NCBI GenBank assembly: GCA_047967505.1 | Contig: CM106538.1 | DNA length: 64,000 bases | Source of the DNA: Dipteris shenzhenensis | Taxonomy: Eukaryota | Strand: one strand, 5' to 3' | Part shown: positions 1-64,000 of the stretch, piece after piece | Position numbering within the stretch: the stretch's first letter is position 1 | Layout: every line of letters begins with the position of its first letter | Notes under the pieces: model-generated | Told to the model about the DNA's origin: nothing | Databases searched by the model: none | What the model saw: the letters and a program-made list of their open reading frames with translations, nothing else | Made by a program: the position numbers and the translations under genes

Positions 1-1700
1 TGGAAGACACCCATAGTGTTGGTTCTAGGGTGTTGTTTTGTTTGAGGAGATAGAGGATAATGAAAAACGCAAACCAACAGGAATCCTGGACCGAGGAACA
101 ATGCAAGTACGCAAATTGGAAGATACCCACAGGGTTGGTTGCATGGCATGGTCTACCTCTATCAGAAGCTACCTGGAAATCCGTATACTAGTTACGGAGA
201 GTGTTCCCAGACTTTATCATCGAGGACTCTGATGCCTGAAGAGGGAAGGAATGTTACGCTCAAGTCGAGGTAACATGACCTCGGAAGGGTCAGTCGGCAT
301 TTTTCTTTAAAGGATCAATGTTTGTATTATATTTGTTTGGGCTTCATGTAAATGATCAAAAAAGGGAATCAAGGTCAAGGTCCTTGGTGAGGGTGACATG
401 GCAGTAGACTAGGTGGATTCAAGGCTAAGGGACCTAAATGCATGAAATGTGCGAAGGGGCAAATGGTTTTAATGATATCCCAAAAGGAGGGTAAATGATG
501 CATTAAGGAAGGACCCTAAAATAAAGACATGTGGCATACTAGATCCATCTAGGGAATTTTGGGGCTCGTTGGGAATAAGCAAGCAGAAGCTTTCACGTAA
601 GTGTGATTTTTTTAGAGCTTGCTACCACTGAGATTGGCTGGGAGGCGATTCTATGTGTCTGCACCCGTGATTTGACGTGAAATTTTAAGGAGAAAACTTG
701 TTTTTACGAATCACGATCATTGGACTGTAGCACCAGAAACAGTAGCAGGCTGTTAAGGGTATGCAATTAATGATTATCAAGATTCAATAGTAGACTGTAG
801 CATGCAATTATCAATAGTTGCAGGATGCTATGCAGACCAAAAAAAGCGAAGAAGGGGGCCAAGTTTGTCAGTGCATTCAGCCCATATTCTGCCCCAAATC
901 AACCACTCCTTCAGGGCCACATGCCAAGCAAGAGAAGATGAAGCATTATGTAGCAGCAACAATACACATGTAGGTCATATCTTCAGTAGCCCAGAACATG
1001 CAACAGTAGTAGCAGAAGGGCATGGAATGGTAGTAATGGCAGAGCATGCAATAGTAGTAGTAGTAGAACATGCAACAGTAGTGGTAGAAGTCCACCCTAC
1101 AACCTAGGTCCCAGATATGCAGCGATGCATCAATAGGCTGATTGCATGGCAGATCCGTACAGTTGTACAGCAGTTGTATGGCAGGTCGATTCAGCTGTAC
1201 GACAGATGCACAATCTTGTACGGCAGTGTGGATACTGATGGCATCTACTGTTGCATTGATTTCAGGGAAGCGTGGGTACAGAGGGCTTGTGTCTGCCGGA
1301 CGACAAACCCAATAATTGAAATTGCAATTTCCAAAGTGCAACGTCCGATTTCCAAAGTAAAGGGCTTTTCAGTTTTTTACTAAGAAGAAGCGTGTCTAAA
1401 CATGTCTGAAGGTAGGACAGGTAGCTCGAAAGTGTCTTATCATGAGCACTTGAATCTTAACAAACATGCTCCTCATGACAAGCTTTTGAAATAGCGTGAA
1501 CCTGTGGCCTTTGAGACAAAGCATGGGCTACGTTCTCCCTTCCTGGCGTGTGCTGAATCTGAAAATTAAATGCAGCTATGTTAGAAGCCCATCTCATGTG
1601 CTTCTTCCTCACAGGTGTCTGTGTGAAAAAGTAAAGGATACTCTGGTGGTCAGTCTAGATCAGAAAACCAACACCCAAAAGATAGTACTTCTAGGCATAA
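1..1700 (+). mobile_element. 3' end of a decayed Ty3/gypsy chromovirus: chromodomain, PPT and start of the 3' LTR
   Basis: About 136-238 reads LVAWHGLPLSEATWKS...FPDFIIED (chromodomain). Purine tract gaagagggaaggaa (238-251) is followed by TGTTACG at 252. The right end of the LTR was not determined. Confidence 0.6.
990..1090. repeat. Degenerate minisatellite of about 21-24 bp (GAACATGCAACAGTAGTAG-like, about 4 units)
   Basis: Directly visible repeat units inside the LTR-like region. Confidence 0.7.
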
Positions 1701-1739
1701 AGCATGGATCACAACACTAAGCTGCTTTCATAAACATCG

Positions 1740-2212
1740 TAAATTCAGTTCATCTTCATTTATCTTCTGCTCTCATAGGGCATTGCATGCCCCCCTACAA
1801 AAGTTTGGCTACAATGCAACCACCATTGGCATTTGCACTACAAATGGCTTCTACAAGTCAGACATTACATGTTAGAGCTTTCTTCAGTTGCTCAAAAGAT
1901 GATTTTTCTTTGTATTCCATGTGAAATTTGTTATTTTCTTCGTTAAATCATGCGATGGAGATGCTTTCTGTGCAAAGTGATGTATAAATCTTTTGTAAAA
2001 TGAGGATAACCCTAGAGATGACCTCACCTCATGCAATGTCTTCAAATCACTACTAGAGCTACTTTCTTTTGTGATTCTCTTTTGGTTCTCGTGGTACCCA
2101 CTGCGATGAAGTTCGGGATAACAAGGACCCTCAAATAGTGTACAACCATGCACATACCATGTTCCAAGCTCTACGAGGCTCTTCAATTGGAAGCAAAACA
2201 AGCTCTGATACC
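1740..2212 (-). mobile_element. Internally deleted Ty3/gypsy relic: PBS followed by an RT-RNaseH connection fragment
   Basis: gctctgatacc at about 2202-2212 is a minus-strand tRNA-iMet PBS. LHEVRSSLGLSSFYKRFIHHFAQKASP..DLTKK..FTW begins only about 170 nt downstream. Confidence 0.7.
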
Positions 2213-3344
2213 TATTAGAGTCGGGCTATAGCCGAAGCACAACATGTATTAGTGAGGAGGTGCCAAGAGAAGCCCATGAGAGGGCTTTATTAGAAGGGTG
2301 CTTTGCAGGACACATGGCACCAAAGTATTGGGCCAAATGGTATGAACTGGGCATGGGGAGGGTTCCTTAGAGAGCTCAACTTGGAAGGTCATTCACAGAC
2401 ATGCTGAAACTTTTCTCAAAAGCATCTCTCTTATTTGCACCATGTCACTGGACCAAGCTGCTTCCAGAGAGGAATTTTTCTATAAATGCTTGGAAAACAC
2501 CATGCAAATCAGCTTCCGAAAGGAGCTAATAAAGGTAAGTATAAGAAAAACTAGCTGTCCTAAAGAAACCAGCCCGTTATGAAGAATCAAGCTCACTGCC
2601 TAGGGAATATCTAGCACAGGGGCTAACAACCAGGGTGGGGGCCTATACGTCCAATGGATGCCTCGCTTGTTGAAAGTGTAGAAAGTGCCTGCAGGCCAAG
2701 CCTTACTGAAATGCTCCCGCCTTTCGGCAATCACTCTCGATCCTAGAGTCCCACACTCCCGAATGTCACGGAGCGTATCGATGTCTTGCCAAATGGCCAC
2801 TAGAGTGGCTGTGACGGAGTGACATGTTGGTGTCCCATCACCAAGCTGCAACGAGCCACCCAAATGTTCCAGGTGGTGATGCTGGCTACCGTCTCTTAAA
2901 CACTACAATTCAGTGATTGCGGTAGCTGGGAGGGGGGAACTTCATCATATGCCTCTATCATGATGGCTTACTCTCCATGACCCCTCTTCATCAGTCATGT
3001 GACCATCTCCCATGTGAAGTTCCTTTCCATCCTCTTCGCACTGGCAATAATCTAGAGAGCACCAAATCCTGTGTGCTGCTTGACAGTACCATAGACAATG
3101 CGGGACCATCTCTAAATTTGTTTGCACAGTTTTGGCATCTGCAGTCCACCCCATCCTTTTCAACTAGGATGCAATGGGCAAGCCTCCATGCCCTATTATC
3201 TAAAAAAATAAGAAATCTTCCGTAGTCTGAGGCTGGACCACAGTCTAGACCCAAAACTTGAGATGAACTTGTGGGTAACCTGCTTGTTAGAAATATGGTG
3301 GAGAGAGAGAGAAAGAAAGAAAGACAGAAAGAAAGAAAGAAAGA

Positions 3345-4075
3345 TATATTAACGTTCGCCGGAGGCCTCACGGGCCTATGGGACAAAGTACGGAATCAAG
3401 TAACTCATATAGACCACTGTGGGCCGGGGCAAAGGGCTCACTAAGGCCCTTGCAGAGTACTAAAATGCTATACTAGTACAAAATAGCAAAAAAAGTAGCA
3501 AAATAGCATGAGAGTGGCATGAAGATATCAAGTGCTCAGAGCTAGAGTCCCAAGTGTATGAACCGGCTCCATGTATCGAGGCTCCATGATGGCTCTCTGA
3601 TGAGATGCAAAGAGCTCACGTATTCGCATTTGTCGGAATGTCTCCTATGGTGGTGGACGGCGTGGTCTCCTCGATCTCTGGATCCGGTGAGCTATGTCAA
3701 GGTTGATGCCTCGCCTCGGTCGATCTCCCCTAAGGAGAGCTGAAATAGGTCGGACCTTGATCGTGTGTGCTCTAGTCGCCTGTCGCACCGTGTACGGTCT
3801 TTGTGTCCCTCGTCTGGTGTGTTGTGTTGGCTCTCTCCACTGATCCATATATCTCTCATGTTGGCTAGCTCCTCCTCCTTTATTCCAGAGTGCCCTGGGG
3901 CTGAGTCAAATGCATAGAAATCTGTGACCTGTCTCTGCTCGGTGTACCTCGGTACCCTGTGGTGCGGTGGTCCCATCCTCCTGCTGTCCGATATGTCGTA
4001 GTAGTATCTCCTTGTGTCGTCGCATCTCCATCAGGTAGAGCCAAATACAGCCGTGGGCCTGGAAGTGGATCAGTT
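3345..4075 (-). mobile_element. RTEX-like LINE, 3' fragment (mostly 3' UTR) with (TTTC)n(TC)n tail
   Basis: 3540-3800 is visibly homologous to the 3' region of the 38540-40863 element. Terminal stem-loop motif at 3354-3385; tail at 3301-3344. Confidence 0.75.
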
Positions 4076-4100
4076 GAGAGAGAAAGAAAGAAAGAAAGAA

Positions 4101-4126
4101 ATTTTATTAAAGGTCCACGGAAGGCC

Positions 4127-4128
<2 letters not shown>
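4101..4128 (-). mobile_element. 28-bp 3'-terminal stub of an RTEX-like LINE, between (GAAA)n and (GA)n
   Basis: Reverse complement ATGGCCTTCCGTGGACCTTTAATAAAAT matches the 3' half of the family terminal motif. Confidence 0.65.
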
Positions 4129-4159
<31 letters not shown>

Positions 4160-4161
<2 letters not shown>

Positions 4162-5671
4162 GATTAGCGTCCTCGGGGGGCCAAAAATGACCCATGGGAC
4201 CCGTCTCGATACAATGTAAAAAGAGTGTCCTCAAGGAGAGAGGTCAGGAGTCCATGAGTTCCCGACGACAGGTAAAAAGATGAGTGACAAAAGATCCCAA
4301 TGCTGCCGGAGAGGCAGTGGAGAGAATTGATGTCAACTTAACGGAGTCCTCGTGTATCTGCTGGTAGTCCTCCCTGATATGTGCATATCGGGGGCACTGT
4401 AGAGCTACATGTGCCTCTGTCTCAAGTGTTTGCATGTCACAAAGGGTACAGACTCTAGCATGTCTAGGCTGGTGTATCCAAAATCCCTGCTCAATGGCAA
4501 ATGTATGAGATCTGGTACGGAACTTGGCGATGTTTCTGCGATATAGAAGGGGGATAGGTGTGCTAATATAAGTCTAAGCATGAGTCTCTATGGACATGTA
4601 TATAGACCAACATGTGGGATTTATGTTGTCTTGGTAATATTCCAGCTTTACCCTCTTTTCACTTGTCAACCAGTCATTCGGCAAAGTGCTCAGTAAAGAT
4701 AATTGAAACTCTTGCATGTTGACCTTTTCAGGCGGCATGATCAAATATGCTTCCACTTTCCATCTGCTGAACCATTTTCTTATGTCGGTTGCCCATCCTG
4801 TGTAGATGACCTTACTTTTGTAGTTCTTTTGAAGCTTTGTGCTGGCATTCCATGCTTTATGAGGCAGCCTATCAGGTTGCATTTGCTGCACCTCTATTAG
4901 GTATTGCATAACTCTGATCAATGCATGAAATTCAATTGGTCTTCTTCGCGTTTCCAACAGAAGTATTGAGTATGGAGTAGTGGGTTTGACACCAAGGTTT
5001 CTCCTTAGGAAAGCTTTTTGTATTTTCTCAATATCATTCCATGTAGAGGCTGAAATGCTGCCCCCCCATACTTCCACTCCATATAATATTGTCTGCACTA
5101 CATATGCATCAAACAATATATTTCGAATTTTCCAGTTCATAGTGTCGGTGTGCCTGCAATCATTCTCAAGCTGGTAGTACTTCCCCCAACCAGTGTCCAT
5201 CCTTCTATGTATACATTGCCACCATCTGTGATCTGCCGGTCTATCAGGTGCTGACATACTCAATGATCTGTCCATCAAAGGTGATCTCAGGGGGATGTTC
5301 TGGCTGATTGGTACAAACTGCCATCATCTTTGTTTTTCCGACATTTACTTGCAGCTTGCTTTCCCTACAAAAAGTCTTAAGCACTTGTAAAAGTTTGTGC
5401 ATAGATTCCGGATCGTATGCAAAAAGGACGACATCATCTGCGTATAACAACAATAGCACTGTCCAAAGCCCCAATTGCGGTCCTTGCAACCCTTTCTCTA
5501 CTACAAATTCATTGATGAGTTCCTCCAGTTGGTCAATGCATATTCCAAACAAGGTAGGCGATAGAGGGCAACCTTGCTTCACTCCCATATTGCTCTCAAA
5601 TACATCAGACATACCTTGTGTTTGTTTGAGTCGGCATAATACCTTTTCATAGATGCGAGAGATGCCTACCC

Positions 5672-5674
<3 letters not shown>
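4160..5674 (-). mobile_element. 5'-truncated RTEX-like LINE (subfamily B): RT plus C-terminal Zn finger
   Basis: GVKQGCPLSPTLF, LLYADD, VNVGKTK, LYGVEVWG; C-terminal FRTRSH..IEQG...CTLCD...EAHVALQCPRY. (GA)n on both sides (4129-4159 and 5675-5716). Confidence 0.9.
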
Positions 5675-5716
<42 letters not shown>

Positions 5717-5719
<3 letters not shown>

Positions 5720-7519
5720 ATTAAAGTTTGTGGAAGACCGATGGGTCTATGAGACTGTGAAAAATATCCTGTGACTAGAAGAAATCAGTGATGGGCCGTT
5801 GGGTGTCCCCACGCTGTGTGTGCTACGCGTGTCGCCGTGCTCGGAGAGACGTATCTCGGTGGCGAGTCATCTCATGTAAGAAAGCGGCTAGGCATCGCTG
5901 ATCCGGGAACTGCAACATGTGTGGGAGGGGGCCGAATCCGTCGCGGAAGAGGCAGAGGTACCGGCCTCAAATGGCATAATAGATAGGACATCTGAAAGCA
6001 AAGTGCTCCTCCGACTCGATCTCCTGCAAGTCGCAAAGTGGGCAAAGGCGGCCCTCTCGTGGGATACCCTCTGCGGGTTCGCTCTCGATCCGTAATCGGT
6101 GTGACGAAACCCTAAACTGACCGAGGGAGATCCGGAGCGCATGTGGTAGATGAAGCTGTGTGTAACCCGGAGGTGTGATGAAGCCCTCCTGTGAGATCTG
6201 GAGGCAGTGTCGGCAGTAGAAGTCGAGCTTCACAGGAAGCTCGGGGTGAAGAAACCATGTCCGCCAGGTGTGGAGCTGGAGCAGATCCGCTCGAATGAGC
6301 CGGTTGACCTCCTGGTCAGTGGGGGAGAGAGGAGATGGTGGAGCGTCGAGGCTGTACTGAAAAGGAGGCAACCGGTCTAAGTCGAGGCCCAGTTGGGTGA
6401 ACCAACTGGAAAGACGACTATACCAGCATCGCTGGTCCCCATCAACGGATAAGGCCATAGAGGAGGATAGGGCTAGCCAAGGTAGGCGGAGGTGACCGTC
6501 AGAGGAGGAGCTGAAATCCCTGACTCTGTGTAGATAAGCGATAGCCTGGAAAGCCGCATCGAGCTGTAGGGGTGAGGCGCCGAACTCTGCTAGAATGATC
6601 TGGTGTGGTACCAATGGTTTGTTGCGGATCATCTGAGCAAACATCAGTATCTGTAGGCGCTCGACTTGAGCCCACTCTGTGTCTGAAAGGCCGGCTCCCC
6701 ACCACGGGCTACCGTACATGCCTGCTGGGCGGACCAAAGAATCAGAAAGGAGAGACTTGGTCCGCGGGTCCTGGAAGTGGGAGTGGTAGCATTGTCGCTC
6801 CAGCCTGGCAAGAGCGGCGTAGCCCCGGCTGATCCTGGCCTGCATGGCCGGGCGCATCATGAAGATCGGGCCTGAGAAGACAACGCCCAAGTATGTGTAA
6901 GAGTCAACTATCTCACCAGGGTCGCCGGCGAAGAGGAACTGCTCTCGGTGCATAGCGGGTCTGGAAGTGTTGAAGATCATCACCTTGGTTTTCCCAAGGT
7001 TGATCTTCAAGTCATGTGTATCACAGAAGACTTGAAGTCCATCCAGGTGTCGCTGAAGACCAGTAGCAGAAGAGGATAGTAGTACTACATCGTCTGTGTA
7101 TAGGAGAATCTGGATGACAGCCTCTGCAAGAGAGCAGCCTGCACCTCCGAGTGTCCTGATGGTGGTCTCGAGCTCAGCTCGTCGATGTAGAGGCCAAATA
7201 GAGTCGGTGACAAGGGACATGCTTGTTTGACTCCGATAGTGCTCGTGATCTCTGGGGTCCAGCTGGTGCCAATCCTTACCTGGCCCGTCACCTGTTCATA
7301 GAGAGCCACTACTGCCCAAATAACCTCTGAGTCGTAGCCGAACTCTTGCAGGCGTCTGACGAGTTGGGCGCAGGGAACGGTGTGGAATGCCTTGCGGAAA
7401 TCCACGAAGCAACAATATACTCTCTGTCTCCTGTGTCTGGCCTCCTCAATGATCCCTCTAAGTGTAAAAATGTGATCGTAAGTCGAGTGATCCATCCTGA
7501 AACCGGCCTGTTCGGACAC
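5717..7519 (-). mobile_element. 5'-truncated RTEX-like LINE (subfamily A): RT plus C-terminal Zn finger
   Basis: EQAGFR..STYDHIFTL..FVDFRKAF..GVKQACPLSPTLF..LLYTDD..FRVSSHRLRIE..CPLCD..EEHFAFRCPIY, with a frameshift. (GA)n on both sides (5675-5716 and 7520-7544). Confidence 0.92.
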
Positions 7520-7553
7520 AGAGAGAGAGAGAGAGAGAGAGAGAAGGTTAGGG

Positions 7554-7806
7554 TGTGAGGAAATGATGCTCAAATGAAGACATGAAGAAGGCTTTCATTC
7601 ATTGATCAATTATGACATGACAAGTGAAGTACAAGCCCTATATAGGCTATTCACTCACACACTAGCACCAAGTGCATATGGGATAAGTCCCATAGTGACA
7701 TGTGGCAGTCACACATGACTCACACACATGAACTAGTACTTGAACTCCTAGTACTACACGCCAACACATCACATCACCACACTCTTTGGCTCTGATATCT
7801 CTAACA
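7554..7806 (-). mobile_element. LTR of about 253 bp (probably copia-type) with adjacent PPT
   Basis: TG...CA ends (tgtgagg...ctaaca). The minus strand has AAAGGGGCG immediately before TGTTAGAG, and there is a TATA-like cctatatagg. Confidence 0.55.
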
Positions 7807-8084
7807 CGCCCCTTTAGAGCAAACAGTGTGAGACCCAAGACACAAAGAGTAGACCGATCCCCCCTCCACCGCAATACTGAACGCATGAAATGCATGCTAT
7901 GTGCAATGAGAATAAACCAAGGCATGGAGTTTTTGCCATTGATTTCTAGTCTCCAATTTGAGTCTATCAACCCATAAAACTAGTCTCAAGTATAATGCGA
8001 ACGAAGAGTGAGAGCACCATGCACATATGATAACCTCTTTTTTTTGCATTACAATGCATGACCATAAAGTAAAATTTGAACCCG

Positions 8085-8871
8085 TTCAGGAGGAGCATTT
8101 CATTTTCAGATGCACAGTATACTATGACATTCGAGGGCGCTACTTTTGTCTCTTGAGAGAGAGGTCCAGGTTGCTATCACGCTTTCTATCTTTTGCAGAT
8201 CAGAGATGTTTGGCCACCCACATCCATAAAACAGTCAAACACCGAGAGCGCCTACTTAGATTGTAGAGACAGGGAGGGGGTATACTGGCAGACTTCTCTC
8301 AGAGTATGATCACGGAGTTTTTTCAGCCGGACCGCACATGCTCTTGCCCCGCGGGGTTTCGACACAGATGTGACCCAAAGTGACGACATACCCGACACAT
8401 GATGGATGCACATAATACTCTTGAAGACATTTCTTCCATGTTCAGGTTTGGAGCGCGACCGACGGGGGTCACCATAGCCCTTGTCAGACGTAGAGCCACA
8501 TCTAGGAGATTGCGCATGGCCACGTCCTCGGGTAGTCGACAGCAGTCTATCTCTGGCTTCATGTTACCACTCCCTCACTGTCCTTGAGAGGGAGGGGTGG
8601 GGGGAGCTGCATTTGTGATACTGGACCAGATTTTGCTTTTTTGTACTCAGATGATACGTAGTGGTAATGATGATGGAGATGGCCATATTGATAGTGATAT
8701 GATGTTATCATTGATGCTATTCTAAATATGTAGCATTTGGCTTTAGTATGGGTGTTGATGCTCGTTTAGTAGCTCCACCCTTTCGGATTGGTTTGTATCA
8801 GGTTTCTCATTGTCTCATAGACCCATCGGTCTTTTGAAGACTCTAATAAACTTTCTTTCTTTCTTTCTTTC
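8085..8871 (+). mobile_element. RTEX-like LINE 3' fragment with (TTTC)n tail
   Basis: EEHFIFRCTVYYDIRGRY...DQRCLA; terminal stem-loop at 8812-8841, then AATAAA and (CTTT)5. Confidence 0.85.
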
Positions 8872-9557
8872 AGCAATCCTTTAGTGATTTGGCAGGCACA
8901 GTAGACAGTTACAGTCTGCAGGTTGAGATCAGCAGTACAGCAGGTGGTGGGCCAGTACGGGCCTGCCACTTGGCAGTCGAGTGGGCACACAGCTGGAGGT
9001 GGCTGGCAGTTACAGACTGGGTCGGTCCAATCTGCAGGTCTGGTTGGCTGAACTCTAGTCTGGGTCAGCCAGATTTGGAGGGCATTTGTCCTATAAATAG
9101 GAGCCCCAAGTGGGGGTCTAGCATGCAAGGAGTGCGTCAGTTATGCTGCAGATCTCACCTAGGAAGAAGAGCAGCAGGGAGGTCTGGATCAGAGTTCAGC
9201 ATCAATACTCCAAGAGCCATTGAATCCTATTAGAAGGCAATGCAGCAGGAGGAGGTAATGCAGCAGAAGGATCCGGAAGAATGCCTACTTCAAGGTGACA
9301 AGTGGAGCAGCGTTGTGCTGTTGTGTACTTGAGTGAGGGCATATTTTAGATTTGGTGCTGTCCAGTTTGGAACAGCTATTATTTCTTCTCTCATTGGTAC
9401 TGTGCGTACACCTTAGCGATACTTCTGTGCACTTAAGAGTGAGAATTGATTTAGGCCTTGTGAGATCCTGCACATATTCTTCCGCTGCTTGCAGGAGTGT
9501 TGGCTACAGCAAGCGACCTCCATCTGTTATTCTAACACTAGTTGTGTAGTGGATTCT

Positions 9558-9812
9558 ATCAAACACTCTCTAAGCCATGCTTATTATACACCATTACTTT
9601 GGCTGCCATAAGTTGTCTCTCAAAAAGTCAATCTCTCATTGTGTTGAGCCACCATGGGCCAGAGGAGCTGTTATGGGACACTTCAATCAAACGCTCTCTA
9701 AGCCATGCTTATAATACACCATTACTCTGGCTGCCATAAGTTGTCTTTCAAAAAGTCAATCTCTCATTGTGTTGAGCCACCATGGACCAGATGAGCTGTT
9801 ATGGGACACTTC
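9558..9812. repeat. Tandem duplication of a 128-bp unit in LTR-like sequence
   Basis: atcaaac..ctctctaagccatgc...atgggacacttc starts at 9558 and again at 9686, with few mismatches. Confidence 0.9.
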
Positions 9813-10741
9813 CCTTGCTGGAATCACCAGTGCTGTATATGGAGTCAGTGAGCTAGAGCAGAAATCAAGGTTACAGCCGATATGTGACCTCTTCTATAAG
9901 GTCAGTCTGCTCAAGAGAACCTAGAACTCTAGTACCAATTGAAGCCACATGGTACAAGCGCTAAGCTGTCTATGGGATCCTCAAACCCAAGCGGCCTAGC
10001 TCAAGTCTCCTTAAAAAGTCATGGGAAGGTTACCAAGGGGTTCTAAGTTTCTTTCTTACAATGAAGGTATGAGTCATGTTCATATATGTGACTATATAGT
10101 CCCCTGGATTACACGTGTTGATTGGTGCGTTTGACGTTCGATGAGATGGTGCCGCCTATGCCCACAACAATACAATGAGGGGGCGCTGGACTTATATAGT
10201 CCCGTGCACTTTATCTTTCTTAGTCCTCTGTAGGCTCAACAACCTCAGTCCAATGAGGGTTTCATTGATTGGTTTGATATGCTTTAAGGCTGCCATGGTA
10301 GTGGCCAAGATCCTGCAGACTGCAACCATAGGAGTCTGTTGTATACTTCTCTGAATTTGCTGTATAACAAGGTCAATTTCTTTGACAACGTCCATAGGAA
10401 GGGCAAAAGGGTCTGAATGTTTACTCTTTTCATATGGCAGTTCTTGTTGTTCTATCTATTACGTTTCGTAAGAAGTTCATGTGTTTTCAGAGTTATAAGC
10501 ATGCAGTTTGATAATGATGCATAAATCTCTCTCTTTTTATCGGCGCCTTGTCGCCATTTTTCACCTATCATAGTATGCTTTTTGAAGGAAGCTCCATATA
10601 TTCAAGTAGGATGGAGAATTTCGAGCATATATAACATCTAACCGTACATAACCAGACTTCCTATTCAGAGAGAGATTAAATGTTTAAGATTCATGGATGT
10701 CCTTTTTTGCATCTTGGTACTAATAGCTGAATGTCATCCAG

Positions 10742-11311
10742 GTGAAACACTTTGGTTCATTTGTCCGTTATCATGTAAACCTGCCACCTCCAAGTGACGA
10801 TATACAATCCAGGATGCTACTGACATCAATAGATGCTGCAGTGTTTCGGGCAAACACTGACCCAGTGGGCCCAGTCCATGTGAATGTGCCATTCCGAGAA
10901 CCACTAGCAGGAATATATGAGAAATGGAATATCAATTGCTTGAGAGGTTTAGACAAATGGATTTCAGGGTCATTACCTTTCACCCAATATGTAGGACTTG
11001 CACCCATGTTCACAAGTCAACAATCTAGTATCTCAAGCAGTCAAATGAAAGGCATTGCTGACATAATAAGTTGTGCATCTAGGGGGTTGTTACTAGTTGG
11101 AGGCCTTCACAGGGCAGAAGAGGCCCGTGCTGCCTTGTTAATAGCCAAGCATCTTCAATGGCCAGTGATTGCAGATATTCTCTCAGGCATTCGTCTGCGG
11201 CATTGTGAAATGGGTGATGAAGAAGAGAAAGTCCATGTGATTGATCACTTTGATCATGTTTTATTGAGCAGCTCTATACAAACCTTAATAACCCCAGATG
11301 TGGTGATCCAG
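10742..11311 (+). CDS. PHYLLO: PHYLLO exon A (MenD / SEPHCHC synthase region), phase 0-0
   Basis: ccag acceptor ends at 10741 and gtaaga donor starts at 11312; 570 nt. Translates VKHFGSFVRYHVNLPPP...GPVHVNVPFREPL...WPVIADILSG...PDVVIQ, containing the MenD GPVHxNxPFREPL motif. Confidence 0.95.
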
Positions 11312-11330
11312 GTAAGATACCACATGCTTT

Positions 11331-12503
11331 ATTGTTTGAATTCTATTCACAACAAAAAAGACTTATACCGGATATCTAAAAAACATCCAATTCGTTCTTT
11401 TATTTTGGTTCTCTGTACTTGTTGGTAAGGTGAAGAGTGTCTTCTAAGAGCTCTGCTGCTTGAAAGGGTCTTAGACAGCTGCATTTTTATATAGTGCAAG
11501 TTTTTATTAGCATGCAACATGACACAGGGTTATGCCTGCTCCAACAGTTGTTATTTGAAACTGGCAATGTTTATGATCTTCATATTTGACTTAGTGCAGT
11601 GTATGTGTTTGCATGGTACATAAGAGGATCAAAATGGATACTTAAGTATGAAAGGAGAATACTCATAATAATTTATGATGTTTGAAGACCTTTTCATAAT
11701 GATTGAAGGTTCACTCTCAGAAATCAACCGTATACATACGGCAATGAATTTCTTGGATCGGTGGGTTTGAGATAGCATCCTCTTTTTCTGGACTCGTAGC
11801 TTCATCTGACTGACACTTGTTTGGTCATATCAGTTGATTGTTAATAGATTTACTGGCTCATATATCATTCTGTTCATGCATGTGTCTTGCTTGCATTAGC
11901 TAGATTGTGATTATTGTTTGTACAACCCTTGTTTGTTTGAGTTATACTCACAACAAAAAAGACTAATACCTGATATCTAGAAATCACCCAATTTGTCCTC
12001 TAATTTTGGTTCTCTGTAGTTGTTGGTTAGGTAAATAAGATGTCTTGTAAGAGCTCTGTTGCACGAAAGGGTCTTAGACAGCTGCATTTTTATATAGGGC
12101 AAGTTTTTACCATCATGCAATATGACACAGGGTTGTGCCTGCTCCAACAGTTGCTATTTAAAACTGGCAATGTGTATGATCTTCATATTTGACTTAGTGC
12201 AGTGTATGTGTTTGCATGGTACACGAGAGGATCAAAATGGATATCAACTATCAAAAGAGACTACTCAGAATAATTTATGATGTTTCAAGACATTTTCATA
12301 ATGATTAAAGGTTAAGTCTCAGAAATCAACCGTATACATACAACAAGCATCCTCTGTTTCTGGACTGATAGCTTCATCTAACTGACACTTGTTTGTTCAT
12401 ATCACTTGATTGTTTATAGATTTACTGGCTCATATATCATTCTGTTATGCATGTATCTTTCATGCATTAGCTAGATTGTGATTATTGTTTGTACAACACT
12501 TGT
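11331..12503. repeat. Old intronic tandem duplication, unit of about 600 bp
   Basis: About 11331-11931 aligns by eye to about 11932-12503; the second copy lacks about 30 bp. Confidence 0.9.
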
Positions 12504-12779
12504 TTTCTGTTGGGAGACTGTGAAGCAGGTGGGAATGAGCTTGTATTGATGGAACTCTCACAATTGGAGAGGGTACATGAGTGAGAAGTACTCATATGAA
12601 AAATACACACCAAACTGATGCGGTTACAAAATTAGGATTTTTAGACCTTATGATGATGTGGCAGTGCCATGCGGCAAGGCCAGAACTTGTTATTAGCCCA
12701 TTGTAAAGATAAGCTATACATGCTGAGCTTAAAGGCTTCAGATATCTCTGGTTGGTCCAGAAATGACATCAGTAAGTAT

Positions 12780-15125
12780 GCTAGTTGAGCATTAATTTCT
12801 TATTCTCTCCATTTATGCTCAATTTTATGTCTTGCATTCCAAGCATGTCCTTGCACCATTCAAGTTTTCTGCCACCCGATGGCTTGGTGAAAATATCAGC
12901 TACTTGCTGATTTGTGGTGCAAAATGTGCAATCTATCTCCTGTCATGCAAGTTTCTCGTTGGTGAAGTGAAGCTGTGCTTCGATGTGCTTAGTCCTTGCA
13001 TGAAAAACAGGATTTTTTGGCTTTTTTGGCCATACGTATAGCTTGCCTTGCCACAGAAGATAGCGTGGTCATTTGGAGGCGTTCCAATCTGTTTAGATAG
13101 AAGCCTTAACAAGTGCCTTATAAGCTCTCATGCTTATAATGGAAGCCTTAACAAGTGCCTTATAAGCTGCCATGCTTGCTGCCTTGTACCCAGATTCAGT
13201 GGAAGAGAAGTCAAGGTTTTGTTGCTTTTTATTGCTCCAAGTGACTGCACCTGAGCCAAGAAAAAACACGTGTCGTGTTGTTGATCTCCTCTCATCCACT
13301 GAACGAGACCAATTTGCATATGAAAAACTATGGACTGCATAATGGATATCAGGCATGGTAGTAGTCAGATAAATTAAGCTGCCAAAAAGCTGCCTATATA
13401 AAGCGGCATCAGCTTACCGAGTTGTCTGCACTGTCAGCTTGTCACTGCCATTGAAGGGAGTTTTCAGAGGTTTTCAATTCTGCAGATTAAACCTCTTACA
13501 ATATCTCTGATATATTTAATTTGTGAGAGAATATACCTGTCAGAAAGCTACCATATTTCAATACCTAAGCAATAGTGCATCAGTCCCAAATCTGTCATGT
13601 CAAATGACCTGCAAATTCAGCCTAGCTGCTGTAATATATACACCATTGCTGCCATACCATCTACATACAAAATCACAAGCACTAAATTACTTACTTTTCC
13701 AAAATCGTAGAGATTTGGATCATCATAACTTTCCCTGAAACCCCTCTGTAGGAAATGTGCATCTATTAATCTCCTGGGTGCCTGCACACAAGCTGCTCTC
13801 TCCTTTTTTGTACCAAGCCCTCAGGCTTTTGCACATAAACCCCCTCTTCCAGACGACTATGTAAGAATGTTGATTTCACATCCGTATGAAAGATTGGCTA
13901 GGTCTTTTATGGTGCAATAGATGAAACTTTTTTAATGTAATGTGTTTTGCTATAAATGCACAGGCTTCTGAATAATCAATACCTCCAATCCATTTGTAAC
14001 CCTTTGCAATAAGCTTTGCTTTGTATTTCTGTATTGCACCATCACAATCTCTCTTGATCCGGCAAACCAACTTATTACCTATTGACAACTCCCATGTTTG
14101 TTTCTTCTTGATGAGTAATATTCAGACTTCAGGGCATCTATTGCCATTCCAAGCTTTCAAAAGCTTATGTAAACGACACAGACTCTTGTCTGTCCAAGTT
14201 CATCTCTTCCACAAACAATGCATGATGCATCTCATCTGTAAAAGCTACATCTGTAAAAGCTACATTGGAATAACAAGAATCTCTGTCAATGAGCATTTTA
14301 ACTCTTCGAGATCCTCTAGGTCCCTCTGATAATATTTTGGAAGTTTCCTGTGTTCCAGAATCTTTTATCATGTCTATGTGTCATTTTGCAAGCTTCTTTT
14401 CTTGAGTAGCAGGGGTAGGTTCCCTTTCCACCATCTTTTGCTTACCCTTATCCTGTTGTCCTTATGTTCTTCTGGCTTGCCTTTACCCTTGTCAATTTGT
14501 TTGGGCTGGCCGTCTTTCTTGTTCTTCAATATTGAAAGTATTTGGCTGCTGCTGAAGCATCAGATTCATCAAAAGTAACAGCCTTGCTGATGATCTGTTT
14601 CCTAGCTTGGATATGATATAGCCTAATGCTTTATGTTCATCTGCATAATCAACAAAGAAGCATTTGACTGATTTAGCATCCAACTTACTCCTCTTCTCAT
14701 TTGGAACATGAGCAAAAGATTTACATCCAAACGTTTTGAGATGTCTAACTGTTGTTGTTCTTCTGGTGAAAGCTTCCTCAGGAGTCCGCTTTCGTAGGTG
14801 CTCTATTCAGTAAATGCACAGCTGTATTTACAGCTCTTTTTCTACCTCTACCTCTTCAAATAGATGCATTAGTGCCTCTTCCTCTGCCTCTGCCCTTAGC
14901 CCCTGCCTGTACAATTGCAAAAATGTCTGCTATGCAAACAGTCACTCGAAATTCACAATTGTGAACATTGCCAACATTTTCCAATACTTGGTGCTGCTCA
15001 GCATTACCAGAAACCACACGTGTGAATTTTTGCCAGCATCAGATGCCTTTTCAGTCCCAAAGATTGGGTCTAGGATTGTGACGTGGGATGAAACAATTTC
15101 CTACTGTGGTATCAGATAGTTGGCT
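12780..15125 (-). mobile_element. Decayed Ty1/copia internal region (IN tail, RT, RNaseH)
   Basis: KLDAKSVKCFFVDY; KYKAKLIAKGY..GIDYSE; RRSTT..FFLGSGAVTWSNKKQ..SSTESGYKA. Confidence 0.85.
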
Positions 15126-15195
15126 AATTTTTAAAGTTTTCAAGCATACCATCAGAGCTGCTTATACCATCGTTGGAGCCTGCAAAACTCCAGCA

Positions 15196-15900
15196 TGGTA
15201 TCAGAGCATATCGAGTTTTCCCAACACGGAATTCTCTGCATAGAGAGGAGCAGAGCATGCAAAGAGAGCAAGATGGGATGGGAGATGTGGTTATACCAGG
15301 GGGAGATGGAGGGGAGTCCTATCACAACAATCAACTTTGGAAAATTGATTGGTATTCTAGTAAGGAACCCTCCATCAATCTTGAAATCCTTGAAGCACAA
15401 GCAATCTCCACTTTGTGTTTGTGACAAGTATTTGCAGTCTGTTTAGACAGAATCAAGTCAAATACACCGTTTTCTTGGCATATGAGGCTTGGGAAATTTC
15501 AAGGAATCTCTATGAAATCAATAACACAGAGGGGATCATAAGGGTCAAGAACCATTTGTTCACTATGATGATGGAGGGGTAGTCAGCACAAGGCTGACTT
15601 GTCAGTGTGAAGGTTCTTAGGGATCAACTGGTGGCCATTGGTCACAAGGTGACCAGTTACTAGTTGGCCATGCTCGTGGTCAATAAACTTCCAAAGAGCT
15701 GTAGAGGGCTGGTGAGGATCGTCACGGGTGGAGAATGATTGAAGCCAATCAATTTTGATGAGTTGTGCCCCTTGTTGCTCTAGGAAGAGGCTTAGTTAAA
15801 GCTGTACGATGGAGATATTGACAACAAAGTGGCCTTGATGGCCAAGGACAAGCCTAGCAAGGGAAAACCCCAGAAGAAGGAAGAGGCTAAGTATGGATTC
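15196..15900 (+). mobile_element. Ty1/copia relic: PBS plus decayed gag
   Basis: Perfect TGGTATCAGAGC at 15196-15207 preceded by CA; UBN2-like gag remnants (DQLVAIGHKV..VVNKLPKS..FDELCPLLL). Confidence 0.7.
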
Positions 15901-16948
15901 ATGTTTTGATTGAAATATCTTGCTGTCTGTGTGTAGAGTTTATATATGCTCGGTGTGCATACACTGAGCATGATCCAGAGCAAATTGAGATCTCGTGAGT
16001 CTTATATTTTTTTGTTGCGTATATTGTTTTCAGCTTGGTCTAGAAAGCAAGTCCTATTCAATGTTAATCTTGAACATGACAGCACATGCATTGAATGTGT
16101 CCTTAGCTCTGATTAATAAGGAGAAGGATCACTTCAAGGAGAGGGAGAAATAATCAGTTGCATTGAACACAGATTCTAGTGGGGATGTCCGTCCCAGTTC
16201 CCATTATGTATTTTGGAAGTACATGTAATGCTCATGTTCCTCCTATGATTGGCATTGATGCAAAATGTAGGCAAACCAATAGGAGTTTAATTCATTGTCA
16301 TGCTAGTTGCAATGAGTGCACACAACCCTCAAAGTGTGGATATTGAGATGCGTCATAGGGTACTGAAATTAGTTCCCACATCCTAATTGGAAGGCTTGTT
16401 GAAGTTGAAGTGAAGAAATGCTCGAGACTTTGGTTTCAATTTTAAAGAATTTTTTGATCATATCATAGCGCGACTTATTTTGCAGTCATCAAAGCTTATC
16501 GTTGATGTGTAGGCAGACTCTCCAGCTTTGCATGCAACTCTCAATTGCCTTTAATGAGGTTGCAAGCCAAGGTTGTCAGTACTATCAAACTTCTTTGGGC
16601 TGGTATGTTAAGGTGTATCCTAAAACATCATCTTGCTAGGGAGGCCTTACTGTATGGCACAGTCAACATTGATGCTTTTTACCTCCTATCCTGTTTTTAG
16701 GTTGCCAGAAAATTTGGTATAATTTTTACACCAACGAGGTTTTTTCTTCTATGGAATCTTGTCTAATGGATTTGATGTTTTCTTTTCCTCCAAAATGGAT
16801 TATATACATGTTAAAAGTTAACTACAGATGGTAGAAAACCCCAATTTTATGTAACACACGTCGTTAGGGGAGTGCATGATAGGAAATAAAATGTCTTAAT
16901 TTCCTACCTTGTCAAACCTCTTTCCTCTATGGATCTCCAATTCACGAG

Positions 16949-17287
16949 TCCCATGAACATTTTCTTAAGAGGCAAAACATTGTGAATAATTTCTAGTTGA
17001 GCTTATGACAAATTGTTATATCTTATAGTGTATGTTTACAATAAGCACACCTGATTTTTAAATAGTTAGATCAGAATGTTTTCCCATACGGAACACTTAT
17101 GTAAAGAAGGAATTGAGGATCATGTGTGATATCCACTTAAGAATCCCATGAACATTGTCTCAGAGGCAAGATAGTCTGAATAATTTGTAGTTGAGTGTCA
17201 CAAAAGTGCTATATCTTAATGGATGTTTACAATAAGCACACCTGATTTTTGAAATAGGTAGCTCAGAATGTTCGCCCATATGGATCA
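16949..17287. repeat. Diverged direct repeat, two units of about 145 bp spaced about 195 bp apart
   Basis: cccatgaacatt...gtttacaataagcacacctgattttt...cccata occurs twice. Confidence 0.8.
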
Positions 17288-17576
17288 GGTATGAGTGGTG
17301 TGTGATTTGCTGTTGGCGATATGGGTTGAGGCGAGGAAAATGTCATATGAATCAGCCTAGCCTCAAAGTAAAGGTTGTGCACTAGTGGAACTCCGTAGAG
17401 TACTAGCCAAATTGATAGTGATCTGGTGCCAAGGGGCATGGGTGGACGTTATATTTCAATGATTTGGGGTTTCTCAGGTCCCCATATGGTCATTTTCAGG
17501 TTTTGATAGTAGTTAGGCTGAGGTATAATATATGCTCTAAATGTGGTGCAACTTTGTATACCATGTCATCATGTGC

Positions 17577-19590
17577 CAGTGGCAATCAGTCCCTACATCA
17601 GTGGGAATCAATCCCTACATCAGTGGGATTGCCTTTGTCTTACATCATCACTTAGGTCACACACTAGACACATCATAGCACTTGATGTGCCTTTACAACA
17701 CACACAAACACACATGTGACTCCCCTAGATGCATACATGCACCATAGAGCAAGCCCTTGATCATACTTATCCCAACATACCCCCCCTCAAGGGTTTGCCT
17801 TTTGTAGTGTCAAGGATACATCTAGTCTCATAGTTTCTCATGCCATCTCATGGTGGTCAAGGATAAATCTATGGCTAGGATCTCATGCTAGCAAGGGTTC
17901 CCAGGGGTGTGAGGTTCACAGAAATGGGATAGACAAAACACATATCACATGGTCTACATCATATGGTGACCAGAGGTGATTTACAAAAGACATAACACAT
18001 GATATTCTTTTTGGAGTACTACTCTAGACAGAGAACCTCAAAATTTGACCAAGTGATGATAAACAAAAAATTCAAAAGAGAAAGTGCCTAAAAAGCATAG
18101 TCTTCATTTTCTCCATTTGCTGATGGAGTTCTTCCTTCAGCCAGATTTGCTTTGTTGTTGAAGTAGTCCTTCTTCACAAGAAATGCTTGATTCTCTTTGT
18201 TGTTCTTCATGGAATAACACATTCCCTTTTCCAATTATAGGCAAAGGAACAAGATATATTTGAAGCACTTCCCTCCATCAATGTGGTGAATGTATGAGCC
18301 ACTTAATCCCAAAGCTATGATAGCAAGAGCCTTCTTGTCTTTGATCAACCAATTAGCTTTTTCTTTTGTAGACTTCTTTCCATTCACAACATTCCATATC
18401 TTCTTTTTCATAAGCATCAACTTGGCTTTTGTTTGCCAAGTATGGAAACTAGTTCCATCCAACTTTCTTGTTGCTTGGGTTTAGTCATGTTTATAGTTCA
18501 AGTACTCATAAAAGAGAATGACATAGTCATCATTCTAAATGCAAAGTGGAAGGACACTTATGAGCTCCATGACTGAGTTCTAGTACTCAAGTACAATCAA
18601 AGCAATGAAAGTCTGCAGTAAATAATGAAAGCCCCAACCTTAAAGTGATTACTCAACACCTTTTGACCAAAATATGCAGAATTCTGTCAACAGAGAACAT
18701 AGTAGAATGGAGGGTGCAATTCTCTTTTCAAGGGGATTTTTATGCAGGAAGAAAGGCCTTATACTAGAGAAGGGCTACCAGCAAGAAAGGGCAAAATGTT
18801 GCGCCAAGTCGCCCTGTAGATGCTTGAGAAAACCGACTTGTTTTTTGTCTGTTGCGCCTCCATCTCTTGACCAAATGAGCTCAGATTTCAACAGCAGCTT
18901 GCCTTCAGTGTCGTGCAGATCGGGCTCAGAGTAATTTGCAAAAGGATAAGCACAGAGGCGGCATTGCGCGAAAGTTCGTTGAGGAGTCTGAGTGTTGGCG
19001 TTGCGCGTACAGTCGAAATTTCCTTAAATGCTTGCAGTTGGAAGTTCGCCCGTACGTGAGGAGTCTGCAGCTCAAAGGGTTTGAGCAATGGTCGTTTGTA
19101 GGCAGAGAACAGAGCTCTCAAAGATTTGGGAAGAAGGAGGAAAATGGAGAAGATGAAGAAGCTTTGAGAAACTAGTAGTTTATGCTAGAAAAAGCATCTA
19201 ATGCTAGGCTAGGCTAGATCTAGAACCTAAAGCTCTGATACCAAGTGTAGAATCCCGTAGGATAGAATAGATGCATCTTGCAAGAGGTGTGAGAGCACAA
19301 TGAAAGCAATATGTTGTTCTCTATTATGGATTGTGAGAGAGATTATTCTCTCTTATAGAAAGGGGGAGAAGGTAATACCTTCCCTACATAAGTGGCAATC
19401 AGCCCCTACATCAGTGGGAATCAATCCCTACATCAGTCGGATTGCCTTTGTCTTACATCATCACTTAGGTCACACACTAGACACATCATAGCACTTGATG
19501 TGCCTTTACAACACACACAAACACACATGTGACTCCCCTAGATGCACACATGCACCATAGAGCAAGCCCTTGATCATACTTATCCCAACA
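17577..19590 (-). mobile_element. Short non-autonomous copia-derived LTR element (gag fragment only)
   Basis: 5' LTR 19246-19590 (TG..CA); PBS(Met) 19231-19243; gag N-terminus KLDGTSFHTWQTKAKLMLMKKKIWNVV..DKKALAIIAL; PPT TTGAGGGGGGG; partial 3' LTR 17577-17777. Confidence 0.9.
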
Positions 19591-19649
19591 TAAGTGTCTT
19601 ACAGTGGTGAATGTCGTAAAGTTTGCCTGCATAAGAGTGCCAAAGTTTG

Positions 19650-20100
19650 GTGTGGGTGAGAGGAGGGGGGGCTTATTGATGGAGAAACTTCTCTATTTCG
19701 CAAACGAATGTCTGATCCTTCTCGCCAACAAGATGGTGATACTTGCCTATCGTCTCCATGTCAGTCGAAAGATGATGCTTAGTCCTGAATCTGAGTTGAT
19801 GGCGTAATCCCTTACACTCATCATCGTACCAGCTATTGCAAGGGACTGAGTCAAGGGGTGGCGGGCAAGTGGAGCAGGTGGTGTGGGTGAAACTGTGCAA
19901 GTCTTCTCATGAGGAAATGGGTAATTAGAGCGGCTCGATCTTTGAGGAGTGGAATATCCTCGAGATCTATGAGTAGGATAGAAAGACGTGCTGAGTACTC
20001 TAGAGAAGAACACCAAAATGTGGAGTTGTCTTGAAGCAAGAGTTGTGTTACTTTACAAAGGAAATAAAGCTTGATACTATCCCTGGGAGAAAACGAAGGT
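19650..20100 (-). mobile_element. RTEX-like LINE internal fragment (region between EN and RT)
   Basis: PCNSWYDDECKGLRHQL matches SWYDDECKALRRQL of the element near 27600. Confidence 0.65.
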
Positions 20101-20859
20101 GTTTCTCCACACTACTTATAATCGAACAAATCCCCCCACCAGCTTTGCTTGGCCCCTCTACATCGATTAGCTTGAGACCTTCATCGGGGTACTAGGAGGG
20201 CCAGGCTCATCTCTGGCTGACTGCTTGATTCAGATTCTTGTCTATGCAAAGATGTGGTCTTACTCTCCTCTTTAGCTAAGGGCCTCCAAGGACACTTTAA
20301 TGCAATCACCAGCAGAGCCTTTCTATCGAGATTCTCTAATTTATTTGCAGCAGCTTGGTGGAATTGGCTCCTCGGATAGCATACAAAGGACTGCCACAAT
20401 GATACGTCACTACAGATTTTTCCTCCTCCCCATGGGTTCAGATATTTAGTATCCGTATTTGTTTTTGTACTTCTCTTGGGTGCAGATGCCCACGTAGTGA
20501 TCCACCCGTTTAGCACATTGTATCCTGTTTTTTAAAGTCTCGTAGACCTTTGGGTCCTTCGAACACTTTAGTAAGCTTTCTTTCTTTCTCATCCCCAAAC
20601 CCAACGTGTTTGGGTGTGCATGTATACCAAGGTGGGCTTTTTTTGGATTGTCTATGTATTCCAACAGCCCACAAATTTAAATGAATCATTCTCTGCATCT
20701 GGGATTTGGTGTACAACATTTTTGTGGGCACTGAGGTAGAGCTTTGCAACTCTCTTTTGTCAAATTTCTGCATTTTGCTAATATGGGTTCTCTTTCCTAG
20801 AATTTTGTTCAAAAGGGTGGAACAATGTTGGATGGGACCCAACTTTGCATTGTGGTTTG

Positions 20860-22110
20860 TTATGTAGGAACTATTTATTTAAGTAAAGGGTCATGGGATA
20901 TTGTGTCGGGAGATGAACGGACACTAGGAAAGACGATATCATCTTTAGGTGCTTCTCTAACATATTTGGGTACTTCAAATACTCCTATTATTGAGAAGTA
21001 GAAGAAATAGATATAAGGGGAGCACAAGCTTTGTCATTGATTGCATTATCAGTAGAAGGCATGTCCTATGGAATATCAAGAATGCCAAGACATCATAGGA
21101 AGCTTGGGACAAATTGTCACACATTAATGGACAATTAATTGGTTTCCTTCACCTTGCGTAGTCTTTCTCCCTCTTAAGGAGTTTTCTTACAACCGTCAAT
21201 ATCTCACTTAGAGTTGTTATGATCTCATATAGTGAGTTAGTGAGACATTATACACACTTAGATGTGATTTGGGGCATTTGGTTGGACATTATACACACTT
21301 AGGTATATGATTTGGGAACAATGTATGAAGGGTTCCAGGAACAGTATTGAGGGTCGTGAGCATTTTTGCTGGGCCTGGACCACAGGTGTCCTTATATTCC
21401 ATTGATCAAGGAATCCATTGCTTCTATAGCCCATCGTGCTAATGTAACCACCTGCTTCTGGGATTCCACACGAAATTGAGAGGGATGCAAAGAAACGGGC
21501 TGCCAGGCAGTGAGTAGTTTTGTCGTTATCCTATTAGGGCCTCACGGATAGCTAACTGTTTGTAGTGTTTTCAAAGCATAAAAGGGTTTGACTAGACGAG
21601 AAAGGTTGATATATGCCTTGTCCTTCTATCACTGATTGCAAGGCAGCCAATTGGGTTCCTCTATAGGAGACACTTAGTTTTGGCTTGCATAAAGCAAAAG
21701 ACATTGATTTTAAACTTCATGGGTTCACAGAATCTGGGCAGGTGTTTGTGATGATACATGTGATCTCATTGGGGGTTGTACTTGCATTTCATTGCTCACT
21801 AAGAACCAACCCAAATGTTTCTCTCATCAATTGACGCTGATATGGCAGAACACAGCCACGATGCAGAGCCTGTGGTTGAGAAAGTGGATGCAATATGTGT
21901 GTGATTCAGAGCTTTATGCCTTTGCAAAGAGTCTCGTGTTTCATGCTCACATGAAACATATCGAACATCGGTATAAAAAATACGAGAGTGCATTCACGAT
22001 GGTGACATCGATCTCGTATAGTGTCCCTTTGCAAAAAAATGGCCGATATCCTCACTAAGAGTCTTGGTAAGGATAAGGTTTATATCTTCCAAAAAATTTT
22101 GGGTCTTAGA
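20860..22110 (+). mobile_element. Ty1/copia remnants: gag at about 20860-21125, RNaseH end at about 21850-22110
   Basis: KGSWDIVSG..LSLIALSV..IKNAKTS*EAWDKL; VFHAHMKHIEHRY..IRECI..MADILTKSLG. Confidence 0.65.
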
Positions 22111-23511
22111 GATCTTGCAAGAATGCCAAGTGGGTAGTAAAATGACATTTTCACTTGCTCCCCTCATTCTGGTTATTACCATGAGTTGCTAGATCCTGTT
22201 TCAGGACAAACATGTGCAACCATGGTACTTTAGGTGCAACAAGATACTTGCAGGATTTTCATTCTTGACTTCTAGATCCATTCATGACACAATTGTAGCC
22301 TGTATTTAAAGAACTGGTCATGTAGGGTTTCTGGAATTAGGATGGACCTTTGTGGCATCACCAGGAACGTATTCTATGAATTCTGGTAGTAGTTAAGCTG
22401 AGTTATGATATTGCCACGTCATCACATTGTCCAAGCAAGTCAAGGTTAGGGTTAGAAGACAATCTGATATAAGCTGAACTTTTTACTTTCGAGATCAATT
22501 CCAAACTTATTGGAGCACTTCACCTACTTTTTCCGTTTTTGTTCTTTTGCATTTTGTTTGTTCAGTTCTTTCAAATGGCAGATGGGTACTAGACAAAAAC
22601 TTGGAAGAAAGCAATCTAGGCTTGTACAATTGCTTCGCACGGGATGATGATGTTACTATAGAGTGAATCTCCACCCAACAGTCCGTCTGATCATGACACC
22701 TAATAAAAAACCTCCACAATCTGTTTTGTTGTTACATAATCAGATAGGCATGTTCCTATACTCATCCACTATAGGTTTTGTCACCTCTTTCGGGATTCAG
22801 GGTTATCAAAACTGAGAGTAAGTTGTAGTTTCAATTGTCTTAAAGGAATGCCTTTTCATTAAAGCATGGAGAGGATAAGGCTCAATAAACTATGTGGGTT
22901 ACTGGGTATGAAGAACTCCAAGCATCTGGCTTGTCACTTGCCTGAGCAGCATGATCTAACAGTTCACACATAGTAGCTAGTCCTTTGTGATGGAGTTTAT
23001 GGTTTTCAGCCTTGTGACTCTCATGAGATTGAAACTGCAATATGTGTTGTGTCTTTAGGATGAGTTTTGGCATGTTCCTGGTTTCATCTAGATATATGAA
23101 TCTAACAGCTCATGCATGAGTCTGATCTACGGGTGGTAAGGTTGAGTCAAATAATTTTTATAATTTCTTTTTAAGAAAGATGCTTTTTCTTTTTTGGGGT
23201 CTGCGGACTGCTTCAGAATGCAAGGCTGGTCAGGTGAACATTTATCATTCATTGCACGATTATATTTATTTTTTGCTAGCTTCTTCTCTGCAGCATTACA
23301 ATATTCTAAGGCTTTTTTAGCTTAGGCCTTGGTTCTTGCATAGAGAATACAAGGTAAATGTGCACTATGATTTTACAAGCTACAGGAAAATGCCAGTTGT
23401 GATTCTAATCTCAGTCTAGGCCTGGTTCGTCTCTGGAAAGTATGGTTTTATTGGTTCAATTTGAGATGTTGGCCCAAGGCATATATTATATCAGTAACTT
23501 CCGTTTTACAG

Positions 23512-23736
23512 ATTGGAAGCAGATTGACAAGCAAGCGCATTGCAAATTTTATGGAGGAGTGCCAGCTTGCTGCATACATTCTCGTTGAAGAGCATCCGTT
23601 TCGCCATGATCCCTCTCACATGTTGACACACAGGGTGCAAAGTTCTGTGATAAACTTTGCTGCCTTCATAACTTCATGTTGTGCTCCATCTCGATCAGAA
23701 ATTTTTTATGAGAAGCTTCTTCTCCTGTCTAATGTG
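23512..23736 (+). CDS. PHYLLO: PHYLLO exon B (MenD middle domain), phase 0-0
   Basis: tttacag acceptor, gtaatg donor; 225 nt. IGSRLTSKRIANF...HPFRHDPSH...LSNV continues PDVVIQ|IGSRLTSKR in frame. Confidence 0.93.
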
Positions 23737-24754
23737 GTAATGCTCAGGACTAATAACATTTCCATTTAAGGGTTGGATTCGAGCATTTTCATTCACCAAA
23801 TCCCGATTTTGGGCAGCTTCGTCTATCAATGCCAGTTGTTTTTCACTCCATTGTTTGTTTGCCTGCTGCCATTGTGAGCAAGTGCAGTCAGCGATGTGTT
23901 TGTTTCTGGAGCTTGTCCTGATGTTCTATTAGTTTAGGCCCTGTTGGTTCTTTTGGAAGTTCCAGAAAGGTTTGTGGATCATTAAATGGGCACTGAATGC
24001 TTTTATGGTTCGATTCTTCTGAGTTCTCAATATTTTATTTGTCCAGGGTGCTGAAGTCTCTGTATTATGCAGTACCATCAGCTCCTGAAGTTAGACTGGG
24101 GGAATGTTGATCAATGTCTTGTCATTTAATTTCTTACTTGAATATGCAGAGCATACATTTATTTTTACCAGTTGGTTCAATACCTCAAGCATTGTGTTAG
24201 GAGAAATCTAGAAACCAATGAATGTCATCTTAAGCCAAAAGCAGAAAGTCTAATTACAGAAGCTTGCAGTTTAACAAGATGACTGCAGGAGCCAGCCTTT
24301 CTCAAATAGGCAACACATCAATCTGCTTCAAAGGCAAGAAATATTGCAAAGAGGCATCAACTCACTTTGGTCTAAACTGTGTTCACCCTTGTGTAGGATT
24401 CTTGCATACAGCATTTGTTTGCCACGGAAAATTTGTTAGGGTATCAGCGGAAAGCAGACATTTTCTGCTTATCTGCTAATTGTATGGTCATGTAAAACTC
24501 CCTATTTTGTCGTTTTTCATGTTGTGCTTGACCATATAGAGTTGAAACTGTTGGTGACATAACCAGTAATCTGAAGAAATTTTGACACAGAGTCAACACT
24601 CCCAAGAGCTCAAAGAACTAGAAATAATCAGAAATGCAAAGAAAGAAGGCAAAAATACATACATGAAGGATGTGAAAGCTGTCATTATAGCAAAGAGCAA
24701 GGAGAGGGGGCGGTGGCAGGTGGGGGTTGGCAGAGAAGCATAAATAGGGGTCTG

Positions 24755-25200
24755 AGACCCTCAAGATCAAAGTATGGAATGTATGAGGCTGGACTTTGGA
24801 CAAGGTCATAGCACTGGAAGATGAAATATTGGAGGCAGATAGGCTTATAGTTTTGGAATCATGGGAACATGAGGGTAACGAATCTCCAGAATTAAGGGAA
24901 ATAGCAGCAAACGAGGAAAATGTTAGGTTGTCAGCATGCTACTTTGCACCGTCCACAATCACCAATCCACATACACAATCGTCATCTATCCCGGGAAGAT
25001 CCTTTTATGCATTTGGGGGAGAACATGGCCAGGTTTCTACAGAGCATGCAATTATCTTGGCAGGGGACTTCAATGCGAGAACGGGCTTAAGGCAAGGCAT
25101 CATTACAATGGAGGGGAAAGACCCCATATGGATGGAAGAAATAGAAGAGGATGATGAGAGAAGAAAGGGATGGAAAAGAACATGAAGGGATGGCGGGGAA
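24755..25200 (+). mobile_element. LINE APE-endonuclease fragment (RTEX-like)
   Basis: LKIKVWNV*G..IVLESW..ACYFAP..IILAGDFNARTG. Confidence 0.75.
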
Positions 25201-25459
25201 TTGACCCTCCTCTCCCGATGCGGATGGTTTCCTTCATATTTCAAACAAACGGAGGACACGCGTCCAAAACATGTCAAGTATCAAGTGTTATTGACTAGTT
25301 GATCATGAGTCTGTGTGCAAGGCACATACTTGAGTACCTCAAAATTGAGGAGGAGACTCTCAAGTTCCACCATATAACAATGTCTCAAAGCCCGTGGGGG
25401 AAAAAAAGTCATTTAAAAAAAATAGGGAAAACCAAGCTAAGAACGGATTACAAAAAGGC

Positions 25460-28400
25460 TCATAGGATAGTAAACAGGATACCTGAATATGAAATGCTCC
25501 TCTGTCTCAACCTCCTGCATGTCACACAATGTGCATATGTGCCTCTCCTTGGGTAGCTGCTCTGCTCTGCCGCTCTCGATACAAAGTTTGTGTGAAGAGA
25601 CGCTGGACTGCCCAAGAGAGATCCTCAGCGAGTGGGGTAGGTGAATCTATGTGTATCCTGGTGGGTCAATGAAACCCTCCGCTGTGATATGTAAGAAGTG
25701 ATCTCTGTAGAAGCTAAGCTTCACTAGGAGTTCACTCGGTCCCAACCAGGTCCGAAATGTGTGTAGCTGTAATAGATCGTCAGGGGTAACCTAGCTGACC
25801 TCGTGTGATTGGAGGGGAGAAAACGGAGCATCCATGCTGTACTGGAAGGAAGGTAGTCTATCCACGTGGAGCCCTAGTGGCTTAAACCATCTCTCTGTGC
25901 GTGCATACCAGCACCTCTGGTCCCCTCCTGCTGCAAGTGCCATAGAAGAGGACAGAGCTATCCATGGTAGCCTACTACGCTCAGAGGTGTAATCCCCATA
26001 CTCCCTGACTTGGTACAGGATATGTGATGACCTGAAATGCAGCATCTAGCTGTAAAGGGAGTGACCCAAACCAGCCTGAATGATCTCGTGAGGAACGGAT
26101 GGCTTACCACGAATCATCCGTGCTAACATGAGAACCTGTAGCCTAACATGACACTCTGTATCCGACAAGTCTGGCCCCCAACATGGGCTGCCGTACATCC
26201 CTGCTGGACGAACGAAGGAGTCAAAAAGCAACCCCTTGGTACGTAGATCCTGAAAGTGCGAGCGGCAGCACTGCCTCTCTAATTTGGCCAATCAAGCATA
26301 CCCTCTGCACAAGCGTGCCTGGATCGCGGGTCTCATAGTGAAGATGGGTCAGGAAAGATAACCCCAAGATAAGTGTATGATGAAACTATCTCATCAGGTG
26401 ACCCATCAAATGTGAACTGCTCCTGGTGCATGATGGCTCGAGATCTATTGAAGATCATGACCTTGATTTTACCCAGGGTGACCTTCAAATCATGAGACTC
26501 ACGAAAGGATTGTAGTGCGTCAAGGTGTCTCTGGAGCCCCTCTGCTGAGGAAGACAAGAGAGCCACGTCATCTGCGTAGAGCAATATCCGGATCAGCGTG
26601 CGTGCAAGAGAGCAACCTACCCACCGTCTGTGTCAACATCACTGTCTCAAGCTCGTCAATGTAGAGGCCAAACAAGGTAGGCTATAATGGACACCCTTGT
26701 TTGACCTCAATAGTGCTCATGATCTCGTGTGTCCACCCAAATCTTGCCCGAACTTTGCGTGGAAACTCTCTCGTAAAGTGCCATGATAGCCCAAATGATC
26801 TCCTGGTCATAACCCAAATCTTATAGGCTCCGTATGAGGCGGACTCCCGGAACCATGTCAAATGCCTTGCGAGAATCACAAACAACAATAAACCCTGTGC
26901 TTCCATGCCCTCGCCTCCTCGATGATACATCTGAGCGCGAGAATGTGGTCCATGGTTCCATGATCACGTCCTAATCCGGCCTGTTCTGGTTCTTTATGTC
27001 CTCGACACTCCGCAAATTTGCTGACCTCGGAATCTCAAGTACTAATGCATAAATCTTGCACATGACATGTCCAATCATAATGATCCTATAGTTCTCCGAG
27101 CTCATGGGATCCCCTGCCTTGTGGATGGGTGAGATAGTGTTAATGGTCCAGGTGAGACCCCAAACAAACAGCTTCATTAATGAGCTTTGCTAAGATCGGG
27201 GCTAGGAGGTTAATCCCATATGCAATGAACGCAGTGCATAGCCCCTCATGATCCTTGGCTCGGCCATTATGAAGTTTCATTACGGCATCTTCTACCCCTC
27301 CTCTAGTGAAGAGGGTGCAGGATGTGGGGCATGGCATGTGTGACTGGCTGATTTGGGATGTCATAAAGTGTACGTGCATAATCAAATCAGATCTGAGTGT
27401 CAATGAGTGGTGAGGGGGAGCGTTCTTTCTAGAAATCTCCGCCATAAGTTCTTAGAGTTGTTACTAAACAAAATGTTCAGTAGCTCCTCCTCGTTCCGAC
27501 GAATGAAGTCTAGTTTCTTCCTTAGTACCAGTCTACAGTACTCGCGTAGCGTATCTTGTTCACTCAGAAGATTGTTTTTGGTTTTGAATTTGAGCTGACG
27601 GCGTAAAGCCTTACACTCATCATCGTACCAGCTCCTTATGTAGGGGAGGGGGCAGGTGCCCTACGGGGGTCTGTAAGAAGTCGTCTCTTTCGTACCACTG
27701 CCCACTTTTCCTCCTTCCGGGCTTGAACCCGCTATTACAGCAAAGAGCGTCTCTCCTCAACCTGTAGAGGGGTGAGGTCCTCATCCATGGAGATCGCTGG
27801 CTGATCTCGAAGGACCGACCTGCGTCGTAGAGCTGAAAGTTGTGCCTAAGTGTCATGGAACTGTATGATGAGGGGTTGCCCTTGGTTGGGGTCTCTCCCC
27901 ATCCGCCATGCCCTCTCTATCCTGTGCTCAGCCACACCTAGAGTAGCGGCCACGAAAGCAGTTGCATCTGCCATCAGTGTAGGCTCATTGCGTGGGATCC
28001 CACCTACTCTGATATTGAGAGCCTTACTGGCTCTCTACTGTTGCTCCATGAGGGTAGCCGAAACGGTTACCCTTGCGGGTTCTCGTTTGGCCATGTCAAC
28101 CTATTTGGAAGTCTCCTCAATAGCAGATTGCATGCTCACAATCTATGCCTTGACAACCGGGGTACTCCCTGGGACTGTGACCATGGTTGTGACCTCCTAT
28201 CGGAGCTGTAGGATATCCCGTCTAAGTCCTTGAATGAGACCAACCTTCTTTCGAATGGCTCGAGCTTGCTCCTGTATGATGCGGCTTTGCTCCTGGTTGA
28301 ACCGGACCTGCTTTCGTGCGAAGTGAGTCAGCTCCATCTCGCGCTCATGGAAACTATGTATCTCCATGAGCAAGGTCTCCCAGGCCTCCGGTGAATCACC

Positions 28401-31400
28401 CCTCCCGTGTCCTAGCAGAAACTGTGATGGCTGTGGCATGAAAGTGTGGGGTTGAGTTCGGAAGCTGGACGGTGACTGGTGAGCTGGGTGAGGTACGGAG
28501 ATGACAGTGGAATGGATGAGATAGTCCCAATGGGATGTGGGAGCGTGGGCTGACTAAGGGGGAGAGGGGAGAGTGAAGCGTAATGCGGAGCAGTGTATGA
28601 CACCTCCGAAGTAGGTGTCGTAAGTGGTGCTAGAGCAGTAACAGGAGAGGAAGGGAAGGAAACAACCGGCACCACGAGCATAAGTATGTCACTGATAGTG
28701 GCTGTAGATGTAGCTGGGGAAATGGGGGTTGTAGCTGAAACTAGTGCTGAAGTGTAAGATGAAGTCGAAAGTGAGGATTAGAGTGAGCAGAGACTGGTAC
28801 TGGGGCTAAGACTGAAGCGGGGGTTGAAGTCGTAGTAGAGATAGAGGGAGCTGAGGCTGGAACTGAAACTGAAACTGAAGTCGAAGTAGAGACAAAGGGT
28901 GAAGCTGAGGCTGAGGTGGATCCTGCCTTTGCTTTGCTATCTATCCCGATTCCACTTCGGTTCAAACGTGTGTTCACATTCTCAGGTTTCAGTTGTGTCA
29001 TTTGCGTTTTTTTTTTTTGTCGTCTTTCTTGGCTGTGTCCCCCATTTCTCTTGGACTGATTTGTGTCTTCTCTGGTGTAGGTCTTAGTGCCCGATTAGAA
29101 GCGGGAGCACCAGCTCCCCCCCCCCATGGCAGGAAGCACGCCCAGGGTGAGGGGGTGTAGTCAGAGGGGACGAGGCGGAGCGATAGCCGGAGGTGGAGAG
29201 GCTGCTGGAGGTGGAGAGGCTGAGGCGGCGTAGGAGGGACGGGCGGGGAGGAGTGGGGAGCCTAGATGGAGAGCGCGCTGAGGCAGAGAGGGAGCAAGGA
29301 GGCTGGGGGCAGAAGGCCTAGGCCTCTAGGCAAGGAGCCTAGGTGGAGGTCATGACAAGAGAAATGATTATTTAGTTAATTAAGAGTCATTAGAACCTTA
29401 TTATTGTTAGGCGCCAATTTGATGGTGCGGTTATATGTTTGTATTTATGATCAATCCAGCGGTGTAAATAGTACCGCCAAAACTATGTAACATTGGCCAA
29501 TGATTAGTAATAAAGATGTGCACACACGTGTCTAGGTCCTAGGGGCAATAGGAAAGGGAAAGGGTGCATCAGAGTGCATTGAATGGTAGGTGCATGGGTC
29601 ATAGGATAAGGGTAGGTGTAAATGGGAAGATGGAACTTGAGTGATCTCAAGGGACATTAATGAAAGGGTATCACCCTTTCATTCTGAATCTCATGTAGCA
29701 TTCTCTCTACCACATTGCATTCATCCGTCATCTCTCTCCCATCTTGCATGTAGGTCGAAATAGAAACAAGTACTCTCATGAGGAAGCTCTTCCCCATTGG
29801 AGGGCCAATTGGCATTCAAATCCCGATGACACGCATGTCAAGCGAGCAGCACAGCAAACTATCCAGGTTGCAAACATCTCCTTCCTGACGTCCGACCAAC
29901 CTTGAATTTCCGAGGCAAGTTTTCTGAAACTTTTTGGTTTTAAATGGTGAATGGGATGACTCCCCCCGCCGCCTCCCCAAAGTGAATGTACCCTTAAAAT
30001 CCTTAAACCGTGAGGAAAAGGGACTCCCTGTTCTCCCCAACTGAAAGTCGGACCGGAACAAGATTTTAAGGGGGTGATCCACGCATCAAGTACCCCCTAT
30101 AACGGTATCTAGAGCTCCAATACACTTAAAACAAGTAACCCAAATGGAGTGTACCAGTTTACAGCAGAAATACAAGAAGAAAAGCTTAAAAGAGAAGGAA
30201 GAGGAGGTCATTTTAAGTGTCTTCTCAACACAAACGAAGCGGGAGTCGGATAAGTACCACCAACTCTACAACACTTGACTTTTGCTGTAAAATAAATCCC
30301 TTTTTTTGAAATTACAGCGTCATTTTCTCTCTTGTATTACTAAAAGGAAAGAATGGAAGGAGAAGGGAGATATAACAATGAACTTATTCCTTTTTCTATA
30401 TTACCCCAAGGAGAGAGAGAAACAACACCTTCACCCCCTCCTGAAGAGGATGGATTAGGTGAGAGTTACACACATCTGGAGTATGATAACCCACAAATAG
30501 ATTTACAGCAGTCTCTCCTTCAAGAACCTCTTGATAGGGAGTTCTCCTTTCGTAATGAAAGAAGAAATGAGACCAGCCAAGAATAAGGTGATGAGTTTAT
30601 GCCTTCAACTCAAAACCCAGCACACATGGATTATAATCTAAGTGCAAGAGGAAGAGAGGAGATTCTTGTTGATATGCTGATTTTTCAGCTTAGCAATATG
30701 ATTGAGCAGTCCATTATGACAAGATTAGGGACTAAGAGGACTTCAAACTTTGGGGATGAAGAGTTGAGTACCCCTTCTAAGAGGTCCAAATTCCAACCGC
30801 GAGAGAGAATTGAGTTCCCCAAATATGAGGGGGCAAGGGAGGCTGACAAAATACTCAATTGGATTCGCCATTTTAAGCTATACTTTGTCCATCAAGACAA
30901 GACCGAGCAAGAGAAGCTTGCTCTTGCCACATTGCATCTACAGAAGGATGCTCTAATGTGGTGGTCTTTGTCACAAACAGGAAAAGAGCCTATTCATGAA
31001 TGGGCTAAGTTCATGGAGCAATTGAAAGCCACTTTCATGCCACCGAGGCATGAAGAGAACCTAACCTTTCGTTGGTAGAGGTTTAGGCAGTTCGATAATG
31101 AGAGCAATGCAGATTTTACAGCTAGATTTTTCGTAAGATATGAGGTTGAAATGTTTAACCCGACCACGCTTAAGGACCTCACTAAGATCAACAATATACC
31201 CACTTTTAGGAAACCAAACCGGTTTAAGAATAATAAAGGGAAGGGTAAAGCTCTTGTAAGGAATGTGAGCAACCAATCACGTCTTGGACGGGTGCCATTT
31301 TCTTCTATGACCACGCTTAAGGACCTCACTAGGCTGGCTGAAATAGCCGAGAGGAAATTGAATCCTCGTAAACCCTTCAATAAGGAGGGTGGGTCATCAT

Positions 31401-34400
31401 CTAAGACCAACAATATACCCGCTTTTAGGAAACCAAACCGGTTTAAGAATAATAAAGGGAAGGGTAAAGCTCTTGTAAGGAATGTGAACAGCCAATCACG
31501 TCCTGGATGGGTGCCATTTTCTTCTATGACGGACGAAGAGAAGAGGAAGTTGATTAAGGAAGGAAAATGTTTCGGGTGTAAGAAACATAAGCCAGGGCAC
31601 GTATGGCATAAGTGTCCCGTTCTCTTGGCTAAGATTGCCAAGATAAATTCAGTAAAAGGAAAGGCCAAAGCATCCAAACAGGAGGGTGAGGCTTCTACCT
31701 TGTCACCCTCAAAATCTACCGTGACTATTGAGCCAATAGTGAATGCTGTCCATTTAGCTAATACCTTTGGGCCTCATGATCTTTTTAAGGTGTATGGATT
31801 CGTGAATGGACAGAGAATAGTGTTTCTCCTAGATGATGGATGTAATTATGACTTAGTGAGTGATAGATTGGTAAAATTACTTCATCTTAAATGAGAATCT
31901 ATAAAAAACATGTCGCTCTCAGGAGCTTTTAGGGGACACAATGAAGAAGACACATCCATAGTACGGAATATTCCTTTTCGTATACAAAAATATAGAGATT
32001 GAAGGGATTTTCTAGTAGCTCCTTTACAAGACGTTGACATGATTATATGTAAACCATGACGGTATGATTTTAACCCTGCTATTCATCCTCATACTGATCA
32101 TTGTTGCTTTGCACATAAGGATGAAAACATAAGGATCGTAGGGGATCTGATGTGTATACAATTCCATTGATTACTCCTACCTAAGTGAAAAGATTGGTAT
32201 ATACGGGATTCACGATCTTCATATCTCAAAAGAAGATCGGAAGAGAAATGAGTTCCTTAGAGCTTATGAGGATCGATTTTCAAGAGATGACTCATTCGAA
32301 TTGCCTGTGAAGAGAGAAGATGATCATGCCATAGACTTAGAGCCAGGAGCTTCTCCTCCATGTAGAGTCTCATAAAGGATGAACATGATAGAAATGGAGG
32401 AGGTAGAAAAACAAATTGAAGATGTATTTCAAAAATGCCTGATTCGACCAAGCAGTTCTCCATTTGGAGCACCTATATTACTGGTCAAGAAGAAGGATGG
32501 ATCATATCGTATGTGTATAGATTACCGTGCTTTGAATAAACTTACGATTAAGAACCGGTATCCGATTCCAAGAGCGGATGATTTATTGGATATGCTTAAA
32601 GGTGCTAAAGTTTTTAGCAAATTGGATTTGAAATTTGGTTATCATCAACTTCGTATGAAAGCTGGGGATGAGCATAAGACTACTTTTCGCACTCTCATTA
32701 GACATTGTGAGTTTTTGGTCAGTCTTTTGGCGTAACTAATGCTCGAGCCACTTTTAGTAGGCTGATGAGAAGGGTTTTGCGACCGTACTTGGGAAAATTT
32801 GTCATAGTCTTCTTTGACGACATTTTAGTTTTCAGCCAGAATGAGGAAGAGCATAAGGATCACCTTGCTAAGGTGATGGAGCTCCTAAAGAAGGATCGAT
32901 TGTTCCTACATACCAAGAAGAGTGAGTTCTTCAAGACAGAAATAGAGTATTTGGGACACATTGTGTCTGCTGAGGGAATTCGGGTTGACCCTAAAATGGT
33001 CAAGGCCATAGTTGAATGGCCAATACCCAAAAATATACATGAGCTGAGATCCTTCCTAGGGATGTGTAGTTATTATCGCAGATTCATTAAGAATTTTGCA
33101 CGTCTTGCTTCTCCACTTACAGATTTGTTGAAGAAGCATTTCTTGTATGAGTGCGGAGAGGTTCACGAAGTAGCTTTTGAGGAGCTTAAGAGAACATTGG
33201 TCATTGCACGAGTTTTAACACTTGCGGACATGGACAAAGAGTTCTTTGTTGTATGTACAGGTGCGAGTGGTACCTCGATTGGGGCAGTGTTGATGATCAT
33301 GCTTAATCTCCATCGCCCATTGAGACATTTCAATGGAGTCCCTATCTTTGCTTGACTTGACCAAGAGAATTTCTTTAGACTCAATCTCTGCTTGAAGTGC
33401 ACGTACATGGTCATCTTCCAATCCTAGCAGACACCTCATATATGTTGTTGTGGGATTTCGACCCTCAAGATCACCTTGCTTCACCAAGGTCAAAATCCAA
33501 ATCCCTTGCTCGTAATATATCACATATGAGAAGGAGTTACTGGCAGTCATTCATGCTTTAAAGTCATGGAAGCATTATTTATATGGTTCTGCTTTCAGGA
33601 TTAAGACTGATCATCAAAGTATCAAGCACTTTCAATCCTTTGGGCAACCAAATATTGAATATCAGCCAGGAAAGGAGAATTTAGTAGCTGATGCTTTGAG
33701 TAGACGGCCCCAAGTTAATCACATTTTTGTGATTAAGGAGAAATCATTAGGAGCAATGGTTGAAGCTTATCCTTTAGATGAAGACTTCGCTGACATTTAT
33801 GGGAAGATTCAACGTAATGAGGTCGGAGGTTTAGAGGCTTATTCCATCGTGGATGGATACTTATTTTTGGGACGTGCCATATGTGTACCCAAAACATTTT
33901 GGTATCTAGTCATGAGTGAGTTACATGCGAGTCCATATTCTGGACATAGAGGCATTAGAGAGACCATTGACAATATTGAGAGATACTTCCATTGGCCTAA
34001 ACTTTGCAAAGAAGTTTCGACCTTTGTCAGCGCATTAAATCCGACACAAGTAAGACTGCTGGTCTTTTGCAGCCTTTGCCTATTCCCTCGAAAAGGTGGG
34101 AACACATTACAATGGATTTTGTGTCAAGTTTCCCCAAGGTTGGTCAGTTTGAGCAAATTTTCACTGTTATAGATAGGCTGAGTAAACAAGCTCATTTTAT
34201 TCCCTATAAAAAGGAGTTGTCTGCTCCTGAAACAGCAAAGTTATTCATTAGGGAAATCCTGCGATTGAGCAAGTAAAAGAACATATTAAGAAGGCCCAGG
34301 TTCAACAATCCAAGGCAGCCAATAAAAAAAGAAACGAAGTTTATTACAAGGAGAATGATTGGGTTTTACTAAAGATTGATAAAAGAAGAATCAAGTGAAT

Positions 34401-35707
34401 GAGAGGAAGTACAAAACATGTCAAGTTAGCACCAAAGTTTTATGGTCCATTTCAGATTTCAGCAGCTTTATATCCAGAAGAAGGATCCAGAGCGTATGAG
34501 CTGAAATCACCAGCCTACTGGCGTATGAAGAATATCTTTCATGTGAGCAATTTGAAGAGATACCATGGCGATACTTCTGCGTTTTGGGATACTCAGCATC
34601 AAGAAGAACCTGAACTTGAAGATGGGACTGAAGTTCTTACTGCGGAACAGATCTTGTACCATAAAGAGAAGAGTACTCATGGAAAGAAGAGATATATGTA
34701 TTTACTGAAGTTAAAAAACCAGCCAGCTAGTGATGCACAATGGATGGAAGAAGAGTTCTTTACAGATTTTCCACAAATACTCGCAGATTATAAAGAGGTG
34801 ATGCAATTGTAGAAGTAACAAGAGAAAGTGCACGTAAGAGGAAGAGACAAGCAATAATCCAGAAGAGGACTTCTGCTCATTCAAGCAGGAGGGAGTGTCA
34901 TGACAAGAGGAATGATTATTTAGTTAATTAATAGTCATTAGAACCTTATTATTGTTAGGCGCCAATTTGATGGTGCGGTTATATGTTTGTATTTATGATC
35001 GATCAAGTGGTATAAATAGTACCGCCAAAACTATGTAACATTGGCCAATGATTAGTAATAAAGATGTGCACACACGTGTCTAGGTCCTAGGGGCAATATG
35101 AAAGGGAAAGGGTGCATTAGAGTGCAATGAATGATAGGTGCATGGGTCATAGGATAACGGTAGGTGTAAATGGGAAGATGGAACTTGAGGGATCTCAAGG
35201 GACATTAATGAAAGGGTATCACACTTTCATTGTGAATCTCACATAGCATTCTCTCTACCACATTGCATTCATCCGCCATCTCTCTCCCACCTTGCATGTA
35301 GGTCGAAATAGAAACAAGTACTCTCACGAGGGCGCTCTTCCCCATTGGAGGGCCAATTGGCATTCAAATTCTGCATGCATTGCACACATTTGCATTCTCG
35401 AAAAGTATGGTTTTTCACAGCAGCAGTGGGAGGCGCAGCATGAGTGGCAACGGGAGCAGCAGTAGTAGCACCCGCGAAGGGCAAGGCCGAGCTGGAGGAG
35501 TGAGATGGAGGGGTAGCGAGCAGGGGCGGAGTGGGAGGGGCAGTGCTAGCAGGCGGGGCAGGAGTGAGAAGATGGTGCAAGCAGGGTTGTGCGAGTAGGA
35601 GCAGAGGAGGGTGCAGGCGGGGGAGGGTGTAGATGGAGGGGCGGAATAGTCGGCAGGAGGGTGGTGCTGCGTGGGTGGAGGGGTGGAGCAGCCGGTGGGA
35701 GGGAGGA

Positions 35708-35710
<3 letters not shown>
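25460..35710 (-). mobile_element. Decayed RTEX-like LINE with ORF1 and EN-deleted ORF2; its 5' UTR is interrupted by the gypsy element
   Basis: ORF1 remnants at about 27640-29000 (coiled coil, NIRVGGIP, MDEDLTPLQVEERR..KWAV). RT at 25790-27630 (PIHKAGDP..NYR, VKQGCPL, LYADD); Zn finger CTLCD..EEHF near 25480. Similar purine-rich sequence on both sides of the gypsy ends at (GA)n 35711. Continuity across the gypsy is inferred. Confidence 0.8.
29349..35419 (+). mobile_element. Ty3/gypsy chromovirus, decayed, near full length
   Basis: Shared LTR sequence at 29349-29821 and 34896-35369; PBS-like GGTATCTAGAGC at 30104. gag (EFPKYEG..ALMWW), knuckle CFGC..GH..C, protease FLLDDG, RT ([24 protein letters not shown]), RNaseH (EKELLAV..TDH), IN with core deleted, chromodomain (YLLKLKNQPASDAQW), and a PPT before 34896. 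Confidence 0.95.
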
Positions 35711-35760
<50 letters not shown>

Positions 35761-37195
35761 AAGTCTACTAACATCCACGGGAGACCAAGAGGTCTATGGG
35801 ACAACATGAAAGGCATCTAGTACATCAGCTTAGGGAGGGCGCAGGGCAGCTCCCAAGGAGTGCAAAAGCAGCTCCATTTATTTAGAGAGTACCTATATTG
35901 TAGCCTAGATAAAACATACACACATATATATAGTTGGCCTTACATCAGTTTAAGACTGAGAGTCTTTTGGTTTTGATTTAAACTCTCTAATGAATGCTAT
36001 CCTGTCTCGGTAGACTGCCCATTTACCGTCGTTCCGGGCAGCCCGAACCTTTGCTAATTCCTTTGCCTTATCCTTCAGTTGAGCCTTGGTGAGTTCCTCG
36101 GTTATCCATATCTTCGTCCCTTTCAGCTTGTGAGATTGTCACGGAACTTTTATACGTATGTCTCGTGAGTTGAACGTAATGACAGCATGGCCATTACGTT
36201 GACCGATATGAACTACTCGAGCTTCACCGTCATCATTTGGGTTGTCAGGATTGTCATCGGCATCTGTTGTCCAGTCAACAGTAGGCATGGCTGTTTGGAC
36301 ATGTGCTAAGGTATCACTAAAAGAATCATCTTCTTTATACCATCCATCTGGAAGCCCCCCAATTTTGATTTTCAAAGCATTGTCCTTTCTAGCTGCATGT
36401 TCTTTAATCTCTTTCTGAATATCAGCTTTGTTGACCTTTGCATCAAACTCCACAGTCACTTCTTGCTTGGCTGTCTGCATTTCAGTATGAACTAGATTCT
36501 TGACTGTAGAGACTAGTTGGGGGGTAGGGGGGGAAGCATTGCATGACTTTATAACCTCGTCAATGACTTCCTTCTTACCAGGTCCTTCCAAGACTTGAAT
36601 TCTAGCTATGGCATCCGTAAGCTGCATCCTCAGCTCTCTCACTTGATCCTGTAGGAAGTAAATTTGTTCATGATATCCAAGAATTGGTCGGTCAAAAAGA
36701 CCACCTCGTTCATATAAATGTGCATACGGGGAAGGCGTCCTGGCTGCCACTGTGGAGTATCTGGCTTTGTTACTGGAGGCTGCCGGAGTGGAAGGGGTTT
36801 TTGAAGAGGTGGAAGGTAGGCTGGGCCATGATTTGCTCGCCATATCTCCTGTTACCCCCTGGCTGAGCTAACCCCCTAGTGGGCTGGGGGTTCAGCCCCT
36901 AGCTAGGGGTTCCTAATTCAAGAGTTTGCTACAACCAGCTAGGGGAGCAGGGAGCAGAAGCGGAATGGAAGCAAGAGGTATGGGCGTACGGGTACGGACG
37001 GGAGCAGGTACGGACGTGAGTGGGTGCGGGTACGGATGGGAGCGGGTAGAGATGGGAGTGGGACGGGACTAGGTATAGGTACGGATAGGAGCAGGAGTAG
37101 GTACGGACGGGAGCGGGAGCAAGTACGGACAGGAGGGAAGGGGGGGAGGGGGCTAGCAGAGAGGCTACGAGAGGGGGGTTGGAGAGGCTACGGGG
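35761..37195 (-). mobile_element. ORF1-only retroposon with an RTEX-like 3' end
   Basis: Single ORF1-like frame at 35950-36843, a 3' UTR of about 190 nt, family stem-loop at 35773-35803, (GA)n on both sides, and no ORF2. Confidence 0.8.
35950..36843 (-). pseudogene. LINE ORF1p-like protein, 297 codons with one in-frame TGA at 36139-36141
   Basis: Coiled coil (LQDQVRELRMQLTDAIARIQVLE) and KIKIGGLP. Reading through the stop gives QSHKLKGTKIWITEELT..ARNDGKWAVYR, homologous by eye to the ORF1 remnant at 27640-28050. Confidence 0.8.
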
Positions 37196-37227
<32 letters not shown>

Positions 37228-37279
37228 TGTGTGTGTGTGTGTGTGTGGAGGGGAGGCGGAGTGGGTGAGGGGTGAGAAA

Positions 37280-38110
37280 TTTGTCAGTGGCTGAATACAC
37301 AGATAAAATTTGAGAATGTGTAATGAAGGTTTAGGAACCTCTTGCTCAGTCGGTGCAAGGAAAGGATTTTATTTTTGGATTGAATGATAGAAGCAAGATG
37401 GAAGTTTGGTCTAAGTGTGCAAACACTCTAGATGAAGCAATCGCCATAGGTTTGAACTATGGGGATGCCAAAGGGAGCAAACCAAGTGGGTTTGTGCAAG
37501 TTGAGACTTGGTATGAGTTCTCGAAAAAGAGTGGGTTAAAGAAGAAGTGAGTTAGCAAAGGGAGTGTCTACCACCATCGGGGTTGAAAAAAAGTAACTCT
37601 AATGGTAGCTCGGGTTTAGTCAAAATCTTCTTTGATCCCATATTAAAAAGAGAAAGCAAGGAGAGAAGGCTTGTGCTTTGGATGCCTTCAACCTCATCAG
37701 TGGAAAGATTGTCAATGGAACAAGGATCATCGAATGGCTGAGATGGTGATCTCTGAGTGCAACGTGGAGATGGAGGGAAGTCCCAGAGCTGACCATATGC
37801 AGATCCTGCTAGTGAGATCTTCTCAAAGGTCAATACCTATTTTATTGTGTGTGTTGGTTGCTAAGTTTGTAAATAGTGCACCTGATAATGTCCTATCTAA
37901 GCCCGTAGCAACGAGGTATATAGCTTTTAGCGATGGGGGGTTAACTAAGATGAAAGGGCAAGTGGCCAATCATGACGTCATTGTGCACACACTGCAATCA
38001 ACTCCAAGCTTGTAAAAAGAGGCTGAAATTAAAGACTAGTCCATCTGACTGAATATACGGTCAAAGATGGCAGATGGAAGTTTAACTGAAGTCAAGAAGC
38101 CAAGATTCAC
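37280..38110 (+). mobile_element. Ty3/gypsy gag-protease relic
   Basis: VAEYTDK..DFIFGL..TLDEAIAIG..RREGLCFGC..H..C; many stops. Confidence 0.6.
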
Positions 38111-38539
38111 TGGCCACCTCCCTTTGTGAGGTACATTTAGAAGATGCTGTTGTTGCTAAACTTCGATTGTGCCTTCGATTGTGCAGCGCACTTTTGTGTA
38201 ACTGTATTGGAGCATTTGTTCATATTAATCTGCATACTTTCGATTGCTGGCTTTTGTCTCCCCAATCTTTTAGAGCATTCCCTCAAGACTACATGACTCA
38301 CATTGACAATGCATGGAAAAAGGAGGGGGGGGACATGGGAAACAGCATTGATCAGCAAGACAAGAGGTTCTTGTGAAGAGGGCAAGCGTGAAAGGGACCA
38401 ATCTTCATTAATGAAAATCTCATACTTTTGCAAATTGAGCAGCAGAAAAGGTCATTAAGATGGTCATGGAGACAAGGAAAAGGGCAATTGGGTAGTGATT
38501 GGAGCACTACTACTAGTGTACCATACACAAAGTAGGAGA

Positions 38540-40863
38540 CACCATGGATACTGAGAACGACTACACCCTTATGATAGCTCACACATTGGCCAAGATTTAT
38601 GGATCGGTACTAGAGAGGGAGATCAACAGTCATATAGAGGCTCAGGGGCAGCAGGCACTAGGGCAAGCAAGATTTTGGAGGCAAGATTCCACTCTAGATC
38701 ACATCTTCGCTTTGAGGGCTATCATTGAGGAGACGAAGTCGAGACACCAGAAAGTCTACGCTTGTTTTGTAGATTTTCGGAAGGCTTTCGACACTGTCCC
38801 GCAATCTCACATGATTAGGAGACTATAGGAGATGCAGATCCCAAAGAATTTGATTTGGGGTGTGATTAGCCTATGAGTTTGACCGAGGGAGAGTTCGTGC
38901 TCTAGCTGGTTTATGGGATTGGATTGAGAGCAAGATAGGGGTGAAGCAAGGCTCCCTCTTGTCACCGACTCTTTTTAGACTCTACGTTGATGAGATCACA
39001 TTTGTCATAGACCACCTAGGGGGCGAGGGATCACTACTGGCTGACCTCATGATACAGATATTGCTATACGCCGATGACATAGTCCTCATATCATCTTCAA
39101 TGGAGGGGTTGCAGAGACAGCTCGAGGCCCTAGAGGTTTTTTGCACAGAGAGAGACCTGACAGTCAACCTTAGGAAGACCAAGGTTATGATCTTCAACCC
39201 CTCACGCGTAGTGCTTCACCGACATAGCTTCACTTACCTAGGTGAGCTAGTGGAGATAGTGCAGTCCTGCACATACTTGGGAGCAGTCTTCACAGGACCC
39301 ATGTTCATGATGACTCAGGTAGCCACCACGGCACAACTCACAACAGGACAGAGTGATTTGGCCCTACTAGAGAGACAATGTTTTCAGGCACATTTTCACG
39401 ATCCACCAACAAAGGGTTGGCTCTTCAACACTTTAGTGTGGCCGATTACCATGTATGGATCACCCTTTTGGGGGAGTGATCTCCTGAGGACATAGTGGAG
39501 GAAATTTGAGCGGCTACGGGTGACTATGGGGTCTAGGATGATTGGGAGTAAGCCCTCAGTCCCACATGAGATAGTACATTCAAAGTTGGACAGTGACATT
39601 CATGTAGAGAGTTTGGGACTTACCTCACCGGTGACTACTGAAGCTGGCCCTGGAGTCATCCAAACGACTACAGAAGAGCGGGACAGACACATGGTATGCA
39701 CGTATATCTGCATGGTTTGCCAGGCACGCTATCCAAATGGACAGACTTCCCCCCTTTTAGTATGCATGGAGATGCCTCTTAAATCAATCCCACGAGATGA
39801 GATCAATCGTATCATACGGTTAGATCTTCTCAAGCTCCGTACATCTCGGACTTGGGGGAGGACTAGGAGGTCCGCATCAAGATCCAGTTCTATCGTGTCC
39901 ACTTCTTGAGAATATCGGAGAAGGGATTCATCACCAGACCCAAGTATCTCGAGGACAGAGGAGTCGCACATGCCTGAGGATCGCCATGCGGATTTCGTCC
40001 CATCAGTTGAGGATTGAGGCAAGGAGAGCCACAGGTATACCCAGCGGATCTGCATGTTATCCACATTAGGAGTGGTTAAGACAGAGGAGCGGTTTCTTTG
40101 TAGCTGCCCAGCGTACTATGAGATCCGAGGATGCTACCACTGACTCTACCTGGAGGGGAGCGGCTTCGGTCCACTGTCATGACTGATCCACTTCCATGAC
40201 TAGGTCTGCATTAGGCTCTATTTGATGGAGATGCGCCAACACAGGGGGACATTACTACTATAGATCAGAGAGCAGCAGGAGGCAACTAGGCCACAGGATA
40301 TAGAGGCTGACCGAGCACAGTGACACGTCTCAGACTTTTACACATTTGATTCAGCTCGAGGATACAGCAGTTAGAGGAGGATGAGCTAGGTGATATGAGG
40401 GCAGCCTTGATTAGCAAAGAGAGCGGGGACGGTCCCATCGAGAGAGGAACACAGTGTGTGAGATAGAGAGCGCCCATAGCACATTCTATTGAGGTCCGAT
40501 CTATGATAGCTTTCCTCAAGGGAGACGAACAAAGACGAGGGGTCACTCTGCACATAGCTCTGCGGGTTCTGAGATCGAGGAGACCATGTCTCCCACCACA
40601 ATGTGAGACAACTCGACAAATACAGATCCGAGATATCTTCATAGCTCATCGAAAGACACCATTGTGTCGGGCTTCGGTTTTTGAGTCCCAACTCACAGAT
40701 TGCTTCAGTTTGTATTTGATTTTGATTTTGATTAAACTGTTGAGCTCAGTAGATCAGCATAGATTGCTCTTGCCCATTGAGGCTTGTATGAGTCTTCTTT
40801 TTATGCACTTTGTCCCATAGGCCTATGAGGCCTCCCGTGGACGTCAAGACATCACTCTTCCAT
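38540..40863 (+). mobile_element. 5'-truncated RTEX-like LINE (subfamily A) with (TC)n tail
   Basis: STLDHIFALRAII..FVDFRKAFDTV, VKQGSLLSPTLF, LLYADD; stem-loop at 40812-40842; (TC)n from 40864. Confidence 0.9.
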
Positions 40864-40920
<57 letters not shown>

Positions 40921-40947
40921 GTATGTATATGTATATGTACATGTATA

Positions 40948-40983
<36 letters not shown>
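40864..40983. repeat. Compound microsatellite (TC)n(TA)n(TATATG)n(TG)n
   Basis: Directly visible. Confidence 0.95.
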
Positions 40984-40984
<1 letters not shown>

Positions 40985-42597
40985 CTGGGGAAATTGTTCC
41001 AACTTCTCAATTGATTCGACATCTTGGCTATCCTCTAGGCTGGGGGCTCACTCGTTCTCAACAAACTGATTGGGTGCTCACAAAGTTGAGGGCAAAACTT
41101 GAATATTGGAAGCTTGCATTGCATGTTCGATTGCGAATAACGCAATCCATTTTGATAGCATACATACAATTCTATCTGCCTCTCATTATGTTCACTAAGG
41201 CAGATTTGGTTTCCTTTATGTCTGCTATCATGGAGATTTTGTGGTGTTCAAAAATGACAAGAAAAGTCTCAGATTACTCTCTATGCATCGTCTCTGCTCT
41301 CCAAAGATGCACGGGGGTCTGAACATTCTCAATATTCAAATGCATATACTTGCTCACAGAGGGAAAATGATGTTGCAGTTTATGCAAGGGGATGAGCCTT
41401 GGGCTTTCATGATCCGCTCTCTTTTGTTGCATATTGATACTTCTGCTTTTGGGCATTGGCAACCTACACAGTGGGATTTTCTATTTGGCTCTATTCAAGT
41501 CAAGATCAGAGGCTGCTCTTTTGTCTCTCGTTTGCTTCTTGATTAGAAGCATATTTTATCCCACTTGGAATGGCATGGCAGGGATTCTTTGTCGGGAAAT
41601 TCCTTGAGGGTTGAGAATATTTATTGGTCCCAAGTATTCCACCCTCCTTTGGCTATACAAGAACCCAGGCATTCTTATTTTATATCTTTCAAAGGCATTC
41701 TTCTGTGGCAGATGTACTTCAGGATGATGGCACTCTTTTATCTTTTTCTATGGCTGCTAGCAAATATGGTTTGGGAGCTCATTGTCGTCCGTTATGGCAT
41801 AAAATTTCCGAAATGCTTCAACCTTTCTTGCCGGTACCTCGTTTGGAACTTCAGGATAGGCTTGAGGATTGGACTCTACATTCTTCTTCCTCTTCATCTG
41901 GTCCTTTGAAGCTCTCACATATCACAGTGCCTTCTCTGTATAAAGTGTTGTTACTTTGGCCTTGGATTTCTGACAGAGCAAATTCTGTTTGGCATATGGA
42001 TCGCCCACTAAAGTGGTGGAGAAAGCGGCTGCGTCTCCTTTGGCATTATAAAGTCCCTCTTCGGCAACAGCTATTCCTTTGGCGAGTCCTACTTGGCATG
42101 TTTCCATATGGGTAGTTTACTTGCGCATATACATATTGCTCCAGCTGTTTGCCACAGATGTCTACATTCTGCTGAATCTGTGCTTCACATCTTTTGGCAC
42201 TGTCCACACACTTGTGATTTCCTTGCTCTCATTCGATAGGGGCTTCGAGCGAGATTTCCTACTGTTACTTTTGGCAGGTTCTTCTGGTTATTTGGTTTTC
42301 ATCCAGCTAGACAGGGTTTTTATTTATTTTTTGTTTGGGTGGGCTACTGGGCACTGTGGACTCTATGGATGGACAAAAATCATAGTCTTTGGTGATCCTA
42401 CTTTTTCATCTTTTGTTTTTTTCAAACGATCTCTACGGCAATCATTTTATGATTGCTTTCAGACTCATTTGGTTGATCATGATGTATATATAGCTTATAC
42501 TGAGATTTTCAGTTGAGTAGTAGTTACTCTGCTTTTGAAGTAACTATCAATGTAATTATTTTATAGCAATAAAGTATTTATTCTTACAAAAAAAAAA
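40984..42597 (+). mobile_element. 5'-truncated L1-clade LINE (same family as 58739-64000) inside (TG)n
   Basis: PGEIVPTSQLIRHLGYPLGWG..AYTEIFS*, with frameshifts; A10 tail at 42588-42597; (TG)n on both sides. Confidence 0.93.
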
Positions 42598-42667
42598 GTG
42601 TGTGTGTGTGTGTGTAAACGCATACACATACACATACACATACACATACACGTACACGTACACATAC

Positions 42668-45600
42668 TTTTTTTTGTGAATCTAGTAACTATATTATTAA
42701 CATGAAATCAAGGTACATAACATTAGACTCCAAAAGAGAGCCTAATGGAAGAACTCAAAAACAGTCAGAAAACACTTCAAGGCTAGTAGCATCCAAGTCC
42801 TTTGTAGCATAACTATCATATAGGGATTGCTTGAGGGACATTTTGAAGAAAACATATGCCTGAGGGAACTGTTGGCCCATCTTGGAATGCAATCTCTGTG
42901 TCCAAATGGTCCATAGTACCCAGAAACGTGTCTAGTGAAAGAAAAGGAGGAATGGAGACATCTGAGATGAGAGGCATCCAAACATCCAGAAGAGTTTCCC
43001 AAGTCTGATAGAGGGAAACCGAAGCCGCAACAAATGAGAGACATGAGTGATCAATATCCGAGAGTGCGGGCAAGACCATAGTAGATGGGGAACTGTCTCG
43101 CGGTGATGAGAGCAACGGGGGTAGGAAGGGGAAGCAATGCGACGTGCTGCCAATTTCACCCCAATGGAAAAAGCTCCCACTATACATCTCCAAAAGAAAA
43201 GCCTCTGTTTCAATGGCAATTTGGCTTTCCAAATTTTCATGAGTCGTGATTGCCACCAAAATAAAGGCCTATCCAGATTCCAAAGAGTGTTGGCATGCTT
43301 ATCAATCCATGGTGGTGGAAGAAGAAATCTGTAGACTATCGAGGAGGCCAGATTATGCATGGAAAGGGAATAGGTAGCAGGAGATAAGGAAGTCAAATTC
43401 CAGTCCAGTAATCTGTCCTGTGCAAACAGTGGAGGAACAGGAACAAATGGTTGTAACATAGTTGAAAGTGTTCTCCAAATGGACCTATGATGTAGACCCA
43501 AGGAGAATGTCCTGCAAGCTTGTGGAAATGAAAGCATATAACCTTGTTGATCCACAACATCTCCAACAAATCTTATGCCCAATTTCATAAGATTATATGC
43601 TTTAATAGGTGCCTGTAAAGCGAGAGGCGATTCAAACACCTTGCTCCAATGGATGCTTTCCAAGCGAAGCGAATTACCATGATGAGAAGAAGCACCTGTC
43701 CATTTAGCATAAGAGAGAATTCTCTTCCAATCATGAATAAAAGCAGTAGAAACAGGACAACCAGGAATTTTCCCTTGAAATGTGGTCATGACTGCTTCCC
43801 AGTGATCTGTATTCCAATGCCCATATGCATGGGATGTCATGTTTCCACACATGGCTGCTAACATAATAGCCCATGGCTGTTTTTGCTGAAAAAAATCAGC
43901 AATCATAGTGCTCTTTCTTGCCAGCATGTGAATCTGAAGATTGAGAATATTCAGCCCCCCATGGGTCTTAGGTGAGCAAATAAACTGCATGGGTAGTAGT
44001 CGCAAAGCCTTTTTATGAGATTTGCTTTTCCAAAATATCTCCATAGCCTGGGATATATAGGAAGCCAAATGCTTAAAAGACCAGGGAAGAAGAGGCAGAT
44101 AAAACTGCACATATGCCATAATGATGGATTGTACTATCCGAAGTCGAACATGCAGAGGCCAAGTGGACAAATGCGAGTATTTCAGCTTCTTGTTGATCTT
44201 TTGAAGCAGCCAGTCGAGCTGTTGTTGCGGGGTAATATTCCAGCCAATGGGATACCCTAGATGCCTCACAATAGTATGGGAAGAGATGATGTGGCCTGGC
44301 CAAAGAAGTATATGCCAATCAGCTTCTTTCAATGCTAGGAGATTTGATTTCTGAAAATTGATATGCAGTCCAGCATCTAAGCCAAAATCATTCAGAGTAT
44401 GCATCAAATGAGAGAGGTCACTTTGACAATTCTTGGGCATAAAATATGAATCATCAGCATATGCCTGTGCAAGAAATGACTGTGCCCCTGGAATTTGCAA
44501 GCCATGAAGCTGCCCTGTATGTACAAGATGATCCATGTGCAACAGTAACGGATGGGTAGCAATGGCATACAGCAAGGAACTAAGAGGGCAACCCTGTCTC
44601 ACTGAGCGGGTCATAGTCCAGGTTCTTGTCAACCCACCATCAATTAAACACTGCGCAGTGGCATGAGAATAGAGCCAGTAAATAATATGGACCAGCTGAG
44701 GGCCAAATCCCAATTTATGCATAGTCTGAGAGATGAAATCCCAATGGACAGTATCAAATGCTTTCGCAATGTCCACTTGCAGAATGAGAACGTCTTGTTT
44801 GGAATATTTGGCATACTCAATTGCAAGCAAAGCATTGGAGATATTGTCAGTAATCTGCCTTCTGGGAACAAACCCATACTGCCTGGGATGAAGTCCTGCT
44901 TGCAAAATGAAGCGAACCCTGAGGACAATCATTTTGGCAATGAGTTTGTAAATAACTGGCATAAGAGATATGGGCCGCCAATCAGCCATAGTCTCGCACA
45001 ATCTTTTTTTGGGGATCAATTTGACAAGGCCATGTTTCCAAGAAGGAGGGAGAGATTGTTCTGCCCAAGCATGATTGATCATTAGAAGAAGAGTGTTCTT
45101 GAGATCACCCCAAAATGCACGGAAAAATTCAACAGTCAATCCATCCCAGCCAGGAGAGCTGCCTTTACGTAAATGACTTAAAGCATCATCCAGTTCATTA
45201 AGCATAAAGGGCTGCTCCAATGCATGAGCCTATTCCCGAGACAATATAGGTTGAACGTGCATAAGAAATTGAGATCTGGCTGCATTCACTTGCATCAAAT
45301 GATCAGGTTGAGGAGCAAAGGGATGCTGGAAATGACTAGAACATTGCAATTCCAATTCTGATTTGGAAGTGGTCCAAATACCATCATCTTTCTTGATCCT
45401 GCAGATGGCCTCCTTTCGCCTATCCGCATGGAGGCTTTTAAAAAAGGCTTTGGAGGAGCAGCCCTTATTTAAAAGGGGTTTCATGCGAGCTCGGATTTGC
45501 CACTTCTTTAATTTGCGAAGATCATTTTGATGGATGATATGAACCGCATAAGCACAAGAATCCTGTTCAGAGGAGGTAAGCTGCCTATGAGAACTGATTA

Positions 45601-46892
45601 CATCCATTTGTTGCTTGTGAGATTGAGCCCATTTCAGCTTAAGCCTGAGGTTTCCCATGTAACTCCGTCCATAATCTTGAATAACAGCCTGCAAGCGATG
45701 AGCAAGACTGATCCAAGCAAAATCCATGTCCTCCTGAGCATGTAAGAGGAGGGGGCAGACAGCCACTCTCACCATGTTCTGAAATTGTTGATGAAGCAGA
45801 TAAGCACTGTTCAAGCTCTCTTCGATCTGTTGCTCTATTGTTTTCCTTTTCATCTCCCTGCGCATCCCAGTAGATGTAGGCGACGACCAAAGAAAGGCAT
45901 ATCATCTGCCAAACGTGTTGTAGATAATGTCAAGCATACTGGGAAGTGATCAGATAGCAAGAGGGAATGATCAACCCATAGTGCACATGTAAAACTAGCA
46001 TACTGGTGAGCATGCAGCAAATACCATCTGTCAAGTCGAGCCCGGTAGTGAGTAAAGGCATTGTGATGATATGTATAACCCATATCTCTATCCCTTGTTG
46101 AAAGCCATAAATCTTCTGCATTCAAGGGTGAAAGCATATCTTCCCAATGTCGGAGCTCAGTGGGGATCATATGAGAACGATGAGTGGTATTGTCTTGAAT
46201 GGCAGGCGAGTTATTGAAGTCTCCACACAAAAAGGCATTGGACGACCATGGATATTGTTTGAGGGAGTCCCACATTCTAGCTCTTGTCGCAGAAGTCTGA
46301 GAGGCATAAATAGATGCTATTTCATAGAGATCAGCATGATAGATGCATCTGATCACCATCCATCGACCCTGAGGGTCATTGTAAGCAACCGTGGGCTGCA
46401 TATCATGTTTTACTAGCATGCAAACCCCCGAAAAATGCATTGTATCAGCATAAAAGATATCATATCCAGCATAGTGGCCTTGCTGGCCAGCCAAGAAGTG
46501 TTGATTGTGTTCCTGTAAAGAGATAACATCGGGGTGCATTCTATGTACATAGTGCTAGAGAAGTCTCCACTTATTGACATTGCAAAGACCCTGAACATTG
46601 TATGTAATGCAAGTAATTGAAGTAGACATAGAAGATATGTACATCGGGGTGCATTCTATGTACATAGTGCTAGAGAAGTCTCCACTTATTGACATTGCAA
46701 AGACCCTGAACATTGTATGTAATGCAAGTAATTGAAGTAGACATAGAAGATATGTACAGTCAAACCAAAAAGCATAGTAAAGTATAAGCTGTCAGGCCTC
46801 AGCCATGACATCAACATCCACCTGGCCTCCTGGATCATTAGCTCTATGATCCTCATCATTGTCACATACAGGGATGCCCCTCTTTAAGACAT
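42668..46892 (-). mobile_element. L1-clade LINE (second family), 5'-truncated shortly upstream of ORF2, with 16-bp TSD
   Basis: APE domain (YNVQG, LQEHN, CGDFN, RLDRWY, SDHFP), RT (SPGWDG, WRPISL, DIAKAFD, VRQGCPLS, YADD) and zf-RVT. A8 tail; TSD gtacacgtacacatac at 42652-42667 and 46893-46908. Confidence 0.95.
46526..46758. repeat. Perfect 115-bp tandem duplication spanning the L1 ORF2 start
   Basis: acatcggggtgcatt... starts at 46526 and again at 46641. Confidence 0.95.
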
Positions 46893-47309
46893 GTACACGT
46901 ACACATACACATACATGTACATACACACACACATACATACATACATACATATGTATGTCTATATGTATAAAACTTAAAATTGACCTATGAATTGACCAAG
47001 GGTAGGGTGTAGGGATAGCCTTCGTAGGCTTGTACCTTCACTTCAGTTTTAACGTTTTTGCAGCGATACACTTAAGTTTAGCATCAGCTCGTGCCCCCTT
47101 GCACTCACATTTCTATCCCTTGGTTTCACACAACCCTACATGTAGGCGAGTTATAGGTAGAGTGTGCATCACAAAGATGTTATCAAAAGTGAGCAGCACT
47201 ATTGGGGTTAAATAGGGGAGCTCTCTCTCCCCCACCCTTGTTCACCTCTACGTGAGGAGTAGGCTTCTTTTGGGGATACCCTAGGAGATCGAGGATCTCT
47301 GGCACGATC

Positions 47310-48900
47310 TATCTTACCCGTCCTGCTATATGGAGAGGATGTGATGCTCATCTTGCATACAATAGAAGGATATAGATGCTGTTTTGGCAGCATTGCAGGC
47401 TCTCTGTGAGAGCCGTGACAAAAAGATCAACCTAGTTAAAACCACGGTTGTGATCTTCAGCACTTACTGAAGCTCAGCTCCAAAGTGATATTTTCACACT
47501 TGTAGAATAGCCGGTTGGGATACTGAGATCATATGTACACTTGAGGCACACCTTCACTGGTCCTAAGTTTACCATGAATTTAGTGGCACAAGCACTCTTG
47601 ACTGAGGCCATGCATCAGTATTGAGACTAGAGACACGGTGTTGTCAGAGAGACTTCCAGCACTGAGCACAAAATTACTTCTTTTTTATTCCCTCGTTTGA
47701 CCAGCAACCTTATATAGGTACTTTGTGGGACTTTTTGAACTTTTTGGACGGTAGGAACTTTTTGTATGGTAGGAACGTTTTGGACTCAGAGAGGTTTTTG
47801 GGTAGTGATGAGGACATTAAGGGGGGTACTTCAGTCAGGTATTTTGGCTGCCAGGGTGGTGTGGGTATCTCTCCTTCACAGTAGTTTGCTCTTTTGTTCG
47901 AGAATATCAGCAAGAAACTTCTCTTTTGGAGTTCAGCCAAAACTTGATCTTGCTTCCAGGGTGGTCTAGGTACTACTAGCCATAGCGATGAGTGGACTCA
48001 TTTTGAAAGACTATAAGTCATGATGCCATCTCCTATGATTTGGGGGAGTAGGTATACTCCACACGACATTATTTTGGCATTGTTTGCTGCGAGACCCCTC
48101 CATATAAGTGCGTCATTCTAAATAATCACCTATCTAGAATGGGTCAGGCATTTCGGTTAGACAGATGCAGGTTAGAGACCACCATGGAGGTCCTCTGATT
48201 GACCGAGCAGCTTAAGATGTGCAATGGTGATATGCACGAATCTCTAGATGGTTCGATTGCAGCCTTTTTCTATTGACCATTTATCACTATATCAATACTC
48301 CTAGATGACCGTTTCTTGTGTTTGACACATAGCAAGAGACTCATTAGATCATCTGGAATGACCTATGGCAAGTATAGATCAGATATCTCTCGCTCAGCCA
48401 CATGGGACTAACATGGCTTACTATTGGAGAGATTTCTCCACTTGCAGCTTCATTTTGGCACCAGGATTATCTACACATCCATCTCCTTCATGCAATATGG
48501 ATTACTATGGTCCAGATCAGGGACCTCATTTGATAGATTCCAAATTAAGGCAGGTTGGAAGATCACAGCCACAGGACGCCATAGAGGCTTGAGGCTCTGC
48601 ACCCATGTGACACACATGAGGGGGACACTAAGGAGCATGTTCAAATGTGATGTTCCATGTGTTATGAGGTCAGAAAAAAGATACCACTGCCTTTTCTCCC
48701 ATGGATACACATATATGAGCAGAGCCATTGACTACTTATACCATATCACGAGACATGGCCCTTGGCAGCAAGAGATCACAGGCTTCTTCACACGAGAAGA
48801 AGTGGATGGGAGATGTTGGGATCAAGACCTTTATTTTTAAGGCACGCTAGGTCTGCTGGAGAAGGACACAAGCCTCGTGAGCACCCATCCCATAAACTAG
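47310..48900 (+). mobile_element. Highly decayed RTEX-like RT/3' region
   Basis: LPVLLYGEDVMLI..INLVKTTVVIFS; colinear with 39050-40300. Confidence 0.6.
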
Positions 48901-49469
48901 AAACCTGCAAGAAAAGAATTTCATGATTTGAGGAGTTCCAATCATATCCTGTCATGTGTCCTATGTCATGTCTCATGCATGCATAATTTGACTTTGCATT
49001 GGCCTCTCTAGGATTCCAATCGGAGTCATGGTGTCTTTGAAACATGTCCGAAATCTATTGCTGACGTCCTCTTGCTAGTTCTTTAAGATATGATAGACAG
49101 CTCTAGCTCCCCTCATATGGGGTGTACTTTTATGATGATTCTGATTTCTGCTGCCCCATACAAAAGAAATCAGGTCCTGCTTTTGCATTTCCTTTTCCTA
49201 GGATGGTTTTTATCTCCTTTCCTTACTGCCTTTTGTTTGGGAGTGCCTGGCATTTTGGACAAAATTTTCTATCATATGGTATTTCTCTAGATCTTGTACT
49301 TCCTTGCACATAACAAAAGGCATTTGAATGTTTTCATCGTTTTATAAAACTTGATGGAGAATAAAAAATAAACCTGTGATGTCTTATTTGAATGTGAGAT
49401 TTAGTGTTTGTGTTTTGAGGTGATACGAGTAGCTAATGGAGACTTGACTTTTCTTAGTCCTATTTGTAG

Positions 49470-49766
49470 GCCGAGCAAGAGATAAAATTTCAGCTGGATG
49501 CAGAATTATGTCTTACAGAACCTCATGTGGCTCAAATCGTTGCAAACTCATTGACATTGGATTGTGCGTTTTTTCTTGGGAATAGTATGCCAATTCGAGA
49601 TGTTGATATGTATGCCCTTGGAACAATACATAAGCAACGAAGCCCAGTCTCTGAGCTTCGTGCCCTTCCAGAATTAGCAGTACGAACTGCAGGAAATCGT
49701 GGAGCAAGTGGAATTGATGGAATTCTTAGCACGGCCATAGGGTTTGCAGCTGGCAGTAGGCAGCGG
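49470..49766 (+). CDS. PHYLLO: PHYLLO exon C (MenD), phase 0-0
   Basis: ttgtag acceptor, gtaaat donor; 297 nt. AEQEIKFQLDAELCLTEPHVA...FLGNSMPIRDVD...GNRGASGIDGILSTAIG, with the MenD NSxxIR and NRGASGIDG motifs. Confidence 0.95.
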
Positions 49767-49960
49767 GTAAATATCTTTTTGATAGGTGTTCTTTTACATG
49801 AGCTACATGCATACATGCATACATTTATTATTTTTCTTGGGGTGTCTGATGTTTGATAGCACTTGCATAAAAATACAAAAAATAGATTATTTTGGGATGT
49901 GGCTTAATGTACTATAGGTTTTGTTCAGTTATTTTCTTCACATGTTCATAAGAACCATAG

Positions 49961-49963
<3 letters not shown>

Positions 49964-50043
<80 letters not shown>

Positions 50044-50490
50044 TCTTTTTTAGATAGTGAAAGATTTGATTGATTATATTACAAGAATAGTGACCTCAAA
50101 AAAGGGGCGCTAGAAAATACATCAATTGAAGATCTCAGTATAAGCCAAATATACATCCTGATCTATTTGGCGAGTCTGCAAGCAATCAAAGAAAGATTGC
50201 TGCAGAGAACGCTTAAAGAAAGCAAACAAAGAAAAATTGGGATCACTAAATACTTTACAATTACGGTCTGTCCATAAAGTCCAAAGTCCCTAATATCGAG
50301 CCTAAAAAAAGAAACACACACACACTTTTTTTTAGTGAAATCTTATATTTAGGTGTGGGAAACCCCGCAAAGAGGTAAAAACCCACCAATAAGTACAAAG
50401 GAAAAATTTACAAGTTAAACCTCAGAGCAAAAATTACATCAACTGAAAATTTCAGTATATGCCAAGTCACACACACACACACACACACAC
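49964..50490 (-). mobile_element. (TC)n(CA)n tract carrying two stacked L1 3' stubs (50044-50313 and 50326-50467)
   Basis: Stub 1 encodes LWTLWTDRN..FFKRSLQQSFFDC..AYTEIFN*; stub 2 encodes LAYTEIFS*. Each has an oligo-A tail and is bounded by (CA)n. Confidence 0.85.
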
Positions 50491-51383
50491 AAAACACGTA
50501 ATAACAATCATGAAGAACAAGCAATCTTCGGCAAAGCAACAAAGTATTACCATTGTGGAAGGATGTGTCAATACCACAATGATTTGCAGATTGAAGAACA
50601 AGCTAAAATGTAAATATTGCAAGAAGCTAGCACACAAAGAAGAAGACTTCAGATTGAAGAATGAGCAGGCCAACTACGTAGGGGTCGTCGACAAGGAATG
50701 ACTAGAATGAGTGACAACAACAAAATGAATTAAGAAGCAAAGCTTAGTAGATAAAGCTCACCACATGAGTCGATTTTGGTTTTTAGTTATCAAACCTGAC
50801 CACTTGAGAGTAGCTATCTAATGACCCAATGGAGGTATTGATCATCTTGCAATACCACAATTGACCACCTTAAGTAGCAACGACTTTTCTTTTGCAAACT
50901 CGCATCTGACCATCTTACAGTAGCCAATCCATTATGAGACCAAGGGAAGGTATTGACTGTTGTGGTCCCATGAGCACAGAGATGGAGGCAAAGGTATGAG
51001 TAAAGGTATGAAGCAAGGGCATGCTATCACATGACATGGAGATGTTATCCCACATGTGAGCAAGTATATGCAAGTATGTATCCACTCTTACAAAGGGGAG
51101 GTTCATTTCAAGCAATAATATCAAGCGAGCTCTCAAGTCTCTCTATGAATACAAGTCTCAATCTTGTAACCTAATTATGCTCGAGTCTATGCCATCTAGT
51201 TTAGTTCTTCATCGTGTGTAGATTTAAGTTGCAGCCACCGTAGATTAGCTCTAGTTAAGCACACTTACCTTTAGAGGCACCATAGCCGTATCTCTTAGGT
51301 GCTCATGTTTTCTCATTGAGTACTTGAGGGATAGACTATGATCGAAGTGGATGTCATGATATATGGTGTGTGTGTGTGTGTGT

Positions 51384-51467
51384 CATGAGGCTCTCTGCTT
51401 TTTTGAGACCCTCATGTAAATTTTGCTGATAATATAATCATGGATTTACCCAAAAAAAAAAAAAAAA
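51384..51467 (+). mobile_element. 84-bp polyadenylated stub (probable L1 3' UTR) inside (TG)n
   Basis: (GT)9, hairpin CATGAGG..CCTCATG, A16, then GTGTGT. Family assignment is inferred from architecture only. Confidence 0.6.
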
Positions 51468-51749
51468 GTGTGTGGGCAGCATCATGGTGTGTGGAAAACG
51501 TGTCATGGTGGGGGATAGATATGCTAAAGAAAAGATTATTGTGGTCAGCTCTAGTAGTGGCGGGGATATAGAGAAGTTAGTGATGTGTAGGGCGAAGGGA
51601 AGGACTCCCATGAGCCCCTCCCCCCCCTCCCCCCGTGTGAAATCTAGGTGAATCTATCCAAGGAGGGCGCAGACCATTGCAATGATGGTTATGTATCCTA
51701 CCCATATTCAAGAAAGCGTGCTTGTAAGAGGTGATCGGGGCTTGCCTGC

Positions 51750-52505
51750 TTGCGGATACTCGGGATATCTATGGCTCATCTAGATGAATATCAAGTAATA
51801 AAATAAAATCATCTTGAAAATCAAGAAGCTATGCCTATCGTGAATCCGGTCCCGGCCTTGCATTTAACTCCACAACCAGCAAGTTTTTCCAGAAGCTTCA
51901 GAAATCGATTACGTCCCAATATAGGGCAAAGTAGGTGAGGTCTCAACACCTGCATAGAGGTCTAGAGCAAAGTGCGAGGTCTTAGGAAGGAAATAGTATA
52001 TGGCAAGGAAGAGGTCATGCCGTGATGTGCGTCAAAACCTAATCCAGAGAAATCTGGAATATGTGTCCCGTTTCTCAACAGAGATCATCCTAGTGAGATG
52101 TGATTGATATAGCACTACCAGTCATCCTAATCCACGTACTCCATAGTTCTCTTGAGTCTCATCGTGGTATGTTGTTTCCGATGTATTGCTATAGACTACA
52201 ACAACGGGCACTCTAGGCTTGGACAAGTCTCTATGTAGAAAACTTTATCTCACATTTTGTAGACACTGCAAGAAATTTCGTGGATCTGACCATAAGGTGT
52301 TATTATAGATCTAAATGGTGTAGTTCAGGGTCTCGATGCTCTGAGTCTCATAGATCCCCTTGACCAAATGCCCATTGGGAGCCTATCAAAAGTCTTCCAT
52401 CTTGAATCATTACCCACGTCTCCTCCTTGCAAGCGATGTCCTATTGTTGTAGGAGGGTGCTCCTCTCCTCTACTTGTAACGGTGTGAGGTCCTTATCCAT
52501 ATGAA
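51750..52505 (-). mobile_element. Decayed RTEX-like fragment: ORF1 C-terminus followed by EN remnant
   Basis: MDKDLTPLQVEERSTLL matches MDEDLTPLQVEERRSLL near 27770; downstream VVELNARPG resembles GDFNARTG. Confidence 0.6.
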
Positions 52506-53329
52506 TATACTACTTCCTCATCCATATGAATACGCTACCTCCATGCAGACTTTTGACTTTGATCTTCCACAAGGGGTAGTTAGTCTATGAAGCTTAACCC
52601 TTTTGGAAATTAGGGATGGGAAGGTGCATGGTTGATGCCATTTCTACTCTTCTGCTTGCCCTAAACACAGAAAGGAAAGGCTAGAAAACCTGCTATTAAC
52701 AAAAACCACAACAAACTAGGAAATACCCCCTGTGCTCCAATGGCTAACTGGATCTAGGGCTTGGTGCCCTTGTTTGCTGCAGCTCTTCCACATTGGATCC
52801 ATGAAAGAGAACTGAGGTGGAGGCAATTCTAGGTTGAAGTGCGTGCCACATACATATGTAGGTAAGATAGGTGTGCACACACAATGAATTGCTGCAATGG
52901 AATGAAAGCATACAATTCTACATGCAACAACTGCTGCAAAATGATCATCATATAGTTAACCCTAGGATGAGGAGATGAGGAGGTGAGGTGTGAGGGTGAA
53001 GCGTCCTTATGCCTTGTCTCACAAAAGCTACTGCTTCAGCCCCTCCTATGTGGCACATTGACGTATTGTGCCCGATCTGAATGTATCAAAACACATACAT
53101 AAATGGGATACTAGAATTTGCTTGGCTGTAGAGTGAGTTACATGTTGATTGCAGTATCTATGTGACACATGGCAGAGGCCCATGAGTTAGACTATTGATA
53201 CACTGCCATGTGGTACGCATCCCCTTTATCCACGATGGATATATGTGGAGGTATGCCCCATCATGTGACTCCTTAAAAGTCTTAACCACTGTTCATGACA
53301 TAACATCTTGAGTAGCCTAACCTAGGACC

Positions 53330-55000
53330 TAATTTCTAACTACCAATTATTCTAACCCGAATCACTGGGAGGGTAAATTGATGAACTAATTCTATAGCTC
53401 ATTGCTACTTCTCCCTTGATAAACAATGGATAAGATTTTATGTCCATCAGCTTGAAAAACTTTACTTGCTTAATCTTGCCAATAGGTTAGGATGTCAGCC
53501 ACATGATCTTCTATCGGATAATGTATGAATTTCTATTTCATTGCTTAGAATCTTTCATTTATAAAGTAGTGTTGCATTTCAACGAATCCTTGGCCAATTC
53601 AATAAAGCTTTGGTTGTCCATCAATAATGGAGTTGGATCGTTTTGAGTAAGCCCTATATCATTTTAGATCCTTCTCAACCAGATAGCATCATAGGCTGCA
53701 TTTGAAGATGCTGTTTATTCAGCTTCTATGGAGTATAAAGAAATCGTGCTTTGTTTCATATTGCTCCATGGTATCAGGCAAGCGGTGAGATCCAATGCTG
53801 ACACAATATCTAAGAGTAGATCTTTTGTCATCTAAGCACCTTGCCCAAACACTATCAATAAACCGTGATAGTTTTGAATCATTGCATCTCTTGTATTCAA
53901 CTCCACATGTCAGTGTTTGCTTCCTTGATGTAGCTAAGTATCCTCTTAGCTGCCTTCTAATGGCTTTCTTTTTAGTCAGCCATATGTTGGAACATGGTAC
54001 TAACCAGAAAAGCTATGTCCAGTCTAGTGGTGGCTAAATATATCAAGCTACCTGGCAGAAAGTACCATATACTCTAGAACTATCCTAATCCTTTCATAAA
54101 TTAATCGGCTTGCAATCATTAATTTTTGAAAATATTGCTCAAGACAAGGCTCCATAATCGTTGGCTGTTCCTGATGTACTAAATTTACTATCTGAAGGAT
54201 CCCTGACTTGCCCCTCTCTGGATCTTCCCTCCCTTCTTTGTTGTCCTATTAACTTTTAAGGTTTCTTTCTTGCACTGGCCAGCTCCATGATAAAGGGCCC
54301 ATTCACTAATCCAGAATCCCATCTGACCTAATGTCATATGATTGCTTCAAGGGGCTGCTGTTACTTATCTCTTTAAAGGTTTCTCATATGGCATAATTTA
54401 CTCACTCACTTGATAGCTTATTAAAGCAGCTTCCTTTATCATGCCCCCCCCCCGTTTACAGTTTTTTGTCCTTGCTTAATGTTCCCATTTTAGTATATCA
54501 AGTTGGCTACATAAACTCATTGACCTGTACGCTACATAAATTCCTCTTCAATCTATGGCTATGTTTCTCTCCTAGAGTTCTCTTGAGCTCTATTTTCAGG
54601 AGCCTAGCAATCTTCTATGTATTTATGATTGAATTATGCTTCTTCATCTTGTATGCTAAGGAGGTATCCTTTTGCAGTTGAGTAATGATCGGAGCATTTA
54701 CCATCAAATTAAAGTTCTATAAGCCCTAATCTTTGAACACCATGTCTGAATATTGCCATTGGCCACATCTTGTAATGTCTTACTACAGGAGAAAGTCTCA
54801 AATTTACCGCAAATAGAACTTTTAAAGTGATTCTTTCTCTCTTCCAAAGGTCCATATTGTTATTTCGCATTATGGATCTAGCTTGGTTAGGCAAATCTCT
54901 GTATTGAGAAGCACTCTTTCCTGCATCTTTGATTGTCTTTCCAGATATGGAGGCTAGGTTGCACTCACTCAAGAATGTGGTACACCTTCACAAGGAATAT
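53330..55000 (-). mobile_element. Decayed Ty1/copia relic (RNaseH recognisable)
   Basis: PWSNMKQSTISLYSIEAE*TASSNAAYDAIWLRRI near 53660-53780; the rest is heavily eroded and the boundaries are rough. Confidence 0.6.
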
Positions 55001-55389
55001 ACTAGTCTCATAAATTTACACAGCTTTATCTAATTGCAAAGAAAATTGCGACTCAATCCATTTATAACCACTCCTATTGAGTTACTCTCATGCGAATCAA
55101 ACCATTACTTGAATTGGCTTGTGGGCAGTACCATGTAGTGAAAGTATGGTAAGTGGCACGGAGGGGGAAGAGCTACTCAAGCATTTTCAGAAGTAACAGA
55201 TTGTTTCCTAGTTTGTTACTCAACATTGTTACTGTATGGGTATTATATGCATCTATGCATGTTGTTTCTTCCTTTTTGGATTTGACATATTATTTTCTGA
55301 GATAATTTGATTAGTCTGGGCAACCGTTAGTAGTCCCTCCCTCCCCATCCACTAAGTTTGAAGCAGATTGTATTTTTGTGTGTGACTAG

Positions 55390-55457
55390 GTGGTGCTTCT
55401 TGTAGGAGATGTATCTTTTCTTCATGATACAAATGGGTTGACACTTTTAAACAAAAG
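55390..55457 (+). CDS. PHYLLO: PHYLLO exon D (MenD ThDP-binding motif, first half), phase 0-2
   Basis: actag acceptor, gtaagc donor; VVLLVGDVSFLHDTNGLTLLNK. Too short for the ORF track; translated by hand. Confidence 0.92.
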
Positions 55458-55604
55458 GTAAGCTTGGATGGTTTTCTACAGATCAAGATAGGATTTAGAT
55501 TTGATGCTAGTTGCATACAAGTAGGATCAGGGCTACATGTTTTCATAGGTTGAAGTCGATGCACATTGACTCTAATGCATTTTTTCGTTTTCCTTTTCAT
55601 CAAG

Positions 55605-55763
55605 AGCTGGACAGCCACCGGTCGTCGTTATTGTTGTGAATAACTTCGGAGGAGGAATTTTCAGCCTTCTCCCTGTAGCTAATACTGCATCAGGGGCGGC
55701 TTTTACGAATTTTTTTTCTACACCACATGATATTTCAGTTCGACAATTATGCCTTGCACACAG
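55605..55763 (+). CDS. PHYLLO: PHYLLO exon E (MenD ThDP-binding motif, second half), phase 2-2
   Basis: Pyrimidine tract plus caag acceptor, gtactt donor; (R)AGQPPVVVIVVNNFGGGIFSLLP...FSTPHD...LCLAH. Completes the GD...NN ThDP motif and NNxGGGIF. Confidence 0.92.
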
Positions 55764-56463
55764 GTACTTTACCTTGATACTCTGGGCTTCTAAAATGCGT
55801 AGAAAGGCTTTATCAACCCAAGTCTCTGAACTTATCAAACATGCCTCAGAAGCTCACATATTGTCTGCCAAGCAAGTAGCATCCCTCATGAAAAATTGTC
55901 TAGGGGTCTTCTGCTCCACATCATAACCTGCTTACAACTAAAGATGAAGAAATCAATAGAGTTTTTATGGACATCTTTTTTCAGATCCCACTTCTAAATT
56001 AACCTTTTCGCAATGAATTTTCACGATTTGTTATCTGCTCATGCTGCATTTTACAGGATGTATGTGACCAGGTCATTTAGTATATGGGTATCATCCATGA
56101 GATAATATGCCTTGATGACTTGAGTTTTAGATGCTCACATAAGGAATTTTAATGGTAAAATATAACAGTGATGAATTTATGTGAAGCTATGAAATATTTT
56201 CAATTCCCATGTGTCACTTTTGGCAGGATTAAAACGTGGAAAAAAGGATTTAATTAGTGATCACTGTTTTGTTTTGCGGACCTTTTCTGTTTTCAAAGCA
56301 GATTATTTTTTTCTGAGAATCCTTTTTGTAAAATGCGGTTTCATCTTCCGCAAGTTAGAAACTGCCAGTACCAAATATAAGAAAGTATTTAATGGATCAG
56401 AGACTAGTAAGAATTGCTAAATCTTGTATAGTAGTTAAAATATTTTTTATTTGTTCTGTTCAG

Positions 56464-56589
56464 GGTCAATCATACACTTGTGCGTTCAAGGCAACAATTA
56501 GAGGATGCACTTTATTTCATCCAGAAACAGCAGTTAAGCTGGATAGTAGAAGTAGAGAGTAATATTGAAGAAAATGCTGAGTTTCACAG
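56464..56589 (+). CDS. PHYLLO: PHYLLO exon F (MenD C-terminus), phase 2-2
   Basis: ttcag acceptor, gtggtc donor; (R)VNHTLVRSRQQLEDAL...WIVEVESNIEENAEFH. Confidence 0.88.
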
Positions 56590-56702
56590 GTGGTCTATTC
56601 AGCCATGAATTATTCTCAGCGTTTGCAGATCTTAAACGCCAGTGTTTTCATGCCATTATGTTAGAAATGATACCTTACTAACTTGTATATAAGAAACTGC
56701 AG

Positions 56703-56831
56703 ATTGCTTCAGTCATCAACACGTCAAGCTATGAAGCATGCTCTTCAAGTAGTTCACAAAACCGAAGACATATTTGGCTCTGAGAAGATCAGAAGCTGGA
56801 CTATTGAAGATGCTGTATATTTTCATTATAG
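56703..56831 (+). CDS. PHYLLO: PHYLLO exon G (MenD-MenC linker), phase 2-2
   Basis: ctgcag acceptor, gttcat donor; (R)LLQSSTRQAMKHALQVV...AVYFHY. Keeps the frame between exons F and H. Confidence 0.8.
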
Positions 56832-56975
56832 GTTCATATGACTGACGGTTTCTTTCTTTAAACACATTTGTTTTCATATGCTATAGGCACGTTGGTAGCT
56901 TTACCTCACATATATGCATCCTGTTGTCTCCTATAATATTCAGGATTTGACTTCTGCCTTTTTCTGATCAATCAG

Positions 56976-57093
56976 GTTTCCACTCTGTGCTAGTCCAACT
57001 GCAAAAGTTGAAGTAAAGTTAACTGAAGCAAATTATAGGGAGGGCTTCATACTCTGCATTACACTTTGCAATGGGTTGTCTGGGTTTGGTGAG
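56976..57093 (+). CDS. PHYLLO: PHYLLO exon H (MenC / o-succinylbenzoate synthase N-terminal domain), phase 2-0
   Basis: atcag acceptor, gtacgg donor; (R)FPLCASPT...YREGFILCITLCNGLSGFGE, the enolase-superfamily capping-domain REG...GxGE pattern. Confidence 0.9.
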
Positions 57094-57213
57094 GTACGGT
57101 ATAAAGTTCAACTAGCAATAGATATGGCGTTGGAGATGTTGCCATAGTTTTGCAAATCTTTTGTACAAGACCAAAGAGACATAGAGTCACTTACCTGTGA
57201 AAACCCTTTTCAG

Positions 57214-57372
57214 GTTGCTCCACTAGGGGGACTTCATAAAGAGGACATGATGGATGTTGAGGAGCAATTAAAACTGTTAATGCAACTGTTGAACAGAGCA
57301 AAGCTGAATAACACTCTAGCTTTTCTGAATGGAAGCTTTTCTGCGTGGCTGTATAATTGTGTAGGGATAATG
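57214..57372 (+). CDS. PHYLLO: PHYLLO exon I (MenC), phase 0-0; the gene continues beyond the window
   Basis: ttttcag acceptor, gtaagc donor; VAPLGGLHKEDMMDVEEQL...LNGSFSAWLYNCVGIM. Completes GFGE|VAPL, typical of MenC. Confidence 0.9.
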
Positions 57373-57409
57373 GTAAGCTATTCTGATGTCTTGCAGTAAA
57401 ATATACTAT

Positions 57410-57470
57410 CTGTATATATATGTATGTATGTATATACATACATGCATACACATATATACATATAGACACA

Positions 57471-57519
<49 letters not shown>
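57410..57519. repeat. (TA/TATG)n-(CA)n compound microsatellite about 40 nt after exon I
   Basis: Directly visible; it anchors the L1 stack that follows. Confidence 0.95.
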
Positions 57520-57521
<2 letters not shown>

Positions 57522-57588
57522 AGTTTATACTACACAAAAGCTTCCCCTAAATGGGGAGCTCAATATTACATCAACAGAACATCTCAGT
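57520..57588 (-). mobile_element. L1 3' stub of about 70 bp between (CA)n tracts
   Basis: Minus strand reads TEMFC* then a hairpin (compare TEIFC*/TEIFS* of the family). No polyA is retained. Confidence 0.6.
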
Positions 57589-57598
57589 ACACACACAC

Positions 57599-58624
57599 TT
57601 TTTTTGGTAAAATCCAGTGTATTTATATTCTCATAAATTTACAAGATGGGAAGTCTCCCACACACTGACATTAGACTCCAAAAGAGAGCCCAATGGAAGA
57701 ACTCAAAAACAGGTAGAGAACACTTCAAGGCTAGTAGCATCAAAGTCCCTTGCAGCAAAACTATCATATAAGGATTGCTTGAGGGACATTCTGAAGAAAA
57801 TATATGCCTGAGGAAACTGTTGACCCATCCTAGAATGCAGTCTCTGTGTCCAAATGGTCCATAGTACCCAAAAGCGAGTCCAGTGAAAGAAGAGGAGGAA
57901 TGGAGACATCTGAGATGAGAGGCATCCAAACATCCAGAAGAGTTTCCCAAATCTGATAGAGGGAAACCGAAGCCGCAGCAAATGAGAAATATGAGTGATC
58001 AATATGCGAGAGTGTGGGCAAGACCATAATAGGTGAGGAACTGTCTCGCAGTGATGAGAGCAACGGGGGCAGGAAGGGGAAGCAATGCGGCGTGCTGCCA
58101 ATTTCACCCCAATGGAAAAAGCTCCCACTATACATCTCCAAAAGAAAAGTCTCTGTTTCAATGGCAATTTGGCTTTCCAGATTTTCATGAGTCGTGATTG
58201 TCACCAAGATAAAGGCCTATCCAAATTCCAACGAGTGTTGGCATGCTTGTCAATCCATGGCGGTGGAAGAAGAAATCTGTAGACCTTCGAGGAGGTCAGA
58301 TTGTGCATTGAAAGCGTATGGGTAGCAGGAGGTAAGGAAGTCAAATTCCAGTCCAGTAATCTGTCCTGTACAAACAGTGGAGGAACCGGAACAAATGGCT
58401 GCAACATAGTTGAAAGTATTCTCCAAATGGACCTATGATGCAGACCCAAGGAGAATGTCCTGCAAGCTTGTGGAAATGAAAGCATACAACCTTGTTGATC
58501 CACAACATCGCCAACAAATCTTATGCCCAATTTCATGAGATTGTATGCTTTAATAGGTGCCTGTAAAGCGAGAGGCAATTCAAACACCTTGCTCCAATGG
58601 ATGCTTTCCAAGCGAAAAGAATTA
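57599..58624 (-). mobile_element. 5'-truncated L1 (same family as 42668-46892) inside (CA)n
   Basis: Near-identical peptide MKIWKAKLPLKQRLFFWRCIVGAFSIG..CPRC..H..WSC; A7 tail; (CA)n on both sides. Confidence 0.95.
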
Positions 58625-58643
58625 CACACACACACACACATAC

Positions 58644-58723
58644 TTTTCCCCCTTTTTTTTGGGTTAAAATTTTGATACTTTATATTACAGTTTGGCTATC
58701 CCCAAAAACGTGATATGCCAAAT
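58644..58723 (-). mobile_element. 80-bp A-tailed stub between (CA)n tracts (probable L1 3' UTR)
   Basis: Hairpin TTTGGC..GCCAAA, tail A8G5A4, then GTATGTGT. Assignment by architecture only. Confidence 0.55.
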
Positions 58724-58815
58724 TACACACACACACACTTTTTTTGTGAGAAGAAATCTTTTATTTCGATGAAATAATTACATTCATAGCTGCTTCAAAA
58801 CGAAGTAGCTACTAC

Positions 58816-61800
58816 TCAACAAAAGATCTCAGTATAAGCTGTATACACATCCTGATCTATCAAACGAGTCTGAAAACAATCGTAGAATGATTGTTGCAGA
58901 GATCGTTTGAAAAAAAGAAAGGATGAAAATAGTGGATCACCAAAGACTCAATGATTTCTATCCATCCATAAAGTCCATAGGGTCCAATATCGCACCCATA
59001 CAAAAAATAAATCAAAACCCTGTCTCTGGGGATGAAATCCAAACAACCAGAAAAATCTGCCAAAAGTGACAGTAGGAAATCGTTGTCGAAGCCTCTGTCT
59101 GATGAGAGCAATGAGTGCAGAAGTGTTTGGACAGGACCAAAAGATATGGAGCACTGATTCAGTAGAGTGCGAGCATCGGTGACAAACAGCTAAAGCAATA
59201 TGTCTGTGTGCAAGTAACTGTCCAGATGGAAAAATGCCAAGGAGAACTCGCCATAGGAAAAGCTGTTGTCGAAGAGGGACTTTGTAATGCCAAAGGAGAC
59301 GCAGCCTTTTCCTCCACCACTTCATTGGACGATCCATATGCCAAACAGTATTTGCTCTGTTGGAAATCCAAGGTGGAGGTAATAACACTTTATATAGTGA
59401 TGACACTGTAATATGTGAAAGCTTTAGAGGACGGACATATGAGGAAGGAGAGCGTAAACTCCAATCCTCAAGCCGATGCTGAATTTCTAAATGAGGTACC
59501 GGTAAGTACGGTTGGAGCATTGCTGAAATTTTATGCCATAAAGGACGATAATGAGCTCCCAAGCCATATTTGCGAGCAGCCAAAGAAAAAGATAGAATTG
59601 TGCCATCATCCTGAAGTACATCCGCCACATATGAAATGCCTTTGAAGGAGAGAAAATAAGAACGACGGGGTTCTTGTATGGCCAAAGGTGGATGGAATAC
59701 TTTGGACCAAAAGAGATTCTCTGCCCTCAAAGAGTTGCCCGAGAGTGAGTCCCTTCCTTTCCATTCCAAGTGGGATAGAATATGTTTCCAATCAAGAAGC
59801 AGAGAAGAGACAAAAGGGCATCCTCTGATCTTGCCTTGGAGAGAGCCAAATAAAAAATCCCACTGAGTAGGCTGCCAATTCCCAAAAGCAGATGTATGAA
59901 GATGTAATAAGAGAGAGCGGATCATAAAAGCCCAAGGCTGATCTCCTTGTAGAAACTGCATCATCATTTTTCCCCTGTGAGCAAGCAAATGCATTTGAAT
60001 ATTGAGAATGTTCAGACCCCCGTGCATCTTTGGAGAACAGAGACGGTGCATGGAGAGTAATCTGAGACTTTTCTTGCCATGTTTTGAACGCCAGAAAATT
60101 TCCATGATAGCTGACATAAATGAAACCAAATCTGCCTTAGTGAACATAGTGAGAGGCAGATAAAATTGTATGTATGCTATCAAAATGGATTGTGTAATTC
60201 GCAGACGAACATGTAATGGCCAAGTTGCAAGCTTCCAATATTCAAGTTTTGCCCTTAACTTTACTAACACCCAATCAGTTTGTTGTGAACGGGTGAGTCC
60301 CCAGCCTAGAGGATAACCAAGGTGTCGAATAAATTGAGAAGCAGGGATAATTTCCCCAGGCCACAAAAGATTGTGCCAGTCCTGTGCATGTAAAGGCAGC
60401 AATTTTGATTTTTGAAAATTGACCTGAAGGCCAGCAGCCAATCCATATGTAGAAAGAGCATGCATAATCATGGACAGATCAGCCCGAGTATTTTTTGGAG
60501 AAAAGAAAGAATCATCAGCATATGCTTGAGCAATCATGCTGCGACTGCCAAGAATCTCCAAACCGTGCAGCTGGTCAGTGTCTAAGAGGTGATCTAGATA
60601 TTGAAGCAGTGGATGAGTGGCTATGGCAAAAAGTAAAGCACTCAGTGGGCATCCTTGTCTGACAGAGCAAGCAAGAGTCCAGGATGGAGAAATATCTCCT
60701 GAAAGTATACAGGCAGCTTCACTATCTTGATATAGCCAATTAATGAGTTGCTGCATTTTTGTGCCAAAACCCAAAGCCTGCATAGTCGATGAGATGAAAT
60801 CCCACTGAACTGTATCAAAAGCTTTGGCAATATCAACTTGCAATAACAAAACATCGTGCTGTGTGTATTTGGCATATTCAATTCCAATGTAGGCATTGGC
60901 AATGTTATCGGTGATATGCCTACGCGGGACAAAGCCATATTGTGCAGGATGCAACCCATCATGTAAAAACCCCTTTAGCCGAGCAACAATCATTTTGGTA
61001 GTGACTTTGTAAATTACGGGCATAAGAGTGATAGGTCTCCAGTCTGCCAAAGACTCACAAATTTGTTTTTTAGGAAGGAGTTTAACAAGACCTCTCTTCC
61101 ATGTGTCTGGCATTTTCTGATGTTGCCATGCAGCATTCACCATATATAGTAATGGATGCTTCAAAATAGGCCAGTATGCTAGAAAAAACTCGACTGTTAA
61201 ACCATCCCATCCGGGGGATTTCCATCTGCCACATGATTTGATTGCATCTGACAGTTCGCTCTCAGTAAAGGGTTCCTCCAATTCCAAAGCTTGAGTAGAG
61301 GAAATTATTGGAGAAACATTTTGCAATAGTAAATTCCGAGCAAGCAAAACCTGTTGCGAGGGCGGAGCTGCAGAGCCAAATTGCTGGGAGAAGTGATGTA
61401 CACAAACAGAGGCAAGCTGTGACCGTGAAGTAGTCCATGATCCATCGGGCATAAGCACTCGGCAAATTTCTGTTTTGATTCTCCTCTGATGCAAACTTTT
61501 GAAAAATTCTTTGGAAGAGCAACCTTTATCTGTGAAGGCTCTTTGTCTTGCTCTAGTCTCCCATTTTGCCAGTTTCCTGTGATCATTTAATTTAAGACAA
61601 TGTCTAGCCTGACATAGTGTGTTTTGCTCATGCATGGACAACGAACGATGATGACTGAGTTCAGTGAGGTCTTGACAAGTAGACTTGGCCTGAGTAATGG
61701 TTTCCCTCAGAGTCTTCATGTAAGACTTGCCATAAGCTCTGATCACCATTTGCATTTTAGAAATAAAAGAAGCCCAGGCATCATCAGCATGAAGATAGCT

Positions 61801-62630
61801 GCTAGAGGAAAGACAATGAGCTGCTTCAGTAACCATTGCCTTGAATTCAACATGTTGCAAATAACTATTGTTGATATTAGATGTCGCCTTTGTGGCAATC
61901 TATCTTCTGGCATCTTATGAAAAGATAAACGCAGCCATAGTGGTGCATGGTCTGAATGCACAAAGGCATAATCAATCCATATTTTGCATGCGAGATCCCC
62001 ATTTTGTTGGGGAGCGACACTATACCAACGATCCAGTCTTGCCTGATAAGCGGAAAGAGCATTATGTTGAAAAGTGTAGCCCGGTGACAAAGGCTGCAAT
62101 TCCTTCCAAAGGTCAACCAGATTTAAATGCAAAAGTAATTGAGACCATGCATGCCTTTCAGGAGATAACATATGATCGTGGTTGGAAGTGTTGTCTCCCT
62201 GTTGTGGAGCATTATTGAAATCCCCACATATGTAGGCATGATATCTCCACGGGTATTGTTGCATAACATCCCAAATTACAGTTCTGTCCCGAGATGACTG
62301 AGGTGCATAAACTGAAGCAAATTCAAACACCTCTCCTCTAATAATGCATTGGAGAATAAGCCATCTACCTTTGTTGTCATTTAACGCAATGACTGGTTGA
62401 AGCTCATGTTTGATCAAAAGGACAACCCCTGAGAAAGAGTGCTCCCCAGCATAGAAAATGTCATACCCACAGAAGTGTCCTGTCTTGCCTGCATAAATAT
62501 GTTGGTTGTGCTCTTGTAATGCCACTATGTCAGGCTGAAATCTGTTGATGTACAGCCACACAGATTTCCATTTCCTACTGTCACATATACCCTGTACATT
62601 GAGTGTAAAACATGTGATGTGAGCAGTCAT
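58816..62630 (-). pseudogene. L1 ORF2p (APE-RT-zf-RVT) with two frameshifts, near 61860 and near 58950
   Basis: LNVQG, LQEHN, SVYAP, CGDFN, RLDRW, SDH in one frame; a 970-aa RT frame with YADD and CHRC..H..WSC; AYTEIFC* in the shifted C-terminal segment. Confidence 0.92.
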
Positions 62631-62685
62631 ATATACAGATATTTATAGTAATGTAACAACTATGTACAGCAGCAAAAGTATGAGG

Positions 62686-63921
62686 TCAGCCTTGCATCTC
62701 TATCTCAGGGTCGAGGCCTCGCCCTTGAGAAGAAGTAGTCACCTGAGAAGTGGACAGCAAGGCAGCAACCTCTTCTTCAGGGAAGAGTGTTCTGCTGGCT
62801 GTTACTGCAGCCCATGTAATCCCAATTCCTGTATTGATCTCTGGGGTGTTTCCGCTAGAAGATGCACCATTCCAAGTGCGGGGGGGTGGAATTCTTCGAG
62901 CAGAAATAACTTTTCTTGGGCTCTGCCAGCCATCAGTTGAAGGTTTCTTTCCTTTGGGCATGGACTGAGTAGCAGGAGGTGAATGTGAAGTGAGATTCAT
63001 ATTGGTAACTACTGAATCTTTGCCTTTTTCCTGACTTCCAGGATGCTGTCTGCTGCTTTTATTTTTGTTGGCAACTGGAGTAGGAGCATCTTTAGTAGGC
63101 ATGTGTACCGGCAAGGTGACATGAGGCATTTTATGTGGGTTCAGTGGGCACTGTGAAGCCATGTGTCCAAACTTTTTGCATTCAAAACAGGCCCCTGCAA
63201 ATAAACCCCATTTGAGTTTATAAAATGCACTCCCCATGTTCACATTGTTCACCGTGACTGAATAAGAGTCCGGTGTGGGATTATCAGTATCCCAGAGAAT
63301 GCAAAATCTGTTTGAATTGCCATTTGGCCGTGGTGGGCAGACCACTTTACCTAAAGAGGCTGCAATTTTAGGCAAAAGTGAGGCCATGCATTGGGGGAAA
63401 TCAACGACTTCAACCCAGACTGGGCATCTGTGTCTGATTAAAGCCTGAAAGTCCCTTGTGGGAGACCATGGCAAGACATGCACCATTTGCTGTCCAAAAA
63501 AAAGAGGTGAATGTTCCAAAAGCATTTGTCTGTGGATCTCATCCACCATGATAACCTCGAAAAAGCCCCTGGCTGCATAGTGTACTTTACGAACAAAAGA
63601 GCCAGCCAAAGTGCGTGTGAGCCAGTTGCCTATCTCTGCAGCAGGTGGCATCCGGCCTGGAAAGAATAATATAACTGCATTCTTGGCATACTCTCTGACT
63701 GGATCCACAATTTCATCGACCTCAACCATGAGGCCAACTGAGGGAACCGATTCTTTCCAGTCTTTTCTCGTATCTGCAAATCCTTCATGCATTACATCAT
63801 ACACTAGTTGAGCCTCAAGTGTATCATGCATTGGGTCATGCTGACCCTCAACCTGCTTTTGCTTCTTGCAGGGAGCCGAGCGCTCCTTTTGAAATGTTTT
63901 TTCATATGAATACTTTGCCAT
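62686..63921 (-). CDS. L1 ORF1p (DUF4283-like RRM region plus CCHC knuckle), intact, 411 aa
   Basis: GFFEV..PLFFGQQMVHVLPWSP..PVWVEV..IAASLGKV; CFECKKFGHMASQC (CX2CX4HX4C). Confidence 0.9.
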   Translation of the reverse strand: MAKYSYEKTFQKERSAPCKKQKQVEGQHDPMHDTLEAQLVYDVMHEGFADTRKDWKESVPSVGLMVEVDEIVDPVREYAKNAVILFFPGRMPPAAEIGNWLTRTLAGSFVRKVHYAARGFFEVIMVDEIHRQMLLEHSPLFFGQQMVHVLPWSPTRDFQALIRHRCPVWVEVVDFPQCMASLLPKIAASLGKVVCPPRPNGNSNRFCILWDTDNPTPDSYSVTVNNVNMGSAFYKLKWGLFAGACFECKKFGHMASQCPLNPHKMPHVTLPVHMPTKDAPTPVANKNKSSRQHPGSQEKGKDSVVTNMNLTSHSPPATQSMPKGKKPSTDGWQSPRKVISARRIPPPRTWNGASSSGNTPEINTGIGITWAAVTASRTLFPEEEVAALLSTSQVTTSSQGRGLDPEIEMQG

Positions 63922-64000
63922 GACTTGGTAAGAAAAGGAGCTTGAGGATGAAATACCTGTAAGAAGGTGGCGGAAGCCAAAAAAACAGTCCCAAAGGAAA

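Follow-up and report, generated by a model that had tools for sequence, protein, structure and literature searches.

Among retrotransposons that spare their host by inserting into "safe" repeated sites, LINEs with specific targets provide the chief natural examples, and within the L1 group such elements have, to our knowledge, so far been described in animals, as the Tx1 clade. Fern genomes are very large, and the stretch of Dipteris shenzhenensis DNA studied here raises the question of whether a plant L1 lineage has adopted the same habit: in a 64-kb window (the whole stretch that was analyzed), nine L1 copies occur at four loci spanning 23 kb, and every one of them lies in a CA/TG-type microsatellite. 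Are these repeats the targets of the elements, their by-products, or a peculiarity of this one region?

Nine L1 pieces and their flanking tracts

A first-pass annotation of this DNA had placed nine L1 copies or stubs, here called c1 to c9, in CA/TG-type repeats, with the element's sense strand always the TG strand. Direct reading confirmed all nine, with boundaries agreeing within 1-2 nt, and found the strand rule to hold for nine of nine. Homology searches across the window (three copies as blastn queries, six ORF pieces as tblastn queries and eleven 3' tails in short-word blastn) returned no L1-type pieces beyond these nine, leaving none outside a CA/TG-type repeat; the only other reverse transcriptase (RT) signal in the window, at 5253-7510, belongs to a separate LINE family. 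The pieces and their tracts are as follows, with L001 and L002 denoting two intact relatives from metagenome contigs.

40954-40983, plus strand: (TG)15, 5' flank of c1; within a compound (TC)n(TA)n(TATG)n(TG)n tract that starts at 40864
40984-42597, plus strand: c1, family A, 5'-truncated in the RT C-terminal region; 3' UTR with stem-loop, AATAAA and A10
42598-42615, plus strand: (GT)9, 3' flank of c1; junction A10/GTGT
42621-42667, minus strand: (CATACA)n on the plus strand, (TGTATG)n on the c2 sense strand; 3' flank of c2, junction A8/GTATGT
42668-46892, minus strand: c2, family B; ORF2 with endonuclease (EN), RT and zf-RVT, split into three ORF pieces
46893-46951, minus strand: imperfect ACACGT/ACATAC/(CA)5/(TACA)n tract, 5' flank of c2; TG-type on the c2 sense strand
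49993-50040, minus strand: (CA)24, 3' flank of c3; runs on into (TC)15 at 49964-49993
50044-50313, minus strand: c3, family-A-like 3' stub; 3' end A6-GA, GTC, then (TG)n
50315-50325, minus strand: (CA)5.5 between the c3 5' end and the c4 3' end
50326-50467, minus strand: c4, 142-nt 3'-UTR stub; junction A8/GTGT, stem-loop like that of L001/L002
50468-50491, minus strand: (CA)12, 5' flank of c4; unique sequence beyond
51366-51383, plus strand: (GT)9, 5' flank of c5
51384-51467, plus strand: c5, 84-nt stub beginning at the 3' stem-loop; junction A16/GTGTGTG
57473-57519, minus strand: (AC)23.5, 3' flank of c6; downstream end of a four-element pile-up
57520-57588 (or 57589), minus strand: c6, stub of ~70 nt without polyA
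57590-57598: 9-nt CA run between c6 and c7
57599-58624, minus strand: c7, family B, 5'-truncated in the ORF2 C-terminal region; junction A7/GTGT
58625-58643, minus strand: (AC)8-ATAC between the c7 5' end and the c8 3' end
58644-58723 (or 58724), minus strand: c8, stub of ~80 nt; 3' end A8-G5-A4/GTATGT
58725-58738, minus strand: (AC)7 between the c8 5' end and the c9 3' end
58739-64000, minus strand: c9, family A, nearly intact; 5' end beyond the window end
58739-58947, minus strand: c9 3' UTR with A7, AATAAA and stem-loop
58948-62630, minus strand: c9 ORF2, with one frameshift near 61875
62686-63921, minus strand: c9 ORF1

The annotation's claim that at least two distinct ORF2 families share the CA/TG habit also stands: family A (c9, c1 and c3) and family B (c2 and c7) are ~52-55% identical. 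Within family A, c1 is 84.6% identical to c9 over 1626 nt (blastn) and matches c9 ORF2 residues 501-970 (tblastn), and c3 is 73.5% identical to c9 over 189 nt (blastn) and matches residues 1213-1269 of L001 ORF2 (tblastn). Within family B, c7 is 93.4% identical to c2 over 958 nt (blastn) and 93% identical to c2 ORF2 residues 516-762 (tblastn); c2 itself carries a 115-bp tandem duplication at 46526-46758 (TRF). The other four pieces (c4, c5, c6 and c8) are 3'-UTR stubs of 69-142 nt, all with a 3' stem-loop, and a conserved 3'-UTR block in c4 and c6 is common to family A. Several 3'-UTR types occur besides those of families A and B, bringing to at least five the number of different types with the CA/TG habit. 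Two groups of elements, c9-c8-c7-c6 and c4-c3, form same-orientation pile-ups.

Junctions, strand rule and repeat background

To score junctions, the 8 nt directly outside each element were read on the sense strand and allowed at most one mismatch to alternating GT. Seventeen junctions are visible, nine at 3' ends and eight at 5' ends (the 5' end of c9 lies outside the window), and 16 of them show alternating GT; the sole exception, at the 5' end of c2, is an imperfect GTAC/GTAT repeat with mismatches at four of eight positions. The background frequency of such GT-like 8-mers per strand position is 0.0034 over the full window, and 0.0019 if only bases 1-40850 are counted; even with the junctions taken as just four independent loci, the chance of this pattern is ~1e-10. 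CA/TG tracts make up well under 1% of the window yet contain all nine L1 copies, and of the 11 CA/TG runs of at least five units, all except one (37228-37247) are in L1-flanking tracts.

The 3' junctions have a nearly fixed phase. As first described, polyA meets GTGTGT in five copies (c1, c4, c5, c7 and c9) and GTATGT in two (c2 and c8), and the remaining two are irregular: c3 reads A6-GA/GTC-(TG)n, and c6, without polyA, reads ...AAACTAT/TGTG. G comes first in seven of seven clean polyA/repeat junctions (expected 1/2 each, p ~0.008), and in eight of nine 3' flanks overall, making "nearly fixed" the accurate form of the annotation's fixed position. PolyA is present in eight of the nine copies, at 6-10 nt in seven of these and 16 nt in c5, and its length varies within families (10, 7 and 6 in family A; 8 and 7 in family B). 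In c1, c9 and L001/L002 the polyA is preceded at a distance of 9-14 nt by AATAAA, with AATATAA-type variants in the others, a position that fits an RNA ending in polyA and not a read-through (GU)n tail.

Nor is TG sequence confined to the 3' side of the polyA, the pattern that the annotation had named as speaking against targeting: all eight visible 5' junctions are TG-type. Since this includes c1, c2, c4 and c5, which have no L1 neighbor upstream, the repeat is a pre-existing target and not an element-borne tail. Across the locus at 40864-46951 the polarity changes from TG in the left part to CA in the right part, and c1 (plus) and c2 (minus) are oriented as the strand rule predicts. We considered and rejected the idea that these opposite polarities betray element-borne tails, because a compound repeat derived from (TA)n, with TATG/TG in its left part and CATA/CA in its right part, accounts for both.

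The second LINE family serves as an internal control. In the window it keeps to (CT)n/(TTTC)n and nowhere adjoins CA/TG, with eight GA/TC-type tracts directly after its 3' ends; conversely, none of the 14 listed GA/TC-type runs in the window adjoins an L1 piece. This reciprocal association speaks against a general fragility of microsatellites.

Beyond the window, sequencing run X1 (41 million letters, share 0.05), compared with 57521-64000 at 80% likeness and with 58615-58674 excluded as repeat, yielded 55 L1-like contigs. None of the six loose ends read, out of 25, was CA-type, and such ends are indistinguishable from alignment breaks between diverged copies.

Element class

The nine pieces are L1-group, APE-type LINEs. 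The nearly intact c9 matches Exo_endo_phos (1.9e-10), RVT_1 (2.5e-30), zf-RVT (1.4e-9), DUF4283 (7.6e-9), which we take to be the RRM of plant L1 ORF1, and zf-CCHC (4.5e-4) in Pfam, the last being marginal in ORF1 at 20.6 bits against a cut-off of 20.8; c2 matches RVT_1 (1.6e-32), zf-RVT (2.6e-8) and, below cut-off, Exo_endo_phos (8.6e-5). The EN reading frame of c9 is open from 62630 down to about 61875, and its motifs LN.QG, QE, YAP and GDFN align to the human L1 EN, with LDR and SDH further on; we presume that these motifs supply the catalytic residues. Human L1 EN is also its best PDB match (1.5e-11), and all nine LINE chains matched are human L1 EN, ORF2p or loop chimeras. No R1Bm or TRAS1 EN chain was matched in PDB at E up to 0.01, which is a weak test of R1 membership, covering the EN. 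Differing 5' truncation points among copies complete the picture.

Along its length c9 aligns in order with ORF2 of the intact L001, residues 1-252 in one frame and 254-1269 in another, and c2 is likewise colinear with it. In both c9 and c2 the frame changes near one position in the EN-RT linker, and we considered a programmed frameshift; we take the change as decay, as L001 has one open frame and the two lesions differ, that of c9 having the appearance of a simple indel and that of c2 consisting of extra inserted sequence and stops. No EN hairpin-loop signature of specificity is evident in c9, c2 and L001, whose loops are of equal length.

Relatives

The annotation's "plant L1 lineage" holds as far as L1-group LINEs are concerned, and can be narrowed: the nearest named relatives are all proteins of the fern Adiantum nelumboides, and c9 ORF1 has fern relatives only. 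Next nearest are liverwort and animal sequences, some of the animal ones labelled TX1. In a 33-row tree, built without certified L1/Tx1 references, c9 and c2 cluster with Adiantum sequences (SH-aLRT 92), and this fern clade joins liverwort rows, with animal rows (one labelled TX1) across the midpoint root. Such a grouping is consistent with the CA/TG habit being an old property of the lineage.

L001 and L002 form a sister group with 49% ORF2 identity. Both are flanked by non-repetitive DNA, with junctions polyA/GTTTTG and polyA/GAAAAC, and the 3' stem-loop of c4 resembles theirs. The CA/TG habit is thus not a trait of the clade at large, and the host genome may have a part in it. A scan with alignment A1 found no relatives in collections of genome contigs and viral contigs.

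Proposed mechanism and alternatives

It is observed directly that repeat borders the elements on both sides, that their strand follows a rule, that their junctions share a phase and that the association is specific to the family. To account for this, we propose that these L1-group LINEs integrate by target-primed reverse transcription (TPRT), with (TG)n/(CA)n as their preferred or sole target and with an APE nick that opens the CA strand between C and A, a reading to which we give a probability of about 0.68. Under this model TA-derived variants like GTATGT would count among the target microsatellites, and the element's sense strand would always be joined to the TG strand. Element RNA would be polyadenylated at its normal poly(A) site, the first nick would fall on the CA strand (5'-..CAC^ACA..-3'), and a ...CAC-3'OH end, although not complementary to the polyA, would prime cDNA synthesis on it. 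Severe 5' truncation would follow in most copies. Because each insertion would leave repeat on both sides, later insertions could enter the same tract, giving rise to same-orientation pile-ups. The nick position is inferred from the junction phase and standard TPRT geometry, and recognition of the repeat by the element's own endonuclease is a further step that we infer. Several points weigh against targeting of this kind: the evidence comes from nine copies at four loci, L001 and L002 lie outside repeats, the 3' junctions of c3 and c6 are irregular, the EN loops of c9, c2 and L001 are indistinct, a ...CAC-3' end forms no base pairs with polyA that would help it to prime, and the short, similar polyA tails count against it because a templated A-run would give the same. 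An evolutionary extension of the model, which we put somewhat below even odds, holds that the habit belongs to an old L1 lineage of ferns that dates back at least to the divergence of families A and B and includes Adiantum, and that the APE endonuclease of this lineage has come to recognize (CA)n/(TG)n and to cut it at C^A.

Targeting to (CA)n/(TG)n might also be real without the site being chosen by sequence recognition by the endonuclease, an explanation that we consider unlikely though far from negligible. By one such route, transcription would read through into the (TG)n of the source copy and the resulting (GU)n tail would anneal to a nicked or frayed CA strand, so that the polyA/GT boundary would be templated and its fixed phase inherited instead of marking a nick. 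The short, uniform polyA runs, the sharing of the habit by elements with so many different 3' UTRs, its absence from L001/L002 despite a similar EN, and the second LINE family, which ends in its own (CT)n tail and makes tail-target pairing plausible in this genome, all fit site choice without endonuclease recognition; the poly(A) signals placed as for true 3' ends, the A16 of c5 and the variation of polyA length within families do not. By another, the structure of CA/TG repeats in the host (flexible CpA steps, Z-DNA, frequent nicks) would attract an unspecific L1 machinery, but purely structural attraction predicts neither a strict strand rule nor a fixed dinucleotide phase.

We think it improbable that the pattern is a local peculiarity, with this 23 kb forming a microsatellite/LINE nest (for example in the introns of a single gene where recombination is low) and most other copies lying in AT-rich sites. 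Only four loci have been seen, L001 and L002 sit in ordinary DNA, and the occurrence of Drosophila Waldo-A/B near CA repeats has been ascribed to passive accumulation (PMC3812793); passive accumulation, however, would produce proximity, not base-exact two-sided junctions with a strand rule and a fixed phase, nor would it fill scarce CA/TG tracts with every copy and leave the (GA/TC)n tracts with none. Already disfavored, and very improbable in our estimate, is the idea that the elements make or carry their repeats, whether by way of a (TG)n tail of their own, of a microsatellite that grew out of the polyA, or of endonuclease-independent insertion where a fragile repeat had broken. LINE tails can indeed seed microsatellites (PMC3812793), and the CT-tailed family demonstrates tail-carrying LINEs in this window, but TG at the 5' junctions of the differently truncated c1, c2, c4 and c5 is not explained by a tail, decay of polyA would give A-rich repeats and not GT directly after an intact A-run, and endonuclease-independent insertion is at odds with polyA in nearly every copy and an intact c9 EN.

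Comparison with known systems

Targeted insertion at CA/TG, to which our data point for a plant L1-type LINE, belongs to a kind described in animals, and we found none described in plants; a literature search, with Repbase/Dfam and the supplementary target lists of PMC4494074 and PMC4640811 outside its range, returned no plant (CA)n-specific L1. Where a target preference is taken to be a given sequence in >20% of flanks, as in PMC4494074, the CA/TG repeat reaches nine of nine copies within the window, and two further features of microsatellite-specific LINEs, the same repeat on both flanks (16/17 junctions) and a constant sense strand (TG, 9/9), are present as well.

Among the closest parallels are Kibi, Koshi and the crocodilian Tx1 families of fish and crocodilians, which are likewise APE-type, L1-group and microsatellite-specific, with repeat on both flanks. 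The repeats that they target include (TC)n, (TTC)n and (TTCC)n/(TTTC)n (PMC4494074, PMC3812793), and the Tx1 clade is described as found in animals (PMC4494074); the elements studied here differ in targeting (TG)n/(CA)n in a plant host, in their DUF4283+CCHC type of ORF1, and in belonging to a fern clade that joins liverworts and not animals. In insects, the R1-clade elements MinoAg1, on (AC)n, and Waldo, on (ACAY)n, are APE-type LINEs on AC-type microsatellites (PMC3812793), and our elements probably share their targeting logic while differing in clade, having an EN closest to human L1 EN, a zf-RVT and a polyA tail. The fish element Togen has the same target, (TG)n, but belongs to the NeSL clade, which carries a restriction-like endonuclease (PMC4640811), so its likeness to the APE-type elements here is convergent; their N-terminal APE domain rules out NeSL membership.

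Among plants, the L1-CS elements in satellite CUS-TR24 of Cuscuta europaea prefer a tandem repeat, and heterogeneous copies share sites and fragment the arrays; according to PMC8091179, their sites TTCTA and TTTCAA resemble the canonical L1 site TTTTAA and are merely present in the monomer, whereas the target here is a GC-containing dinucleotide repeat without a T-tract. Ordinary plant L1-clade LINEs have the same domain set, ORF1 type, polyA, 5' truncation and 3' stem-loop, and a conserved 3' structure is reported for one monocot L1 lineage (PMC3472496, PMC3747384). Our literature search found no report of microsatellite specificity for ordinary plant L1s, and L001/L002 behave as such.

Implications

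If targeting is confirmed, these elements would be the first microsatellite-specific L1 in plants, extending the strategy to another kingdom in convergence with insect Mino/Waldo and fish Togen. They would exemplify an unusual RT start, on polyA with a primer unable to form base pairs there, at a target without a T-tract, which would bear on the priming of L1-type reverse transcriptases, and related endonucleases with (c9, c2) and without (L001) the habit would be available for mapping the determinants of specificity. Together with the (CT)n-associated family, they would imply that several LINE lineages coexist in fern genomes, each bound to a microsatellite of its own and together shaping both repeat landscapes, with a bearing on the co-evolution of microsatellites and LINEs in these genomes. 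As a practical warning, CA/TG microsatellite markers in such genomes would often be LINE junctions. As to host genes, exons in the window had no Pfam match, and NCBIfam gave a partial menD match.

Results

We searched the whole window for L1 homology by blastn with three copies, tblastn with six ORF pieces and short-word blastn with eleven 3' tails, and mapped tandem repeats across it with Tandem Repeats Finder. These searches found no L1 homology outside nine places, and the sole other reverse transcriptase (RT) signal, at 5253-7510, belongs to a different LINE family. The nine pieces (c1 to c9) lie at four loci:

40984-42597, plus strand: c1, family A
42668-46892, minus strand: c2, family B, ORF2 domains as in c9 but split into three pieces
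50044-50313, minus strand: c3, family A
50326-50467, minus strand: c4, 3'-UTR stub
51384-51467, plus strand: c5, 3'-UTR stub
57520-57589, minus strand: c6, 3'-UTR stub
57599-58624, minus strand: c7, family B
58644-58724, minus strand: c8, 3'-UTR stub
58739-64000, minus strand: c9, family A, ORF1 of 411 aa and ORF2

When the 8 nt immediately outside each element were read on the sense strand and scored against alternating GT, 16 of 17 junctions showed at most one mismatch, the lone exception being the 5' junction of c2, which falls within an imperfect GTAC/GTAT repeat. Such GT-like 8-mers occur at a background rate of 0.0034 per strand position (0.0019 in bases 1-40850), and the chance probability is about 1e-10 even with the four loci taken as only four events. 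Across the window, 10 of the 11 CA/TG runs of at least five units sit in tracts flanking L1 pieces, and the TG strand is the sense strand in 9/9 copies. The L1-CA/TG association is confirmed, far beyond chance, and with it the first-pass annotation's claim that these copies sit in CA/TG repeats with the TG strand as their sense strand.

The two long copies, c9 and c2, are real LINEs. ORF1 of c9 matches DUF4283 (7.6e-9), with a marginal CCHC knuckle; its ORF2 matches Exo_endo_phos (1.9e-10), RVT_1 (2.5e-30) and zf-RVT (1.4e-9) and aligns colinearly with an intact relative from residue 1 to residue 1269, interrupted by one frame change near 61875. The best solved-structure match of the c9 APE endonuclease (EN) is the human L1 endonuclease (1.5e-11); the motifs LN.QG, QE, YAP and GDFN lie inside this alignment, with LDR and SDH further on. 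Nucleotide identity to c9 within family A is 84.6% over 1626 nt for c1 and 73.5% over 189 nt for c3, c2 and c7 of family B are 93.4% identical over 958 nt, and ORF2 identity between the families is about 52-55%. A conserved block is common to family A, c4 and c6, and the stubs measure 69-142 nt. The 3' stem-loop has its own sequence in each type, so at least five 3'-UTR types are represented. In the EN-RT linker, c9 (61800-61950) and c2 (45780-45930) shift frame at almost matching positions, just ahead of a conserved NN.YL motif, unlike the intact relative L001, which has one open frame there. The shifts, by appearance a small indel in c9 and extra sequence with stops in c2, probably reflect independent decay. 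At the 5' end of the c2 EN coding region, 115 bp are duplicated in tandem without mismatch (46526-46758; 2.0 copies, 100% match).

Among the 120 matches listed for c9 ORF2, the top named entries belong to a fern, Adiantum nelumboides, at 48-55% identity, followed at 23-35% by proteins of turtle, liverwort and fish, some of the fish ones labelled Transposon TX1; none carries an angiosperm name. ORF1 has only 10 relatives, all named ones from Adiantum. A metagenome contig scan gave 10 loci, including L001 and L002, which represent a single intact family inserted twice (ORF1 420 aa, ORF2 a 1315-aa open frame; 49% identity). Their flanks are non-repetitive, with junctions polyA/GTTTTG and polyA/GAAAAC and no TG repeats at the 5' flanks. 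A quick maximum-likelihood tree with 33 rows joins c9 to a group of c2 and two Adiantum proteins (SH-aLRT 92) and places the L001 group as sister to them in a clade of eight (support 100). The TG habit thus maps to one subclade and is absent in 2/2 sister copies. The EN hairpin-loop region, which influences target choice in work on human L1 EN, is equally long in c9, c2 and L001.

The second LINE family provides an internal control:

3300-7560, minus strand: four truncated copies, head to tail within 3300-7544
8810-8870, plus strand: further copy
20535-20587, plus strand: further copy
35711-35800, minus strand: further copy
40816-40886, plus strand: further copy

RVT_1 matches cover 5244-7594, and a full-length relative with APE and RT is 58% identical. 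The 3' end has no polyA; at eight tracts (3345, 4102, 4160, 5717, 8850, 20575, 35755 and 40863) a conserved motif with a short hairpin passes directly into (CT)n or (TTTC)n, and in the 3300-7544 pile-up each truncated 5' end adjoins the next copy's (CT)n. Two readings are possible for this family: a LINE whose carried tail pairs with the family's own repeat or, as in Kibi, insertion targeted to (TC)n.

One host exon, at 49470-49767 (+), matches menD in part (3.1e-16). A second, at 55576-55770 (+), has no database match but contains an NN.GGGIF-like stretch that we take to belong to the same enzyme family. Between these exons, just downstream of the first, are L1 clusters B and C; an intron of a MenD/PHYLLO-type gene is their probable setting. 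Elsewhere, the only CA/TG-type run of at least five units without an adjoining L1, (GA)16(GT)10 at 37196-37247, lies inside a GC-rich tandem-repeat region (36989-37192), and Tandem Repeats Finder reports a 128-bp unit repeated twice, with 94% identity, at 9554-9812.

Discussion

The data from this window give good support to insertion that targets (TG)n/(CA)n and obeys a strand rule. A repeat carried by the element as its tail would place TG only 3' of the polyA, the outcome that the first pass named as refuting, yet TG-type sequence also stands at each of the eight 5' junctions that can be seen, and at those of c1, c2, c4 and c5 there is no L1 upstream whose 3' flank could provide the repeat. 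Truncation points also vary among copies. The compound repeat at the locus shared by c1 (+) and c2 (-) derives from (TA)n; its left part has TATG/TG polarity and its right part CATA/CA polarity. The opposite orientations of the two copies agree with the strand rule. General microsatellite fragility is argued against by each LINE family keeping to its own repeat: L1 pieces adjoin 0 of the 14 listed GA/TC-type runs in the window, and the second family never lies beside CA/TG there.

In target-primed reverse transcription (TPRT), nicking of the bottom strand frees a 3'-OH that cDNA synthesis extends. Where the top strand shows polyA/GTGT, the bottom strand must then read ...ACAC/TTTT, which puts the nick on the CA strand between C and A, on the 3' side of C. 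The 3' flank is G-first in 8/9 copies and in 7/7 clean polyA/repeat junctions (p ~0.008). Because the junctions read polyA/GTGT, a nick at C^A, as proposed in the first pass, follows under TPRT provided that the polyA is not templated; that the endonuclease itself chooses this bond is a further step. We infer both this selection of the C^A bond and a start of reverse transcription from a non-pairing CAC-3' end. Every insertion leaves repeat on both sides, which explains the same-orientation pile-ups c9-c8-c7-c6 and c4-c3.

A search confined to full-text papers found no plant L1 described as targeting (CA)n. Published APE-type microsatellite-targeting LINEs comprise Waldo (ACAY), Mino (AC), Kibi (TC), Koshi (TTC) and Dong (TAA) (PMC3812793), crocodilian Tx1 families target (TTCC)n/(TTTC)n, with the Tx1 clade described from animals (PMC4494074), and the fish NeSL-clade element Togen is (TG)n-specific (PMC4640811). 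As described there, Mino and Togen share a CA/TG-type target with the window L1s, whereas Cuscuta L1-CS LINEs favour TTCTA/TTTCAA sites in a satellite (PMC8091179). Land-plant L1s have been reported as monophyletic and Tx1 as near a vertebrate L1 lineage (PMC3472496, PMC3747384), and a RepeatMasker-type annotation of Ceratopteris counts 23,635 'L1-Tx1' elements but does not analyse their targets (PMC6890710).

Every tail folds into a stem-loop 35-60 nt ahead of the polyA, type-specific in sequence, and that of c4 resembles the one in L001/L002 (L001 6200-6275). Because pairing is kept despite sequence change, and because c5 starts exactly at the base of its 3' stem-loop, the sequences suggest that an element protein recognises the 3' RNA structure (the 'stringent' type). 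Poly(A) signals stand 9-14 nt before the polyA (AATAAA in c1, c9, L001 and L002, AATATAA-type elsewhere), a position that fits an RNA ending in polyA rather than a read-through GU tail. The c8 tail (58644-58665) has an interrupted polyA, A8-G5-A4, before its GTATGT flank.
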